DNA of 48,042 nt from a bacterium (lineage in GTDB: Bacteria; Patescibacteriota; Dojkabacteria; GCA-016699595; JBAXKR01): assembly GCA_037131125.1 (NCBI GenBank), contig JBAXRR010000004.1, positions 1 through 48,042 on the forward strand, written 5' to 3'. How positions within the stretch are numbered: the stretch's first letter is position 1; the number at the start of each line of letters is the position of its first letter. This document shows, one piece after another, positions 1-48,042 of the stretch. A program made the translations under genes and the position numbers. The notes beneath the pieces are model-generated. The model was not told the DNA's origin, did no database searches, and saw only the letters and a program-made list of their open reading frames with translations.

Positions 1-58
1 ATTTAACCTTTTTACATCTCACCATTTTCGTAAGATCTATGTCAACTTATTCAATTAC

Positions 59-631
59 CTAATTCCAGTTAACCTTATTGGCGTAAACTGCCCACATAGC
101 TTCAGTTTTGGAGCTTAGAGATTTTGATGCTGAAATGAGGTTTACAACCTCTTGTTCCTCTATTTCTACACTTTGACCAACATCTAAAAGTGGGTAATTT
201 CTGTTGGAAAGGTATACACCTTCAATATACATTCTTTGAACATTATTAAGATCTATACCGTTCTTGTCTATATAGTCCTTAATATATGCCCTAGTAAGCA
301 TTGAAAGACTATCTCCGTTTCGTACTATAAACTTGTTAATAACTTGTGGCTTTATATTCATAATATTGGTGCTATCTGGGGTTGGTTTAGAGCTAGTTTC
401 ATTTCCTATTCCCTCTGGCTCATAAGTAGATACTGCCTGATCAAGAATCTGTCCCCCACTTGAGGATGAACTCTCCTTTTCACTGCTTTGACTAGAAGAA
501 GATTTTGAGTTTGAATAAATTACAAAACCAACTATTACAAAGAAAATAACTAAAACGAAGAGCAAAAGTGTCATATGTGTACTAATATGGACTTTTGGGA
601 TAACTTTCTTTTTAATATGATTCAGTTTCAT
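59..631 (-). CDS. Single-pass membrane protein with Ser-rich linker and LysM-like C-terminal domain
   Basis: 190 aa. Hydrophobic segment LLLFVLVIFFVIVGFVIY, poly-Ser linker, then FIVRNGDSLSML...LLDVGQSVEI resembling the start and end of a LysM-like fold. Confidence 0.6.
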   Translation of the reverse strand: MKLNHIKKKVIPKVHISTHMTLLLFVLVIFFVIVGFVIYSNSKSSSSQSSEKESSSSSGGQILDQAVSTYEPEGIGNETSSKPTPDSTNIMNIKPQVINKFIVRNGDSLSMLTRAYIKDYIDKNGIDLNNVQRMYIEGVYLSNRNYPLLDVGQSVEIEEQEVVNLISASKSLSSKTEAMWAVYANKVNWN

Positions 632-638
632 TAGCGGG

Positions 639-647
639 ATTATATCA
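639..647 (-). promoter_or_regulatory. Extended -10 promoter (TG-A-TATAAT) 7 nt upstream of ATG; probable leaderless transcript
   Basis: Minus strand reads TGATATAAT-CCCGCTA-ATG (ATG at 631). Confidence 0.55.
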
Positions 648-761
648 AACTATGGGTTAAATGTGATAAAATTATACATATTAGTATCCTATTATATACT
701 TGAAGAAATTCATAAAGTGTTCTAATAATTAATTTAGGTTAGTTATGCTTTTAAAACAATA

Positions 762-2114
762 ATGAGTTATACATTTGCTGAAAGTGACACCTCTCCTTTA
801 GGTATTCATCCACTAAGACGGGAAAATTTTCCAACAAGAGAACTGCCACAAAAAGATACACTTGCAAGTAAGTTAACAACTAAGATTGAAGATCTTGGAT
901 TTGCAATGAGATTGGAGCCTAACTTAACTGAAGGATTAAAGGATTTATACTTATATTTTCTTGACCGACCTTCTATTAAGCTTGCAAGAAAAGATCCTCA
1001 AATTGAAGCAATCCTAGAAGATGTTTTGGTACATAAAATAACACATGCAATAGCTACTGTTGCATCATTTTCTAGTATTAACAGAGAACTAACTGGACAT
1101 GGATTATCTATTGCTACTGCATTAGCCCTTGCTATAACCGTAACTACCCAAATAGATGTTGTTGACACACTTGGAGAAAAAGAGAGATCACTTGATTTCC
1201 AATTATCTCTTTTTTCTGGTTTCAGAGACAATCTTTTTCAACAATCTGAAATAAATACAGGGAAAAAATACGCTAAACTAGACCCTATTTCATATAATAC
1301 TTTACTAATTGGTCTCAATACAGGATTACTAAAAACATATAGATCAATATTGGACAAACACTCTGATTCACCCGAGATGAAAGATTCCTTTGTTGGTTTT
1401 ATGCGACAGGCAATCGAGAGCTATTACCTTTGCGTAGCACACGAACATGTAGAAACCCCTGAAGAGAGTGCAACTCTAATTGATATGATACTTAAAGATC
1501 AGGCGGAAGCTAAGTACAAAACATCAAGTTACTCTGATGCTATTGATGAAGAAGGAAAACGATTCTTCTTGAGCCATCAAAATGGTGCTATGGATGTAAA
1601 TTCTTTTTACATAGACAATCTTACAAATGGACTTAAGTATTTACTTGCGACATATATTTTCTTTGAAAGAAAAAATCTTCCAGATATTAATCAAATAGAA
1701 AACGGAAATAAGCTATTTGAATTAGTGAATGAGGCATCTAAAAACTTCGGATTAATTCATCTTTGGCTTGATGACCTTACAGATTGGAGTGTCGAAAAAG
1801 AAAATGATAGAAGTTTACCAAGAAACAAAAATAAAACAGAAATACTCCAACAATTATTTCAAGCCTATGACGATGCAATTGCACCTCTAGAAAAGATTGG
1901 GAAAAGAAATCGAACTATTGCGAAAGTTCAGAGCATGGTAGAAGATCTCGTAATATTTTTTGGAGCAAGATCAATGAAACAAAGAGATGGAAGTTTCCAA
2001 TATTTTTCAGAATTAATTAAAGAAAAAAGTTTAACAAGAAAATTTTATAGTACATTATTTAGGGGCACTTTTATAAAATTAGTGCCACATTTTTTTCCTA
2101 AAATATCTTCTTAA
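762..2114 (+). CDS. Hypothetical all-helical protein, possible class I isoprenoid/terpene synthase-like fold
   Basis: 450 aa, no TM segment. LWLDDLTDW is a DDxxD motif; a degenerate earlier acidic motif lies at GFRDNLF. The function call is weak. Confidence 0.4.
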   Translation: MSYTFAESDTSPLGIHPLRRENFPTRELPQKDTLASKLTTKIEDLGFAMRLEPNLTEGLKDLYLYFLDRPSIKLARKDPQIEAILEDVLVHKITHAIATVASFSSINRELTGHGLSIATALALAITVTTQIDVVDTLGEKERSLDFQLSLFSGFRDNLFQQSEINTGKKYAKLDPISYNTLLIGLNTGLLKTYRSILDKHSDSPEMKDSFVGFMRQAIESYYLCVAHEHVETPEESATLIDMILKDQAEAKYKTSSYSDAIDEEGKRFFLSHQNGAMDVNSFYIDNLTNGLKYLLATYIFFERKNLPDINQIENGNKLFELVNEASKNFGLIHLWLDDLTDWSVEKENDRSLPRNKNKTEILQQLFQAYDDAIAPLEKIGKRNRTIAKVQSMVEDLVIFFGARSMKQRDGSFQYFSELIKEKSLTRKFYSTLFRGTFIKLVPHFFPKISS

Positions 2115-2132
2115 TTTAAGGTATACTTTATT

Positions 2133-2855
2133 ATGCCTATTAATCACAATAAAAAAGAACTATCTTACGATGAAATCTCTAACCTTAAGCTAACAGATAA
2201 TGAAAAGCTCGAGGCGTTAATTTCAGTTTCAAACATTATTCTTAGTAGTTTGGATATAGAGGAAATCTTCCAGAAATCTGTTGACCTATTAGCAGAACAT
2301 TTTGGTTACTCTTCAGCTGGAGTTTTTATTAACAAACCTGAGGAAAGAAAAGTATATAGTTATACATATACAAACTTAGAAGGAAATCATTTAGCATTAA
2401 GAACATTAAGTAGAGCTTTTAGATCTTTATCTGTAGATTATTCGGATAAAGAAAATGCCATAGTAAAATGTATAGTTGAAAATAAAGTAATTGAGAGTAC
2501 ACAACTTTCAGATTTTATTTGTCCTGCAGTAAATCTGCAAATTTCTCAATTGATTCAATCTGTTTCAGGCACCAAAAATGTATTTGCACTACCAATTATT
2601 AGAAATTCAAAAGTACTTGGAGCTTTGATGGTTGGAAAGAAAAGTGTTGAGAATTTTAGTACAGATTACACATTGTTAGTGTTATTTTGTAAGCAACTAG
2701 CAATAGCAATTACAAATGCAGAAGCATATTCAATAAAAAAAGATGATAATTTAATACAAAAATCTATCCAAGAGACAAAGGATTTATATAAATCTTATGG
2801 AGCAACTGACTCAAGAGAACAAGAGAAAAAGGTAGATGCTCCTAGTCCATTTTAA
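2133..2855 (+). CDS. Stand-alone GAF domain protein
   Basis: 240 aa. ILSSLDIEEIFQKSVDLL...FALPIIRNSKVLGALMVG...LLVLFCKQLAIAITNA fits a GAF domain. No kinase or GGDEF output domain follows. Confidence 0.8.
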   Translation: MPINHNKKELSYDEISNLKLTDNEKLEALISVSNIILSSLDIEEIFQKSVDLLAEHFGYSSAGVFINKPEERKVYSYTYTNLEGNHLALRTLSRAFRSLSVDYSDKENAIVKCIVENKVIESTQLSDFICPAVNLQISQLIQSVSGTKNVFALPIIRNSKVLGALMVGKKSVENFSTDYTLLVLFCKQLAIAITNAEAYSIKKDDNLIQKSIQETKDLYKSYGATDSREQEKKVDAPSPF

Positions 2856-2858
2856 TAT

Positions 2859-3857
2859 CTATTTTATATCCTTATCCCCTCGAATCAACACATGAGTTGC
2901 TTTGTTTATTCTTTTTCTAAAGACAATATATATTCCCAATAACAGAACTATTATTCCAACTATAGATAATGTTTTTTCAAGATTAAGTGCCCAAAATGTA
3001 GTTGTAGACACCATCGTTTTTCCAGAGTATGTAAGTGCAAATTCTTCTTTATATGGACCCACTCCATCAAAGTTTATTACAGATGAGAAATCCCTCTTAG
3101 CTTCAGGTAAAACATTTCTCTCCTCAAGATTAACTGTTTTTACTTTATTACCTAATATGTCATATATATTGTAGTATCCAGTTGCTTTAATATGCACATT
3201 ACCTTGATTCTCTACAGTAGTATTTAATTTAACTTCCGGATCAGTAAATATTTTTTGAGTATCTGATGTACCAAGGATAGTAACCTTCTCCTTAACATTT
3301 CCAGGAGCTTTTAGAATTATTAACGAAGCAATTGCTTGTTTAGTTATACTCTGGCTAATATTAGGATTCACTGGAGGTTTGGAAGTAGATACTGTGATCG
3401 CACCCCAGTGACTTCCTGGCTCGACATTCATAGGAACATTAATAACATAATCAAAGGTTGCAGAAGATTTAGGTTTAACTAGTGTAAATCCTGTTTGCAT
3501 TCTTATCCACGACCTTATTGAATATTGATTAGAATCATCATGAATATCTACTTGCCCTGAATTTCCAACTGGAGTGAAGTTAGTTGGAGAAGCTTCAAAT
3601 ATAACGTCCTTGTCAGTCTGGTTAAATACTTTAACAAAACCCTTTGTAACTTTTCCAGCTTCGATATCGTATTCTTGAACAAGTGGGCTGATTGAAAAAC
3701 TAATAGTCTGATCTGCACCAGCATCTGTTTGAATATCTTGTGCTTTTGCAGTATGTAAAAATATGAAACCTATAACTGCAAATAGTGCTATAAATATAAT
3801 TGGAGATAAAATTTTTATTTTTTTGATTCTTTGTATTTTAATTCTTAAGTTATCCAT
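2859..3857 (-). CDS. WxL-interacting-protein-like (DUF916/DUF3324-like) membrane protein
   Basis: 332 aa. Signal peptide; FSISPLVQEY...IRSWI...YVINVPMNVEPGSHWGAI (DUF916-like); VENQGNVHIKATG...NVLPEAKR (DUF3324-like); C-terminal TM plus basic tail. Confidence 0.75.
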   Translation of the reverse strand: MDNLRIKIQRIKKIKILSPIIFIALFAVIGFIFLHTAKAQDIQTDAGADQTISFSISPLVQEYDIEAGKVTKGFVKVFNQTDKDVIFEASPTNFTPVGNSGQVDIHDDSNQYSIRSWIRMQTGFTLVKPKSSATFDYVINVPMNVEPGSHWGAITVSTSKPPVNPNISQSITKQAIASLIILKAPGNVKEKVTILGTSDTQKIFTDPEVKLNTTVENQGNVHIKATGYYNIYDILGNKVKTVNLEERNVLPEAKRDFSSVINFDGVGPYKEEFALTYSGKTMVSTTTFWALNLEKTLSIVGIIVLLLGIYIVFRKRINKATHVLIRGDKDIK

Positions 3858-3867
3858 TTCAAAATAC

Positions 3868-4995
3868 CTAATATGTAGCCGTAACTAAAAACACTACCGT
3901 AGTTGTGTAATTTCCTGAAGCAGTGCTACTTACAACACTCGCCTGATACCCTACCCTTGTTGTATCGTTTGCAACGGCAACAGAAGATGCTGCTATTGGA
4001 TTATTAACTTCAGATGTAGTAAACGCTGCCCATTTATTGGAACTAAATCTATTTGCAGTTCCATTTGGTAAAGTTGTACTTGATGTTGTGTACCCAAATG
4101 CTTCAGTAACTCCTGCTGCTGGAAATACAGTTGGTGCAGAATTACTTCCAGTATGATTAGTCCAATTCGCTGTTCCAGAATTCAGTGCACCAGTATATTT
4201 AACATATACAACATAACCACCATATGCATTTGTAGTTACAGTGAGATCTTGTGCGGATACCCGATTCAAACTCGTAGAAACATTACCAAGAGGAACAGAT
4301 GTTGCAGTTGATACAACATTTGTTGTGGCACCATTTACACTTTGACCAGATGCAACTCCTGCTATTGTAAAAGACAAAGCGGGTTCAATTATTACAGAGA
4401 CACCAACAGCTGTGGTATGCATATATGCAACAACACCTGAGTCAACAGGAGAAGTTACACAGTCAGTATTATTAAATGTACTAAATTGAGCATAATATAT
4501 CGTGTTAACAACGGAACCATTGGTAATAGTATTAAGTTTTACAATTCTAGAAGAAGCACTTGCAGGAGTCTCTCCAGTTGCATATGTTATCTTAACAGTT
4601 CCATTAACAGAAACATTTGTACTCCAACTTGCAGGAGTTGGCATATAGTTTGTTGTTGCATTATCTAAAGTTGCTGAAGTCGTTACCAATCCAGAAGGAA
4701 GAGATCCACCTATAACCGCATCTGAAAATACTATTTTTATACATTTAATTGTAGATAATGTTACACCGCTATATTGAGTAGTATATGAGTTGGAAGTTGA
4801 TGGCCTTGAATCTGACTGTGATAAAGATCCTGTTGTTAAAGTTGCTGCAAAAATACTAGAAGGATTTATGAAATATGAAAAAAATATGGAGAATACAAAA
4901 ACAACAATCAAAAGCATTGAAGTGATCTTGTTTTTTTTCTTTTGGAAATTAGAATTATTCACTTCATTAATTAACATATTAGTATTATTTAACAC
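3868..4995 (-). CDS. Secreted WxL-like / fimbrial-subunit-like two-domain protein
   Basis: 375 aa from GTG (alternative ATG at 4977). Signal peptide ending IFA; Ser/Thr-rich beta content; C-terminus ASGNYTTTVVFLVTATY; C-terminal domain similar to that of the giant protein. Confidence 0.7.
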   Translation of the reverse strand: MLNNTNMLINEVNNSNFQKKKNKITSMLLIVVFVFSIFFSYFINPSSIFAATLTTGSLSQSDSRPSTSNSYTTQYSGVTLSTIKCIKIVFSDAVIGGSLPSGLVTTSATLDNATTNYMPTPASWSTNVSVNGTVKITYATGETPASASSRIVKLNTITNGSVVNTIYYAQFSTFNNTDCVTSPVDSGVVAYMHTTAVGVSVIIEPALSFTIAGVASGQSVNGATTNVVSTATSVPLGNVSTSLNRVSAQDLTVTTNAYGGYVVYVKYTGALNSGTANWTNHTGSNSAPTVFPAAGVTEAFGYTTSSTTLPNGTANRFSSNKWAAFTTSEVNNPIAASSVAVANDTTRVGYQASVVSSTASGNYTTTVVFLVTATY

Positions 4996-5024
4996 CTAAT
5001 AATTTGGCATGTCAAAACACATCA

Positions 5025-5984
5025 CTATCTTTTGTAATTCTCTCCTTGTAATAGAATCTTTATCGCTCTTAAGATTCGCTTTCTACTTTTACTTCTAATA
5101 AACAAAGATAATAATAAAAGAACCCCAATTAATGTAATAACTATCCAGTAAGGAAGTATGAGAACATACCTATCTTCTGACTCAGTTAAAGTATTTGTTG
5201 CACCAAATGTAGATTGGGTTGTTAATTTTATTATTCCAATACCTGGAAGATTTGTATCAGTACCTTTAAATTCGCCTTTAAGTCCAGGAAGTATCATTGA
5301 AGGTAAAATCTCTTCAGAAGGATAATCTTTATTACTAATGATCTCTTTAACAAGTATTTTAGTAAGAGGTCTCACATGAATATTACCAGTATTAGCAATT
5401 GTCAGATCGTAGTCTAAAGATTGTGTGTTTATCCATGTTGGAACTTTTAAATCATTAAATTTAACCGATTCTTTTATATCTCCCTTAACTTGAAGCAAGA
5501 ATACTGCTGAAAGTTTTGGATAAACGGTTACAAAATCTTGTGAACTCCCCTTATTCACTACTGGTTGGAATATTACTGTCGCATAATTACCTCCAGGGGA
5601 AGCACTATCTGGCTTATTAACCTCTACCGTAATATCTCTCGAGGCTTTAGCATCAAGAGTAAAACTTTTATCCTGATCTTTTATCTTAAACCACCTACTT
5701 GCATCGTATCTATTTAATAGATTTTCTGGAATATCCTGTTTATTTTGTACACTTAAACCTTCTGCATAAACATTAATTGGGAGTTTATCATTTGTAAGGT
5801 TAACAACATTAATTGTTTGAGTCATCGTCTTGTTATCTTCCATAACTATTTCTGAAATACTTGGAGATATTCCAATAGAAGTCTTTGAGCCAACAGCACT
5901 ACTTGCACCTACCTGTGCATATGCCATGGAAGGAGATGTGAGAAAGATAATAGTTATTAATATTAATAGAGATATTTTTTTCAT
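5025..5984 (-). CDS. WxL-interacting-protein-like (DUF916/DUF3324-like) membrane protein, second paralog
   Basis: 319 aa. Signal peptide ending AYA; IGISPSISE...ASRWF...KPDSASPGGNYATVIF; IANTGNIHVRP...MILPG; C-terminal TM plus RKR tail. Confidence 0.75.
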   Translation of the reverse strand: MKKISLLILITIIFLTSPSMAYAQVGASSAVGSKTSIGISPSISEIVMEDNKTMTQTINVVNLTNDKLPINVYAEGLSVQNKQDIPENLLNRYDASRWFKIKDQDKSFTLDAKASRDITVEVNKPDSASPGGNYATVIFQPVVNKGSSQDFVTVYPKLSAVFLLQVKGDIKESVKFNDLKVPTWINTQSLDYDLTIANTGNIHVRPLTKILVKEIISNKDYPSEEILPSMILPGLKGEFKGTDTNLPGIGIIKLTTQSTFGATNTLTESEDRYVLILPYWIVITLIGVLLLLSLFIRSKSRKRILRAIKILLQGENYKR

Positions 5985-5985
5985 A

Positions 5986-8900
5986 TTAGTATTGAGGAAT
6001 CACAGTATATACAATTGATGTAACATATTGTCCTGATGTCTGCGTTGACTGAGTTTTAACCTTGTAAGTTATAGTAAACGTTTCATTAGTAATAGGTGTA
6101 CCTGAAACCGTTGCTGTATGATCAGCAACAATATCCCCAGGACCACTTGTCGCAAAAGGTGCATAACATGGAGCAGTTCCTGTTCCAAGACAAGACCCAG
6201 ACGCTGGGAACTTTCCAGATCCTTGAATAGAAGTATCTGAAGATGAATAACCAAAACCATAATTACTACCAGTCCATCCAGAAGGAGTTGCATATGAACC
6301 AAGTGAGAAATTAGGAATAGTAAGTGAACCATTAGCAACTGATCTTAAAAGGTCAGTTTCATAGGCTTTTATTAAGTATCCGTTATATGCATTTGTTGAA
6401 GTAGTTAGCACATTTGTCTTTGTGGTTTCGTAACTGTTATTTCCATTCAGGTTTCCGAAATTAATAGTGTTCGTATCTAAGGAGAAAGATAAAGATGGAG
6501 CTACTACTTGCCCATTTGAAGAAACTACACTTGAAATATTTGTTGCATTATCTGTAGCTCTAACATTAAAGAAATACATCTTTGAAGAAATTAGTGTAAG
6601 TGAACTTACAGTAACACTTGTACTTGTTGAATTTGCAGTCCAACCAACAACATCCGTTCCTCCTTGAGTAGTACCAATTGAGTAATCATAATGGTTAAGT
6701 CCAGAAATAGTTGAGTCAAACCCTGACCAATTAGCAGATATACTTGAAAGAGATCCGTTGTTAAAAGAGATATCTGAACCTATTGAAGTACCATCATAAA
6801 CAGTTCCTCCAGTTGGAACAGTTAAATCAAGTCCTACATCTCTTACACTTTCAAGATTTGCTCCATAAGAAACCCAAGCAGAATATTCTCCAAAAATATC
6901 TTTAGTTCTTGCTTGCCAATGATACTCAGTTTGATCAGTAATGCTAGTCATAGAAACAGTAGCTGCTACAGGTGATCCAGTATATGAATACCCAGTACTA
7001 CAAAGTGTTTCATAATTAGAAAAAGTTGTAGCTATTGGGACTAACTCTACACACAAATATATCGTATCTGGGTTATTTGGATCTGAAATATTTGCTGTAA
7101 AGTTGATCGAATTCTGATTTATCCAATCTCCTGTATTAATTACTACATTACTTGTAAATTTCTGAGCTAAACTTGATGGAGAGTTTGGAACTCCATTACA
7201 AACACCACCAGTAATTGTCCAATTAGTATCATTACTTATTCTCTTTGAATTTGTAGCTGTAAGAGCAACAATTGCATTTGAATCTTTTATTTCTGCATAT
7301 GTAATGCTTACAGTTCCCGTTGCATTCAATTTAGCTTGATTTCCGCTGGCGTCTGAATATAGCTTAATAAAGCTGCCGCATGCTTGACCATTTATTGTAA
7401 GCGTTCCTGTAACATTTGTTTGATTAACATTTTCCAAAAATATCTGTTTACCTCCTGTTACTGATGAGAAGTTATAGAAAGTTGTATCTGATTTATATTC
7501 TATTTGACTTATTTTTGTGTTGTCATTAAAAGTAACTGTTCCAGAGTTATGAGTAAATGTTCCAGAAAGATTAGTAAAGTGTTCAGATATTAACAATGTC
7601 GTAGACGGAGCAGTTACAGCTCCATTATTAATTAAAAAATCATTTAAAACAGTTGCAGGACTTACATCAAAAGACCATGCTCCACCTACTCCATCAAACC
7701 AAAGGTTATTAAACGCAGATGATGTTGTCATAGTTCCAGAAAGTGTCTTACCAGTAGAAGTTGAGTTCATAATGACCGTACCTGAGTTATGAGTAAATGT
7801 CCCCAGAGCGGAACTATTTGCAGTTTCTGCACCAACTGCACTTACGCCTGGCTCTGGTGATGAATATTTTCTAACTAATACTTTGCCAGTGTAGTTTAAA
7901 GTTGAGTATCCATAATTATTATATAAATCCGTAACCTCAGGAGTAGTTAATGCCGAAGAGAATACTTGGTATTGATCGAGTTGCCCTGGATAATATGCAC
8001 CCGAATAACTTTTACCTATTTGGAATATAGTATCTCCATAGTTATATAGTCCAGTTGTATGTCCAGTTGAACAGCTATTATTAACAGCTCCATCCACAAA
8101 TACATTTATATTTCCTGAGCTATCAAAACTACATCCAACATAATGCCATGCAGAAAGCATATTAACTCCACTTGAAGCACAAGAGTGCCATGCAAAATGT
8201 GCAGCAGGAACTACACTACAAGTAAGGTTTCCTGAGCCATCAAACTCTGCTACCATAGAATTTGATGAAGGCATCGAGGTAATAATTGATCCTGCACCAG
8301 TAGGTTTCGCCCAAGTCAAAAATGTTTGATACTGAATATATGCATATGTTCCAGACAAATACGCTGACGAGAAAGAACCGCCATTCCCAAACTTCCCAGC
8401 TGTAACTGTTGCACCTGCATTACATGCCTTAAGGTGATAACCATTTCCAGATGAATCAAATACAGTATTCGAAGAACAGTTGGCTGTCCATGAAGCTTCA
8501 TCCATACTATATGAACGATTCAGATTACTTACCTCTCGCACAAATGTATTAGATACTGATGAATTACTTGAAGCAGTCGGATTTCCATAATATACATAGA
8601 TAGTTTTAGTTGTCGAAGCACCAATAGATGGAACTTTAACCCATACTTTTGCATTTTGACCAGAGGCAGTATATCTTTCTACCCAATAGTTTAATTGAGT
8701 AGTTCCATCTGAATCTGTAAATCTTAAATCTGCTCCTGATTCTTGTGTATTTGAATATACCGTATCCAACATAGGAGATCTGTTATTTGTATAAAGCGAA
8801 CTTATATCCGTTGAGGATAATGCATGATCATATATTCTTGTTTCATCAATTTGACCATTAAAATACTCAGATAATGTATATGCTTTTCCAATATACATTG

Positions 8901-11900
8901 TTCCAGATGCGCTAAGCCCACCAGTATATGTATTTATGTATGACCCATTAAAGTAAAGTTTTGTTGTTGTACCAGAAACAGTTAATGCTATATTATTCCA
9001 ACCTGCACCAAAGCTTTGCCCTGTGTTTATCCACCCTATTGCAGGAGTATTAATTCCGAGCACACCTGTATTATTGTAGTCTGCGATTTCAAGTCCGTAG
9101 TTTGTCCAACTTACTATTCTTGGATATCCATTACTTCCATTTCCACTTCTTTTGACCCAAACGGAAAGTGTAATACTATTCATATCCGGAAGATTAGAAA
9201 CAGTTCCATATGCAGAGCTTCCATTTAAAACCACTGCATTACTATATTGTCCACTACTAGTCCAAGTCGCATTGTTTAAGGATACATTGGTACTATTCGT
9301 AGTATTTGCTGAATTTGCAACTGATGTTCCTGTGTTCTCATCCATCTTCCATCTTCCAATCTCTCCTTCATCTACTTTCACCTGATAGTTACTAAGTGCA
9401 TTTGAATTTGAAGAGTTATCTACTGTTATAGCTTTCCTATATTTTCCACTATTTGGACTTAATTCAGAATTCGAATAATTACCACCTACAGTTAATGTTG
9501 AAGATGGAGCAGTTACATTACCCGCAATAATAGAAAAGTCATTTATTGTAGTTGCAGCATTAGATCCAAATGACCACGCTCCACCTGTTCCATTAAATAC
9601 CAGGTTATAGAAACTTGAGGATGAAGTCATTGTTCCAGATAATGTCTTGCCAGTTGCTGTTGAATTCATCAAAACAGTCCCAGAGTTATGTGTAAAAGTA
9701 TCTGAGTTAGAATAATTTCCTCCAATAGAAAGAGTTGTAGATGGTGCAGTCACATTACCTGTAGTAACTGTTAAATCATTTGCAACAGTTGCTGGATTTG
9801 TAGCAAATGACCAAGCTCCACCTGAACCGTCAAAAATTAGATTATAGAATGAAGAAGAACCTATCATACTTCCAGATAATGTCTTACCTCCAGATGTTGC
9901 TATCATCGTCACAGTTCCAGAACTATTAGTAAACGTTCCAGAATTAGAATAGTTACCACCTATCTGTAAATTTGTAGTAGGAGCAATAACCGTACCGTTT
10001 GTAATAGTAAAATCATTCTGTATTGCTGCACCAGATGAATTAGAACTTCCAGGACCAAGTGTCCATCCTCCACCTACACCATTAAATATTAGATTATATA
10101 GCGGTCTAACATTTATCCATCCATACGTTCCTATACCAGTAATTGTTTTGCCTGTTGTCGTTGCATTCATAATAATTGTCCCGCCGTTATTTGATATAGG
10201 ACTAGCTAATGAAAAATTACCTCCAACAGTTAAAGTAGTTGAAGGAAATGTCAATGAACCTCCTTGGTGAGAGAAATCATTTACAACTGTTGCACTATTA
10301 GCCCCAAAGTCAATATTTGCAAATGCATTTGCACCATTTGAAGTAAAGTTATAGAAAGAGGAAGAACCTGTCATAGTTCCAGAAAGTGTCTTAGATCCCG
10401 AAGCAGGATTCGCAATAAAAGTACCAGAATTATGAGTGTATACTCCTGAATTTGAATAATTACCACCAACAGACAAAGTAGTAGAAGGAGCGGTAACCGT
10501 ACCAGTTGTAATCGTAAAATTGTTTTCCGCACTAGCAGGATATGCAGCAAATGTCCAAGCTCCACCTGATCCATTAAACGTTAAATTGTAGAACGCTGAA
10601 GGAGTTGTCATATTCCCAACTAAAGTCTTACCAGTTGAAGTTGAGTTCATCAAAACAGTTCCATTATTGTGAGTGAAGATACCTGAATTTGAAAATACTC
10701 CTGCAACCTCACTTCCAAGTCCACTTACAAATGGTCGATTTGGAGGAAGTAATGCTAAGATTTCAGTACTATTTAGCGCTCTGTTATACAGTCTAACAGC
10801 ATCTAAAATTACTCCATTTTGCATACCATCTGATCTTGCACCAATAATCAAAGGATCCGTAGTTTGAACTGGAGTAACTGTTTTAGAAATACTATTATCA
10901 TATGCTCCATTTATATATATAGTTGCAGTACTACCATCATAAGTTACTGCAATATGAGTCCAAGTATCTATAGGTATTGATGCATTACTAATCAGATCAT
11001 CTCCATCATTTGTTGCACGGAAAGATAACCTTCCCGAAGTACCATAATTCATTAACTGATACCATCCTGTACTATCTCCTCCACTTGGCGAAAAATTCTT
11101 AGTCATATACATACCATAGTTTGTCTCCATGGTTTTCCTAATCCACATAGACATCGTTACATTATTACCAACTTGAACTGACGAAGAGTTATTTACTGAT
11201 ACTGAATTTGATCCTCCATCGAACTGAAGTCCCGGACCTATCTTTCCACCTTGCCACTGCCCTCCTGTTGTTCCAATGAAAGTACCCGTATTACCGTGAG
11301 TCGAAGAGTCAATAAGAGTTGTACCAGTTGCCTCATCCATTCTCCAAAGTCCCATAAGATTAGCATCAGAATTTGTTGAAGTATCTTGAAATGGAATAAC
11401 AGAAGAATTTGAAGTCGCAGTTGGATCACCATAATTAATATATATATCTTTTGTTGAATTTGCACTAATTGATGGAATCAAAACTCTCACTCTTGCATTC
11501 TCTCCCGATGCTGTATATTTTTCAACCCAATAACTTAACTGACTTGTTCCATCTGAATTAACAAACCTTAAATCCTGACCACCTTCTTGAGTATGGGTAT
11601 ATATACTTCCGAGAAGTGGGGAAAGATTATTCGTATGCAAAAATGCTACCTCTGTCGGAGATAGAACTCTATCATACACTCGAACTTCATCTACTTTACC
11701 ATCCCAATATCGAGATGTGGTTGAGTAATAATCATTTCCAATTGTTGCGACCCAATCCGGAGATTCAACATCACCACCGGTATATGTTGCAGTTGCTGTT
11801 TGGGATCCATCCACGTAAAGAATTATCGCTCCATTATTGTATGTCATTGTCACAAATGTCCATGTGTTTAGAGATATTGGACTACAAGCGTAATATCCCA

Positions 11901-14900
11901 TAACATAGGCATTTCCAGTTGCTGCACAAATATTGTCTGAACCGTCTGTAGTTATTCCGAAATTGAAACCATTATATTGAGTAGTTTGCTGAACAAATAC
12001 GGTTTGGTTTCTTCCTACATCATAGGACGTTTTATATGCCCAAGCTGATATCGTAAAGCTATTTCTGTTTCCAAATTTTAAATTAGGATAGGTTACATCT
12101 ACATAATTATCATAACCAAATGTACGCGCATTATTGTAATGACCAGTCGTTACAGCTGCCCCCACTGAAGTCCCAGAAAGATTATTACCTGAAGAGTCTG
12201 CAACATTAGTACCACTAGTTTCATCCAGTCTCCAATGTGCAACCTCACCTTCATCTAATACAATTTGTGGATTGGTTAAAGTATTAGAATTTGCAGTATT
12301 ATCTATCGTCATAGACTTTCTGTAACTTGCAGTATCTTCTTGATTTGTATAGTTACCTGCAATTGATAAAGTTCCACTAGGTGCAGTAACAGTTCCTTTA
12401 ATAATCGTAAAATTACAATCAAGAGTTACATTCGCAGAAGAAAATGACCATGTTCCACCTAGTCCATTAAATGTTAAATTACAAAATTGAGAAGGCGAAG
12501 TCATTGTTCCAGATAATGTATGTCCAGTTGTTGTAGATGACATAAGCACTGTCCCAGAGTTATTAATAAATGTTGCCGAATTTGTATAATTCCCTCCAAT
12601 TGATAAAGTACCACTTGAAGCAGTTACTGTTCCATTTGTAATCGTAAAATTGTTATTTATATCCGCATTAGTCGATCCAAATGTCCATGCACCACCGACT
12701 CCATTAAAAGTCAGGTTATAGAAAGCTGAAGAACCTGTCATTGTTCCTGAGAGTGTTCGACCTCCTGAAGTAGCATTCATCAATACAGTTCCGTTATTAT
12801 GAATAAAGCTAGCACCATTATAGTAACTAGTTCCTAATGTCAAAGTTGAAGATGGAGCTGTCACACTCCCATTAAAAATATCAAAAACATCTGTCACAGT
12901 TGCAGAATTTGACCCAAAAGACCATGCTCCTCCAACTCCATCAAAGAATAAATCATAGAAAGAAGAAGAGCCTGTCATTGTTCCGGATAATGTATTTCCA
13001 GTAGTCGTAGAGTTAAAGATAATTCCACCAGAGTTGTTAGTAAATGTTCCTGAGTTAGAATAACTTCCACCTATATACATATTATCAAAAGGAGCAACAA
13101 CAGTTCCATTAGTTATGGTGAAATTATGAGTAACAGAAGTCGGATTACTTGAGAATGTCCATCCCCCACCTGATCCATTAAATTGAATATTGTAAAAATT
13201 TCCATTAGTAATTGTCTTCCCTGTTGTAGTTGCATTGAATAAAACAAGACCTGAGTTTGGAATAAATGTACCACCATTTGAATAATTACCAGTAATAGTA
13301 AGTGTAGTTGAAGGTGCTGTTACTGTTGCTGTTGAAGCTGTAATAGTAAAATTATTTATTACAGTTGCAGGATACGCCCCAAATGAAAACTCTCCACCAT
13401 CTAATCCATCAATAGTTAAGTTATAAAAAGAAGAAGAGCCTGTCATTGTCCCACTTAATGTATTGCCTATATTACCTGAACTCATATATACAGTACCTGA
13501 GTTATGTACAAATGTACCTGAATTAGAATAACTTCCTCCCAAAAACAATGTGACTAATGAGGATGGTGCAGTTACTGTGCCATTTGTTATCGTAAAATTA
13601 TTCCATACTGTTACGCCATTTGATCCAAATGACCATGCACCACCTACGCCATTAAATGTTAAGTTGGCAAAGTTATTAGTAATACCACCTGACATTAATC
13701 CGGAAAGCGTTTTACCCGTTATCGTTGCATTCATCAAAACTGTACCCGAATTGGAGATAAATGTTGCAGCATTCGAAAAGTTTCCTCCTATTGTGAGTGT
13801 TGTTGAGGGAAAGGTTATCGTCCCATTTGTTATTACCAAATCATTTACAACAGTAGCTGCATTACCTCCAAATGACCATGCTCCACCTACTCCATTAAAT
13901 GTTAGGTTATAGAAACTGGATGTTGTTGTCATTGTTCCAGAAAGTGTTTTCCCAGGATTTGGAGCATTAAATATCACAGTCCCTGAATTATGTGTGAATG
14001 TTCCTGAATTTGAATAATTATTTCCTATCGTTAAAGTTGTAGATGGAGCTGTTACTGTTCCATTTGTTATTGTGAAATTATAAACAACTAGTACATTATT
14101 CGCTCCAAATGACCATGCTCCACCTGATCCATTAAACGTTAGGTTATAGAAACTGGACGTTGTTGTCATTGTTCCTACTAACGTCTTTCCAGTTGTTGTT
14201 GAATTAAATGTTACAGTTCCAGAATTGTGGGTAAATGTTGCCGAATTGGAATAATTACCAGTTATTGTTAATGTTGTTGATGGTGCCGTTAGCGTACCTA
14301 ATGTTATTGTAAAATCATTTGCAACTGTTGCGCTATTTGCTCCAAATGACCATGCACCTCCTGAACCATTAAATGTTAAATTATAAAAAGAGCTAGTTGT
14401 TGTCATAGTTCCAGAAAGTGTTTTTCCAGTTGTCGTTGCATTAAATAATACCGTTCCTGAGTTATGTGTAAACGTTCCCGAATTGGAATAACTTCCAGTT
14501 ATAGTTAATGTTGTCGATGGTGCAGTTACTGTACCTGCTGTTATTGTAAGGTTATTTGCAACTGTTGCACTATTTGCAGCAAACGACCATGCTCCACCTG
14601 ATCCATTAAACGTTAGGTTATAGAAACTGGAAGTTGTTGTCATTGTTCCTACTAACGTCTTTCCTGTCGTTGTTGAATTAAATGTTACAGTTCCAGAATT
14701 GTGAGTAAATGTTGCCGAATTAGAATAATTACCAGTTATTGTTAATGTTGTTGACGGCGCCGTTAGCGTACCTAATGTTATTGTAAAATCATTTGCAACT
14801 GTTGCGCTATTTGCTCCAAATGACCATGCACCTCCTGAACCATTAAATGTTAAGTTATAGAAGCTGGACGTTGTTGTCATTACTCCTGCTAATGTTTTTG

Positions 14901-17900
14901 CTGTAGTTGTAGAATTAAAAAGAACCGTTCCTGAATTATGGGTAAATGTACCCGAATTGGAATAACTTCCAGTTATAGTTAATGTTGTCGATGGAGCAGT
15001 TACTGTGCCTGCTGTTATTGTAAGGTTATTTGCAACAGTTGCATTATTAGCTCCAAATGTCCAAGCTCCACCAGAGCCATTGAACGTTAGGTTATAGAAA
15101 CTGGATGTTGTTGTCATTGTTCCAGACATAGTATATCCGTTTACCGCTTGATTCCTAGCGACAGATATCTGAGCTTGTGTTAATGCATAGTCATAAACTT
15201 TTGGCTCATCTATAGTTCCATTAAAATATCTTCCTGCATAAGATGGTTCATGACCTACTTCGAAAGCATTATTTGGTGCATATGGCGTTGAGGCTGATGT
15301 TCCTGATGTCTGTGTTCCATTTACGTAAAACTTAGTAATTCCTGCCTCTCTTACCATTGCAACGTAATACCAAGTACTTGAGCTTAATGTATATCCACTA
15401 TCTATCCAAACGATTGCTCCAAGTAATCCAACAAGATTAGAACCTGATCCACCACCACCATTACCAATTCCAAAACCATATCCACCTGAATCGTTACCGT
15501 TATAGATTATCATCGGAGAAGTTTGAGGAAGAGTTGCCGTATATATCCATGCAGACATTGAATAGTTATTTGTAAGTGAATTTGCCTTATTTGTTGCATA
15601 TACCCTAGATGATGATCCATTAAAACTTAATGCTGTGTCATATTTACCTGCTACCCATGATGTATTTGCTGCAGTTCCATTTTGTCCCCCCACTACTTTT
15701 GTGTTAATTGCAGTACCTGTATTTTCATCAAAGTTCCAGTAAAGACTTGGATTTGTTATACCAACTCCATTCATATTTACTGTTCCAGAATTATGTGTAA
15801 AAGTTCCTGCGTTTGAATAATTTCCTGCAACTGAAAGTGTTGTTGATGGTGCTGTAAGTGTACCTGCAGTTATTGTGAGATTTCCTGCAACATCTGCCGA
15901 GTTTGCAGCAAATGACCAGGCTCCACCAGAGCCATTGAATGTAAGATCATAGAAAGCTGATGTTGTTGTCATTGTTCCTACTAATGTTTTACCTACAGCT
16001 GTTGAATTCATTAAAACTATTCCATAGTTATGTGTGAATGTTCCTGAATTTGAATAACTACCAGTTATAGTCAGTGTTGTTGAGGGTGCTGTTACTGTAC
16101 CTAAAGTAATGGTGAAATCGTTCGCCACAGTTGCTGGGTTTGCAGCAAATGACCATGCTCCACCTGAGCCATTGAATGTTAGGTTATAGAAAGAGCTGGT
16201 TGTTGTCATAGTCCCAGCTAAGGTATTACCTGCATCAGTTGCACTCATTGTTACAGTTCCAGAATTATGTGTAAAAGTTCCTGAATTAGAATAGTTATTT
16301 CCTATTGTTAAGGTAGTGGATGGTGCAGTTACTGTACCATTCGTGATTGTAAAATCGTTACTTACAGTTGCTGCATTTGCACCAAAAGTCCATGCTCCAC
16401 CAACGCCATTAAATGTTAGATTATAGAATGCAGATGTTGTGGTCAAAGTAGGACCTAATGTTCCACCACCACTAGTCCTGGTCATATTAACCGTGGATGT
16501 TCCCGCAGTAAATGTACCCGCATTCCCCCATGAACCTGCAACATTAATAGTATTCGCACCAGCAGATATAGTCCCGTTGTTTGCCATATGAAAAGTATTT
16601 ACAGTCCCACCAGGTGTATATGTATTTGAAGGATATATATATAGTTTTTCTTGAGTAGAAAATCCGGTATTATCGACCGTTAATGTTGTACCTGAATTAT
16701 CAAAAAATACATCTGCACTTCCCGACACACTATTATCATAAGTCCCGATATCTGTATTGGAAAGATTTGCATTATCCGTATTTCCTAACATCAGATGCTC
16801 TTTATCTAGTTCAATATTTGTAATATCTCCAGTACCATCGTACTTTGTCACCGCCGCAGCTTTATCCGCGTTAGCTGCTCCCTCAATGTATACAGTTACC
16901 ACAGCATTCGTTGCAGGTTTTGTAATTTCTCCAACTGTCCAAGTACCTGCAACTGTTGGTTGTATCTGTGGTTGTAAAACGCTTCCCACTGCAACTCTAA
17001 TAGTTCCAGTATCTCCACATGCAGTAGATTCATCAAATGCTTTACAAGTACCACTTACATTTATTGTAATAGGAGAATACTCAACAAGTAACCACATAGA
17101 AGTTACCCTAATATTGTTTGCAGTATCTACAGTTTCCCTTGCACCAACTTGCGCTCCATCAAGTGCCGATGATGTCCAGGCAGTTTCCTGTTCTGGTCTT
17201 GTGTATGATGTTAGTTGGTAATTTCTTGGAGCAGCAGAATTATTCGTAAACCATGTAGTGTTTGGAGTCATAACGTTTCCACTTTCTGAAAATGGTCCCC
17301 CTGTACCATCCTTAATTCTTAGAGCAAAAGCCATAGTTGAATTTACGTCTACAGTAGCTCTAACTCCTGCAGAAACTAAATTAATTGTTTGAGTTGCATC
17401 AATTGTATATGTACTTGAATCTTGGACGTTAGCTTCAAATACTGCATTAAGAGTTGAAGTAGTAACATAATCTGTTATATCGTTAGGAGGAACTTCATCA
17501 ACATTTGTATACGTATTTGTCCATCCAGAAGTGTCTCCAGCACCATTTGGAAGAAGGTGAACTATTTTACCTGGTCCTGGATATCCGTTTTGAGTTGTAC
17601 CAACATTTTGATTAATGGCAACATCATCATATATCCAGTCTCCTGTTGTTTGAGCTTCTGAATTCAAGTTTCCACCAAGTCCCAATTGATATACACCAGA
17701 AGATAAAGTTCTTGAAGAACTTGTTGCAAATACATTACCATCCACTTTTCCCTCTACAACCTGAGATCCTCCTGCAAGTGATGCATCCGCTTTTATTTCG
17801 ATTCTGTACCAAGTGGTTAAAGAAAGAGCAGTTGAAGCTGAGCCTATTACTCCAACGTTATCATAAAGTTTTAGAGCTCTTGTATTATCTACAGTAATAT

Positions 17901-20496
17901 ATGCAATAGCTGTACCTGAGGAATTTCTTACATCTATGATCCTATTTTCTGCACTCGGAGCAGTGTTAATATATATGTATGCTCGGAAATAGTATGGACC
18001 ATTGCTATTTGCACTAGCAAATTGATAATTAACTGCTTTTCTTGTTGTACTTGCAAGTGTGTTTATCTGAAGAGCTGCTGCTCCAGATCTTTTTGTTGCA
18101 GTAGTTATAGCTGGAGTACTATTAATTGTTGTCCATTCCATATCTGCAGTCACACTTTGAAGTTCAAAACCTGAAGAAAATACTCTTCCTCCTTCTGCTG
18201 GAACATACTCAACAGTTACCCAAACAGTACTAATACTAAATACTGGAGAACAGTCTACTGCATTTAATCTTACAGTCATTCCGTCTACTATAGATGGTGT
18301 AAGAGTTCCATAATTTGCTGCCCCAGGATCATCATATGAGAATATTGGAGGATTTTCAGGATAGGTATCATCGTTTGTGTAGTAAGTTGTGGTTACTGCC
18401 ATAGCTACTGTTGCTGAAGTATCTATTCCTCCTCCTGCATTTAAAAGAGAAATAGAATAGGAGTTACCTAGATTAGACGCAGCACCTCCTACTCTTACAT
18501 TCCCAGCAGCTAGCTTTATTATATCGTTTGCACCAATTCCAGGAGTACTGGTATTCTGCAATGTATAGTCCTCAAGTTGACCATTAGCACTACAAGTGAT
18601 AACAGTGCCAGCATCATCTGGAGTAACTTCTTTTACGTTATTAAAATCATTAGTCCATGCTGTATTTGTACCATTTCCATCTGGATGAAGATTTACAACT
18701 TTTCCACTACCTGGCCAGTTGAATTGACTTGCATATGAATCTTGGTTAATTGCAAGATCATCCCAAAAGAAGTTAGCTGTTCCGGATTGTAAAATACCAA
18801 GATCCAAAAATGTAATACCGTTAACAAGATTTTGTGTTGTAGATCTCGCGAAACTTACTCCATCAATTCTTGCTGACATTATTGTGTTTCCCGTTCCATT
18901 AGTTCCAAAATCAAATTCCATCTCCAGCCTATACCATGTATTTGTGGAAAGAGCAGAAGAATTAGATCCAACTTGAGCATTGTCTTCTTCATTATATAAC
19001 TGAAGAATTCCTCCTGTTGTCATACGAAGACACTCCTTGTATGTACCTGCATTATCCCTAAAACACATAACTTGAATGGTTCCATTTGGAAGTGTAGATA
19101 TTCTAATATATGCTCTAGCATATGTAGCAGTTGCAGTATCAGCAGCACTCGTAAATTCATACCTAATTCCACTCGTTGCAGCGCCTCCTAAAGTAGTGTT
19201 AAGTGAATACGTTCCTGATCTTACAGTACCTGAAGATATTGTTGGAGTTGTTCCAATATTTGCAGTGTATTCCATATCTGCCGTAGTACTATTGAGTTCA
19301 AACCCTGAAGTCCAAAGTCTAGTAGGATACGTATATCCAACACTATCCACTGCTATTTGCCACATTCTTTTTTCTACATACAAATCTGATGTTCCATCTG
19401 AAATAGTAATCTTCCCTAAGTTGTAAAACTCAGGACTTATTTCAGGTGCTTTATATGTATATCCAAGAGTAACTTCTTCTCCTGCTTTCATATCTACTTT
19501 GTATGAAATCTTTTGAGAAGTTTCACCTCCAGCTACTTCCGATTTATCTTGTCCATCCATTCCCTCAATATTTTTTATATTAAAAGAACTTGGAACTTGC
19601 TCAACAATAGTACCTATGAAATCATTTTTAGATTTGACTTTGATAGTTACTGGATATTCTAAAACAGGATATATTCTAGTTGCAGTTATTCTTGTAATTT
19701 GAAAGTCTAAACTATCCTTTACACTAACTACAGAATCCATACTTCGCTCGCCATTAGGAGTTATTGCTTTTAGTTGAAAAGTATAATCTCCGACTTCATC
19801 AAATTTATAACTAGCCTTGTAGTCTGGGACTAGGGTAAATTCTTTTTTATTACAATAATCTGTTACTGCAATTGTTTTATCTTTTGTAGATAAAGTCGTA
19901 ACAACTTTAGATGGAGAAGTAATTTGTAATGTCATTTGAGCTTTACAGACCATCTCACCTTTATCGTCAAGAACAGACATTTGAATATCACCAGTTTCTC
20001 CAACTAGGTAACTATCTTTGTTTGTATTTAACGCAAGAACTCCCCATTCAAAATTATTTGTATACACAACTTCGGTTCCATCTGTAATTTCAATTGTGTT
20101 AACACCTGGAGTCATCTCACTAGGAGGATTAATTAACAAAAGACCATTTGCATCTACTTTATATTTTAATTGTTTTCTATCTCCTTTGGCATTCTTGGAA
20201 TAAACAAAAAGTTTGTCTGGAACATATCTACCTAACTCAACTTTTAGCTCATCAGTCGCAGCATAATTTGTTTTTTGAAGATGGATGTCAGATTTAGTAA
20301 GGCTTCTTTGAATTTTCCCTATATTTTCACCCGGATTAGATACGACAGTATCAATAAACTGGCTCTTTAGAAGAATTGAAGTGACTATTTGAAAGATAAG
20401 AAACAAACCTAAGACTAACAGTGTGGATCTTAAAGTAAATTTAATGATTGTTTTTTTATTGAAAATCTTCCCCAATTTCTTATGAAATGGATACAA
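5986..20496 (-). CDS. Giant surface adhesin-like protein (4836 aa): N-terminal TM, duplicated lectin-like modules, ~21 79-aa repeats, 5 LamG-like domains, 2 DUF2341-like domains, FN3-like domains, WxL-like C-terminus
   Basis: Uninterrupted 14.5 kb ORF from TTG. LamG motifs (YWNFDE...FNGTIDEPKVYDYAL; HWRLDE...GKVDEVRVYDRVL); DUF2341 motifs (DLRF.. SDG..QL.YWVE...VWVKVP...IYVYYGN); FN3-like YHWQARTKD and YFFNVRATDNA; ends SGQYVTSIVYTVIPQY. Confidence 0.9.
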   Translation of the reverse strand: MYPFHKKLGKIFNKKTIIKFTLRSTLLVLGLFLIFQIVTSILLKSQFIDTVVSNPGENIGKIQRSLTKSDIHLQKTNYAATDELKVELGRYVPDKLFVYSKNAKGDRKQLKYKVDANGLLLINPPSEMTPGVNTIEITDGTEVVYTNNFEWGVLALNTNKDSYLVGETGDIQMSVLDDKGEMVCKAQMTLQITSPSKVVTTLSTKDKTIAVTDYCNKKEFTLVPDYKASYKFDEVGDYTFQLKAITPNGERSMDSVVSVKDSLDFQITRITATRIYPVLEYPVTIKVKSKNDFIGTIVEQVPSSFNIKNIEGMDGQDKSEVAGGETSQKISYKVDMKAGEEVTLGYTYKAPEISPEFYNLGKITISDGTSDLYVEKRMWQIAVDSVGYTYPTRLWTSGFELNSTTADMEYTANIGTTPTISSGTVRSGTYSLNTTLGGAATSGIRYEFTSAADTATATYARAYIRISTLPNGTIQVMCFRDNAGTYKECLRMTTGGILQLYNEEDNAQVGSNSSALSTNTWYRLEMEFDFGTNGTGNTIMSARIDGVSFARSTTQNLVNGITFLDLGILQSGTANFFWDDLAINQDSYASQFNWPGSGKVVNLHPDGNGTNTAWTNDFNNVKEVTPDDAGTVITCSANGQLEDYTLQNTSTPGIGANDIIKLAAGNVRVGGAASNLGNSYSISLLNAGGGIDTSATVAMAVTTTYYTNDDTYPENPPIFSYDDPGAANYGTLTPSIVDGMTVRLNAVDCSPVFSISTVWVTVEYVPAEGGRVFSSGFELQSVTADMEWTTINSTPAITTATKRSGAAALQINTLASTTRKAVNYQFASANSNGPYYFRAYIYINTAPSAENRIIDVRNSSGTAIAYITVDNTRALKLYDNVGVIGSASTALSLTTWYRIEIKADASLAGGSQVVEGKVDGNVFATSSSRTLSSGVYQLGLGGNLNSEAQTTGDWIYDDVAINQNVGTTQNGYPGPGKIVHLLPNGAGDTSGWTNTYTNVDEVPPNDITDYVTTSTLNAVFEANVQDSSTYTIDATQTINLVSAGVRATVDVNSTMAFALRIKDGTGGPFSESGNVMTPNTTWFTNNSAAPRNYQLTSYTRPEQETAWTSSALDGAQVGARETVDTANNIRVTSMWLLVEYSPITINVSGTCKAFDESTACGDTGTIRVAVGSVLQPQIQPTVAGTWTVGEITKPATNAVVTVYIEGAANADKAAAVTKYDGTGDITNIELDKEHLMLGNTDNANLSNTDIGTYDNSVSGSADVFFDNSGTTLTVDNTGFSTQEKLYIYPSNTYTPGGTVNTFHMANNGTISAGANTINVAGSWGNAGTFTAGTSTVNMTRTSGGGTLGPTLTTTSAFYNLTFNGVGGAWTFGANAATVSNDFTITNGTVTAPSTTLTIGNNYSNSGTFTHNSGTVTMSATDAGNTLAGTMTTTSSFYNLTFNGSGGAWSFAANPATVANDFTITLGTVTAPSTTLTITGSYSNSGTFTHNYGIVLMNSTAVGKTLVGTMTTTSAFYDLTFNGSGGAWSFAANSADVAGNLTITAGTLTAPSTTLSVAGNYSNAGTFTHNSGTVNMNGVGITNPSLYWNFDENTGTAINTKVVGGQNGTAANTSWVAGKYDTALSFNGSSSRVYATNKANSLTNNYSMSAWIYTATLPQTSPMIIYNGNDSGGYGFGIGNGGGGSGSNLVGLLGAIVWIDSGYTLSSSTWYYVAMVREAGITKFYVNGTQTSGTSASTPYAPNNAFEVGHEPSYAGRYFNGTIDEPKVYDYALTQAQISVARNQAVNGYTMSGTMTTTSSFYNLTFNGSGGAWTFGANNATVANNLTITAGTVTAPSTTLTITGSYSNSGTFTHNSGTVLFNSTTTAKTLAGVMTTTSSFYNLTFNGSGGAWSFGANSATVANDFTITLGTLTAPSTTLTITGNYSNSATFTHNSGTVTFNSTTTGKTLVGTMTTTSSFYNLTFNGSGGAWSFAANSATVANNLTITAGTVTAPSTTLTITGSYSNSGTFTHNSGTVLFNATTTGKTLSGTMTTTSSFYNLTFNGSGGAWSFGANSATVANDFTITLGTLTAPSTTLTITGNYSNSATFTHNSGTVTFNSTTTGKTLVGTMTTTSSFYNLTFNGSGGAWSFGANNVLVVYNFTITNGTVTAPSTTLTIGNNYSNSGTFTHNSGTVIFNAPNPGKTLSGTMTTTSSFYNLTFNGVGGAWSFGGNAATVVNDLVITNGTITFPSTTLTIGGNFSNAATFISNSGTVLMNATITGKTLSGLMSGGITNNFANLTFNGVGGAWSFGSNGVTVWNNFTITNGTVTAPSSLVTLFLGGSYSNSGTFVHNSGTVYMSSGNIGNTLSGTMTGSSSFYNLTIDGLDGGEFSFGAYPATVINNFTITASTATVTAPSTTLTITGNYSNGGTFIPNSGLVLFNATTTGKTITNGNFYNIQFNGSGGGWTFSSNPTSVTHNFTITNGTVVAPFDNMYIGGSYSNSGTFTNNSGGIIFNSTTTGNTLSGTMTGSSSFYDLFFDGVGGAWSFGSNSATVTDVFDIFNGSVTAPSSTLTLGTSYYNGASFIHNNGTVLMNATSGGRTLSGTMTGSSAFYNLTFNGVGGAWTFGSTNADINNNFTITNGTVTASSGTLSIGGNYTNSATFINNSGTVLMSSTTTGHTLSGTMTSPSQFCNLTFNGLGGTWSFSSANVTLDCNFTIIKGTVTAPSGTLSIAGNYTNQEDTASYRKSMTIDNTANSNTLTNPQIVLDEGEVAHWRLDETSGTNVADSSGNNLSGTSVGAAVTTGHYNNARTFGYDNYVDVTYPNLKFGNRNSFTISAWAYKTSYDVGRNQTVFVQQTTQYNGFNFGITTDGSDNICAATGNAYVMGYYACSPISLNTWTFVTMTYNNGAIILYVDGSQTATATYTGGDVESPDWVATIGNDYYSTTSRYWDGKVDEVRVYDRVLSPTEVAFLHTNNLSPLLGSIYTHTQEGGQDLRFVNSDGTSQLSYWVEKYTASGENARVRVLIPSISANSTKDIYINYGDPTATSNSSVIPFQDTSTNSDANLMGLWRMDEATGTTLIDSSTHGNTGTFIGTTGGQWQGGKIGPGLQFDGGSNSVSVNNSSSVQVGNNVTMSMWIRKTMETNYGMYMTKNFSPSGGDSTGWYQLMNYGTSGRLSFRATNDGDDLISNASIPIDTWTHIAVTYDGSTATIYINGAYDNSISKTVTPVQTTDPLIIGARSDGMQNGVILDAVRLYNRALNSTEILALLPPNRPFVSGLGSEVAGVFSNSGIFTHNNGTVLMNSTSTGKTLVGNMTTPSAFYNLTFNGSGGAWTFAAYPASAENNFTITTGTVTAPSTTLSVGGNYSNSGVYTHNSGTFIANPASGSKTLSGTMTGSSSFYNFTSNGANAFANIDFGANSATVVNDFSHQGGSLTFPSTTLTVGGNFSLASPISNNGGTIIMNATTTGKTITGIGTYGWINVRPLYNLIFNGVGGGWTLGPGSSNSSGAAIQNDFTITNGTVIAPTTNLQIGGNYSNSGTFTNSSGTVTMIATSGGKTLSGSMIGSSSFYNLIFDGSGGAWSFATNPATVANDLTVTTGNVTAPSTTLSIGGNYSNSDTFTHNSGTVLMNSTATGKTLSGTMTSSSSFYNLVFNGTGGAWSFGSNAATTINDFSIIAGNVTAPSSTLTVGGNYSNSELSPNSGKYRKAITVDNSSNSNALSNYQVKVDEGEIGRWKMDENTGTSVANSANTTNSTNVSLNNATWTSSGQYSNAVVLNGSSAYGTVSNLPDMNSITLSVWVKRSGNGSNGYPRIVSWTNYGLEIADYNNTGVLGINTPAIGWINTGQSFGAGWNNIALTVSGTTTKLYFNGSYINTYTGGLSASGTMYIGKAYTLSEYFNGQIDETRIYDHALSSTDISSLYTNNRSPMLDTVYSNTQESGADLRFTDSDGTTQLNYWVERYTASGQNAKVWVKVPSIGASTTKTIYVYYGNPTASSNSSVSNTFVREVSNLNRSYSMDEASWTANCSSNTVFDSSGNGYHLKACNAGATVTAGKFGNGGSFSSAYLSGTYAYIQYQTFLTWAKPTGAGSIITSMPSSNSMVAEFDGSGNLTCSVVPAAHFAWHSCASSGVNMLSAWHYVGCSFDSSGNINVFVDGAVNNSCSTGHTTGLYNYGDTIFQIGKSYSGAYYPGQLDQYQVFSSALTTPEVTDLYNNYGYSTLNYTGKVLVRKYSSPEPGVSAVGAETANSSALGTFTHNSGTVIMNSTSTGKTLSGTMTTSSAFNNLWFDGVGGAWSFDVSPATVLNDFLINNGAVTAPSTTLLISEHFTNLSGTFTHNSGTVTFNDNTKISQIEYKSDTTFYNFSSVTGGKQIFLENVNQTNVTGTLTINGQACGSFIKLYSDASGNQAKLNATGTVSITYAEIKDSNAIVALTATNSKRISNDTNWTITGGVCNGVPNSPSSLAQKFTSNVVINTGDWINQNSINFTANISDPNNPDTIYLCVELVPIATTFSNYETLCSTGYSYTGSPVAATVSMTSITDQTEYHWQARTKDIFGEYSAWVSYGANLESVRDVGLDLTVPTGGTVYDGTSIGSDISFNNGSLSSISANWSGFDSTISGLNHYDYSIGTTQGGTDVVGWTANSTSTSVTVSSLTLISSKMYFFNVRATDNATNISSVVSSNGQVVAPSLSFSLDTNTINFGNLNGNNSYETTKTNVLTTSTNAYNGYLIKAYETDLLRSVANGSLTIPNFSLGSYATPSGWTGSNYGFGYSSSDTSIQGSGKFPASGSCLGTGTAPCYAPFATSGPGDIVADHTATVSGTPITNETFTITYKVKTQSTQTSGQYVTSIVYTVIPQY
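7560..16450 (-). repeat. Intragenic tandem repeat, 237-bp (79-aa) unit, about 21 copies, interrupted three times by inserted domains
   Basis: Unit GTMTTTSSFYNLTFNGSGGAWSFGANSATVANDFTITLGTLTAPSTTLTITGNYSNSATFTHNSGTVTFNSTTTGKTLV. Met codons fall at 14167, 14404, 14641 and 14878 (237-bp spacing). Boundaries are approximate. Confidence 0.9.
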
Positions 20497-20510
20497 ATAT
20501 ATATACTAAC

Positions 20511-20539
20511 ATTATGTAAATAATCGAGTATGATGTCAA
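20511..20539 (-). promoter_or_regulatory. Sigma70-type promoter TTGACA-N17-CATAAT for the giant adhesin / WxL-like operon
   Basis: Minus strand TTGACA (20539-20534), 17-nt spacer, CATAAT (20516-20511), 14 nt before the TTG start. Confidence 0.65.
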
Positions 20540-20593
20540 TAAATATGGGATTATTGGGACTTTATCTATGCAGAAAAAAGAATTAATTTCAAA

Positions 20594-21265
20594 TTATATT
20601 TCTGATTTTCTTGTCTTTATTTTTATCGCTCTTACTCCAAAAAATACTAAAGTAAATCCTAGAAGTATTTCCGAAATAATTGCTAGCCTATTATCACTAA
20701 ATATGGCAGTTGATGGGAGATCCTTAGAGGTATAAGCAGGATCAGCCGAATATGTAAAAGATGTTCCAAGTGTTGCTGGTGTTAACTGATTAGTCAAACT
20801 CACATCCGTTCCTAATGTAACTATTGATTTTGAATCTATCTTTAATACTGTATCTTGGGCTGATACTCCAGAAAGTGTTTTCACCTTTAATACTGCTAAT
20901 AACCCACTTCCTGTATAGGAAGAATATGTTCCGTTTTGAATCCTCATTAGACCTGTTGAAAAGTCTGCTCCATTATATAGTCCACTAGTATTAAATTCTG
21001 AAATCGTACCTTTTGATGCTGTTACACTTAATACCGCTGGATCATATGATATATAAACATCTGCTACTGATATCGCTGTCCCTGCTGTATTTATATTTAC
21101 ATTTATCGTCTGCTCTGTTAACCCTATCGTTCCATTCTCTGGTGATAAGGTTAAAGTTACACTCCCTGCTGCATTTACAGAAGTTGGAAAGAATCCAATA
21201 GAAATAAATAGAGCAATTACAACAACACTAAAAACATTTATAATTTTTGACATTTTCAATTTCAT
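20594..21265 (-). CDS. Cohesin-domain protein with C-terminal LPSTA sorting-like motif, TM and basic tail
   Basis: 223 aa. Signal peptide ending VNA; LTLSPENGTI...INVNINTAGTAISVADVYISYDPAVLSV...YTGSGLLAVLKVK is cohesin-like; then DLPSTA, hydrophobic segment, KIKTRK. Confidence 0.75.
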   Translation of the reverse strand: MKLKMSKIINVFSVVVIALFISIGFFPTSVNAAGSVTLTLSPENGTIGLTEQTINVNINTAGTAISVADVYISYDPAVLSVTASKGTISEFNTSGLYNGADFSTGLMRIQNGTYSSYTGSGLLAVLKVKTLSGVSAQDTVLKIDSKSIVTLGTDVSLTNQLTPATLGTSFTYSADPAYTSKDLPSTAIFSDNRLAIISEILLGFTLVFFGVRAIKIKTRKSEI

Positions 21266-21310
21266 TTAAGTAGATTCAAATTTTATTCTACTTTGTATTA
21301 TTATTTATAT

Positions 21311-21886
21311 TTATTCCAATGTAAAATTATAATTAACCAATGTGTTTGAAAGTTCATTTAAAGACATATCTACTCCTGCATTAGCAAATGAAGTGGATTC
21401 TAATGATAACGTTGGGGATGCCCTATTACTTGTATCTGCTAAAGATAGAGTTGCTAAAACTCCACTTCCAGTAAATCCAGTTAGATTTCCTGCTTGAACA
21501 GTTAGTTCTCCATTTTCAGTTTTGCCTAAGAATAAATCATTTAAATTTGTAATAACACCTTTATTGGCAATAACAATAGACGATCCATCTGAAATAGCAA
21601 ATCTCAAATCTAATGCTGTAACCTTAGTTCCATTAGTATTTAGGTTTAAATTATATTTATTTGTTCCAACTTTATCTATAGAAACAACAACATTTCCAGT
21701 TGGTGTAGGAACTTTGTAGCTTGAGTTAGTACTTGAAGAGACATTCGATACAACACCTGAATTAGAGTTCGCAACTTTTACATTTTGCCCTCTTACGTAT
21801 AGTAAAACACCGAAAATTAGTAACGAGGAAATCATTATTATTGCGACAACAACAATTAATGATTTTGTATTTTTTGTATTTTCCAT
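21311..21886 (-). CDS. N-terminally membrane-anchored cohesin-like protein
   Basis: 191 aa. N-terminal TM, Ser/Asn linker; LNLNTNGTKVTALDLRF...FTGSGVLATLSL resembles the neighbouring cohesins. Confidence 0.6.
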   Translation of the reverse strand: MENTKNTKSLIVVVAIIMISSLLIFGVLLYVRGQNVKVANSNSGVVSNVSSSTNSSYKVPTPTGNVVVSIDKVGTNKYNLNLNTNGTKVTALDLRFAISDGSSIVIANKGVITNLNDLFLGKTENGELTVQAGNLTGFTGSGVLATLSLADTSNRASPTLSLESTSFANAGVDMSLNELSNTLVNYNFTLE

Positions 21887-21911
21887 TTGGCAGTGTTAAT
21901 AATTAATAAAT

Positions 21912-24503
21912 TTATCTTACGCAAGCCTTATTTGTTGTAGTTCTGTAATTTGTTAGAGCTACTACGAAGCTAGCGAAATCCATAATATCCACAACATTAT
22001 TTTTAATAATATCGGCAAATCCACAATTACTTGATGCAATTTGAGCATCTTTTTTCTGATAGCAAGCTCTCCATTTTGCAAAATCCATAATATCTATCCT
22101 TCCATCATTATTAAAATCATATGCAACACAAGAAGCATGAATATTTGATGACGTAGTAGATCCTGAGCTACTTGTTGTTACAACATCATTTGATGTGTTA
22201 TTACTACTATTTGTAGATGCTGAAGAAGAAGTAGATGCAGTTGAAGAGGCTGTTGAGCCACCACCAGTTGCCGTAACTGTTACAGTTGCTGTATTTGTCT
22301 TACATGTTGTCCCTATTACTCCAGTGAAAACATATGCTCCAGGTATAGTGTAGGATGCATTCTCAAATGCTCCTGCAGAGCCAACTGATTCCAAACTACC
22401 ATCAGGTTTTTGAACTTGAATGGCAACAGTTGTATCAGTATTTCCACCACTTACTGCTACAACCTTAAATGATTGTGCAGGATTAACTGTCAATGTTTGT
22501 GAAAGAGGTGTTGTTGAATTTGGTTGAACTCTAAGAATTGCAGTTGGACAATTTGCAGTTGGAAGTCCTGGAGCACCAGTTGTTAATCCTATGGAAAGAT
22601 GAGGTAATTTAGGATAATTAGCTGCTGTCGCTGTCGCACTAATTGAAAATATAGCTTTAAAGGATATTTTCTTTGAGGCAGTTGGAAATGCTTGCATAAA
22701 AGTTTGATTTGACAATTCTGCTGATGTATTTGAATTCATATTACTTGTTGCATTAACCCATGCAGAACCATTCCAGTATTTCCAAGTTGATCCTGTTTCA
22801 CAGACAGACCCATCATTATCACAAAGTTGATAAGTAATTTTACCTTTTGTTGAATCTCTAGTGTCGAAGCCAGGGTTTGTTGTACATGCAGAACTGCCTG
22901 ATGTTGATACACCTAAAGTACCTTCACAAAAGCTATTCCATTTATTCAAATTTGTAAATGAATACGATCCCGCTAGAAATATAGTCGGCTCTTTTATAAT
23001 ACTAAATTTTGCAAATTTAATTGTTTTTCCAGCTTTCAAAACAAATCCAAATCCTCTTACCCCAACTCCACCCTTAATTGAAGCAGATAACCTTTTCCAC
23101 CCTGCTGCTTTTGTTGCACTAATGTCTGTATATTTTGTAGGGATTGTTTGACCAAAGTAAAATAGCTTAACATCACTTTCAGGGCCAGGATTATACACAT
23201 CTAAATTCATTTCGTACATTGAAGTATCTGCTAAGTCAAGTTTGTTTATAAATTTCACATCAAGTAATGGAGGTGCTGCAACCTCATTGTCAGCTGTTGC
23301 ACTATATGTTGCAGGTTTAGTAATTGTAAATGGTTCACTTGCACATCTAAAACCAATAAATTCCTTTTGATCACTTGGAAGATAGTTTAAATTCATTGCA
23401 AATGCACCAGATATTGAATTATCTCTAAATGAACCTCCACGTAAATATCCATAATTTGTAGAGTCTGTTGAACTTATTTTTCCAGAATATATTTGTCCAA
23501 CTCCTTTTGTTGAATTATATGTGGCTACAGAAGGTTTAATTTGATCAGCAGTTAAGCCTGTACCATATGTTGTTAAAGCTGTAAACTCTCTACTCTTAAA
23601 TCCCGTATCAGTACCTGTACCAACAGGCTGATTTATTCCAGTTATTGTATTATCAGTCCACTCCCAAAGATTACCAGCAAAGTCCCAAATAGGTTGTCCA
23701 TTTGCAAGAGCCAATGTTCGAACTTGTTCATTAGGTCCAGTATTTATTTTACTTTGTAAATCGTCAGGAGAAGCAACTAACACCTTTGATGGAGTATCGT
23801 CATTATGTCCTGAAAACATCGAACCTGTTCCAACTGTTCCACTTGACCAGTTAGCTTGAACTTTTTCAACATTTCTAGCTATTGTCATCCATTCATCATT
23901 TGTAATTAAATGTAATGGCTTTCCATTTATACTTACACTACTACATCTGAGTTTTGCTTCTGTCTGAGATATATGCGCAATTGGATACCCTCCAGGAAGA
24001 GACACAACACTTCTACCATTTGCGGTTGTACACTGATTAGAGGTATCTGCCGCTTTATAGTCAGAATATGTTTCGTAAGAAGTATCTGCTGGAGATGTTA
24101 ACCCAACAGTAGGTGTTGCAGTATTTGCACATTTTGCCTCATACTTCATAACTAAAAAGTCAGTTGCAGAATATGTAGCTTGTGTCCCAGCTAGTATATA
24201 ACCTGATGGAGTAATAGGAACAGCACTCCAATCTGTATTTGCCTTATTAACTAAAGCTTGAGGATAGGCACCAGTACTATCAATTGTAAGTGCAGTTGTA
24301 TCATATGTATACATTGCCGATGTTGAAGAATTTGAAGAAGTCATAGCCCAAGTTTTATACTCGTTATTTGGAGTGTCATTATTAATGACACTAGCTTTTG
24401 TTCTATTATCCAAATCAGTTTTGTAATAAAGTGCAAAACCAACTATTAGTACAACTAGAAACAAAGCAATTATTCCAATGATGACTAGATATTTTTTCTT
24501 CAT
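21912..24503 (-). CDS. Dockerin-bearing surface protein with FGE-sulfatase/C-type-lectin-fold domain
   Basis: 863 aa. N-terminal TM plus DNRTKAS; FLVMKYEAK...HLITNDEW...IWDFAGNLWEW...LRGGSF...IGFRC; Ig-like module; Ser/Thr linker; twin Ca-binding loops DFNNDGRIDIMD and DIIKNNVVDIMD. Confidence 0.8.
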   Translation of the reverse strand: MKKKYLVIIGIIALFLVVLIVGFALYYKTDLDNRTKASVINNDTPNNEYKTWAMTSSNSSTSAMYTYDTTALTIDSTGAYPQALVNKANTDWSAVPITPSGYILAGTQATYSATDFLVMKYEAKCANTATPTVGLTSPADTSYETYSDYKAADTSNQCTTANGRSVVSLPGGYPIAHISQTEAKLRCSSVSINGKPLHLITNDEWMTIARNVEKVQANWSSGTVGTGSMFSGHNDDTPSKVLVASPDDLQSKINTGPNEQVRTLALANGQPIWDFAGNLWEWTDNTITGINQPVGTGTDTGFKSREFTALTTYGTGLTADQIKPSVATYNSTKGVGQIYSGKISSTDSTNYGYLRGGSFRDNSISGAFAMNLNYLPSDQKEFIGFRCASEPFTITKPATYSATADNEVAAPPLLDVKFINKLDLADTSMYEMNLDVYNPGPESDVKLFYFGQTIPTKYTDISATKAAGWKRLSASIKGGVGVRGFGFVLKAGKTIKFAKFSIIKEPTIFLAGSYSFTNLNKWNSFCEGTLGVSTSGSSACTTNPGFDTRDSTKGKITYQLCDNDGSVCETGSTWKYWNGSAWVNATSNMNSNTSAELSNQTFMQAFPTASKKISFKAIFSISATATAANYPKLPHLSIGLTTGAPGLPTANCPTAILRVQPNSTTPLSQTLTVNPAQSFKVVAVSGGNTDTTVAIQVQKPDGSLESVGSAGAFENASYTIPGAYVFTGVIGTTCKTNTATVTVTATGGGSTASSTASTSSSASTNSSNNTSNDVVTTSSSGSTTSSNIHASCVAYDFNNDGRIDIMDFAKWRACYQKKDAQIASSNCGFADIIKNNVVDIMDFASFVVALTNYRTTTNKACVR

Positions 24504-24538
24504 TTAAAATATATTAATTATTTAACTATATAAATATT

Positions 24539-25213
24539 TTAAGATTCTATATCTTTTTTCTTAATATTTGTAACTTTTATGACAAGTGCTACTAGTGAGA
24601 TTCCAATTAACATTTCTGCTAAAAGTGAAGTTAAGTTGTTATCAAAAAGTGCTGTTGAAGGTAAATCTTTTCTTGTATAGGCAGGATCAGCTGAATATGT
24701 AAATGTCGATCCTATTGTTGCTGGTGTTAACTGATTAGTCAAAGTTACATCCGTTGGTAAAGTAGCTGTTGATTTTGAATTTATCGTAAGTGTTGTATCT
24801 TGTGCTGTTGTAACTGCCGAAAGAGTCTTCACCTTTAATACTGCTAATAACCCACTCCCTGTATATGAAGTAAGCATTCCATTTTGAATCCTCATAAGAC
24901 CTGTTGAAAAGTCTCCGGCTGCATACACTCCACTATTATTAAATTCCGCAATTGTACCTTTTGAAGCTGTTACACTTAATACTGCTGGATCATATGATAT
25001 ATAGAGATCTACAACCGCTATTGCTGTTCCTGCTGTATCCAAATTAACATTTATTGTCTGCTCTGATAATCCTATCGTTCCATTCGCTGGTGATAGGGTT
25101 ATTAATACATTCCCAGATGCTCTGACAGGAGATGGAATTACACTCAAAAGTAAAAAGATAAAGATTGATGTAATTGTAAGAATCCTTCCGAACTTAGTTA
25201 TATTTTTCTTCAC
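24539..25213 (-). CDS. Cohesin-domain protein with LPSTA motif, paralog of 20594..21265
   Basis: 224 aa from GTG. The core is highly similar in protein and DNA to 20594..21265; DLPSTA, TM, KKK tail. Confidence 0.75.
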   Translation of the reverse strand: MKKNITKFGRILTITSIFIFLLLSVIPSPVRASGNVLITLSPANGTIGLSEQTINVNLDTAGTAIAVVDLYISYDPAVLSVTASKGTIAEFNNSGVYAAGDFSTGLMRIQNGMLTSYTGSGLLAVLKVKTLSAVTTAQDTTLTINSKSTATLPTDVTLTNQLTPATIGSTFTYSADPAYTRKDLPSTALFDNNLTSLLAEMLIGISLVALVIKVTNIKKKDIES

Positions 25214-25253
25214 TTGGCAGAGTAATTAAAAATAATATATTTTGAAAATCATT

Positions 25254-26813
25254 TTATTTAACACAAGCTTTATTTGTTGTAGTTCTGTAATTTGTTAGAG
25301 CTACAACAAAGCTAGCAAAATCCATAATATCTACAGACTTATCCGAATTAATATCAGCATAACTACAACCACTTGTTGCAATTGCATCTCCTTTCTTTGT
25401 ATAACAAGGTCTCCAAGTTGCAAAATCCATTATATCTATGGCTTTATCCTTGTTGAAGTCGTAGTTTACACAACTTACATCCAATACTCCCCCAATAGTT
25501 GAAGAAGATGTTCCTGAAGTATTAATTAAACTAACTTCTGCTGTTGAATCTTTAATATATTTCGTAGGTAATGTAGTACCATCAAAAATATCATTTGTTG
25601 AAAGTAATTTTGCAGTATTCTTTACTTGGAATGCTGTATATTTTGTATTCTTAAATGTGTTTGTTGTAAATCCTGCAACTGCTGTATTTGCTATTAATAC
25701 CTGTTCTATAGCTGATGTTCCATTATTATCTATTGTATTAGATGTAAATGTAGCTTTTGAACTGTCTTTCAAATCTATTGCTTGTGTTAATTGTCCCGTA
25801 AATGTTGATCCACTTACATTCACCTGAGCACTTCCATGAACACTTACACCAGCAAATGCTGAAGTTGTAAATGTTGAATTAGTAATTTTACCAATTGATG
25901 CACCCTTAAAATATATTCCAGCACCTTTACTTCCAATTACCTTGATATTATCTGCAGTGAAATTAACATCATTTGTTACTGTGTTATTATCCCCACCTAC
26001 TGAAATTCCTGAACATCCACCAGATGACTTTATTGTTAAATTCTTAACAACATAAATACCACCCAATTTACCTAAAGTTAAAGTATTACAAACATTAGCT
26101 GCATTAGATGAGCCATCTATGATTACTCCATCTACACTCTCACCTTCAATGGTCACCTCTTTTGCACCTTGATCAGTGAAGAAGAAGTTAGTTGTATATG
26201 TTCCATTTTTAATATATAGCTTACCCTTTTCAGGAGTTACTTTAACTGCATCTTGAAGTGTTTGATAGTCACAGCCTGATGCACAAACAGTCTTTGTTGC
26301 ACCAGTTGTTGCTGGAAGTGTTGGCACTGTTACGACAGGAGCCACAACTACTGATCCACTAGAAGAAGATCCTGTTCCACTTACTGTTACAGTCGCAGTA
26401 TTTGTTTTACATGTAGTTCCAATTGTTCCTATAAAAATATATGCACCAGGTACTGTGTATGAAGCATCTTCAAATGCACCTGAAGCACCAACTGAAGCTA
26501 CAGTTCCATCTGGTTTTTGAACTTGAATAGATACACTTGTTACTGTTTTACTAGTACCACTATCTGCTGCAACTACTTTGAATGATTGCCCTGGTGTTAC
26601 AGTTAAAGTTTGCGATAATGGTGTTTGTGAATTTGGTTGAACTCTTAAAATGGCAGTTGGACAATTTGCAATTGGTAAGCCTACAAAATTTAAAGCTGTG
26701 GATGCTTTTGTTCGATTATCATAATCTGACTTGTAATAGAGGGCAACACTGAAAAGGAGTGTGGAAACAACAATAATTCCTACAAGAAAGATTCCAAATA
26801 TATTTTTTTTCAT
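25254..26813 (-). CDS. Dockerin-bearing surface protein with right-handed parallel beta-helix (pectin lyase-like) domain
   Basis: 519 aa. TM plus DNRTKAS; Ig-like module; TVCASGCDYQTLQDAV...LYIKNGTY...VTIEGES...VIIDG followed by beta-helix rungs; dockerin loops DFNKDKAIDIMD and DINSDKSVDIMD. Confidence 0.8.
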   Translation of the reverse strand: MKKNIFGIFLVGIIVVSTLLFSVALYYKSDYDNRTKASTALNFVGLPIANCPTAILRVQPNSQTPLSQTLTVTPGQSFKVVAADSGTSKTVTSVSIQVQKPDGTVASVGASGAFEDASYTVPGAYIFIGTIGTTCKTNTATVTVSGTGSSSSGSVVVAPVVTVPTLPATTGATKTVCASGCDYQTLQDAVKVTPEKGKLYIKNGTYTTNFFFTDQGAKEVTIEGESVDGVIIDGSSNAANVCNTLTLGKLGGIYVVKNLTIKSSGGCSGISVGGDNNTVTNDVNFTADNIKVIGSKGAGIYFKGASIGKITNSTFTTSAFAGVSVHGSAQVNVSGSTFTGQLTQAIDLKDSSKATFTSNTIDNNGTSAIEQVLIANTAVAGFTTNTFKNTKYTAFQVKNTAKLLSTNDIFDGTTLPTKYIKDSTAEVSLINTSGTSSSTIGGVLDVSCVNYDFNKDKAIDIMDFATWRPCYTKKGDAIATSGCSYADINSDKSVDIMDFASFVVALTNYRTTTNKACVK

Positions 26814-26859
26814 AAATATGAACGTACAAATAAAAATATTTTTATTCTTTTTTATACTA

Positions 26860-26879
26860 TCACAAAATTAATTTCGTGA
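26860..26879. promoter_or_regulatory. 20-bp imperfect palindrome in the divergent promoter region; candidate operator
   Basis: TCACAAAATTAATTTCGTGA has one mismatched pair. The half-site TCACAAAA recurs at 26885. Confidence 0.35.
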
Positions 26880-27002
26880 ATACTTCACAAAACTAGTTAC
26901 AATATATACACAAATATTGAAGTGTATTTTCTTTATGCATATTTTGTTTACTCGCTTTTCATTAATATATATAATTGAGAAATAGTTAATGATGGATATA
27001 GA

Positions 27003-30000
27003 TTGGAAATTAGGCAGGACAAAAAAAAACTTATATATATAGTATTAACGATTCTTCCAATTACCCTATTCTTTCTTTTCATATTTGGATTCTTTTCAAG
27101 CAGTGATGCTAATGCAGTAAGTACGCAAGCACCAGCTGGGGCTGCAAGTTTTGTAAGTGGTGTTACTACTGCAACAGAAGCAGGAACTCCAACTACTACA
27201 TGTAAACTTGGTGCAAATTCTGCTGCAAATATTGGTGACCTCATAAAAGTAGATGCTGGAAATAATACATTTAATAGAGGACTAAACTTTGGATGGGTGC
27301 TTACAGTTTTAAAAGATATTAACGAAATTAACGGATACGAGGGAATTACTAAAATCAAAAAACTTATACAAGATTTTAGAAAATCTGGTACTAGTGTAAT
27401 TATACGTATATGTAATGGAGCTGAATGTAATGGTTTAGGACCACAAGGAGCAAGTGATATCACAATGGCGAATGATGGAAAACAGTTAGGAAAATATCTG
27501 ACTTTGCTTTCCTATGAACTTATGAAAGACGATCAGGGGGGAGGTGCAAAGACATCTCCATTTTGGGTAATTGCAGGACATAATGAACCTAATGCTGCTG
27601 AATGGAGAACTCCATCAGGAGAAACAGCATTCATGAATTCCCTTATTAACGAAGTATCTGATTCATATGAAGTAAATAAAAATTTATTGGAACTCGGAAT
27701 TACAGATCCAGGACTTTCTGCAAGTGGAGCAATGCCTAAAGAAGCATTCTTCTTTGGAATTAGAAGTAGAATAAATCTATTATCTCCTGAAGTACAAAAT
27801 GTTCCAGATGGAGCAGAATCTTCAACAGCTCTTAAGTATTACGACGCACCAAGTAACGCAGGTGGAGGTGGTGGTGCAGGTTGTAATGGAGCAAAGGGAG
27901 GATACTTTTCCAGGATGATCAAGTGTGGAGCTATATTTGGTGAATTAGATGGAATAGCAACTAACCTATATACAGTTGCAGATATTAAACAAGGATTGGA
28001 ATATGCTCAAACTAGACAAAAGAAACTATATGTACTTGAAAGTGGACCTGAAAATGTATTTAGTAAAGGAGGAGATGCAGTAAGAAATTCAAGTAACAGC
28101 TTTGACAGTGTAGTTGCTTATACAGATGCTGAAGCTAAACAATATAGATATACTTTTGTAGATCAATTTATAAACAATCCCCAAATAGGAGCAATACTCC
28201 CCTTCAATTCTCTTCCACTTAGTGATTTAACTGCAATGACAGGAAATCCTGTTGCAGACAGAGACTTCCAACCATATACAAAGAATATGTATGCGAGAAA
28301 AGATGCAAATGATGCTGAAAATTTTACAAAACTTGCAGGGACAGATAATAGGTACAAAACAGTAACTGTTTCTTCAAAGGATGCTAGTGGTAATGTAACT
28401 GAAAAGAAGATTAAAACTGAACCTGTTTCTATGAATCTAGGATGGCCAGTATTCTATGAGGCACAAGTAATAGATATGTTGAATAGCGCAGGCTGCTCAA
28501 ATGTATTTACAAGACAATGTAACTACCAAGCAGATGGGTCAGATAACAATAAAGTGGCAACAGTAAATGCAGATTCATCAGATACAAAAACTGCATACTA
28601 TGACATGGTAGATTCTATAAAGAATACTGATAAGGAGTCTGCTCTTGCATTTAAGCCATGGACTAAAACAGTTTGTATTAAATATACATACAATGGACTT
28701 GGTGTTGTCTGTGATAAGAAAGATATTAGAAACATAACTATTACCAACATGCTTACAGATGCAGTATTCAAATCTGACATGTTAACAACAGTGCAAGTAA
28801 ATATCCCTCTTGCTAATACTCTTTCAAATACAAGCATAAATGGAACAGATGAATTAAACTACACACAGTATGGAGGATCTTTAAAGAGAATGTCATACCA
28901 AGATAATGTAGATTTTTCTAGAAAATCCGATGCAACTCTTCAAATAGATTTACCTGGTAATGGTGGAGCTAAAACTCAAATAGCATTTCCACAACTTGGA
29001 AGCGCAATAGATCTATATAGTAGAGATTTCTTTGACTACTCAACAACAGATCCAGACGTATTAAATCAACCAAAAGACTTTTTAAATGTTACGTATAAAG
29101 TGCCAAATTCAAGTGTTAAAGCTGACATGTCACCTGCAGGAAGAAGACTGGAACTGGAGAATAGTAAGACTTCAATAAAAAGTATAGGCGAACTTGCAAC
29201 ACCATATGCAAATGCTTCCGGCAAAAGTTCATCTGATTCAAAACTCATTAGAGCAAATGGAACTGACGATACTGGCATGACTAAATATACAGTATATTCT
29301 TCAAGTGTTAATGATCAAGTAGGTCAAGGTGGTGCGATACCCGACTATAAGAATTATCAAGCAATAAAGACTGATGCAAAGACAGACAAAGTTCAATTCA
29401 ATGCATCTGAGATATTAAGTGAAGAAGCAGCAGTAAGTAGAGCACAGTTAGAACAAAACTATTTTGTAAGTTGTTCTAATATAACTGAATATGATAAGAA
29501 CTTGATTGGAGCTGGTGGAAAACCAATGACATTTAAGAATAATGAATATCCAATTGCTGTAAATTATGATCAAGACTATTCTCATGGAAGATGTGATGGT
29601 TATCCAGAAGGTGGAGTACCTGGAGTTAATTTCACAGTAACAGATGGAAGTGGTGCAACAGTTACAGATTATTCTGGAATGGATTCTAATCTAATTCCAC
29701 CAGGAAAACCGGGATCAGCATATAAAGATAATCATTTAACAACAGTTTCAAAAGACTGCTATAGAGCTTGGTGTCAATTAGCATCAAATAAAAGAAAGGT
29801 AGATACAGATCCAGAATTTAATGGTGGTGGTGGTACAAACGCTTCAGCATACTCGTCAGGTGGTTCCCAATTTGCATTTGCATACTTTCCTCTTACAAAA
29901 GATTATTCATTCTTAAGTAAAATACAAACAGCTTCTGCAAATGTAGATTCAGGAAGCGGAATGATGAGGATATTAAGAACTGCATGGGAACAAAGTAATA

Positions 30001-31355
30001 GACTTCAGTACAAATTAAATAGCACAACAACTACAGGAAATAGTGTTGGTGGAACTACACCAATAAGTAATGCATTAAGAATATGCCACAAAGATATCTC
30101 TGTTCAAGCAAAGGTGTATACAAGAAATTACACTGTAGCTTCTCATCAGGAAGAATATTACACAGGTAATCTTGATCAATGCTATAACCCTAACAATCAT
30201 GTTCAATGGAGTTACAAAAGATCTGCTCTGAAACCTGAAGCAGATAAAACATACACAATATCTACTTCAGAGTTTCCATGGATTGGAACAGTAGCGGCAA
30301 TTAACGAAAGACTTTCTAAGGCAGATTACTTTTATCTTAATAATACAGCTACAGGAGCAACTACTAATGTTAATTTGAATGGAACAACATTAAGTACTGC
30401 AAACTTAGATGCCTTAGCCTTAAAATCTTGTGGATCAGGAGATAATTCAGATCCTACAATGTGTTACTGTGACGCTGAGCAGAAAGATCCACTTGCTATT
30501 TATCTTTGTCAAAATGGTTGGCTTACAGATAAAGAAAAGACTGAGGCAGGATTAACAGCAGAGGATTGTAAGAAACCAGATACCTCAAATGTAAGTAGTG
30601 TAAATGGAACATTCTTACATGGCTCAGGAGATAAAATATGTTCTGCGTATAATGATCCTAAGATTCAATCTATTTTCTCAGCAGCAGAAAAATCTTCTGG
30701 AGTTCCAAAAGAGATATTAGCAAGTATATGGAATACTGAATCTGGATGTGGATTACCAACAGGAAGTGATATTTTAAATGGAAAAGTACAAGATCAGAAC
30801 AATTTAATATGTGCAAGATGTAATTTAGAAGGTGCAGGCAAAGATCCAAATTCAGTGACACTTGCAGATCAACAAGATTCTGGACTTGCAAACTATAACG
30901 CATGTAAAGCAGCTAGTACTGGAAAATCTTGTAACGATGCTGCCGTAAAATATAACTATCCAGGTGTTGTTCAGTGCTGTGATGCAAGAGGACCAACTCA
31001 ATTTGAAATAGGAACTTGGAATGGAAGTATTGTTAACGATCCTAAATTTATAAGTTGTAGAAAGGCACTTGGTACTCTTGGACTAAAAACATCCAATGCT
31101 CCAGATAGAGCAGTATTTGGTGATGCTCTATGTGGATCTATGACAAAGTTTTCTAATGCAAGCGGAGGAACGACTACTTGGGATGATGCAACAATATTTA
31201 AAATCGCGCAGAATTATCATGGAGGCGGAGGTTGTTTAGCATATCCAGACTATAGTGCAAAACTTGCAAGTGGTGGACTTAGTAGTATGACTATTGGTGA
31301 AAGTTACTGTGGAAGAGTTGTTGACCTAGTTAATTCTATTAGAACAGCAAAATAG
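27003..31355 (+). CDS. Large secreted or membrane-anchored protein with clan GH-A-like glycoside hydrolase domain and C-terminal lysozyme/SLT-like domain
   Basis: 1450 aa from TTG. N-terminal hydrophobic segment; WVIAGHNEPN and LYVLESG (acid/base and nucleophile-like Glu); C-terminal AAEKSSGVPKEILASIWNTESG...ARGPTQFEIGTW...AQNYHGG...YCGRVV; many Cys. Confidence 0.7.
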   Translation: MEIRQDKKKLIYIVLTILPITLFFLFIFGFFSSSDANAVSTQAPAGAASFVSGVTTATEAGTPTTTCKLGANSAANIGDLIKVDAGNNTFNRGLNFGWVLTVLKDINEINGYEGITKIKKLIQDFRKSGTSVIIRICNGAECNGLGPQGASDITMANDGKQLGKYLTLLSYELMKDDQGGGAKTSPFWVIAGHNEPNAAEWRTPSGETAFMNSLINEVSDSYEVNKNLLELGITDPGLSASGAMPKEAFFFGIRSRINLLSPEVQNVPDGAESSTALKYYDAPSNAGGGGGAGCNGAKGGYFSRMIKCGAIFGELDGIATNLYTVADIKQGLEYAQTRQKKLYVLESGPENVFSKGGDAVRNSSNSFDSVVAYTDAEAKQYRYTFVDQFINNPQIGAILPFNSLPLSDLTAMTGNPVADRDFQPYTKNMYARKDANDAENFTKLAGTDNRYKTVTVSSKDASGNVTEKKIKTEPVSMNLGWPVFYEAQVIDMLNSAGCSNVFTRQCNYQADGSDNNKVATVNADSSDTKTAYYDMVDSIKNTDKESALAFKPWTKTVCIKYTYNGLGVVCDKKDIRNITITNMLTDAVFKSDMLTTVQVNIPLANTLSNTSINGTDELNYTQYGGSLKRMSYQDNVDFSRKSDATLQIDLPGNGGAKTQIAFPQLGSAIDLYSRDFFDYSTTDPDVLNQPKDFLNVTYKVPNSSVKADMSPAGRRLELENSKTSIKSIGELATPYANASGKSSSDSKLIRANGTDDTGMTKYTVYSSSVNDQVGQGGAIPDYKNYQAIKTDAKTDKVQFNASEILSEEAAVSRAQLEQNYFVSCSNITEYDKNLIGAGGKPMTFKNNEYPIAVNYDQDYSHGRCDGYPEGGVPGVNFTVTDGSGATVTDYSGMDSNLIPPGKPGSAYKDNHLTTVSKDCYRAWCQLASNKRKVDTDPEFNGGGGTNASAYSSGGSQFAFAYFPLTKDYSFLSKIQTASANVDSGSGMMRILRTAWEQSNRLQYKLNSTTTTGNSVGGTTPISNALRICHKDISVQAKVYTRNYTVASHQEEYYTGNLDQCYNPNNHVQWSYKRSALKPEADKTYTISTSEFPWIGTVAAINERLSKADYFYLNNTATGATTNVNLNGTTLSTANLDALALKSCGSGDNSDPTMCYCDAEQKDPLAIYLCQNGWLTDKEKTEAGLTAEDCKKPDTSNVSSVNGTFLHGSGDKICSAYNDPKIQSIFSAAEKSSGVPKEILASIWNTESGCGLPTGSDILNGKVQDQNNLICARCNLEGAGKDPNSVTLADQQDSGLANYNACKAASTGKSCNDAAVKYNYPGVVQCCDARGPTQFEIGTWNGSIVNDPKFISCRKALGTLGLKTSNAPDRAVFGDALCGSMTKFSNASGGTTTWDDATIFKIAQNYHGGGGCLAYPDYSAKLASGGLSSMTIGESYCGRVVDLVNSIRTAK

Positions 31356-31356
31356 T

Positions 31357-31785
31357 ATGAACATTAAGATGGAAAACAATAAACAATTAATCTTCTTTCT
31401 AAGCGCACTTGGATTCGTAATAATAGCCATTTCTGTGTTTATACTTATCTTTTTTTCGAATAACAAACAAAATACTAATCAAGCAACTACGACATCTTCT
31501 AGTTCTTCTTCAGTTTCGAGTGTAGCATCGAACGGATTAGAACAAATCCCAGAAAGAATTACAGATTTCATTGGTGCACTTCCCTTCCGATCCCAAGAAT
31601 TCAATGTAGATTATGATTCACAAACAAATGAAGTCGTTGTTACAAGTACAATGTATGACAAGAATCAACTTCCAGCTGTATTTAAGAACTGGATTAAAAG
31701 ATTTCCAAATCTAAATATCAACTCACTTAAAGTTAAATATATTGGAAATGAAGCTCAAGTTATAGATAAGATAAAAGGGAGTTAA
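31357..31785 (+). CDS. Small single-pass membrane protein with Ser/Thr linker
   Basis: 142 aa. N-terminal TM, TTTSSSSSS linker; starts 1 nt after the stop of the 1450-aa gene. Confidence 0.7.
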   Translation: MNIKMENNKQLIFFLSALGFVIIAISVFILIFFSNNKQNTNQATTTSSSSSSVSSVASNGLEQIPERITDFIGALPFRSQEFNVDYDSQTNEVVVTSTMYDKNQLPAVFKNWIKRFPNLNINSLKVKYIGNEAQVIDKIKGS

Positions 31786-31796
31786 TTAAGTAAATA

Positions 31797-32090
31797 TTAT
31801 TTTATCTTTACCCCTACCATATCTATTAGTGGATAATGTGATCTAATTTCAACCCAGAACTTCTCAGCAAGTTTTGAAGAATATAATCCAAATCCTGAAT
31901 TTTCAGATTTACCACAAAGTCTGGTTTCGTAATCTTTAATAACTCTCAATATTCTTGCTCCTTGAATATTGAACTCAGCTTGATGTTTTTTAGAATTCTT
32001 CGCATAGTCCGAATGCACTTTAGTGAAGTCATCAAACATAGGTTTATTTGCAGTTACCATTTCCTCATAAGTTTTTTTGAATTTTGTCAT
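31797..32090 (-). CDS. Hypothetical cytoplasmic protein
   Basis: 97 aa from ATG with normal charged/helical composition; fills the gap between flanking genes. Confidence 0.75.
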   Translation of the reverse strand: MTKFKKTYEEMVTANKPMFDDFTKVHSDYAKNSKKHQAEFNIQGARILRVIKDYETRLCGKSENSGFGLYSSKLAEKFWVEIRSHYPLIDMVGVKIK

Positions 32091-32169
32091 ATTATTTGTT
32101 TAACAGAAAAGTTATGTAAATTTGGTATGATATAGGTACAGAATATAATACATATTAAAATTAAGTTCC

Positions 32170-32574
32170 ATGATAAAGTTAAGATTCTATTTAGTTTGTG
32201 TAAGTATCTTAATATTTTGGGTACTATCTACCTTGTTTTCGGGGGTATCCGTTCGAGATGGATTATTTGGATATATAATTATTGGTGGAGCTTTTGGAGT
32301 ATTCATGCAAGCATCAAGTAGAGTAATTAGGTTCTTAACATTAAAAGAAAATATCCTTACATCAATTGTATTTTCATGTCTCCTATCTATCGTGCTATTC
32401 TTTTTACTTAACACATTTACCCCTGTTATTGCATTCAAAGATGGAATATTAAAAGGGTTTTCAACAGATGTGGTGGTAATAAAAGATTTTATACTAGATA
32501 AAAATACGACTTTAGCTATTTTTGCTATACTCTGTGGTACAATTAACGCACTCATGGATGAGTTAAGAAAGTAA
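32170..32574 (+). CDS. 4-TM membrane protein, phage-holin-family (YvlD-like)
   Basis: 134 aa, four hydrophobic segments; VIRFLTLKENILT resembles the PIL..LTLP.NILT motif of this family; lies upstream of secG. Confidence 0.55.
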   Translation: MIKLRFYLVCVSILIFWVLSTLFSGVSVRDGLFGYIIIGGAFGVFMQASSRVIRFLTLKENILTSIVFSCLLSIVLFFLLNTFTPVIAFKDGILKGFSTDVVVIKDFILDKNTTLAIFAILCGTINALMDELRK

Positions 32575-32590
32575 ATATTAATATATTTTT

Positions 32591-32830
32591 ATGGATGCAA
32601 AACAAATCTCTTCATACGCAATTATTGTTCTGGGGGTATTCCTTATTGTAACTATTCTATTACAAATTAGAGGATCTGGATTAGGTACAATATTTGGATC
32701 TTCAAGTGGTGGAGATTTCTATAGATCAAGAAGAGGTATTGAAAAGTTTCTATTTAACGCTACTATTATTTCAGCGATATTATTTGTTTCTACTTGTGTA
32801 GTAAATGTCTTATTAAACAAGACTGCCTAA
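32591..32830 (+). CDS. secG: Preprotein translocase subunit SecG
   Basis: 79 aa, two TMs; ILLQIRGSGLGTIFG...YRSRRGIEKFL. Confidence 0.92.
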   Translation: MDAKQISSYAIIVLGVFLIVTILLQIRGSGLGTIFGSSSGGDFYRSRRGIEKFLFNATIISAILFVSTCVVNVLLNKTA

Positions 32831-34609
32831 ATGCTTAAAATTTGGAGTTTCATTAAAAAGGTAATTTCAGAAATTAGGGATTTCTTTTGGTTCTACCCAT
32901 ATTTCTTTACTGACCATACTGAACTTGTAAATTCAAGTTCCGTTTGGAGATGGTTTATGAGAGCAAGACCTTTCAGTATAATTATCGTTCTTCTTGTCAC
33001 CTTCACACTTTCATTTATGGCTCTTACAGACAATGGGCTTCTTTTGATCAACCACTCAAACACTATTATAGAAGGACTTGTTAAAGATCCAGATTTTAAT
33101 GGAACACTTCTAGTAAATCCAATCATAGGAAATACAAATGAGATAAATAAAAGTTTATCTAAAATAATTTATGAATCTCTTTTCACTGTTCTTCCAAATG
33201 GAGATATAACTCCCCTTCTAGCTGAGTCGTATACAACATCAGATGGTGGTAAAAAATTCACAATTAAATTAAGACAAAATGTTACCTGGCATGATGGAGA
33301 AAAGTTTACAGCTGACGATGTTATTGAAACATATAGAAGACTTACAAATGTTGGAGCCGACAATAACATTGCTTCACAAACAATTCAAAAAACAGAAGTA
33401 AATAAAATTGATGACTACACAGTAGAGTTTGTAAAAGAAAGCGTTGTGGCTAATTTTCTAGAGTTAATTAATATAGGGATTATGCCAAAGCATGTTCTCG
33501 AAAGAGTTACTGTTAATAAACTTGAAAACAACCCTATTAACAAAGAGCCTATTGGAACTGGAGCATATAAATTGCTTTCAGTTAACGAAGATCGTGTAGT
33601 ACTCGCTGCAAATAACAAATACTGGGGAGGAAGACCTCTTGCAAACTATTACCAGTTAAACCTTTACAATACTGAAAAGGATGCAGTAATTGCACTTAAA
33701 TCTGGTCAAATACATATATTTAACAATCTCTCTCAGTACTTTATTTCTGATCTTGAAGGAAACAAAAATATTACTCTTCAAAAAAGTTTACCTATATATA
33801 GACAATACTGGGCTTTGTATTTTAACCTTAATAAAAAGGATACTATATATAGTAACTTAGAAATAAGGCAGGCTATTGCTCATGCAATAGATAAAACTGC
33901 AATGATATCTGACCTTGGTAATCTTGCTAGTCCTGCTCTTACAACTATCCCTCCAATATCTTGGGTAGAACCAAAAGGTACATTAACTTATGATAAAGAT
34001 AAAGCAGTTAAACTACTAGATAGTAATGGATGGATAATAAATAACAAGACTTCAGTAAGAGAAAAGAACGGGAAAGAGATAGAAATAAATATTACTTATC
34101 TTGATTCAGATACAAAGAAGATTGTCGCTGAATCTATTAAAAATGATCTTGAAGCAATTGGAATTAGAGTGAACTTAACAGCAAAAAGTGCAACGGATAT
34201 TAAAGACCTTACAGTTGCTAATAGAGAATTTGATGTACTTCTCTATGGTGTTGAAACTTCAAGCGATCCTGACAGAATTAGATTCTGGCATGAAAATGCA
34301 ACAACATATCCTGGTCTGAATCTTTCAGGATATGTAAGTACAATAAAGATAAAGGACCCTGTAACTGGAAATAGATCAAGTAGAATTAATGATGCATTAC
34401 AAAGAGGGTTAAGCGTTGAAGATAGAGCTCAAAGGAAGGATCAGTACGAAGCACTTGTTAAAATACTTGATACTGAAGTACCTGCAGTTTTCCTTTACTA
34501 CCCTATTATGTTAAGCGCAGTGAATACAAGAATCCAGAATTTTGACACTAGTAATATAACGCTTCCTGAAAATAGGTATAAAGATATCAAAAAGTGGAAA
34601 ATTAAATAG
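32831..34609 (+). CDS. ABC-type peptide-binding protein (solute-binding family 5), TM-anchored
   Basis: 592 aa. IYESLF...PLLAESY...LRQNVTWHDGEKFTADDVIET; PIGTGAY; IRQAIAHAIDK; EVPAVFLYY. Confidence 0.9.
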   Translation: MLKIWSFIKKVISEIRDFFWFYPYFFTDHTELVNSSSVWRWFMRARPFSIIIVLLVTFTLSFMALTDNGLLLINHSNTIIEGLVKDPDFNGTLLVNPIIGNTNEINKSLSKIIYESLFTVLPNGDITPLLAESYTTSDGGKKFTIKLRQNVTWHDGEKFTADDVIETYRRLTNVGADNNIASQTIQKTEVNKIDDYTVEFVKESVVANFLELINIGIMPKHVLERVTVNKLENNPINKEPIGTGAYKLLSVNEDRVVLAANNKYWGGRPLANYYQLNLYNTEKDAVIALKSGQIHIFNNLSQYFISDLEGNKNITLQKSLPIYRQYWALYFNLNKKDTIYSNLEIRQAIAHAIDKTAMISDLGNLASPALTTIPPISWVEPKGTLTYDKDKAVKLLDSNGWIINNKTSVREKNGKEIEINITYLDSDTKKIVAESIKNDLEAIGIRVNLTAKSATDIKDLTVANREFDVLLYGVETSSDPDRIRFWHENATTYPGLNLSGYVSTIKIKDPVTGNRSSRINDALQRGLSVEDRAQRKDQYEALVKILDTEVPAVFLYYPIMLSAVNTRIQNFDTSNITLPENRYKDIKKWKIK

Positions 34610-34620
34610 TACCCTTTACT

Positions 34621-34649
34621 TTGTACAAAATGATTTTGTATTGTACAAT
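34621..34649 (+). promoter_or_regulatory. Candidate secDF promoter TTGTAC-N17-TACAAT overlapped by a perfect inverted repeat
   Basis: -35-like element at 34621-34626, -10-like element at 34644-34649; TACAAAAT-G-ATTTTGTA at 34624-34640. Confidence 0.4.
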
Positions 34650-34698
34650 TCCCCAAGTTAAATTATTTGCTGCAATTTGTGTATATTAATATAAAACT

Positions 34699-36246
34699 AT
34701 GAAACTAAACCGCTTTTTACTCTGGTTCATCATATTTGTAACAGCAGGAGCAACACTTCTTAGCTTTCCAACTGTACCTGTTAAGTTCCAAATAGGTAAT
34801 TTTGTATTTGATAGAACCATAAAAGGACCTAACTTTCAAGATCTATTCGGAAGTAACGTACAAAAACTTGTAGATATTAAACTTGGTCTAGATCTTCAAG
34901 GAGGTACATTTATCTCACTTAAAGCAGATATGTCTAATGTTGCCGATGCAGATAAGACTGCAAAGCTTGAGGCGACTAGAAAAGTTATTGAAAGTAGAGT
35001 CAATCAGTTTGGACTTTCCGAAACAAATATATATGGTTCAATAAATGGAAGTGAATATAAAATAAATGTTGAACTACCAGGAAGTGGTAAAGATATAGAT
35101 AATGAAATTAAGATATTACAAGAAACTGCGAAACTTGAATTCTATTCACAAAAAGCTCAACCTGAAGATTTAAGTGGTATACCACAAAATCAAATTACAA
35201 CTGCAATGGTGCTTCAAGCTCAATGGGACAAGTCTAGTATTACAGGAGCAGACTTAAAAACTGCTAATGCACAGGCCTTATCTGGACAAACCACATCAAC
35301 TGTTACAGCTACCAACCAACAAGAAGTAGCACTTGTATTTACAACAGAGGGAGCAGGTAAATTTAATGCACTTGCAACTGCCAATAGAGGCAAACCTATT
35401 GCAATAGTATTAGATGGAAACATAATTTCAAGTCCAAGAGTTGCAGATGACTTCGGATTAACTTCAGGAGCATCAGACACTGTTGTAATTAATGGATTAA
35501 CACAAACTGAAGCAGATAATTTAGCAATACAATTAAGAGGTGGAGCACTTCCTACACCAGTAGAACTTATTGAACAAAAAACTATTGAAGCAACACTTGG
35601 AAAAGATGCTCTAAATAAAAGCATTGTTGCAGGATTAGTTGGAATATTATTAGTCATTTGCTTCATGATATTCCTCTACAAGGTAGAAGGACTTATTGCA
35701 TCAGTTGCACTTGTTATCTACACTTTAATTACATTATCCCTGTATAAGTTAATTCCTATCACACTAACACTTCCTGGTATAGCCGGATTTATTCTCTCTG
35801 TTGGTATTGCTGTAGATGCAAATGTCTTAATATTCGAAAGAATGAATGAGGAAATTAGAAGAGGTAAATCTAAAACTCAAGCCCTCAAGCTTGGATTTGA
35901 AAGAGCTTGGACTTCGATTAGAGATTCAAATCTTTCAACACTCATTACATGTACAATTCTTTACTTCTTTGGTGCAGTAGTAGTTAAAAGCTTTGCAATA
36001 AACTTAGCAATTGGAGTACTAATAAGTCTTTTCACAGCAGTTAGTGTTACAAGACAACTGCTCTTGGTAACTGTATTAAAGAAAGATAATTCTGTTCCTC
36101 CTGTAAAGAAGGAAGAAAAGAAAAGTACAGAGAAATTACCTAAAACAAAATTTAAATTTTCTAATCTTTTTGGATTTCTAAAAAGGAAAAACAAGAAGGA
36201 AGTGAAAAAAAACAAAACTAATCTTTGGAATTATAAAAGAAAATGA
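34699..36246 (+). CDS. secD: Protein translocase subunit SecD
   Basis: KLGLDLQGG, RVNQFGLSE, IAIVLDG, LRGGALP, TLPGIAGFILSVGIAVDANVLIFER, IRDSN. Confidence 0.97.
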   Translation: MKLNRFLLWFIIFVTAGATLLSFPTVPVKFQIGNFVFDRTIKGPNFQDLFGSNVQKLVDIKLGLDLQGGTFISLKADMSNVADADKTAKLEATRKVIESRVNQFGLSETNIYGSINGSEYKINVELPGSGKDIDNEIKILQETAKLEFYSQKAQPEDLSGIPQNQITTAMVLQAQWDKSSITGADLKTANAQALSGQTTSTVTATNQQEVALVFTTEGAGKFNALATANRGKPIAIVLDGNIISSPRVADDFGLTSGASDTVVINGLTQTEADNLAIQLRGGALPTPVELIEQKTIEATLGKDALNKSIVAGLVGILLVICFMIFLYKVEGLIASVALVIYTLITLSLYKLIPITLTLPGIAGFILSVGIAVDANVLIFERMNEEIRRGKSKTQALKLGFERAWTSIRDSNLSTLITCTILYFFGAVVVKSFAINLAIGVLISLFTAVSVTRQLLLVTVLKKDNSVPPVKKEEKKSTEKLPKTKFKFSNLFGFLKRKNKKEVKKNKTNLWNYKRK

Positions 36247-37172
36247 AAATAGAATTCGTAAAATACAACAAGATCTACCTAATGATAACTCTTGCTTTAG
36301 TTACTTTAGCAATAGTAGCTATTGGTATTTGGGGACTAAAACTAGGAATAGATTTTAGTGGTGGAACTATTATTGAATATAATCTTGTTGGTAAACCTGA
36401 AACTAAAGATGTTGAGACAAAACTTCAAGGAACAGATAAAAAAATTGCAAAGATAATTGTTGCTGGAGATACATATTCTTTGTACTTTGAACCACTAAAA
36501 GATACTGAAAGAGACGCTATAGAAGCTCAGATAATCAAAGCTTATCCAAGTTCAAAAAGAGTTGCAGTTGAGACAATTAGTTCATCTGTAGGAGTTGATC
36601 AGAGTAAAAGCGCACTATTATCAATTCTTTTTGCATCCATAGGTATTATCATATTTCTTACAATTTCATTCAAAAAAGTTACAGCACCTTTCAAATCTTG
36701 GGAGTTTGGAGTTAGTGCTGTGCTTGCTCTTCTTCATGATGCAATTATTGTTCTTGGAGCTTTCGCAATACTCGGACATTACTTTGGTGCAGAAATAGAC
36801 TTACTTTTCATTACTGCAATTCTTACAGTTATTGGATTCTCTGTTCATGACACTATCGTTGTCTTTGACAGAATTAGAGAAAATGTAATTAAGTACGGAT
36901 CCTTAGATTACAAAACAGTGGTAAATAACAGTTTAGTTGAAACACTTGCTAGATCTATTAATCTAACAGTTACTACTCTTTTAGTCTTATTAGCACTTTT
37001 TGTTTTAGGACCTGAATCTTTAAGATGGTTTCTAGCAGCTTTAATAATTGGAATGTTTAGTGGAACATACTCTTCAATATTTGTAGCATCACAGATATTA
37101 ATCCTCTTCCAACCAATTAAAGAGAAACTTAAAACTCTTAAAATATTTAAGGGTAAGAAGAAAGAGAAATAA
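36243..37172 (+). CDS. secF: Protein translocase subunit SecF
   Basis: LGIDFSGG, LLHD, GFSVHDTIVVFDRIREN, TLARSINLT, GTYSSIFVA; 4-nt overlap with secD. Confidence 0.97.
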   Translation: MKIEFVKYNKIYLMITLALVTLAIVAIGIWGLKLGIDFSGGTIIEYNLVGKPETKDVETKLQGTDKKIAKIIVAGDTYSLYFEPLKDTERDAIEAQIIKAYPSSKRVAVETISSSVGVDQSKSALLSILFASIGIIIFLTISFKKVTAPFKSWEFGVSAVLALLHDAIIVLGAFAILGHYFGAEIDLLFITAILTVIGFSVHDTIVVFDRIRENVIKYGSLDYKTVVNNSLVETLARSINLTVTTLLVLLALFVLGPESLRWFLAALIIGMFSGTYSSIFVASQILILFQPIKEKLKTLKIFKGKKKEK

Positions 37173-37185
37173 TCCCAATTACTTT

Positions 37186-38250
37186 CTAATTACAGAAGCT
37201 TGTATTCCCGTTAATATAGCACCTTATATTCTTATTGTGATCTGCATATGTAACAGCGTAGTGGATTACACCATCTGTGCCATGTAGATAGTAAAAGTAT
37301 GGGTTAGAAGTTGGGTTAATAGATGCCTTCAAGGACTCTAATCCAGGATTAGATATTGGTGTTGGTGGAAGTCCAGGCTTTAAATACGAGTTATATGGAG
37401 TATTTTTTGCTTTAGTATCATTTGTAATCACAAATTTCCAATTCTTTTGTTCGTATAGAAGTGTTGCATCTGCTCCAAGTAGTTTAGTTCCATCCCCTTT
37501 TCCATCCAATCTCTTTCCTAAAACATCAGATATATTTGCTCTTTCAGTAGCACCTCTTCCCTCTCGTTCAATAATAGAAGCTAGAGTTACAGTTTCATAC
37601 AATGAATACTTCTTACTTGAATTTTTGTATAAGTCTAAAAATCTTGTTTCAAAACTATTTAATAATTTCTCAACCAATGCTTGTGTAGTAATATTTGGTT
37701 CTACCATGTATGTATCCGGGAAAAGAAATCCTTCAAGTGTTTTCCCTTTTGGAATATATGTTTTAGCAATATTTGAATCTAGTGAATATTTACTTGGATT
37801 ATTAACAATATCTATGAATGTTTTTTTATCAAAAGAGACTTTATCATAACTACTAAATTCATCTGCAAGTGTTGTTGCAATTTCATCTGCTCTTAAACCT
37901 TCTGGAAAGAAAATCTTTACATTAGTACTTTTGGGATTATTAAGTACATCCAAGATTTGTTGAAAGTTAAGATTCTTTGCAATCTGAAATGTTCCAGCTT
38001 TAATCTTACTAGATTGACTAGTTTGTTTTACAAATAATAGGAATAACTCAGAACTTGTTATCAGGTTATTATCTAGTAACTTCTTTGAAACAACGTCTGG
38101 AGTATCCCCAAGCTTTACTTCAAAGTTAACAATAGAATTATCACTACTATTAGGTTTTGTAGTTTCATCTGCATACCAGCCAGTTACAAATATGTAACCT
38201 AAAGTTAAGAATGCAATTAAGAAGATAAGTATTATGAGTATTTTTTTCAT
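37186..38250 (-). CDS. mltG: Endolytic transglycosylase MltG (YceG-like)
   Basis: FPEGLR, LEGFLFPDTY, LASIIERE, PYNSYLKPGLPPTPISNPG, YFYYLH. Start moved to ATG 38250 (MKKILII); the ORF track start is 38286. Confidence 0.93.
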   Translation of the reverse strand: MKKILIILIFLIAFLTLGYIFVTGWYADETTKPNSSDNSIVNFEVKLGDTPDVVSKKLLDNNLITSSELFLLFVKQTSQSSKIKAGTFQIAKNLNFQQILDVLNNPKSTNVKIFFPEGLRADEIATTLADEFSSYDKVSFDKKTFIDIVNNPSKYSLDSNIAKTYIPKGKTLEGFLFPDTYMVEPNITTQALVEKLLNSFETRFLDLYKNSSKKYSLYETVTLASIIEREGRGATERANISDVLGKRLDGKGDGTKLLGADATLLYEQKNWKFVITNDTKAKNTPYNSYLKPGLPPTPISNPGLESLKASINPTSNPYFYYLHGTDGVIHYAVTYADHNKNIRCYINGNTSFCN

Positions 38251-38446
38251 AAAATTTTGTTTAATTAAGTCAAAACTTCCCTTCATATTATCATGAAATA
38301 AAGGACTATATAACCCTACCTAAGAAAGTATCAGTATATAGTAGTACATACCTCATATACGATGTTTAACAAAAGTGATCCTATTTTGTTACTATTTCCA
38401 AACTACTTTGTTACATAATCCATAGGGATAAAAAGCCCATTCCGGA

Positions 38447-38475
38447 TGGACAATAGTATCCTGTAGTGTTATAAT
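38447..38475 (+). promoter_or_regulatory. Array promoter copy 1: TGGACA-N17-TATAAT with extended -10
   Basis: TGGACA ATAGTATCCTGTAGTGT TATAAT, 29 nt before ATG 38505. Confidence 0.75.
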
Positions 38476-38504
38476 TACTTACTATATTTTTTATATATAA
38501 CAAA

Positions 38505-39080
38505 ATGAATTCATCAGTAATTTCACCAGATATCACTAGAAGAGTAGATTATGCTCCTTCTAGAGTATCTATAGGTCTTAGAACCCTCCTTATTGGAGTT
38601 GCCCTGTATGCAAATTTAGGTGGACATGTTGCAATTGCAGAAACAAATTCACCTACAGATACTGGATGTACTGCTACAGGTGATGTACTTGCAAATGGAA
38701 ATAAGACAGTATTACTCCAAAAAGGAGGACAATTTGTAGACATTGTAGCGAGAATTTTACCTAAAACTAATGGGAATAAAAAACCAAACAGTCCAAAAGA
38801 TTCAGGACTTGCAGGAAGATTTGTAATTAGTTATGTCAACGGTGAGACTATTATTAAAGAAGTATTTCAATCAGGAGATAGAACAGATGAAATGTCTGCA
38901 ACTATTGAATTAACTCAATCTGGAAGTATAAGTGCTGATATGTTCACTTTAAATGGCGTTCCAAACGGAAATACTCCAGTAGATACTATAACTGCCCCTA
39001 GCTTTTGTACACTTAACCAAAAAGCTCAAGCTGTAGAAGTTAAGAGAACTTTATATATTCCAGCCATAAGAACTAATTAA
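38505..39080 (+). CDS. Secreted/anchored beta-rich protein, array paralog 1
   Basis: 191 aa. YAPSRVSIGLR plus hydrophobic segment; two Cys (GCTATG, SFCTL); C-terminal TLYIPAIRTN. Confidence 0.8.
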   Translation: MNSSVISPDITRRVDYAPSRVSIGLRTLLIGVALYANLGGHVAIAETNSPTDTGCTATGDVLANGNKTVLLQKGGQFVDIVARILPKTNGNKKPNSPKDSGLAGRFVISYVNGETIIKEVFQSGDRTDEMSATIELTQSGSISADMFTLNGVPNGNTPVDTITAPSFCTLNQKAQAVEVKRTLYIPAIRTN

Positions 39081-39107
39081 TAATTCTTAGGCAAAGTATA
39101 CGAATTT

Positions 39108-39139
39108 AACACCCTGATTAACACTCAGGGTGTTTTTTT
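39108..39139 (+). terminator. Rho-independent terminator
   Basis: Perfect 10-bp stem AACACCCTGA/TCAGGGTGTT, 7-nt loop, T-run. Confidence 0.85.
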
Positions 39140-39232
39140 ATTTCTAAGTTTTTAATTTAAGATACAAAACACATAGTTATCATTCATCCTCATATATTAG
39201 AAATGAGATTAAATAGTATGTAGGACATTCTA

Positions 39233-39262
39233 TGGACAAAAGATGACTTGTAGTGATATAAC
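39233..39262 (+). promoter_or_regulatory. Array promoter copy 2: TGGACA-N18-TATAAC
   Basis: TGGACA AAAGATGACTTGTAGTGA TATAAC. Confidence 0.7.
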
Positions 39263-39290
39263 TTCTTACTATTTTTTATTGCATAATAAA

Positions 39291-39890
39291 ATGAGTTCAC
39301 CAGATACGACATTAGTAATAGATAATACTCCTTCAAAACTATCAAGAGGTACTAGAAATAGTATGCTAAGTCTGTTAACTGGATTTGTTCTAGTCACCAG
39401 TACTCTTGGTGGAAAAATATCAGAGGGTTCATCAAATATGCCAGCTTGTACGGTATCAGGAGTTGAATGGTTGAATTACTACGAAAAGCAAATAAAGGTA
39501 GTGCATGGTGAAAACACAATGGTTGATCTTAATGCAATGAAAACCTTTCCACCTACTGATATACAAAGAAGTCCGGAAGCAGTCATTGGACATTTTTATG
39601 TTATCGCTCTAAATGGCAGATCCAGAGTATTAGATGGTATTGGCTCAACTTATGGGATTATGCAAGCAACCGTACCATTTAGTGAATCATCAATAATTAT
39701 TGCTGGAATGAACACACCTGCCGGAGAATGTCTTTTATCTACAAGTACAGGCGTGGATCAGCTAAAAGTTACAGAAGAATTCAAAGCACGTTTACCAATA
39801 GTGCAAAATGGTAATAATAGTATGATGGTAAATAGTCATAGCAAGATTGATCTTGGTAAAAAAACAACTGATATAAAAAGGCATAAATAG
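39291..39890 (+). CDS. Secreted/anchored beta-rich protein, array paralog 2
   Basis: Start reassigned to ATG 39291 (MSSPDTT), downstream of the promoter; 199 aa. TPSKLSRGTR plus hydrophobic segment; ACTVSG, GECLL; KARLPIVQN. Confidence 0.8.
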   Translation: MSSPDTTLVIDNTPSKLSRGTRNSMLSLLTGFVLVTSTLGGKISEGSSNMPACTVSGVEWLNYYEKQIKVVHGENTMVDLNAMKTFPPTDIQRSPEAVIGHFYVIALNGRSRVLDGIGSTYGIMQATVPFSESSIIIAGMNTPAGECLLSTSTGVDQLKVTEEFKARLPIVQNGNNSMMVNSHSKIDLGKKTTDIKRHK

Positions 39891-39934
39891 AAAGACAAAG
39901 TATTACAGTTATTTATATTTTCCAAAAGTCGCAG

Positions 39935-39964
39935 TGGACAAAAGATGACTTGTAGTGATATAAC
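39935..39964 (+). promoter_or_regulatory. Array promoter copy 3: TGGACA-N18-TATAAC
   Basis: Identical 30-mer to copy 2. Confidence 0.7.
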
Positions 39965-39992
39965 TTCTTAGTATTTTTTATTGCATAACAAA

Positions 39993-40604
39993 ATGAATTC
40001 AGCAGATATGACACCAGGACTAGACCAAGCTCCTTCAAAACTATCACTAGGTAATAGAAAGGGTATGATAGGTCTTTTTACTGGATTAGTTCTACTCACT
40101 AGTACTTTTGGTGTAGAAATATCAAAGGGTTCATACTTAGGATCAGAGATGCCAGCTTGTACTAGATCAGGAAAGGAGTGGATGACTGGTTACAACAAGG
40201 TAATAGAGATAGAGCATGGTGTAGATACAGAAGTTAGTCTTTATGCAATGGAAGAATTTCCACATATTGATATCGAAAGGATTCCGGGAGCAGTCATTGG
40301 ACGTTTTTATGCTCTCACTCTAGATGGAAATTCCAGAAGAATAGATGGTTTTGAGACAGGTGATGGACTTATGCAAGCAACCGCACCATTTAGTGATACA
40401 TCCAAAATTACTGCTGCAATAAATATACCTGGTGAAGGAGATTGTCTTTTATCTACAGATCTAGGCGTAGATCAGCTTGATGTTAAAGCACTATTCAAAG
40501 CACGTTTCCCAATAGTGCAAAATGATAATAATAGTATGATGGTAAATCGTGATAGCAAGATTGATCTTGGTAAAAAAACAACTGATATAAAAAGGCATAG
40601 ATAG
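39993..40604 (+). CDS. Secreted/anchored beta-rich protein, array paralog 3
   Basis: Start reassigned to ATG 39993 (MNSADMT); 203 aa. QAPSKLSLGNR plus hydrophobic segment; ACTRSG, GDCLL; KARFPIVQN. Confidence 0.8.
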   Translation: MNSADMTPGLDQAPSKLSLGNRKGMIGLFTGLVLLTSTFGVEISKGSYLGSEMPACTRSGKEWMTGYNKVIEIEHGVDTEVSLYAMEEFPHIDIERIPGAVIGRFYALTLDGNSRRIDGFETGDGLMQATAPFSDTSKITAAINIPGEGDCLLSTDLGVDQLDVKALFKARFPIVQNDNNSMMVNRDSKIDLGKKTTDIKRHR

Positions 40605-40655
40605 ATAGACAAAGTATTACAGTTATTTATATTTTCAAAAAAGTATAAAAAAAAC

Positions 40656-40685
40656 TGGACAAGTATTATCCTGTAGCGTTATACT
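40656..40685 (+). promoter_or_regulatory. Array promoter copy 4: TGGACA-N18-TATACT
   Basis: TGGACA AGTATTATCCTGTAGCGT TATACT, 26 nt before ATG 40712. Confidence 0.7.
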
Positions 40686-40711
40686 CACCTCATAATTTTA
40701 AAAATATTATT

Positions 40712-41269
40712 ATGGAAAATCTTTCACAAGTTAGTGAAGTACCAGTTGAAGCATCAGTATCTTATGCTCCTAGAGTATATTTTAGAAACATAAGAACAAT
40801 GTTAATAGCAGGATTAGCATATGCTGGGTTATTATTAGTAACCAATCCAAATACTATTAACGCTTCATTATATGGAGACTCAGGAATATGTCAAAGAATT
40901 GGAACTGTAGAAGTAAATGGAGGGAATCCAATAAAAGTAAAAAAAGGAGATGTTGTTGAACTTAAGGGACAATTAATGCATGCAGATCCTGTTACCGACT
41001 CAGCAAGTATTGATGATGCTATTGCGGCTTCAGGAGGAACATTTAATGTAATTGGCGAACAGTCAGGCACTACTAAAGTAGTATCCGGAACACCATCTGT
41101 AGATGGAGATTCAATTACTGCATCATATACTGTAACAGAAAAGTCTAAAGTCACTGCAGAAATTGGGGGTTGTGACGTAGTAACTAAGTATAGATCTGCA
41201 GCAATCGCAAATATATTATTAGAATATAAATTACTATTAATTAATGTGCAAAAAGATTCTAGCCAGTAG
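40712..41269 (+). CDS. Secreted/anchored beta-rich protein, array paralog 4
   Basis: 185 aa. YAPRVYFRNIR plus hydrophobic segment; ICQRIG, GGCDVV; C-terminal YKLLLINVQKD. Confidence 0.8.
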   Translation: MENLSQVSEVPVEASVSYAPRVYFRNIRTMLIAGLAYAGLLLVTNPNTINASLYGDSGICQRIGTVEVNGGNPIKVKKGDVVELKGQLMHADPVTDSASIDDAIAASGGTFNVIGEQSGTTKVVSGTPSVDGDSITASYTVTEKSKVTAEIGGCDVVTKYRSAAIANILLEYKLLLINVQKDSSQ

Positions 41270-41295
41270 GAAATCTATTAAAAGATTGTAATACT

Positions 41296-41325
41296 AACAC
41301 CCTGACTAATTCCAGGGTGTTTTTT
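41296..41325 (+). terminator. Rho-independent terminator, same stem as 39108
   Basis: AACACCCTG/CAGGGTGTT 9-bp stem, 8-nt loop, T-run. Confidence 0.85.
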
Positions 41326-41440
41326 GTTGTCAAGCTTGGAATCTGTCATCATTATTTAGATCAAGGCAACAGGACTTTGAATCTTTTCAATTCTTTGCTA
41401 AGAAGAGATATAATCGCGACATAAATATTAAACCATTCTA

Positions 41441-42448
41441 ATGGGATATATAGTAGTAACTGGTGGCTGTGGATATATTGGTTCTCACATGACAAGACAT
41501 TTACTCTCTAAAGGATACAATGTTTTGGTTATAGATAACCTAGAAAGAGGTTTTAAAGATGTAATTACCACACTTAAAAAAGCCTATCCTAAAGCAAATT
41601 TAGTATTTGAAAAAGTAGATTTAAGAGATAAATTAAATCTTCTAAAAGTATTTAGTAAATATGAAATAGATTCAGTTCTTCACTTTGCAGGATATGCTCT
41701 TGTTGGTGAATCTATGACCTACCCTACAAAATATTTTGAAAACAATACAGGAGGAACTATTAATCTTGTTAGCGTAATGCTGGAAAGGAAGATAAATAAA
41801 ATAATATTCTCATCAACTTGTAATATATATGGAAACTCACCAAAGATTCCAATAACTGAGAATAACGTTGAGAATCCTTCCAGTCTTTATGGTCTATCAA
41901 AACAATTATCCGAAAGAGTTATAGAGTCAGCAGCTGTTGAGGGATTGAATTCAATAAGATTTAGATACTTTAATGCTGCAGGAGACTCTTTCGATGGTCT
42001 AATTGGAGAACGTCACGATCCAGAGACACACCTAATTCCAAGAGTATTAGATTTTGCACTTGGTAAAAGTGACACTTTTAAGCTATTTGGAGATAACTAC
42101 CCAACTCCTGACGGTACTTGTATAAGGGATTACGTACATGTAGAGGATCTTGCTGAAGCTCACCTACTTGGGCTTAAGAAACTAGAGGAAAACAGTAAGA
42201 GTAACAAGGGATCAACTGCTCTATATAACCTTGGGACTGAAAATGGGACCTCCAATAAAGAGATTATTGAGGCTGTAAAAAAGATATCTGGAAAGGATTT
42301 TAAATATGAAACTGTTGAAGCCAGACCTGGAGATCCAGCAATCCTCATAGCAGATTCAACAAAAGCTTTTAAAGAGCTCGGCTGGAAGGCTAAAATGGAC
42401 TTAAATAAAGTTATTGAGAGTGCATATAACTGGCATAGTAAAAGGTAA
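41441..42448 (+). CDS. galE: UDP-glucose 4-epimerase
   Basis: VTGGCGYIGSH, HFAG...VGES, FSST, YGLSK (YxxxK), RYFNAAG, ETHLIP, DGTCIRDYVHVEDLAEAH, RPGDP. Confidence 0.95.
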   Translation: MGYIVVTGGCGYIGSHMTRHLLSKGYNVLVIDNLERGFKDVITTLKKAYPKANLVFEKVDLRDKLNLLKVFSKYEIDSVLHFAGYALVGESMTYPTKYFENNTGGTINLVSVMLERKINKIIFSSTCNIYGNSPKIPITENNVENPSSLYGLSKQLSERVIESAAVEGLNSIRFRYFNAAGDSFDGLIGERHDPETHLIPRVLDFALGKSDTFKLFGDNYPTPDGTCIRDYVHVEDLAEAHLLGLKKLEENSKSNKGSTALYNLGTENGTSNKEIIEAVKKISGKDFKYETVEARPGDPAILIADSTKAFKELGWKAKMDLNKVIESAYNWHSKR

Positions 42449-42485
42449 AATATACTCTTTTTGCTAGTAAATATGCCTAATATAC

Positions 42486-42494
42486 TGATATAAT
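42486..42494 (+). promoter_or_regulatory. Extended -10 promoter 7 nt upstream of the rpoD ATG; probable leaderless transcript
   Basis: TGATATAAT-CGGACTT-ATG (ATG at 42502). Confidence 0.55.
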
Positions 42495-42501
42495 CGGACT
42501 T

Positions 42502-43602
42502 ATGGCTAATAAAAAAATCTCTCCACAAAAACTCCTTGTTGCACTTGTTAAAAAGGCAGGAAAACAGGGCTATTTAACTCAAGACGATGTACTCGAAACA
42601 TTTCCAGAGATAGAAGAAGATATGGATATGTTAGAGAAGATCATAGTTCTTCTACAAAAGAAAAACATAGAGATAATAGATCCAGTAGTAAAAGAGATTG
42701 AAGAAACAGCTGTATCTCCTAACAAATTGAGCTTTGAAAAGAAGATTGAAATTCTAAAAAAGATTAGAAGTCATATTACTACAGATCCTGTCAGAGCTTA
42801 CTTACATGAGATTAGTAAGATTCCTCTTCTTAATGCACAAGAAGAGATAATTCTTGCTAAAAAGATCGAAAAAGGTTCACAAGAAGCTAGAGAATTATTA
42901 ACAACAGCTAACCTTAGACTTGTTGTATCCATAGCTAAAAAATACTCTAAAAGAGGCCTAGATCTTCTTGATCTCATTCAAGAGGGTAATATAGGACTTA
43001 TGAGAGCAGTTGAGAAATTTGAATATAAAAAAGGATTTAAGTTTTCTACATATGCAACATGGTGGATTAGACAAGCAATTACTAGAGCTATTGCTGATCA
43101 GGCTAGAACTATTAGAGTTCCTGTACATATGATTGAAACTATTAACAAACTTGGTAAAGTAAGTTCAGAACTAGCTGTTAAACTTGGAAGAAGACCTAGA
43201 ACAGATGAGATTGCTAAGGCTATGGGAATTGAAGAAGATAAAGTCCAAGAGATTATTAAAATAGCTCAAAGACCAGCATCTCTAGAGTCTCCAATAGGAG
43301 AAGAAGAAGATTCAAAACTTAGTGACATTATAGCTGATGAATATAACGAATCACCAACAGAGATTGCTAATCTAAGTTTTCTTAAGCAACAAATAAGAGA
43401 AATATTAGCAACTCTTACAGATAGAGAAAGAAAAGTATTAGAGTTAAGGTTTGGTCTTGAAGATGGTGTATCTAGAACACTAGAAGAAGTAGGACATGAA
43501 TTCAAAGTAACTAGAGAGAGAATAAGACAAATAGAAGCAAAAGCATTAAAAAGACTAAAAAGTCCTGAAATAGAACAAGCATTAAAAGACTATATAGGGT
43601 AA
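42502..43602 (+). CDS. rpoD: Primary RNA polymerase sigma factor RpoD/SigA
   Basis: [78 protein letters not shown]...[14 protein letters not shown]. Confidence 0.97.
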
Positions 43603-43619
43603 TATATATTTGGGAATAT

Positions 43620-43694
43620 TCCGCGGTAGCTCAATGGTGGAGCAGGGAGCTGTTAACTCCAAGGCTACAGGTTCGAGCCCTGTCCGCGGAGCCA
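43620..43694 (+). tRNA. tRNA-Asn (GTT)
   Basis: Acceptor stem TCCGCGG/CCGCGGA, D-arm AGCTCAATGGTGGAGC, anticodon loop CT-GTT-AA, T-arm ACAGG-TTCGAGC-CCTGT, discriminator G, encoded CCA. Confidence 0.96.
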
Positions 43695-43717
43695 AATATA
43701 TTTATTATTTACACTTC

Positions 43718-44245
43718 ATGGATAACTTCGAAATTAAGCCTAAAGTTTTTAACCCAGCTATAATTGCAGTTTGCATTGGAACTGTTTCAATTCTGTTAAT
43801 CATTCTTATGGTTATATTAGGAGTTTCAGATATCTCTAAATTTATTTCTTCACAACCATATGTGCTTTTTGTGGTTTTCATGGTAATTTTAATTTTCTTC
43901 TTTATTATTGTTGATGCTTTTTCAAGAAAAATACTTGTAGAAAATAATGTGGCAACTTTTTTACACAAATCTAATAGTGGCCTTGGTAAATGGGAAACTG
44001 AGTTGACAATTGATTTTTCAAAAGTTATTGAGGTTACCGATCGTTCTAAAAATAGTGTGCTTTTCACAGGAAAAACAGCAGTTGCAAGTAAGGTATTTTG
44101 GTTAATATTTACAATGAATGATGGTACAAAAAAAGAAAAATTTGTAAATGCTGCGAATACAGGTGACTTAAAGAAATTATTAATACACTTTAAATCAAAG
44201 TATCCAAATATAAAATTAAACAATGTTTTAGTTAAAGATAATTAA
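43718..44245 (+). CDS. Two-TM membrane protein with soluble C-terminal domain (possibly PH-like)
   Basis: True start likely ATG 43718 (MDNFEIKP), since the ORF-track start overlaps the tRNA; 175 aa with two hydrophobic helices. Confidence 0.7.
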   Translation: MDNFEIKPKVFNPAIIAVCIGTVSILLIILMVILGVSDISKFISSQPYVLFVVFMVILIFFFIIVDAFSRKILVENNVATFLHKSNSGLGKWETELTIDFSKVIEVTDRSKNSVLFTGKTAVASKVFWLIFTMNDGTKKEKFVNAANTGDLKKLLIHFKSKYPNIKLNNVLVKDN

Positions 44246-44430
44246 TTTAGTACTTTCTGCAAGTTTGTATAATCAATTTCAAGTGTTAGTGTTCGAGTAC
44301 TGAACATGTCTACTAGTGGGAGCCAAACACAAATTTAATAAAAAAACTACTCACCATTTATTTTCCAAGTTGGATTTAGTCAATGTTTTGATGTAACATT
44401 CACTTATAATAATCTATTAGCAAAATAATA

Positions 44431-45093
44431 GTGGATCTTCAGTGTGATACAGCACTTAATAAATTGTTATCAATATATGAAGGCTATTCAAAAGAACATA
44501 GGGCAACTATACAGCCATTTCATTTATTAAAAGTACAAAGTTGTGTAAAGGAATATAAATATAGATTTGATGACATATTAATAAGAGAACCACTCATTGA
44601 GCACTCTGGAAGCCTTCCAATTGTTGCCACATTTCTATATCCATATATTAATAATTCCAATGTAGACTTAGGAAGAGCTTTAATTATGTTAGCAATTCAC
44701 GATATTGGAGAATTAGTTACTGGGGATCAAAATGTTTTTACTAATAATAATAATGAAAGTAAAGGAGCAATAAAATTACTAGATAGTTATTACCATAGTA
44801 TTTACTATGAAATGGAAAACCGTACTTCGGATACTGCTAGATTCGCCAAAGCTATTGATAAAATAACCCCAGATCTAGTTGATCTTATGACTCCTGTAGA
44901 AATAACTATTAATAGATACAAAATGTGTACTGGGAAAAATCCAGGAGAAATAGTTCCTCTTATTAAAGAATTTAAACATAAATACATGACTTGGAATGAA
45001 TTTATGACAGAATTTCATTTACTAATTCTTAATAGACTAGAATCAAACATTGATGGATTCATAAAGAATAAAGGTTCTAACCTCGTCCATTAA
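44431..45093 (+). CDS. HD-domain phosphohydrolase (YfbR/5'-deoxynucleotidase-like)
   Basis: EPLIEHS, ALIMLAIHDIGELVTGD, ARFAKAIDK; GTG start. Confidence 0.85.
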   Translation: MDLQCDTALNKLLSIYEGYSKEHRATIQPFHLLKVQSCVKEYKYRFDDILIREPLIEHSGSLPIVATFLYPYINNSNVDLGRALIMLAIHDIGELVTGDQNVFTNNNNESKGAIKLLDSYYHSIYYEMENRTSDTARFAKAIDKITPDLVDLMTPVEITINRYKMCTGKNPGEIVPLIKEFKHKYMTWNEFMTEFHLLILNRLESNIDGFIKNKGSNLVH

Positions 45094-45274
45094 AAGGAGT
45101 TTAGTTTTTAATAGCTTTATTCAATATGCAACGTTTAGCATAAATTGTTAACCTCAGTGTCTTAACAACTCCTTATATTTGGCCTAAAATGAGGATCTTA
45201 ACACTATCATTTCATTATTTTTTCAATGATCTTGATGATATCTTGTATAATACCAATACTATTAATTAATATTT

Positions 45275-46018
45275 ATGGGTACTTTACCAGGAGATGTTTT
45301 AACACCAGAAGTTAACTCAAATTCACATATATCAGTAAAATTAATTGGAATAGAAAGTAGAAGCCCTTTAGAAGCTGAGTTATCTATTGGAAAAAATATT
45401 GGTGAAGGAGAATCAGGTATTGTAAGAGAAGCAGAAGTTGTATTCAAAAAAGATAATAAAACAAGAAAATACCCAGTCGCAATAAAAACATATATTGGGC
45501 AAGATAAAAGCCGGATTAGTGGTATTCCAAGCGAAGTAAGCAATGAAGCATATAACGAAGGATACAAAATGCAATTAATATATTATAGAATCTTAAAAAG
45601 AATTGGAGCAAATGTTATACCTACATTTAGAATAGCAAGGAATGTAGAAGGAAATGATATTGGAATAGTTATGACAAATTTAGCATTAAATTCTTTAGAT
45701 ACAAAATCGGAAGTAATAACCGTCACTTCTACTAAAACAGATTTAAATGGAAGCCGAATAAGCTATATGGAAAGAAGCAAAGACAGAATCTTAGCAAAAC
45801 GAATAGGACTAGAATTAGATAAAGATTCTTGGATGCTCCAATACTCTAATAAATGGAATGGCTTGGGAAAGCTCATTCCTTCTTCTGTTATTTCCGATAT
45901 CATCGGAATCAAAATATCAGACAAAAGATTACTCAGTGAGTTTTTAAAGAGAAAAGGTAATGAAGATATATATCAGGAGGTTAATATGCATCCTTTGTTT
46001 AGAATTCAAATTGGATAG
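45275..46018 (+). CDS. Atypical protein-kinase-like protein
   Basis: IGEGESGIV Gly-rich loop and VAIK lysine motif; no canonical HRD or DFG. Confidence 0.55.
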   Translation: MGTLPGDVLTPEVNSNSHISVKLIGIESRSPLEAELSIGKNIGEGESGIVREAEVVFKKDNKTRKYPVAIKTYIGQDKSRISGIPSEVSNEAYNEGYKMQLIYYRILKRIGANVIPTFRIARNVEGNDIGIVMTNLALNSLDTKSEVITVTSTKTDLNGSRISYMERSKDRILAKRIGLELDKDSWMLQYSNKWNGLGKLIPSSVISDIIGIKISDKRLLSEFLKRKGNEDIYQEVNMHPLFRIQIG

Positions 46019-46128
46019 AAATAGTTTCTTTGAAGGTAATGAGATATTAATTGCTTCCCTTCCCCCACCTCTTTGCAAATACAGACATATTGATATACCC
46101 TATTGATATATTTCTTAATCAAGGTTTC

Positions 46129-47967
46129 ATGAAAAAAACAGTTTTAACTTTTATTATATTTACTTTCCTATTTATCTCTCCGATATTAAATATTGTAAGT
46201 GCTGATGGAATGAGCCTTTATCCTGACACGAGTGGGTGGAAATTATATGATGAAAATAATCAATACGCATTAATAAGTTACAAAGAGGGAAGACAAAGTA
46301 TGGTTCTCTCTATTAACTCGAAACAAGCTGAAAATGATTCAGTATGGATATTCCCTGTTCCAGCAGATCCTAATTTAGTTATAATAGATAATTTAGATAC
46401 CTTGCCTGCTTTTTATTATGGCAATGAAATAACAGACTTAGCAAATAATAATATAAGCCAAATAATAAGCAGTAGTCTTTATACTCAGATATATCCTTTC
46501 TTTCTAATAGGGACAACTCCTATGTATTCTATTTCAAAAGGAACTGACTTAATATCAAATAATTTCGAAGAAGGATCTAGTGCTACTTCAAGTGTTAAGG
46601 TTTTGGAACACTTAGATAAAAATGGATTAGTAACTGAAATTATATCCACAAAATCTGCAACTGATCTTAAAGAATATCTTGTAAAAAAAGGAGTAAATAT
46701 TGATGATAAAAAAATTACATCTGTAGATAATTATATAGGTAAAAGTTATAGCTTCGTTGTGTCGTGGATGAGTAATCCAGTAGAAAATACAATAGTTCCT
46801 GTTTCAAGTAGAATAGAGAATCCCGATACCAAATACCTTAATACTTGGCTTAATTCAATTGGGAGATCAGGAAAAATTGCTTGGCCTACAGTTCTATACA
46901 ATCTAGATCAATTAGGAGATAAAGCTGTATATGACACAATAGTTAAAAAGTATCCAGAAGGAATTATTTCTGTTTATAATGATTTTGCAAAAAGAAAAAC
47001 AGTAATTGATTACCTTGAAGAAGTATATTTTAAAAATGTTGGAATTCACACTATGTCTTACGGGAGTGAAGATATTATTTTCTATGGTAAAGGTGATAAT
47101 AGCTTTTTATTAGAACCGCTTTATGGAGGTAGTCCAGCAAAAACTAGTTTAACAGCAACAACTAGAGGGGTTAAAATAAGTTTCCCAACTGAGAAACTAT
47201 TCTTTCCATTAACACTTACAAGTATCTATGATAGCAAAATTATACCTGCAGAAATTCAAGTTGATGGACTTGTAACACCTGAAGTATTCAAGAATATTAA
47301 AGGAATGGTAGATACTAAATATATGAGTAAAAACAGCTATAATTATTCAGCTATTAATTTACTATCATATAGTTTTAATAGATTATTTAGTCAAAATCAA
47401 TCGACCTCAACAGAAGCCTATACAATAATAAAAATCAATGCACCATCAAAGCTATTTACTGAAGATCTTTGGATAGATAGATCAGTTCCGATAAATATTA
47501 CACTCACTGAAAAATTCGCAAATCTTGGGGATCTAGAATTACATTTACTTGGAATATTTACTACAGCCTTATTATCATATTCAATTAGTATATTAACCAG
47601 TTTATTAGTTTTCAAAGAATCTAGAAGTAAAAAAATGATATGGAAATATGGTTTAATTGGATTATTTAATATTTTTTCAATTATTGGTTTATGTATAGCC
47701 TTAGTTATTGTTCCAACTAAACAGATAAAGGAAGAAGATAAAAAACTATTTCTTGAAATGAAAACCAAAGGTTACTCTACGCTTGCGTATAGGATTGTTG
47801 ATTTAAGAAAACTATTCTATATTCCAATCTTTTCAATATTATTTACTATCTTCTCTACAGTTTTTTCAGAAAATCCTTCAATTTTCATAATTCTCTCTTC
47901 CATATCTTTTTCATTTAATTTTGATTCTAAAATTTCAGGAAAATTATCAAATATTTTTTTAACTTGA
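46129..47967 (+). CDS. Secreted/membrane protein, DUF2330-like, with C-terminal TM helices
   Basis: Likely start ATG 46129 (MKKTVLTF). NQYALISY..GRQSMVL, WIFPVPA, YIGKSYSFVV, KISFPTEKLFFPL. The last ~45 codons may be artefactual. Confidence 0.65.
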   Translation: MKKTVLTFIIFTFLFISPILNIVSADGMSLYPDTSGWKLYDENNQYALISYKEGRQSMVLSINSKQAENDSVWIFPVPADPNLVIIDNLDTLPAFYYGNEITDLANNNISQIISSSLYTQIYPFFLIGTTPMYSISKGTDLISNNFEEGSSATSSVKVLEHLDKNGLVTEIISTKSATDLKEYLVKKGVNIDDKKITSVDNYIGKSYSFVVSWMSNPVENTIVPVSSRIENPDTKYLNTWLNSIGRSGKIAWPTVLYNLDQLGDKAVYDTIVKKYPEGIISVYNDFAKRKTVIDYLEEVYFKNVGIHTMSYGSEDIIFYGKGDNSFLLEPLYGGSPAKTSLTATTRGVKISFPTEKLFFPLTLTSIYDSKIIPAEIQVDGLVTPEVFKNIKGMVDTKYMSKNSYNYSAINLLSYSFNRLFSQNQSTSTEAYTIIKINAPSKLFTEDLWIDRSVPINITLTEKFANLGDLELHLLGIFTTALLSYSISILTSLLVFKESRSKKMIWKYGLIGLFNIFSIIGLCIALVIVPTKQIKEEDKKLFLEMKTKGYSTLAYRIVDLRKLFYIPIFSILFTIFSTVFSENPSIFIILSSISFSFNFDSKISGKLSNIFLT

Positions 47968-48041
47968 TGTTGTTGAACAGCTATTGATGTGCCAAAAAAA
48001 TCATCATTTAAATGCTCAACCTTTTGATCACCGGCAATAAG
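47817..48041 (-). other. Open reading frame fragment at the window end containing a helix-hairpin-helix-like motif
   Basis: Hand translation: LIAGDQKVEHLNDDFFGTSIAVQQHQVKKIFDNFPEILESKLNEKDMEERIMKIEGFSEKTVEKIVNNIEKIGI-stop. It overlaps the preceding gene by about 150 nt. Confidence 0.4.
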
Positions 48042-48042
48042 T

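Follow-up and report, generated by a model that had tools for sequence, protein, structure and literature searches.

A four-gene CPR operon that probably encodes a Pam-type pilus with a giant modular tip adhesin

The window, which is the whole 48,042-nucleotide stretch of DNA that was analysed, contains a four-gene operon that probably encodes a divergent Pam-type pilus of ultra-small CPR bacteria, a thin surface fibre in which chaperone-assisted, usher-less donor-strand assembly would place a giant modular adhesin at the tip. Pili of this kind are already known, having first been described in 2026, and the giant-tipped operon is most likely a new form of a known pilus. The two systems closest to it are the Pam pili of Candidatus Mycosynbacter amalyticus and other CPR bacteria (Troman et al., bioRxiv 2026, PMC13278184) and the WxL/Elr pili of Enterococcus faecalis and other Bacillota (Sleutel et al., bioRxiv 10.64898/2026.10.17.759780). 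In the available text of the two preprints each system is described as confined to its own phylum, the WxL/Elr preprint reporting Bacillota only and mentioning neither CPR nor Pam. A first-pass annotation of this DNA had offered 'WxL-like' and 'usher-less fimbrial' as alternatives for the operon; given what the available text of these preprints describes, both alternatives name the same thing.

The operon, its giant protein and its pilin

All four genes are co-directional, with intergenic spacings of 1, 29 and 10 nt in the ORF coordinates, the same values as first read from the sequence, and the operon holds no gene beyond the four (Table 1). The promoter-like site sits in the 97-nt gap 5' of the giant gene and is the best sigma-70-like match between 20300 and 27200. 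Of the promoter proposed in the first-pass annotation, a site at the expected place is retained, but as a consensus match only, in a region where 37 sigma-70-like sites were observed versus 33.4 expected. Because the upstream genes lie on the same strand, read-through into the operon is possible.

Table 1. Positions in the window of the four genes and of the features discussed in the text
Feature	Position	Strand	Size and basis
Promoter-like site TTGACA-17-CATAAT	20511-20539	minus	11/12 positions; consensus match only
Giant gene, proposed tip adhesin	5986-20496	minus	4836 aa; ORF list
Giant C-terminal domain, putative strand-accepting pilin domain	5989-6501	minus	residues ~4666-4836; NF058581, homology to 375-aa protein, complex model
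Chaperone A gene	5025-5984	minus	319 aa; ORF list
Pilin gene, proposed shaft pilin	3868-4995	minus	375 aa; ORF list
Pilin linker, proposed donor strand	4378-4416	minus	residues 194-206; low monomer pLDDT and complex model
Chaperone B gene	2859-3857	minus	332 aa; ORF list

The giant protein begins with a hydrophobic export segment (residues ~20-48), carries five Laminin_G_3 stretches (E 5.8e-94) and two DUF2341 stretches (E 7.6e-37) in Pfam searches together with at least 19 repeats with a period of 79 aa, and ends in an FN3-like domain followed by a Pam-type C-terminal domain. A match to the NCBIfam model TafC is partial, at 140 bits against a cut-off of 410. The FN3-like domain is separated by ~6 residues from the strand that opens the C-terminal domain; in the pilin the spacing is ~11-13. 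The same arrangement is found among relatives, of which at least 95 giant-type proteins have been counted so far, only proteins with the domain flush with the C-terminus being taken in; the short-linker motif is present in 89 of these 95. A search of representative proteins with a further profile returned 4943 proteins at E<=1e-3, a number that is not a family size as that profile includes an FN3-like domain. An M23 peptidase occurs in 11 of 20 relatives.

The 375-aa protein consists of an export signal (~1-50), an N-terminal beta-sandwich (51-193), a linker (194-206) and a C-terminal domain (207-375). Its AF2 model, with a mean pLDDT of 88.2, has strands across 55-193 and a pLDDT below 50 for linker residues 197-202, and displays the plan of a Pam pilin, namely signal, N-terminal beta-sandwich, single linker strand and truncated Ig-like C-terminal domain. 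Cys85 and Cys179 of the beta-sandwich are invariant columns; the pilin has 358 homologues. A pilin profile run against PDB sequences found only 1exg (E 0.19), and Foldseek with the whole model returned generic two-Ig adhesins at a TM of ~0.2, an uninformative result for a query of two flexibly joined domains.

On sequence grounds the C-terminal domains of the giant and the 375-aa protein are homologous. The four motif pairs on which this had been claimed from the sequence are present in the translations, residues 4697-4836 of the giant align with 251-375 of the 375-aa protein at 28% identity (40/144, BLASTP E 2e-4), and an HMM of the C-terminal 200 aa in 21 homologues of the giant also picks up residues 215-375 of the latter (E 8e-10). 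In a search of the genome, which is 95% complete, the NCBIfam model made for the Pam family, NF058581 (CPR_Pam_pilin_C), matches the giant over profile positions 2-148 of 148 (31.4 bits, E 1.2e-7) and the 375-aa protein over the whole profile (27.2 bits, E 2.5e-6; 24.2 bits, E 3e-5, in a separate search), and it matches 20 of 24 aligned domains of relatives (best E 1.3e-35). Stronger matches than in the operon come from contig C9, where a second locus holds five paralogues of the pilin together with a single chaperone (34.7-43 bits, E 3e-11 to 1e-8, again along the full profile). All matches in the genome lie at 24-43 bits against a curated cut-off of 55; the 375-aa protein, the giant and the C9 pilins are, by their sequences, divergent relatives and not members by NCBI's rule.

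The identity of the shared domain as a pilin-type, strand-accepting domain is supported by these matches and by modelling of the complex. Other searches with it were less productive: a profile of the domain found nothing among PDB sequences at E<=10, and the PamA/PamB entries given in the Pam preprint, 25PZ and 25QA, are absent from the results of all searches here. The WxL model PF13731 matches none of the 24 C-terminal domains at E<=10 and nothing in the genome. A lead comes from ESM-Atlas, where, of the three named clusters that lie nearest, two have PF13731 in 22% and 44% of their members, at scores of 0.87 and 0.86 that are below the level that counts. The VIA-align lists show no WxL chain, being filled by N-terminal-domain matches and uninformative either way.

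Two partner proteins related to WxLIP

The genes that follow the giant and the pilin encode proteins that are paralogous along their full length (26% identity in 323 columns, E 4e-15), each with a C-terminal hydrophobic segment. Chaperone A has a signal peptide, two beta-sandwich domains and a membrane helix at ~271-300; chaperone B (AF2 pLDDT 80.5) has a signal peptide, domains at 54-159 and 192-291, a membrane helix at 293-312 and a short basic tail. Residues 175-184 of chaperone B, a conserved strand of alternating hydrophobic residues, are a candidate donor strand, as are residues ~157-167 of chaperone A. Foldseek with the chaperone B model returned WxLIP first (9i1y_A, 1.2e-14; 9i25_C, 5.6e-14), followed by the chaperones CfaA, CsuC, DraB, FimC and Caf1M of chaperone-usher systems (E 1e-10 to 1e-8; TM by target 0.50-0.58), and EfmWxLIP1 was the best PDB sequence match of the chaperone-family profile (E 0.0017). 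PF06030 (DUF916) matches 15 of 19 family members (best 3e-10), although its matches to chaperone B (E 0.018 and 0.006) and chaperone A (weak, E 0.10) are below the cut-off; in the whole genome its matches are exactly three chaperone-like genes. The evidence supports the view that the partners are relatives of DUF916/WxLIP that also resemble chaperone-usher chaperones.

The partners had been described earlier as DUF916/DUF3324-like. The DUF916 half of that description is supported, whereas PF11797 (DUF3324) has no matches, though a second domain and helix are seen in the chaperone B model; a search of NCBIfam with the chaperone family likewise matched no relevant model. The broader WxL-like label fares similarly, as the partners are akin to WxLIP but neither the WxL nor the DUF3324 model matches anything, and literal membership of a WxL cluster was not found.

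The synteny comparison in CPR that the first-pass annotation had called for finds giant, chaperone, pilin(s) and chaperone in this order at 18 of 41 related loci; at least 18 species-level genomes have kept the operon type. In a quick tree, in which several A-clade rows have long branches, the 17 giant-adjacent chaperones, including chaperone A, form one split (SH-aLRT 99). There are two separate conserved clades, one of which always adjoins the giant, which fits the earlier proposal of one dedicated chaperone per client.

Several components of related systems were sought without success. The operon has no recognisable PamR- or PamE-like gene, PamT (NF058579) has no match at E<=1 in the genome and PapD_N (PF00345) none in the genome. 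The statement that no usher is present holds at the level of the genome, in which the one match to PF00577 (13.5 bits, E 0.008) is on another contig and below the cut-off. Either partner was considered as a PamR-like terminator and set aside, as neither has an evident extra N-terminal donor strand. The operon has no gene for an LPxTG base subunit; three sortase genes are present elsewhere in the genome. Fastening of the pilus by cohesin and dockerin was also rejected, dockerins being found on two enzyme-like proteins and on no pilus part.

Assembly and its alternatives

A complex of the giant's last 290 aa and pilin residues 45-375 was modelled with a score of 0.86, against 0.00 for the best control. 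Among solved complexes 116 of 157 attain this mark, against 2 of 215 mismatched pairs, a calibration that is rough here, the alignments being self-made. At least 93% of the contacts are common to the runs and the partner pLDDT is at least 91. The modelling of subunit pairs suggested earlier thereby places a strand of the 375-aa protein in the giant's C-terminal domain: giant residues 4666-4685 and 4817-4836 hold the pilin linker 194-206, which has 4678-4683 on one side, in parallel, and 4821-4829 on the other, where it pairs antiparallel with the last strand (expected errors 0.3-0.5 A). The score is a measure of model confidence; donor-strand complexes are common among solved structures and the pass may reflect likeness to them rather than binding.

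In the assembly that is proposed, all four proteins would be exported through Sec and chaperones A and B would be kept in the membrane by their C-terminal helix, each lending a strand to the incomplete C-terminal domain of its client, A to the giant and B to the 375-aa pilin. The pilin linker would then take the place of the strand that chaperone A had lent to the giant. Given that the pilin linker is the strand inserted in the complex model and that the giant has no spare donor strand, the giant would be expected to end at the distal tip. Further pilins would join at the base by the same mechanism, the fibre base would be anchored by the last chaperone-bound subunit, and a lectin-like payload of ~0.5 MDa would be held off the cell, presumably for host or surface binding. 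Polymerisation of the 375-aa protein is inferred from its homology with PamA/PamB, and the binding of client by chaperone and the anchoring of the base are likewise inferred steps.

Given that each client gene is directly followed by its own partner gene and that the operon has neither a terminator nor an anchor subunit, it is possible that membrane-anchored partners hold the giant and the 375-aa protein at the envelope through the shared C-terminal domain as a non-filamentous surface complex, the way in which WxL clusters were understood until 2026, with no polymerisation. The kinship of the partners with WxLIP, whose first proposed role was to bind WxL proteins and stabilise them on the wall (Hassan et al. 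2023, PMC10599100, available text), is in keeping with such a complex. However, this is quite improbable, given that the complex model inserts the conserved pilin linker in the domain of another subunit and that the homologous PamA/PamB make filaments in cryo-EM (PMC13278184, available text). Furthermore, the WxL model has no match here, and WxL proteins are themselves now reported, in the available text of 10.64898/2026.10.17.759780, to polymerise by donor-strand exchange.

Were the 375-aa protein instead a single-copy adaptor or short stalk, joining the giant to the membrane or to a fibre of C9 pilins, the operon alone would build no shaft. The single pilin gene of the operon is consistent with this, as is the C9 locus with its five paralogues, one chaperone and stronger Pam-domain matches, and the model of Troman et al. 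puts different pilins in successive stretches of one filament (PMC13278184, available text); with one shaft pilin gene here and five on C9, a long fibre may be built elsewhere. This arrangement is nevertheless unlikely, as a pilin with a donor linker as well as an acceptor domain could in principle polymerise, and the four-gene order by itself is kept at the 18 loci. A giant positioned within the fibre, at its base, or repeatedly along its length as in a polyadhesive fibre, finds a precedent in one WxL adhesin that Sleutel et al. model as donating and accepting and hence as lying inside the fibre, but that exception has its attachment domain and donor strand at the N-terminus (10.64898/2026.10.17.759780, available text). 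The giant-type proteins have the domain flush with the C-terminus in 95 cases, with only a short linker in 89, and in the complex model the pilin and not the giant is the donor, which makes any place other than a single distal cap very improbable.

Relation to known pili and to host recognition

The preferred reading, a Pam-type pilus with a giant at its tip, is founded on features shared with the published Pam pili: CPR hosts, the pilin plan, paired pilin cysteines, two two-domain chaperone paralogues with a C-terminal membrane helix, the lack of an usher, and a C-terminal domain that matches the Pam model, albeit below its cut-off. The operon differs in that PamT, PamR and PamE were not recognised, there is one shaft pilin gene, the gene order departs from that published and a 4836-aa multidomain protein would occupy the tip position. 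In the available main text of the Pam preprint giant multidomain tip proteins do not appear, the word 'giant' occurring 0 times and 'adhesin' in the reference list only (PMC13278184).

With the WxL/Elr pili the operon shares a membrane-anchored chaperone, there of DUF916 type and closest to the partners here in structure and in sequence, a donor strand that is predicted here to lie antiparallel to the acceptor's last strand, and proposed modular tip adhesins with a variable N-terminal payload on an invariant C-terminal attachment domain that has no donor strand. It differs in the lack of PF13731 or PF11797 matches and of an LPxTG subunit in the operon, in the extra N-terminal domain that precedes the donor strand of the pilin, and in its host, which belongs to the CPR and not to Bacillota. 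Chaperone-usher pili (CFA/I with CfaA, Csu with CsuC, type 1 with FimC, and Caf1M) have in common with it the two-domain chaperone fold and, as proposed here, the logic of donor-strand assembly and a tip adhesin with a C-terminal pilin domain; unlike them, the operon has neither usher nor PapD_N, its chaperones are tethered to the cytoplasmic membrane, and there is no outer membrane. For the TLP-1a/TLP-1b fibrils of pond water (CryoSeek, PMC11494351) no sequence match was found; according to the available text, TLP-1 is a single domain that forms an 8-nm tubule with the n+4 protomer as donor, and the predicted model closest to it comes from a Flavobacteriales bacterium.

A large part of bacterial diversity is accounted for by CPR bacteria, whose usual way of life is attachment to other cells. 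The operon type supplies candidates for the step of host recognition, in the form of a modular tip protein that would dock on a simple fibre and be served by a chaperone of its own. The payloads vary, being lectin-like here and M23 peptidoglycan hydrolases among relatives, which points to hosts or modes of attack that differ. How CPR bacteria recognise their hosts is listed as unresolved in the available text of the Pam preprint (PMC13278184). The kinship of the chaperones with enterococcal WxLIP joins two pilus systems, each published on its own in 2026. A tentative possibility, held with more doubt than confidence, is that the Pam pili of CPR and the WxL/Elr pili of Bacillota belong, as two branches, to a single ancient family of donor-strand pili that single-membrane bacteria build with homologous chaperones and no usher, in which the Pam C-terminal domain would be a tryptophan-less WxL-type domain, payloads would be interchangeable on an invariant C-terminal docking domain, and giant tips would be organs of host recognition or host attack in CPR episymbionts. 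Among the sequencing runs that carry the sequence no RNA run is listed, and the DNA runs are lake or freshwater metagenomes. The pilin and its chaperone provide a small test system that can be expressed, from organisms not amenable to culture.

Composition of the operon and its shared C-terminal domain

The four-gene cluster in the AT-rich window (GC 0.29-0.39), on contig C4 of a 1.15 Mb genome in 64 contigs with an estimated completeness of 95%, is a real, conserved operon. It encodes a divergent representative of the Pam type of usher-less donor-strand pili, which in the literature searched are described only in the preprint of Troman et al. (PMC13278184). The homologies, architectures and synteny, along with one controlled complex model, are direct results of the analysis. 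Its genes are separated by gaps of 1, 29 and 10 nt. The promoter-like site scores better than any other sigma-70-like match in its region, but the number of such sites around it equals that from shuffles and the genes upstream of the giant lie on the same strand as the operon; the single promoter proposed for all four genes is therefore no more than plausible.

Features of the operon and modelled parts of chaperone B
Feature	Position	Strand	Basis
Promoter-like site	20539-20511	minus	sigma-70-like consensus match at 11/12 positions, the region's best
Giant (proposed tip adhesin)	5986-20496	minus	ORF, 4836 aa
Chaperone A	5025-5984	minus	ORF, 319 aa
Pilin	3868-4995	minus	ORF, 375 aa
Chaperone B	2859-3857	minus	ORF, 332 aa
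Chaperone B, beta-sandwich domain 1	residues 54-159		structure model
Chaperone B, poorly placed loop	after domain 1		structure model
Chaperone B, conserved strand with alternating hydrophobic residues	residues 175-184		structure model
Chaperone B, beta-sandwich domain 2	residues 192-291		structure model
Chaperone B, helix	residues 293-312		structure model

Every motif pair listed between the giant and the pilin in the first-pass annotation was found in the translations. The giant's last 140 residues align to pilin residues 251-375 at 28% identity (BLASTP, E 2e-4), and an HMM trained on the C-terminal 200 residues of 21 homologues of the giant matches pilin residues 215-375 at E 8e-10. The shared domain has no match in Pfam; the NCBIfam model CPR_Pam_pilin_C, which originates from the Pam pili of Troman et al. 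(PMC13278184), matches the pilin at E 3e-5. In a six-frame genome search this model matched seven reading frames, each across the whole profile: the giant C-terminus (E 1.2e-7), the pilin (E 2.5e-6) and, on contig C9, five genes of 348-368 aa in tandem (E 3e-11 to 1e-8). One more match, the eighth, has E 0.41 and is noise, and no match in the genome reaches the curated 55-bit cut-off. The contig C9 genes form a second Pam-like locus (L009:8926-15541), in which a single chaperone-like protein of 379 aa, with a membrane helix at its C-terminus, comes after the five pilin paralogues; both the Pam domain and DUF916 are matched more strongly at this locus than in the window's genes.

The AF2 model of the pilin (35-sequence alignment, mean pLDDT 88.2) comprises a long N-terminal helix, which is the predicted export signal, strands at 55-193, a segment at 197-202 whose pLDDT falls below 50, and a beta domain at 207-375. 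This is exactly the plan of the PamA and PamB pilins, the filaments of which have been resolved by cryo-EM and the C-terminal domain of which accommodates the linker from the adjacent subunit (Troman et al., PMC13278184). Cys85 and Cys179 are invariant across 35 homologues. Among 8000 scored candidates, 358 relatives of the pilin were found at E<=1e-3, three of which carry a source name (Patescibacteria, WWE3 and Dojkabacteria).

Partner chaperones and the WxL question

The partners, chaperones A and B, can be aligned from end to end (26% identity, E 4e-15). The AF2 model of chaperone B (19 sequences, pLDDT 80.5) has as its top Foldseek match in the PDB the Enterococcus faecium WxL-interacting protein (9i1y_A, E 1.2e-14), with the same type of protein bound to a long WxL protein (9i25_C) at E 5.6e-14; the chaperone-usher chaperones CfaA, CsuC, DraB, FimC, Caf1M and SafB follow at 1e-10 to 1e-8, and RbmA is also matched, at lower TM. 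PF06030 (DUF916, now WxLIP_PGBD) is matched by 15 of 19 partner-family members (best E 3e-10) and occurs at three places in the genome, exactly the three chaperone-like genes, while the best match of the partner-family profile among 177,635 PDB sequences is EfmWxLIP1 (E 0.0017, the next being 0.26). PF11797 (DUF3324) found no match by sequence search, nor did PapD_N in the genome. For the first domain, the initial description of the partner as DUF916-like is therefore correct; the second domain appears in the model, yet its sequence does not give it away. The Pam chaperones PamC and PamD resemble PapD/FimC and carry a C-terminal membrane helix (Troman et al., PMC13278184).

The identity of the shared domain matters because WxL clusters build pili via donor-strand exchange (Sleutel et al., bioRxiv 10.64898/2026.10.17.759780). 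In these pili, reported as confined to Bacillota, the DUF916/DUF3324 protein is the membrane-anchored chaperone and the tip adhesins have an invariant C-terminal WxL domain bearing a variable payload (Sleutel et al.). That preprint mentions neither CPR nor Pam, and the Pam preprint (PMC13278184) mentions neither WxL, DUF916 nor DUF3324. The sole pointer to a WxL domain, a weak one, comes from ESM-Atlas, where PF13731 occurs in 22% and 44% of the members of two of the three nearest named clusters, at scores of 0.87 and 0.86 that the tool rates as leads only. The WxL model matched 0 of 24 aligned shared domains at E<=10 and nothing in the whole genome, and the shared-domain profile had no match among PDB sequences; a WxL identity of this domain is no more than possible.

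Proposed subunit order and ends of the fibre

The giant's last 290 residues (19-row alignment) and pilin residues 45-375 were modelled as a complex, which scored 0.88, 0.86 and 0.86 in three runs and 0.00 in all three controls; the tool's mark is one that 116 of 157 solved complexes attain, as do 2 of 215 mismatched pairs. At least 93% of contacts are common to the runs and partner pLDDT is at least 91. In the best-defined contacts pilin 197-203 runs antiparallel to giant 4821-4829, and it also pairs in parallel with giant 4678-4683, so that in the model the pilin linker fills a groove flanked by the giant domain's first and last strands. The geometry is that of the subunit-subunit complementation of WxL pili (Sleutel et al., 10.64898/2026.10.17.759780). 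The pass may be partly owed to the many solved donor-strand complexes; it indicates likeness, not binding.

In the giant about 6 residues separate the last strand of the FN3-like domain from the initial strand of the C-terminal domain, against 11-13 in the pilin, and the short junction recurs in 89 of 95 giant-type proteins. A giant that accepts but cannot donate a strand would therefore lie at the distal tip of the fibre, into which, we infer, the subunits polymerise. Among 168 proteins from homologue searches, 95 carry the giant-type domain flush with the C-terminus; these are 377 to 4806 aa long (median 1915), with 83 of at least 1000 aa, 12 of at least 3000 aa and 2 of at least 4000 aa, the short ones probably being fragments. 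The window's giant is longer than any of them. Twenty large proteins (2683-4196 aa) have their last 277 residues in common at 54-85% identity and differ in payload (precomputed domains: Peptidase_M23 in 11, Laminin_G_3 in 7). In the giant, Pfam matches are confined to payload domains, namely five Laminin_G_3 stretches and two DUF2341. By strict motif the giant also has 19 or more copies of a 79-aa repeat (residues about 1357-2750, 3300-3700 and 4260), which partly match NCBIfam TafC (140 bits against a cut-off of 410), a subunit of the Tat-dependent haloarchaeal Tat-fimbriae (PMC11821415).

The proposed absence of an usher held in the genome search, where a single 13.5-bit match lies elsewhere; the Pam system likewise has none (PMC13278184). 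PamT was not found in the genome and the operon has no LPxTG subunit, the three sortase genes lying on other contigs. For the base of the fibre the simplest reading is that the last subunit is kept on its membrane-anchored chaperone, which would anchor the fibre. The operon departs from the published Pam system in two respects: PamT is replaced by a giant modular tip adhesin, and a chaperone lineage is dedicated to that adhesin. The main text of the Troman preprint does not mention a giant tip protein; a 'tail fibre-like protein' in its neighbourhood network could be the giant family (PMC13278184).

Gene order, chaperone lineages and neighbouring genes

Scanning of species-representative genomes yielded 41 loci, in which ORFs were called and classed using our own HMMs. 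The order of a large protein with the giant-type domain, a chaperone, one or two pilins and a chaperone was found in 18 of 41, counting L040 with 2.6 kb between the first two genes, L012, L015, L019, L027 and L035, where the large gene runs off the locus, and L017, where chaperone and pilin form one frame. In seven loci two or three pilins and a chaperone are accompanied by a domain protein of 441-515 aa and usually a second chaperone-like gene, an arrangement closer to the published Pam operon. The other 16 have partial or other arrangements, among them L020, with no giant in the 10 kb upstream.

A quick maximum-likelihood tree, which has several long branches, was made from 43 chaperones: 17 next to a giant, 17 next to a pilin and 9 picked from other loci (L017 and L033 left out). 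In it all 17 giant-adjacent chaperones lie to the same side of a branch with SH-aLRT 99, and the window's two chaperones group with the same four loci in both halves. This split argues for an old duplication, one of the two lineages being tied to the giant, and with it for the earlier proposal of one dedicated chaperone per subunit, in which each would pair with its own client.

The 441-515-aa proteins (L025, L030, L037, L041, L042, L043 and L046) have a pilin-type domain at the C-terminus, preceded by a stretch resembling the end of a Laminin-G-like module, which suggests a small lectin-tipped version of the giant-tip design. At L017:9131-11059 the giant-adjacent chaperone and the pilin share one frame of about 640 aa, which may reflect a genuine fusion or else an artefact of assembly or reading frame; two database proteins, P0101 (642 aa) and P0107 (646 aa), are as long. 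Most locus record titles name CPR groups; L017, L021, L024, L027 and L029, titled Gammaproteobacteria, Pseudomonadales or Nanoarchaeia despite a CPR-type operon, are probably mislabelled bins.

Directly upstream of the giant gene (20594-26813, minus strand) lie two gene pairs, each consisting of a dockerin-bearing secreted protein (863 aa with an FGE-sulfatase-like domain; 519 aa with a beta-helix) and, after it, a roughly 223-aa cohesin-like protein. At the C-terminus of both cohesin-like proteins an LPSTA-like motif precedes a hydrophobic stretch and a basic tail, an arrangement resembling a sortase signal; no pilus part carries a dockerin. Transcribed divergently from the surface-protein cluster is a 1450-aa secreted protein (27003-31355, plus strand), whose sole family match is a faint one (E 0.051) to a lytic transglycosylase domain near the C-terminus.

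What the first reader, a model, noticed from the sequence alone, without database searches (positions are those of the whole stretch)
20594..26813. Self-contained cohesin-dockerin surface display system in a CPR-like bacterium
Seen: five co-oriented genes in transcription order dockerin cargo (beta-helix), LPSTA cohesin, dockerin cargo (FGE/C-lectin fold), N-anchored cohesin, LPSTA cohesin. Every cohesin is single-domain and has a membrane or wall anchor. Established: cohesin-dockerin pairs assemble clostridial cellulosomes, and single-cohesin anchors such as SdbA tether type II dockerins to the cell. Inference: this is a plug-in display system for non-cellulolytic adhesins or enzymes, plausibly for host attachment. 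I know of no characterised equivalent in Patescibacteria.
Basis: partly seen in the sequence, partly recalled or inferred. Interest (0 to 1): 0.85.

Follow-up and report, generated by a model that had tools for sequence, protein, structure and literature searches.

The report
Cohesin-dockerin surface tethering cassette, Patescibacteria
A tiny-genome, uncultured lake bacterium uses the plug-and-socket protein modules known from cellulose-degrading bacteria to hold non-cellulase proteins on its own envelope, and the same gene cassette turns out to be common across its whole phylum.

Summary
Five co-oriented minus-strand genes encode two dockerin-tailed proteins (519 aa beta-helix; 863 aa FGE-sulfatase-like) and three single-cohesin proteins (224 and 223 aa with signal peptide plus LPSTA sorting signal; 191 aa with an N-terminal membrane helix).

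- **Cohesin:** Identity rests on profile hits to solved cohesins (E 3e-13), an AlphaFold model (pLDDT 89.9) and Foldseek top hits that are all cohesins.
- **Dockerin:** Identity rests on two EF-hand-like loops, near-threshold Pfam scores and profile hits to solved dockerins (E 4e-8). The fold search alone is not significant.
- **Binding:** A modelled cohesin-dockerin complex passed its controls (0.62 against 0.04). Binding is modelled, not shown.
- **Not self-contained or unique:** The genome holds a third dockerin-cohesin pair and an orphan cohesin. A dockerin gene lies just upstream of the cohesin gene in 20 of 29 loci sampled across Patescibacteria.
- **Conserved triad:** The order dockerin protein, N-anchored cohesin, LPXTG cohesin recurs in other genomes.
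- **Earlier scan notes:** This scan noted such cassettes before on other DNA (30 notes, at least 29 genomes).
- **Literature:** I found no paper describing it.

The closest known system is Ruminococcus flavefaciens ScaE. I class this as a new variant of a known kind. Host attachment is untested.

The parts
25254..26813 (-). Dockerin protein 1 (519 aa): N-terminal 23-residue hydrophobic segment (res 5-27), shared two-Cys module (res 45-138), right-handed beta-helix (about res 224-425), C-terminal dockerin.
   Evidence: ORF. Pfam Beta_helix E 7.8e-13, NosD E 2.8e-8, Dockerin_1 21.7 bits. Hydrophobic segment measured.
25257..25478 (-). Dockerin module of protein 1 (res 446-519). It has two EF-hand-like loops (DFNKDKAIDIMD and DINSDKSVDIMD), each followed by a helix, and four Cys that are invariant in the three known members.
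   Evidence: Loops found. Cys invariance. PF00404 25.3 bits in the six-frame search. AF2 pLDDT 82.2. Profile A4 hits solved dockerins at E 4e-8.
26400..26681 (-). Shared 94-residue module, copy 1. It is 76% identical to the copy in the 863-aa protein. Function unknown.
   Evidence: BLASTP 71/94 identities. DNA repeats D3 and D5.
24539..25213 (-). Cohesin protein (224 aa): cleavable-type signal peptide, single cohesin, LPSTA sorting signal, hydrophobic stretch and basic tail.
   Evidence: Pfam Cohesin 21.4 bits. 63% identical to the 223-aa protein. Sorting signal. A2 HMM E 1.5e-42.
21912..24503 (-). Dockerin protein 2 (863 aa): N-terminal 23-residue hydrophobic segment, FGE-sulfatase-like (C-type-lectin-like) domain (res 146-388), unassigned middle region, shared module (res 646-737), Ser/Thr-rich linker, C-terminal dockerin.
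   Evidence: Pfam FGE-sulfatase E 5.7e-10, Dockerin_1 19.7 bits. Orthologue P0006 (804 aa) on a 20-kb metagenome contig.
21915..22136 (-). Dockerin module of protein 2 (res 790-863). The first loop (DFNNDGRIDIMD) is intact. The second loop (DIIKNNVVDIMD) has Ile at ligand position 3.
   Evidence: Alignments. PF00404 23.6 bits in the six-frame search. The regex for paired intact loops finds only the 519-aa and C8 proteins.
22293..22568 (-). Shared 94-residue module, copy 2.
21311..21886 (-). Divergent cohesin (191 aa): N-terminal 23-residue membrane-anchor-like helix, no C-terminal anchor. The protein ends right after the cohesin.
   Evidence: BLASTP against the 223-aa protein E 1e-10. A1 profile E 7.5e-9. 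No Pfam hit. Same architecture in L037, L038 and L058.
20594..21265 (-). Cohesin protein (223 aa): signal peptide, single cohesin (beta-sandwich, res 36-174), LPSTA sorting signal.
   Evidence: Pfam Cohesin 23.0 bits; 24.4 bits in the six-frame search. AF2 pLDDT 89.9. Foldseek top hits are all cohesins, best E 6.6e-7.
20597..20719 (-). Sortase-type sorting signal of the 223-aa cohesin (LPSTA, hydrophobic helix, KIKTRKSEI tail).
   Evidence: Sequence. Helix 193-222 in the AF2 model. Three sortase genes in the genome.

Best explanation
The cluster is a non-cellulosomal cohesin-dockerin tethering system of the cell envelope, made of two tandemly duplicated units.

**How it is proposed to work:**
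- Each unit exports one protein that carries a working domain and ends in a calcium-loop dockerin. The working domains are a pectinesterase/pectate-lyase-type beta-helix in one and an FGE-sulfatase-like, lectin-type fold in the other.
- The neighbouring genes supply the sockets.
- The 224- and 223-aa cohesins are secreted with a cleavable signal peptide. One of the genome's three sortases then cuts them at LPSTA and links them to the cell wall.
- The 191-aa cohesin stays in the membrane by its N-terminal helix.
- The dockerin binds the cohesin through its two helices, against the sheet face of the cohesin. This holds the working domain at the cell surface.

**Status of each step:**
- Shown here: the modules, their order, the anchor signals and the conservation of the cassette.
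- Modelled only: the binding.
- Inferred: sortase processing, calcium dependence, and what the cargo acts on (probably glycans or proteins of a host or of the environment).
- Open: whether the cargo's own N-terminal hydrophobic segment is cleaved.
For: **Cohesin identity**
- 75 of 94 family members match Pfam Cohesin.
- Profile A2 hits 31 solved chains at E <= 0.01, best 3l8q at 3.3e-13. All but one carry scaffoldin, cohesin or NagJ names.
- The AF2 model has pLDDT 89.9 and pTM 0.72.
- Foldseek gives 81 hits at E <= 0.001. All listed rows are cohesin entries, with target-normalised TM-scores up to 0.76.

**Dockerin identity**
- There are two 12-residue loops with D/N at positions 1, 3, 5, 9 and 12, each followed by a helix.
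- PF00404 scores 25.3 and 23.6 bits in the six-frame search.
- Profile A4 hits solved dockerins, best 4e-8, and the first 22 rows are dockerin-bearing chains.
- The AF2 model has pLDDT 82.2.

**Binding (modelled)**
- The complex of cohesin residues 33-180 with dockerin residues 440-519 and 2 Ca scored ipSAE 0.62 (median of 0.62, 0.75 and 0.55). The best of 3 controls scored 0.04.
- The three runs agree in at least 95% of contacts, and partner pLDDT is at least 78.
- That mark was reached by 58 of 80 solved complexes and by 2 of 110 mismatched pairs.
- The predicted dockerin contact residues are more conserved than the rest of the module: 13 of 16 invariant against 27 of 58.

**Gene coupling**
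- All 3 dockerin genes of the genome sit directly upstream of a cohesin gene.
- Among 41 genomes of the class, 11 have a dockerin match followed within 1.2 kb on the same strand by a cohesin match. The cohesin is downstream in 16 of 16 pairs.
- Across the phylum, 20 of 29 cohesin loci have a dockerin ORF upstream and 0 have one downstream.
- Pfam confirms Dockerin_1 in 8 of 10 of those upstream ORFs, 4 of them over the cut-off.

**Anchors**
- The sequences show LPSTA followed by a helix and a basic tail.
- The genome has 3 sortase genes at 74-94 bits.
- 34 of the 152 remote cohesin relatives examined carry an LPXTG-like signal.
Against: - No experiment exists. The complex model concerns a textbook pair with many solved structures, so its pass may reflect likeness and not binding by this copy (the caveat stated).
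- Taken alone, each window protein scores just under Pfam's cut-offs in the protein-level scan.
- The dockerin fold search is not significant by E-value: 0 of 56 hits at E <= 0.001, best 0.11.
- The predicted cohesin contact residues are less conserved than the rest of the domain: 4 of 18 invariant against 54 of 123, from only 4 sequences.
- The second calcium loop of the 863-aa dockerin lacks the position-3 ligand.
- Both dockerin proteins start with a 23-residue uncharged segment, longer than the 16 residues of the LPSTA cohesins. They may never be released, which does not fit a simple plug-in picture.
- 9 of 29 phylum loci show no dockerin upstream.
Confidence: 0.68

Rival explanations
1. 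Two-point tether or relay. The dockerin proteins keep their N-terminal helix in the membrane while their C-terminal dockerin is caught by a cohesin. The catch is made first by the membrane-bound 191-aa cohesin and then, or alternatively, by the wall-linked LPSTA cohesin. The proteins would then span membrane to wall as struts, or be handed outward, rather than being displayed as released cargo.
For: - The uncharged N-terminal stretch is 23 residues in both dockerin proteins and in the 191-aa cohesin, against 16 in the two LPSTA cohesins, which also have a P-x-x-V-x-A type cleavage context.
- The conserved triad [N-anchored dockerin protein, N-anchored cohesin, signal-peptide cohesin with LPXTG] recurs in L037, L038 and L058 from other genomes of the phylum.
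- Seven genomes of the class pair a small N-anchored dockerin protein with a large secreted protein that has an N-terminal cohesin. There the dockerin side looks like the anchor.
Against: - No signal-peptide predictor was available. The measure is crude, and dockerin proteins of other genomes range from 11 to 23 residues.
- A conserved K-x-D-x-D-N-R-T-K-A-S stretch after the hydrophobic segment could hold a signal-peptidase site (A-S).
- Only one cohesin-dockerin pair was modelled. The 191-aa cohesin was not tested.
Confidence: 0.2
2. A miniature cellulosome-like complex for polysaccharide breakdown. The beta-helix protein would be a pectin- or polysaccharide-active enzyme held on the cell for feeding.
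For: - The 519-aa protein hits Beta_helix and NosD. Its N-terminal cap region matches a pectinesterase (1xg2_A, E 5e-4).
- The same beta-helix-dockerin gene followed by a cohesin-LPSTG gene occurs in G003.
- Some CPR members such as Candidatus Dojkabacteria are predicted to be associated with carbohydrate degradation in biogas MAGs (PMC7038595, passage seen).
Against: - No glycoside hydrolase, carbohydrate esterase or CBM family was found in any of the three dockerin proteins of the genome. Their families are Beta_helix, FGE-sulfatase and Peptidase_S8.
- The genome has no multi-cohesin scaffoldin. Each of its five cohesin proteins has one cohesin.
- Catalytic residues were not examined.
Confidence: 0.07
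3. The modules do not bind each other. The cohesin-like beta-sandwiches would be ordinary wall-anchored stalk or adhesin domains. The dockerin-like tails would be calcium-stabilised EF-hand ends that bind something else, for example a host surface or a glycan.
For: - All binding evidence is in silico.
- The predicted cohesin contact residues are poorly conserved.
- One dockerin has a degenerate calcium loop.
- An orphan cohesin exists on C2 without a dockerin neighbour.
Against: - The strict upstream-dockerin, downstream-cohesin order across the phylum (20 of 29 loci, 0 reversed) is hard to explain without a direct functional link. The order is also 16 of 16 in the class.
- The complex model passed with a margin of 0.58 over its controls.
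Confidence: 0.08

Closest known systems
Ruminococcus flavefaciens ScaE with its partners CttA, ScaB and a peptidase-dockerin (PMC5301203, passages seen; ScaE cohesin 2zf9 among the Foldseek hits)
   Same: A protein with a single cohesin is linked covalently to the cell envelope through an LPXTG motif and sortase. It holds dockerin-tailed proteins, including a non-enzymatic adhesin and a peptidase. The genes lie in one cluster.
   Different: - ScaE is the base of a large cellulosome with multi-cohesin scaffoldins and many glycoside hydrolases. Here there is no scaffoldin and no GH.
- ScaE partners use an X-module-dockerin dyad, and none was detected here.
- This cassette adds a second, membrane-anchored cohesin, and dockerin proteins with their own N-terminal hydrophobic anchor-like segment.
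- The dockerins here carry four conserved Cys.
Clostridium (Acetivibrio) thermocellum anchoring proteins SdbA, OlpA and OlpC (entries 2b59, 3ul4 and 4dh2 among the hits)
   Same: Cell-surface proteins with a single cohesin tether a dockerin-bearing partner to the cell.
   Different: From recall, not tested here: they are anchored non-covalently by SLH repeats, not by a sortase signal or a membrane helix, and they serve cellulosome attachment.
Non-cellulosomal cohesin-dockerin pairs: Clostridium perfringens NagJ-NagH (2ozn, 2jh2 and 2o4e), the Archaeoglobus fulgidus cohesin (2xdh), and the survey by Peer et al. 2009 (only its title was seen, in the reference list of PMC10066038; the paper is not held)
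   Same: Cohesin and dockerin modules are used outside cellulose degradation to join extracellular proteins.
   Different: Those cases join enzymes to one another, or their function is unknown. They are not a conserved cassette of adjacent genes with dedicated wall and membrane anchors.
Essential dockerin-domain protein SEML1_0315 of the Saccharibacterium Southlakia epibionticum (PMC10633639, passage seen)
   Same: It is a dockerin-bearing envelope protein in Patescibacteria, discussed there as possibly targeting host glycans.
   Different: The main text of that paper mentions neither a cohesin partner nor a sortase. Its supplementary tables could not be read. Whether the gene sits in the same cassette was not tested.

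Membership tests
Cohesin (Pfam PF00963) | Sequence-profile membership | tested here: met
   - Alone, the proteins score 23.0 and 21.4 bits, under the cut-off of 24.1. The six-frame search gives 24.4 bits.
- 75 of 94 aligned relatives match PF00963, best E 1.3e-15.
- The family profile hits solved cohesins at 3.3e-13.
- The 191-aa protein has no Pfam hit. It joins only through the 223-aa protein (E 1e-10) and profile A1 (7.5e-9).
Cohesin (Pfam PF00963) | Nine-stranded flattened beta-sandwich (jelly-roll) fold | tested here: met
   - The AF2 model of the 223-aa protein has pLDDT 89.9, with strands from residue 36 to 174.
- Foldseek top hits are all cohesins, with E down to 6.6e-7 and target-normalised TM-scores of 0.72-0.76.
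- The 224- and 191-aa proteins were not modelled.
Cohesin (Pfam PF00963) | Binds a dockerin | tested here: inconclusive
   The complex model scored 0.62 against a best control of 0.04. This is a model of a textbook pair and there is no measurement.
Dockerin type I (Pfam PF00404) | Two repeated segments of about 22 residues, each an EF-hand-like calcium loop plus a helix | tested here: met
   - 519-aa protein: both loops have D/N at positions 1, 3, 5, 9 and 12.
- 863-aa protein: the first loop is intact and the second has Ile at position 3.
- The AF2 model has helices directly after each loop, at 27-36 and 62-77 of the 85-residue piece.
Dockerin type I (Pfam PF00404) | Sequence-profile membership | tested here: met
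   - The proteins score 21.7 and 19.7 bits in the protein scan, under the cut-off of 22.9. The six-frame search gives 25.3 and 23.6 bits, over it.
- Profile A4 (13 sequences of the class) hits solved dockerins at 4e-8.
Dockerin type I (Pfam PF00404) | Dockerin fold | tested here: inconclusive
   The top 6 Foldseek hits are dockerins (best prob 0.99, TMt 0.65, rmsd 2.2). However, the best E is 0.11 and 0 of 56 hits reach E <= 0.001.
Dockerin type I (Pfam PF00404) | Calcium-dependent folding and binding | not testable with these tools
   Only the ligand pattern in the sequence is available.
Sortase substrates (LPXTG-type cell-wall sorting signal) | LPXT[G/A] motif, then a hydrophobic helix, then a basic tail at the C-terminus, in a protein with a signal peptide | tested here: met
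   - The C-terminus reads LPSTA, about 25 hydrophobic residues, then K/R-rich ends.
- The AF2 model has a helix at 193-222.
- Pfam Gram_pos_anchor did not match the window proteins.
Sortase substrates (LPXTG-type cell-wall sorting signal) | A sortase in the genome that cleaves the motif | tested here: inconclusive
   Three PF04203 matches (94.5, 92.1 and 74.4 bits) lie on contigs C11, C2 and C16. None is adjacent to the cluster, and specificity for LPSTA is not testable here.
Cellulosome | A scaffoldin with several cohesins that integrates dockerin-bearing glycoside hydrolases, usually with a CBM | tested here: not met
   - Each of the five cohesin proteins in the genome has one cohesin. The weak double hit on C16 is a DUF11/DUF7507 protein.
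- The three dockerin proteins carry Beta_helix, FGE-sulfatase and Peptidase_S8 domains, with no GH or CBM.

The most novel reading that the evidence does not exclude
Patescibacteria as a phylum use a dedicated three-gene cohesin-dockerin cassette as a general way to mount envelope proteins. The cassette is [membrane-anchored X-dockerin protein, membrane-anchored cohesin, sortase-linked cohesin].

In this reading the dockerin protein stays rooted in the membrane. Its tail is passed from the membrane cohesin to the wall cohesin, so the protein becomes an envelope-spanning strut or an outward-handed surface organ. In this lineage a disulfide clasp (the first and last of the four conserved Cys) would lock the dockerin.

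This would be a use of cohesin-dockerin for envelope architecture, not for enzyme assembly. It could explain why a dockerin protein is essential in a cultivated Saccharibacterium.
Probability: 0.2. Interest if true: 0.75.

Novelty: new variant of a known kind. Interest (0 to 1): 0.58.

Why it matters
Patescibacteria (CPR) make up a large share of bacterial diversity and mostly live attached to other cells. How they build and arm their surface is poorly known.

A cassette that couples a dockerin-tailed protein to dedicated wall and membrane cohesins was present in 20 of the 29 strongest cohesin loci returned from a 200-genome sample of the phylum. This gives a concrete, testable assembly rule for their surface proteins. 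It also gives a way to predict which proteins are displayed: whatever carries the matching dockerin.

Genetic tools now exist for Saccharibacteria, where one dockerin protein is reported essential (PMC10633639), so the idea can be tested directly.

For cohesin-dockerin research, the cassette adds three things:
- a set of very small, enzyme-free pairs;
- a Cys-bearing dockerin variant;
- a divergent cohesin subfamily that Pfam misses.

Tried and rejected
- **Close relatives of the LPSTA cohesins are rare.** There are 4 clusters among 942 candidates. Profile A1 against genome contigs found no relative.
- **A2 could not be scanned.** The alignment was too diverse for a contig scan (error).
- **The Cys-type dockerin is rarer still.** There were 2 hits among 37 candidates, one of them the window's own protein.
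- **Single-sequence search found nothing.** The 223-aa protein alone against solved structures gave no hit. With the 4-sequence profile the best E was only 0.0033.
- **Promoter and terminator scan was uninformative.** It found 41 promoter-like sites against 37.4 expected. No minus-strand terminator-like site lies in the gaps between the five genes. Operon structure is therefore not settled.
- **Cargo function was not resolved.** The 519-aa protein gives only a pectinesterase cap hit (E 5e-4) plus weak 3C-like protease rows (E 0.087 or worse). The 863-aa protein gives nothing useful.
- **The weak cohesin hits on C16 were rejected.** That protein is DUF11/DUF7507.
- **No RNA holder was listed** for the stretch.
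- **Contigs of four lake-water runs match the stretch without differences.** They break at the duplicated segments, no single piece spans the cluster, and no structural variant was seen apart from one low-depth joint in one run.
- **The CPR pilus preprint is not relevant.** An earlier scan note named it, but it mentions neither cohesin nor dockerin.
- **Peer et al. 2009 is not held**.
- **Not tested, because the job caps were used up:** the 191-aa cohesin against a dockerin; cross-pairs with the C8 dockerin and cohesin; structures of the 224- and 191-aa proteins.
- **No signal-peptide or topology predictor was available.**

Full report
**What is there.** Between 20594 and 26813 the minus strand carries five ORFs separated by 25-45 bp. 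In transcription order they are:

| Order | Coordinates | Length | Content |
|---|---|---|---|
| 1 | 25254-26813 | 519 aa | Beta_helix (E 7.8e-13), NosD-like, C-terminal Dockerin_1 at 21.7 bits (cut-off 22.9) |
| 2 | 24539-25213 | 224 aa | Cohesin at 21.4 bits (cut-off 24.1) |
| 3 | 21912-24503 | 863 aa | FGE-sulfatase domain (E 5.7e-10), Dockerin_1 at 19.7 bits |
| 4 | 21311-21886 | 191 aa | No Pfam family |
| 5 | 20594-21265 | 223 aa | Cohesin at 23.0 bits |

NCBIfam adds nothing of weight. In the six-frame search of the whole genome, the two dockerins (25.3 and 23.6 bits) and one cohesin (24.4 bits) pass the curated cut-offs.

The 223- and 224-aa proteins are 63% identical. Each ends in LPSTA, a hydrophobic stretch and a basic tail. 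The 191-aa protein matches the cohesin region of the 223-aa protein (32% identity, E 1e-10). It also matches a profile that does not contain it (E 7.5e-9).

The two dockerin proteins share three things:
- their N-terminal hydrophobic segment;
- a 94-residue module (71 of 94 identical) that sits at different positions in the two proteins;
- the dockerin itself.

At the DNA level the two units are 75-84% identical over the cohesin, dockerin and shared-module segments, so they are a tandem duplication.

**The organism.** The genome is 1.15 Mb in 64 contigs, 95% complete and about 33% G+C. The 9 relatives found for the window's SecF all come from MAG records. Seven are titled Saccharibacteria, Nomurabacteria, Paceibacterota, Parcubacteria or Patescibacteria group, and two, contigs of one isolate, are titled only 'bacterium'. 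Earlier notes of this scan call it Dojkabacteria-like, which I did not verify beyond the phylum. Six lake-water metagenome runs hold half or more of the stretch. Contigs of four of them match it without differences, but they break at the duplicated segments.

**Are the modules what they seem? Cohesin.** Close relatives of the LPSTA cohesins are rare: 4 clusters. A profile of them finds 155 proteins at E <= 0.001 among 1.84 billion representatives.

I aligned the three window proteins with 91 of the 150 listed hits, namely those of 150-330 aa. The longer multi-domain proteins and the shortest fragments were left out. Results from that alignment (A2):
- 75 of the 94 members match Pfam Cohesin, best E 1.3e-15.
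- The profile hits 31 solved chains at E <= 0.01. The best is the A. cellulolyticus cohesin dyad 3l8q at 3.3e-13.
- An AlphaFold2 model of the 223-aa protein reaches pLDDT 89.9 and pTM 0.72. It shows a beta-sandwich from residue 36 to 174 and a C-terminal helix at 193-222.
- Foldseek returns 81 PDB matches at E <= 0.001. Every listed row is a cohesin entry, the best E is 6.6e-7, and target-normalised TM-scores reach 0.76. The sortase-anchored ScaE cohesin 2zf9 is among them.

**Are the modules what they seem? Dockerin.** The 519-aa protein has two 12-residue loops, DFNKDKAIDIMD and DINSDKSVDIMD. Both carry acidic or amide side chains at positions 1, 3, 5, 9 and 12, and each is followed by a helix.
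- A profile of 13 dockerin tails from this class (A4) hits solved dockerins at 4e-8, and its first 22 rows are dockerin-bearing chains.
- The AlphaFold2 model of the last 85 residues has pLDDT 82.2.
- Its six best Foldseek matches are dockerins (prob 0.99, TMt 0.65, rmsd 2.2 Å for 2y3n_B). No match reaches E <= 0.001 (0 of 56), as is usual for so small a domain.

Three features are unusual:
- The second loop of the 863-aa dockerin, and of its only orthologue P0006, has a hydrophobic residue at ligand position 3.
- All three members of this dockerin variant share four Cys.
- The first and last Cys are also present in the G003 relative. This suggests a disulfide clasp, by inference only.

- The score was 0.62 (runs 0.62, 0.75 and 0.55) against 0.04 for the best of three controls.
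- The runs agree in at least 95% of contacts, and partner pLDDT is at least 78.
- In the tool's calibration the mark was reached by 58 of 80 solved complexes and 2 of 110 mismatched pairs.
- The interface uses both dockerin helices (residues 460-471 and 496-510).
- On the cohesin side it uses residues 66-69, 94-98, 110-114 and 148-157. By my recollection this corresponds to the usual dockerin-binding sheet face.

Many cohesin-dockerin complexes are solved, so this pass shows likeness to them and does not prove that this copy binds.

The predicted dockerin contacts are more conserved than the rest of the module (13 of 16 invariant against 27 of 58). The cohesin contacts are not (4 of 18 against 54 of 123). 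These counts rest on only 3 and 4 sequences.

**Comparative evidence, the strongest argument.**

*In this genome.* A dockerin HMM hits 3 of 2006 ORFs, and each lies directly upstream of a cohesin gene. The third is an S8 subtilase with a canonical dockerin on contig C8. It is followed by a cohesin protein that is cut by the contig end. A fifth cohesin, with an LPGTA signal, stands alone on C2.

*In the class (41 genomes, including this one).*
- Dockerin_1 matches 30 genomes at E <= 0.01, 18 of them over the cut-off.
- Cohesin matches 30 genomes, 21 of them over the cut-off.
- Both match in 25 genomes.
- In 11 genomes a dockerin match is followed within 1.2 kb on the same strand by a cohesin match.
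- The cohesin is downstream in 16 of 16 such pairs.

The pairs fall into three kinds:
- a beta-helix-dockerin protein followed by a two-cohesin LPSTG protein (G003, same order as this genome);
- an S8 protease-dockerin followed by a cohesin protein (G002 and G006, like C8 here);
- a small, about 200-340-aa N-anchored dockerin protein followed by a 540-790-aa secreted protein with an N-terminal cohesin (7 genomes).

*In the phylum (200 further genomes, sampled evenly).* The cohesin profile matches 82 of them at E <= 1e-5 (83 of 201 with this genome). The 29 best loci from other genomes give these counts:
- 20 carry a dockerin ORF upstream on the same strand within the 1.5-kb flank, and none carries one downstream.
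- 9 have none. One of those lies at a contig start.
- Pfam's own model confirms Dockerin_1 in 8 of 10 upstream ORFs tested, 4 of them over the cut-off.
- 7 of the 29 have the order dockerin, cohesin, cohesin.
- In 2 of the 3 triads read in detail (L037, L058) the middle cohesin has an N-terminal membrane helix and no C-terminal anchor, and the last has a signal peptide and an LPDAG or LPQTG signal. In L038 the middle cohesin is the same, but the last cohesin showed no LPXTG-type motif. The L037/L058 architecture is exactly that of the window's 863, 191 and 223-aa genes.
- These middle cohesins escape Pfam: 0 of 3 match.

**How it most likely works.** The LPSTA cohesins are exported, cut by one of the three sortases and fixed to the wall. 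The 191-aa cohesin stays in the membrane. The dockerin tails of the two large proteins bind these sockets, which holds a beta-helix domain and an FGE-like (lectin-type) domain at the surface.
- Shown: the modules, their order, the anchor signals and the conservation.
- Modelled: the binding.
- Inferred: sortase processing, calcium dependence, and the targets of the cargo.

One point changes the simple plug-in picture. Both dockerin proteins and the 191-aa cohesin begin with a 23-residue uncharged stretch. The LPSTA cohesins have 16 residues followed by a typical cleavage context. The cargo may therefore remain rooted in the membrane and be pinned at its other end, or be handed from the membrane cohesin to the wall cohesin. 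I could not run a signal-peptide predictor, so this stays open.

Nothing here bears on host attachment.

**Not a cellulosome.**
- No glycoside hydrolase or CBM family appears in any dockerin protein of the genome.
- No protein has more than one cohesin.
- The weak double 'cohesin' hit on C16 is a DUF11/DUF7507 protein beside a sortase.

**What is known.**
- The nearest described system is R. flavefaciens ScaE. It is a single-cohesin protein fixed to the envelope by LPXTG and sortase, and it holds the adhesin CttA, ScaB and a peptidase-dockerin (PMC5301203, passages read).
- Non-cellulosomal cohesins and dockerins have been surveyed since 2009. I saw only the title of Peer et al., in a reference list; the paper is not held.
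- In Patescibacteria, one paper notes an essential dockerin-domain protein in Southlakia.
- Six full-text searches found no paper that describes a cohesin-dockerin cassette in CPR bacteria.
- The two papers that hold both words together with CPR names concern Omnitrophota giant proteins and biogas MAG statistics.
- This scan itself has noted such cassettes before on other DNA: 30 notes in at least 29 genomes. Those are unchecked AI notes. My phylum survey is an independent test and agrees with them.

**Verdict.** The finding is real and well formed. Its parts belong to known families. As a conserved, enzyme-poor cassette with two kinds of anchored cohesin, found across the phylum, it is a new variant of a known kind. 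I found no description of it in the searchable literature.

It is not self-contained, not unique to this genome, and has been seen repeatedly in this scan. Its mechanism rests on models and synteny.

Noticed in passing
window 5986-20496 (-): A 4836-aa ORF lies directly downstream of the cluster and is co-oriented with it. It has an N-terminal hydrophobic segment, five Laminin_G_3 stretches (E 5.8e-94), two DUF2341 stretches and many near-identical repeats of about 70 residues. An 11-of-12 promoter-like site sits in the 97-bp gap before it (20539-20511). No dockerin was detected in it, and no such giant follows the cassette in G003.
   Followed up: partly
window 27003-31355 (+): A divergently transcribed 1450-aa ORF with an N-terminal hydrophobic segment and no Pfam family at E <= 0.001. 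It is probably another surface protein.
   Followed up: no
window 26400-26681 and 22293-22568 (-): A 94-residue module with two Cys is shared at 76% identity by the two dockerin proteins, but at different positions (near the N-terminus in one, just before the linker and dockerin in the other). It is absent from the orthologue P0006. Its only database echoes are a sub-threshold Peptidase_C30 hit (19.7 bits, cut-off 25) and weak 3C-like protease rows (E 0.087 or worse). These are probably chance.
   Followed up: partly
G000 contig C8:1-3672 (locus L035): This is the third dockerin-cohesin pair of the genome. An 841-aa Peptidase_S8 protein (E 1.2e-51) has a canonical dockerin (28.4 bits) and is followed by a cohesin-bearing ORF that runs off the contig end. 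The same pair occurs in G002 and G006. In G002 a type IV pilin-like gene (N_methyl, 25.3 bits) lies between the two genes.
   Followed up: partly
G000 contig C2:46635-47447 (-) (locus L036): An orphan 270-aa cohesin with an LPGTA sorting signal and no dockerin gene beside it. The A2 HMM gives E 9e-17, and Pfam finds nothing.
   Followed up: partly
loci L027-L031, L033, L034 (G004, G019, G031, G036, G013, G021, G035): A second conserved pair occurs in the class. A 194-339-aa protein with an N-terminal hydrophobic segment and a dockerin-like tail is followed by a 540-790-aa secreted protein with an N-terminal cohesin. In the one case scanned, that second protein also has CarboxypepD_reg domains. 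Here the dockerin side looks like the anchor and the cohesin side like the cargo.
   Followed up: partly
locus L041 (G163:C5): One ORF carries two cohesins and a C-terminal dockerin, and is followed by a further cohesin gene. This resembles an adaptor scaffoldin in a Patescibacteria genome.
   Followed up: no
G000 contig C16:12755-15879: An 817-aa DUF11/DUF7507 repeat protein ending in LPRTD plus a hydrophobic tail lies directly before a sortase gene. This is a separate sortase-substrate pair.
   Followed up: partly
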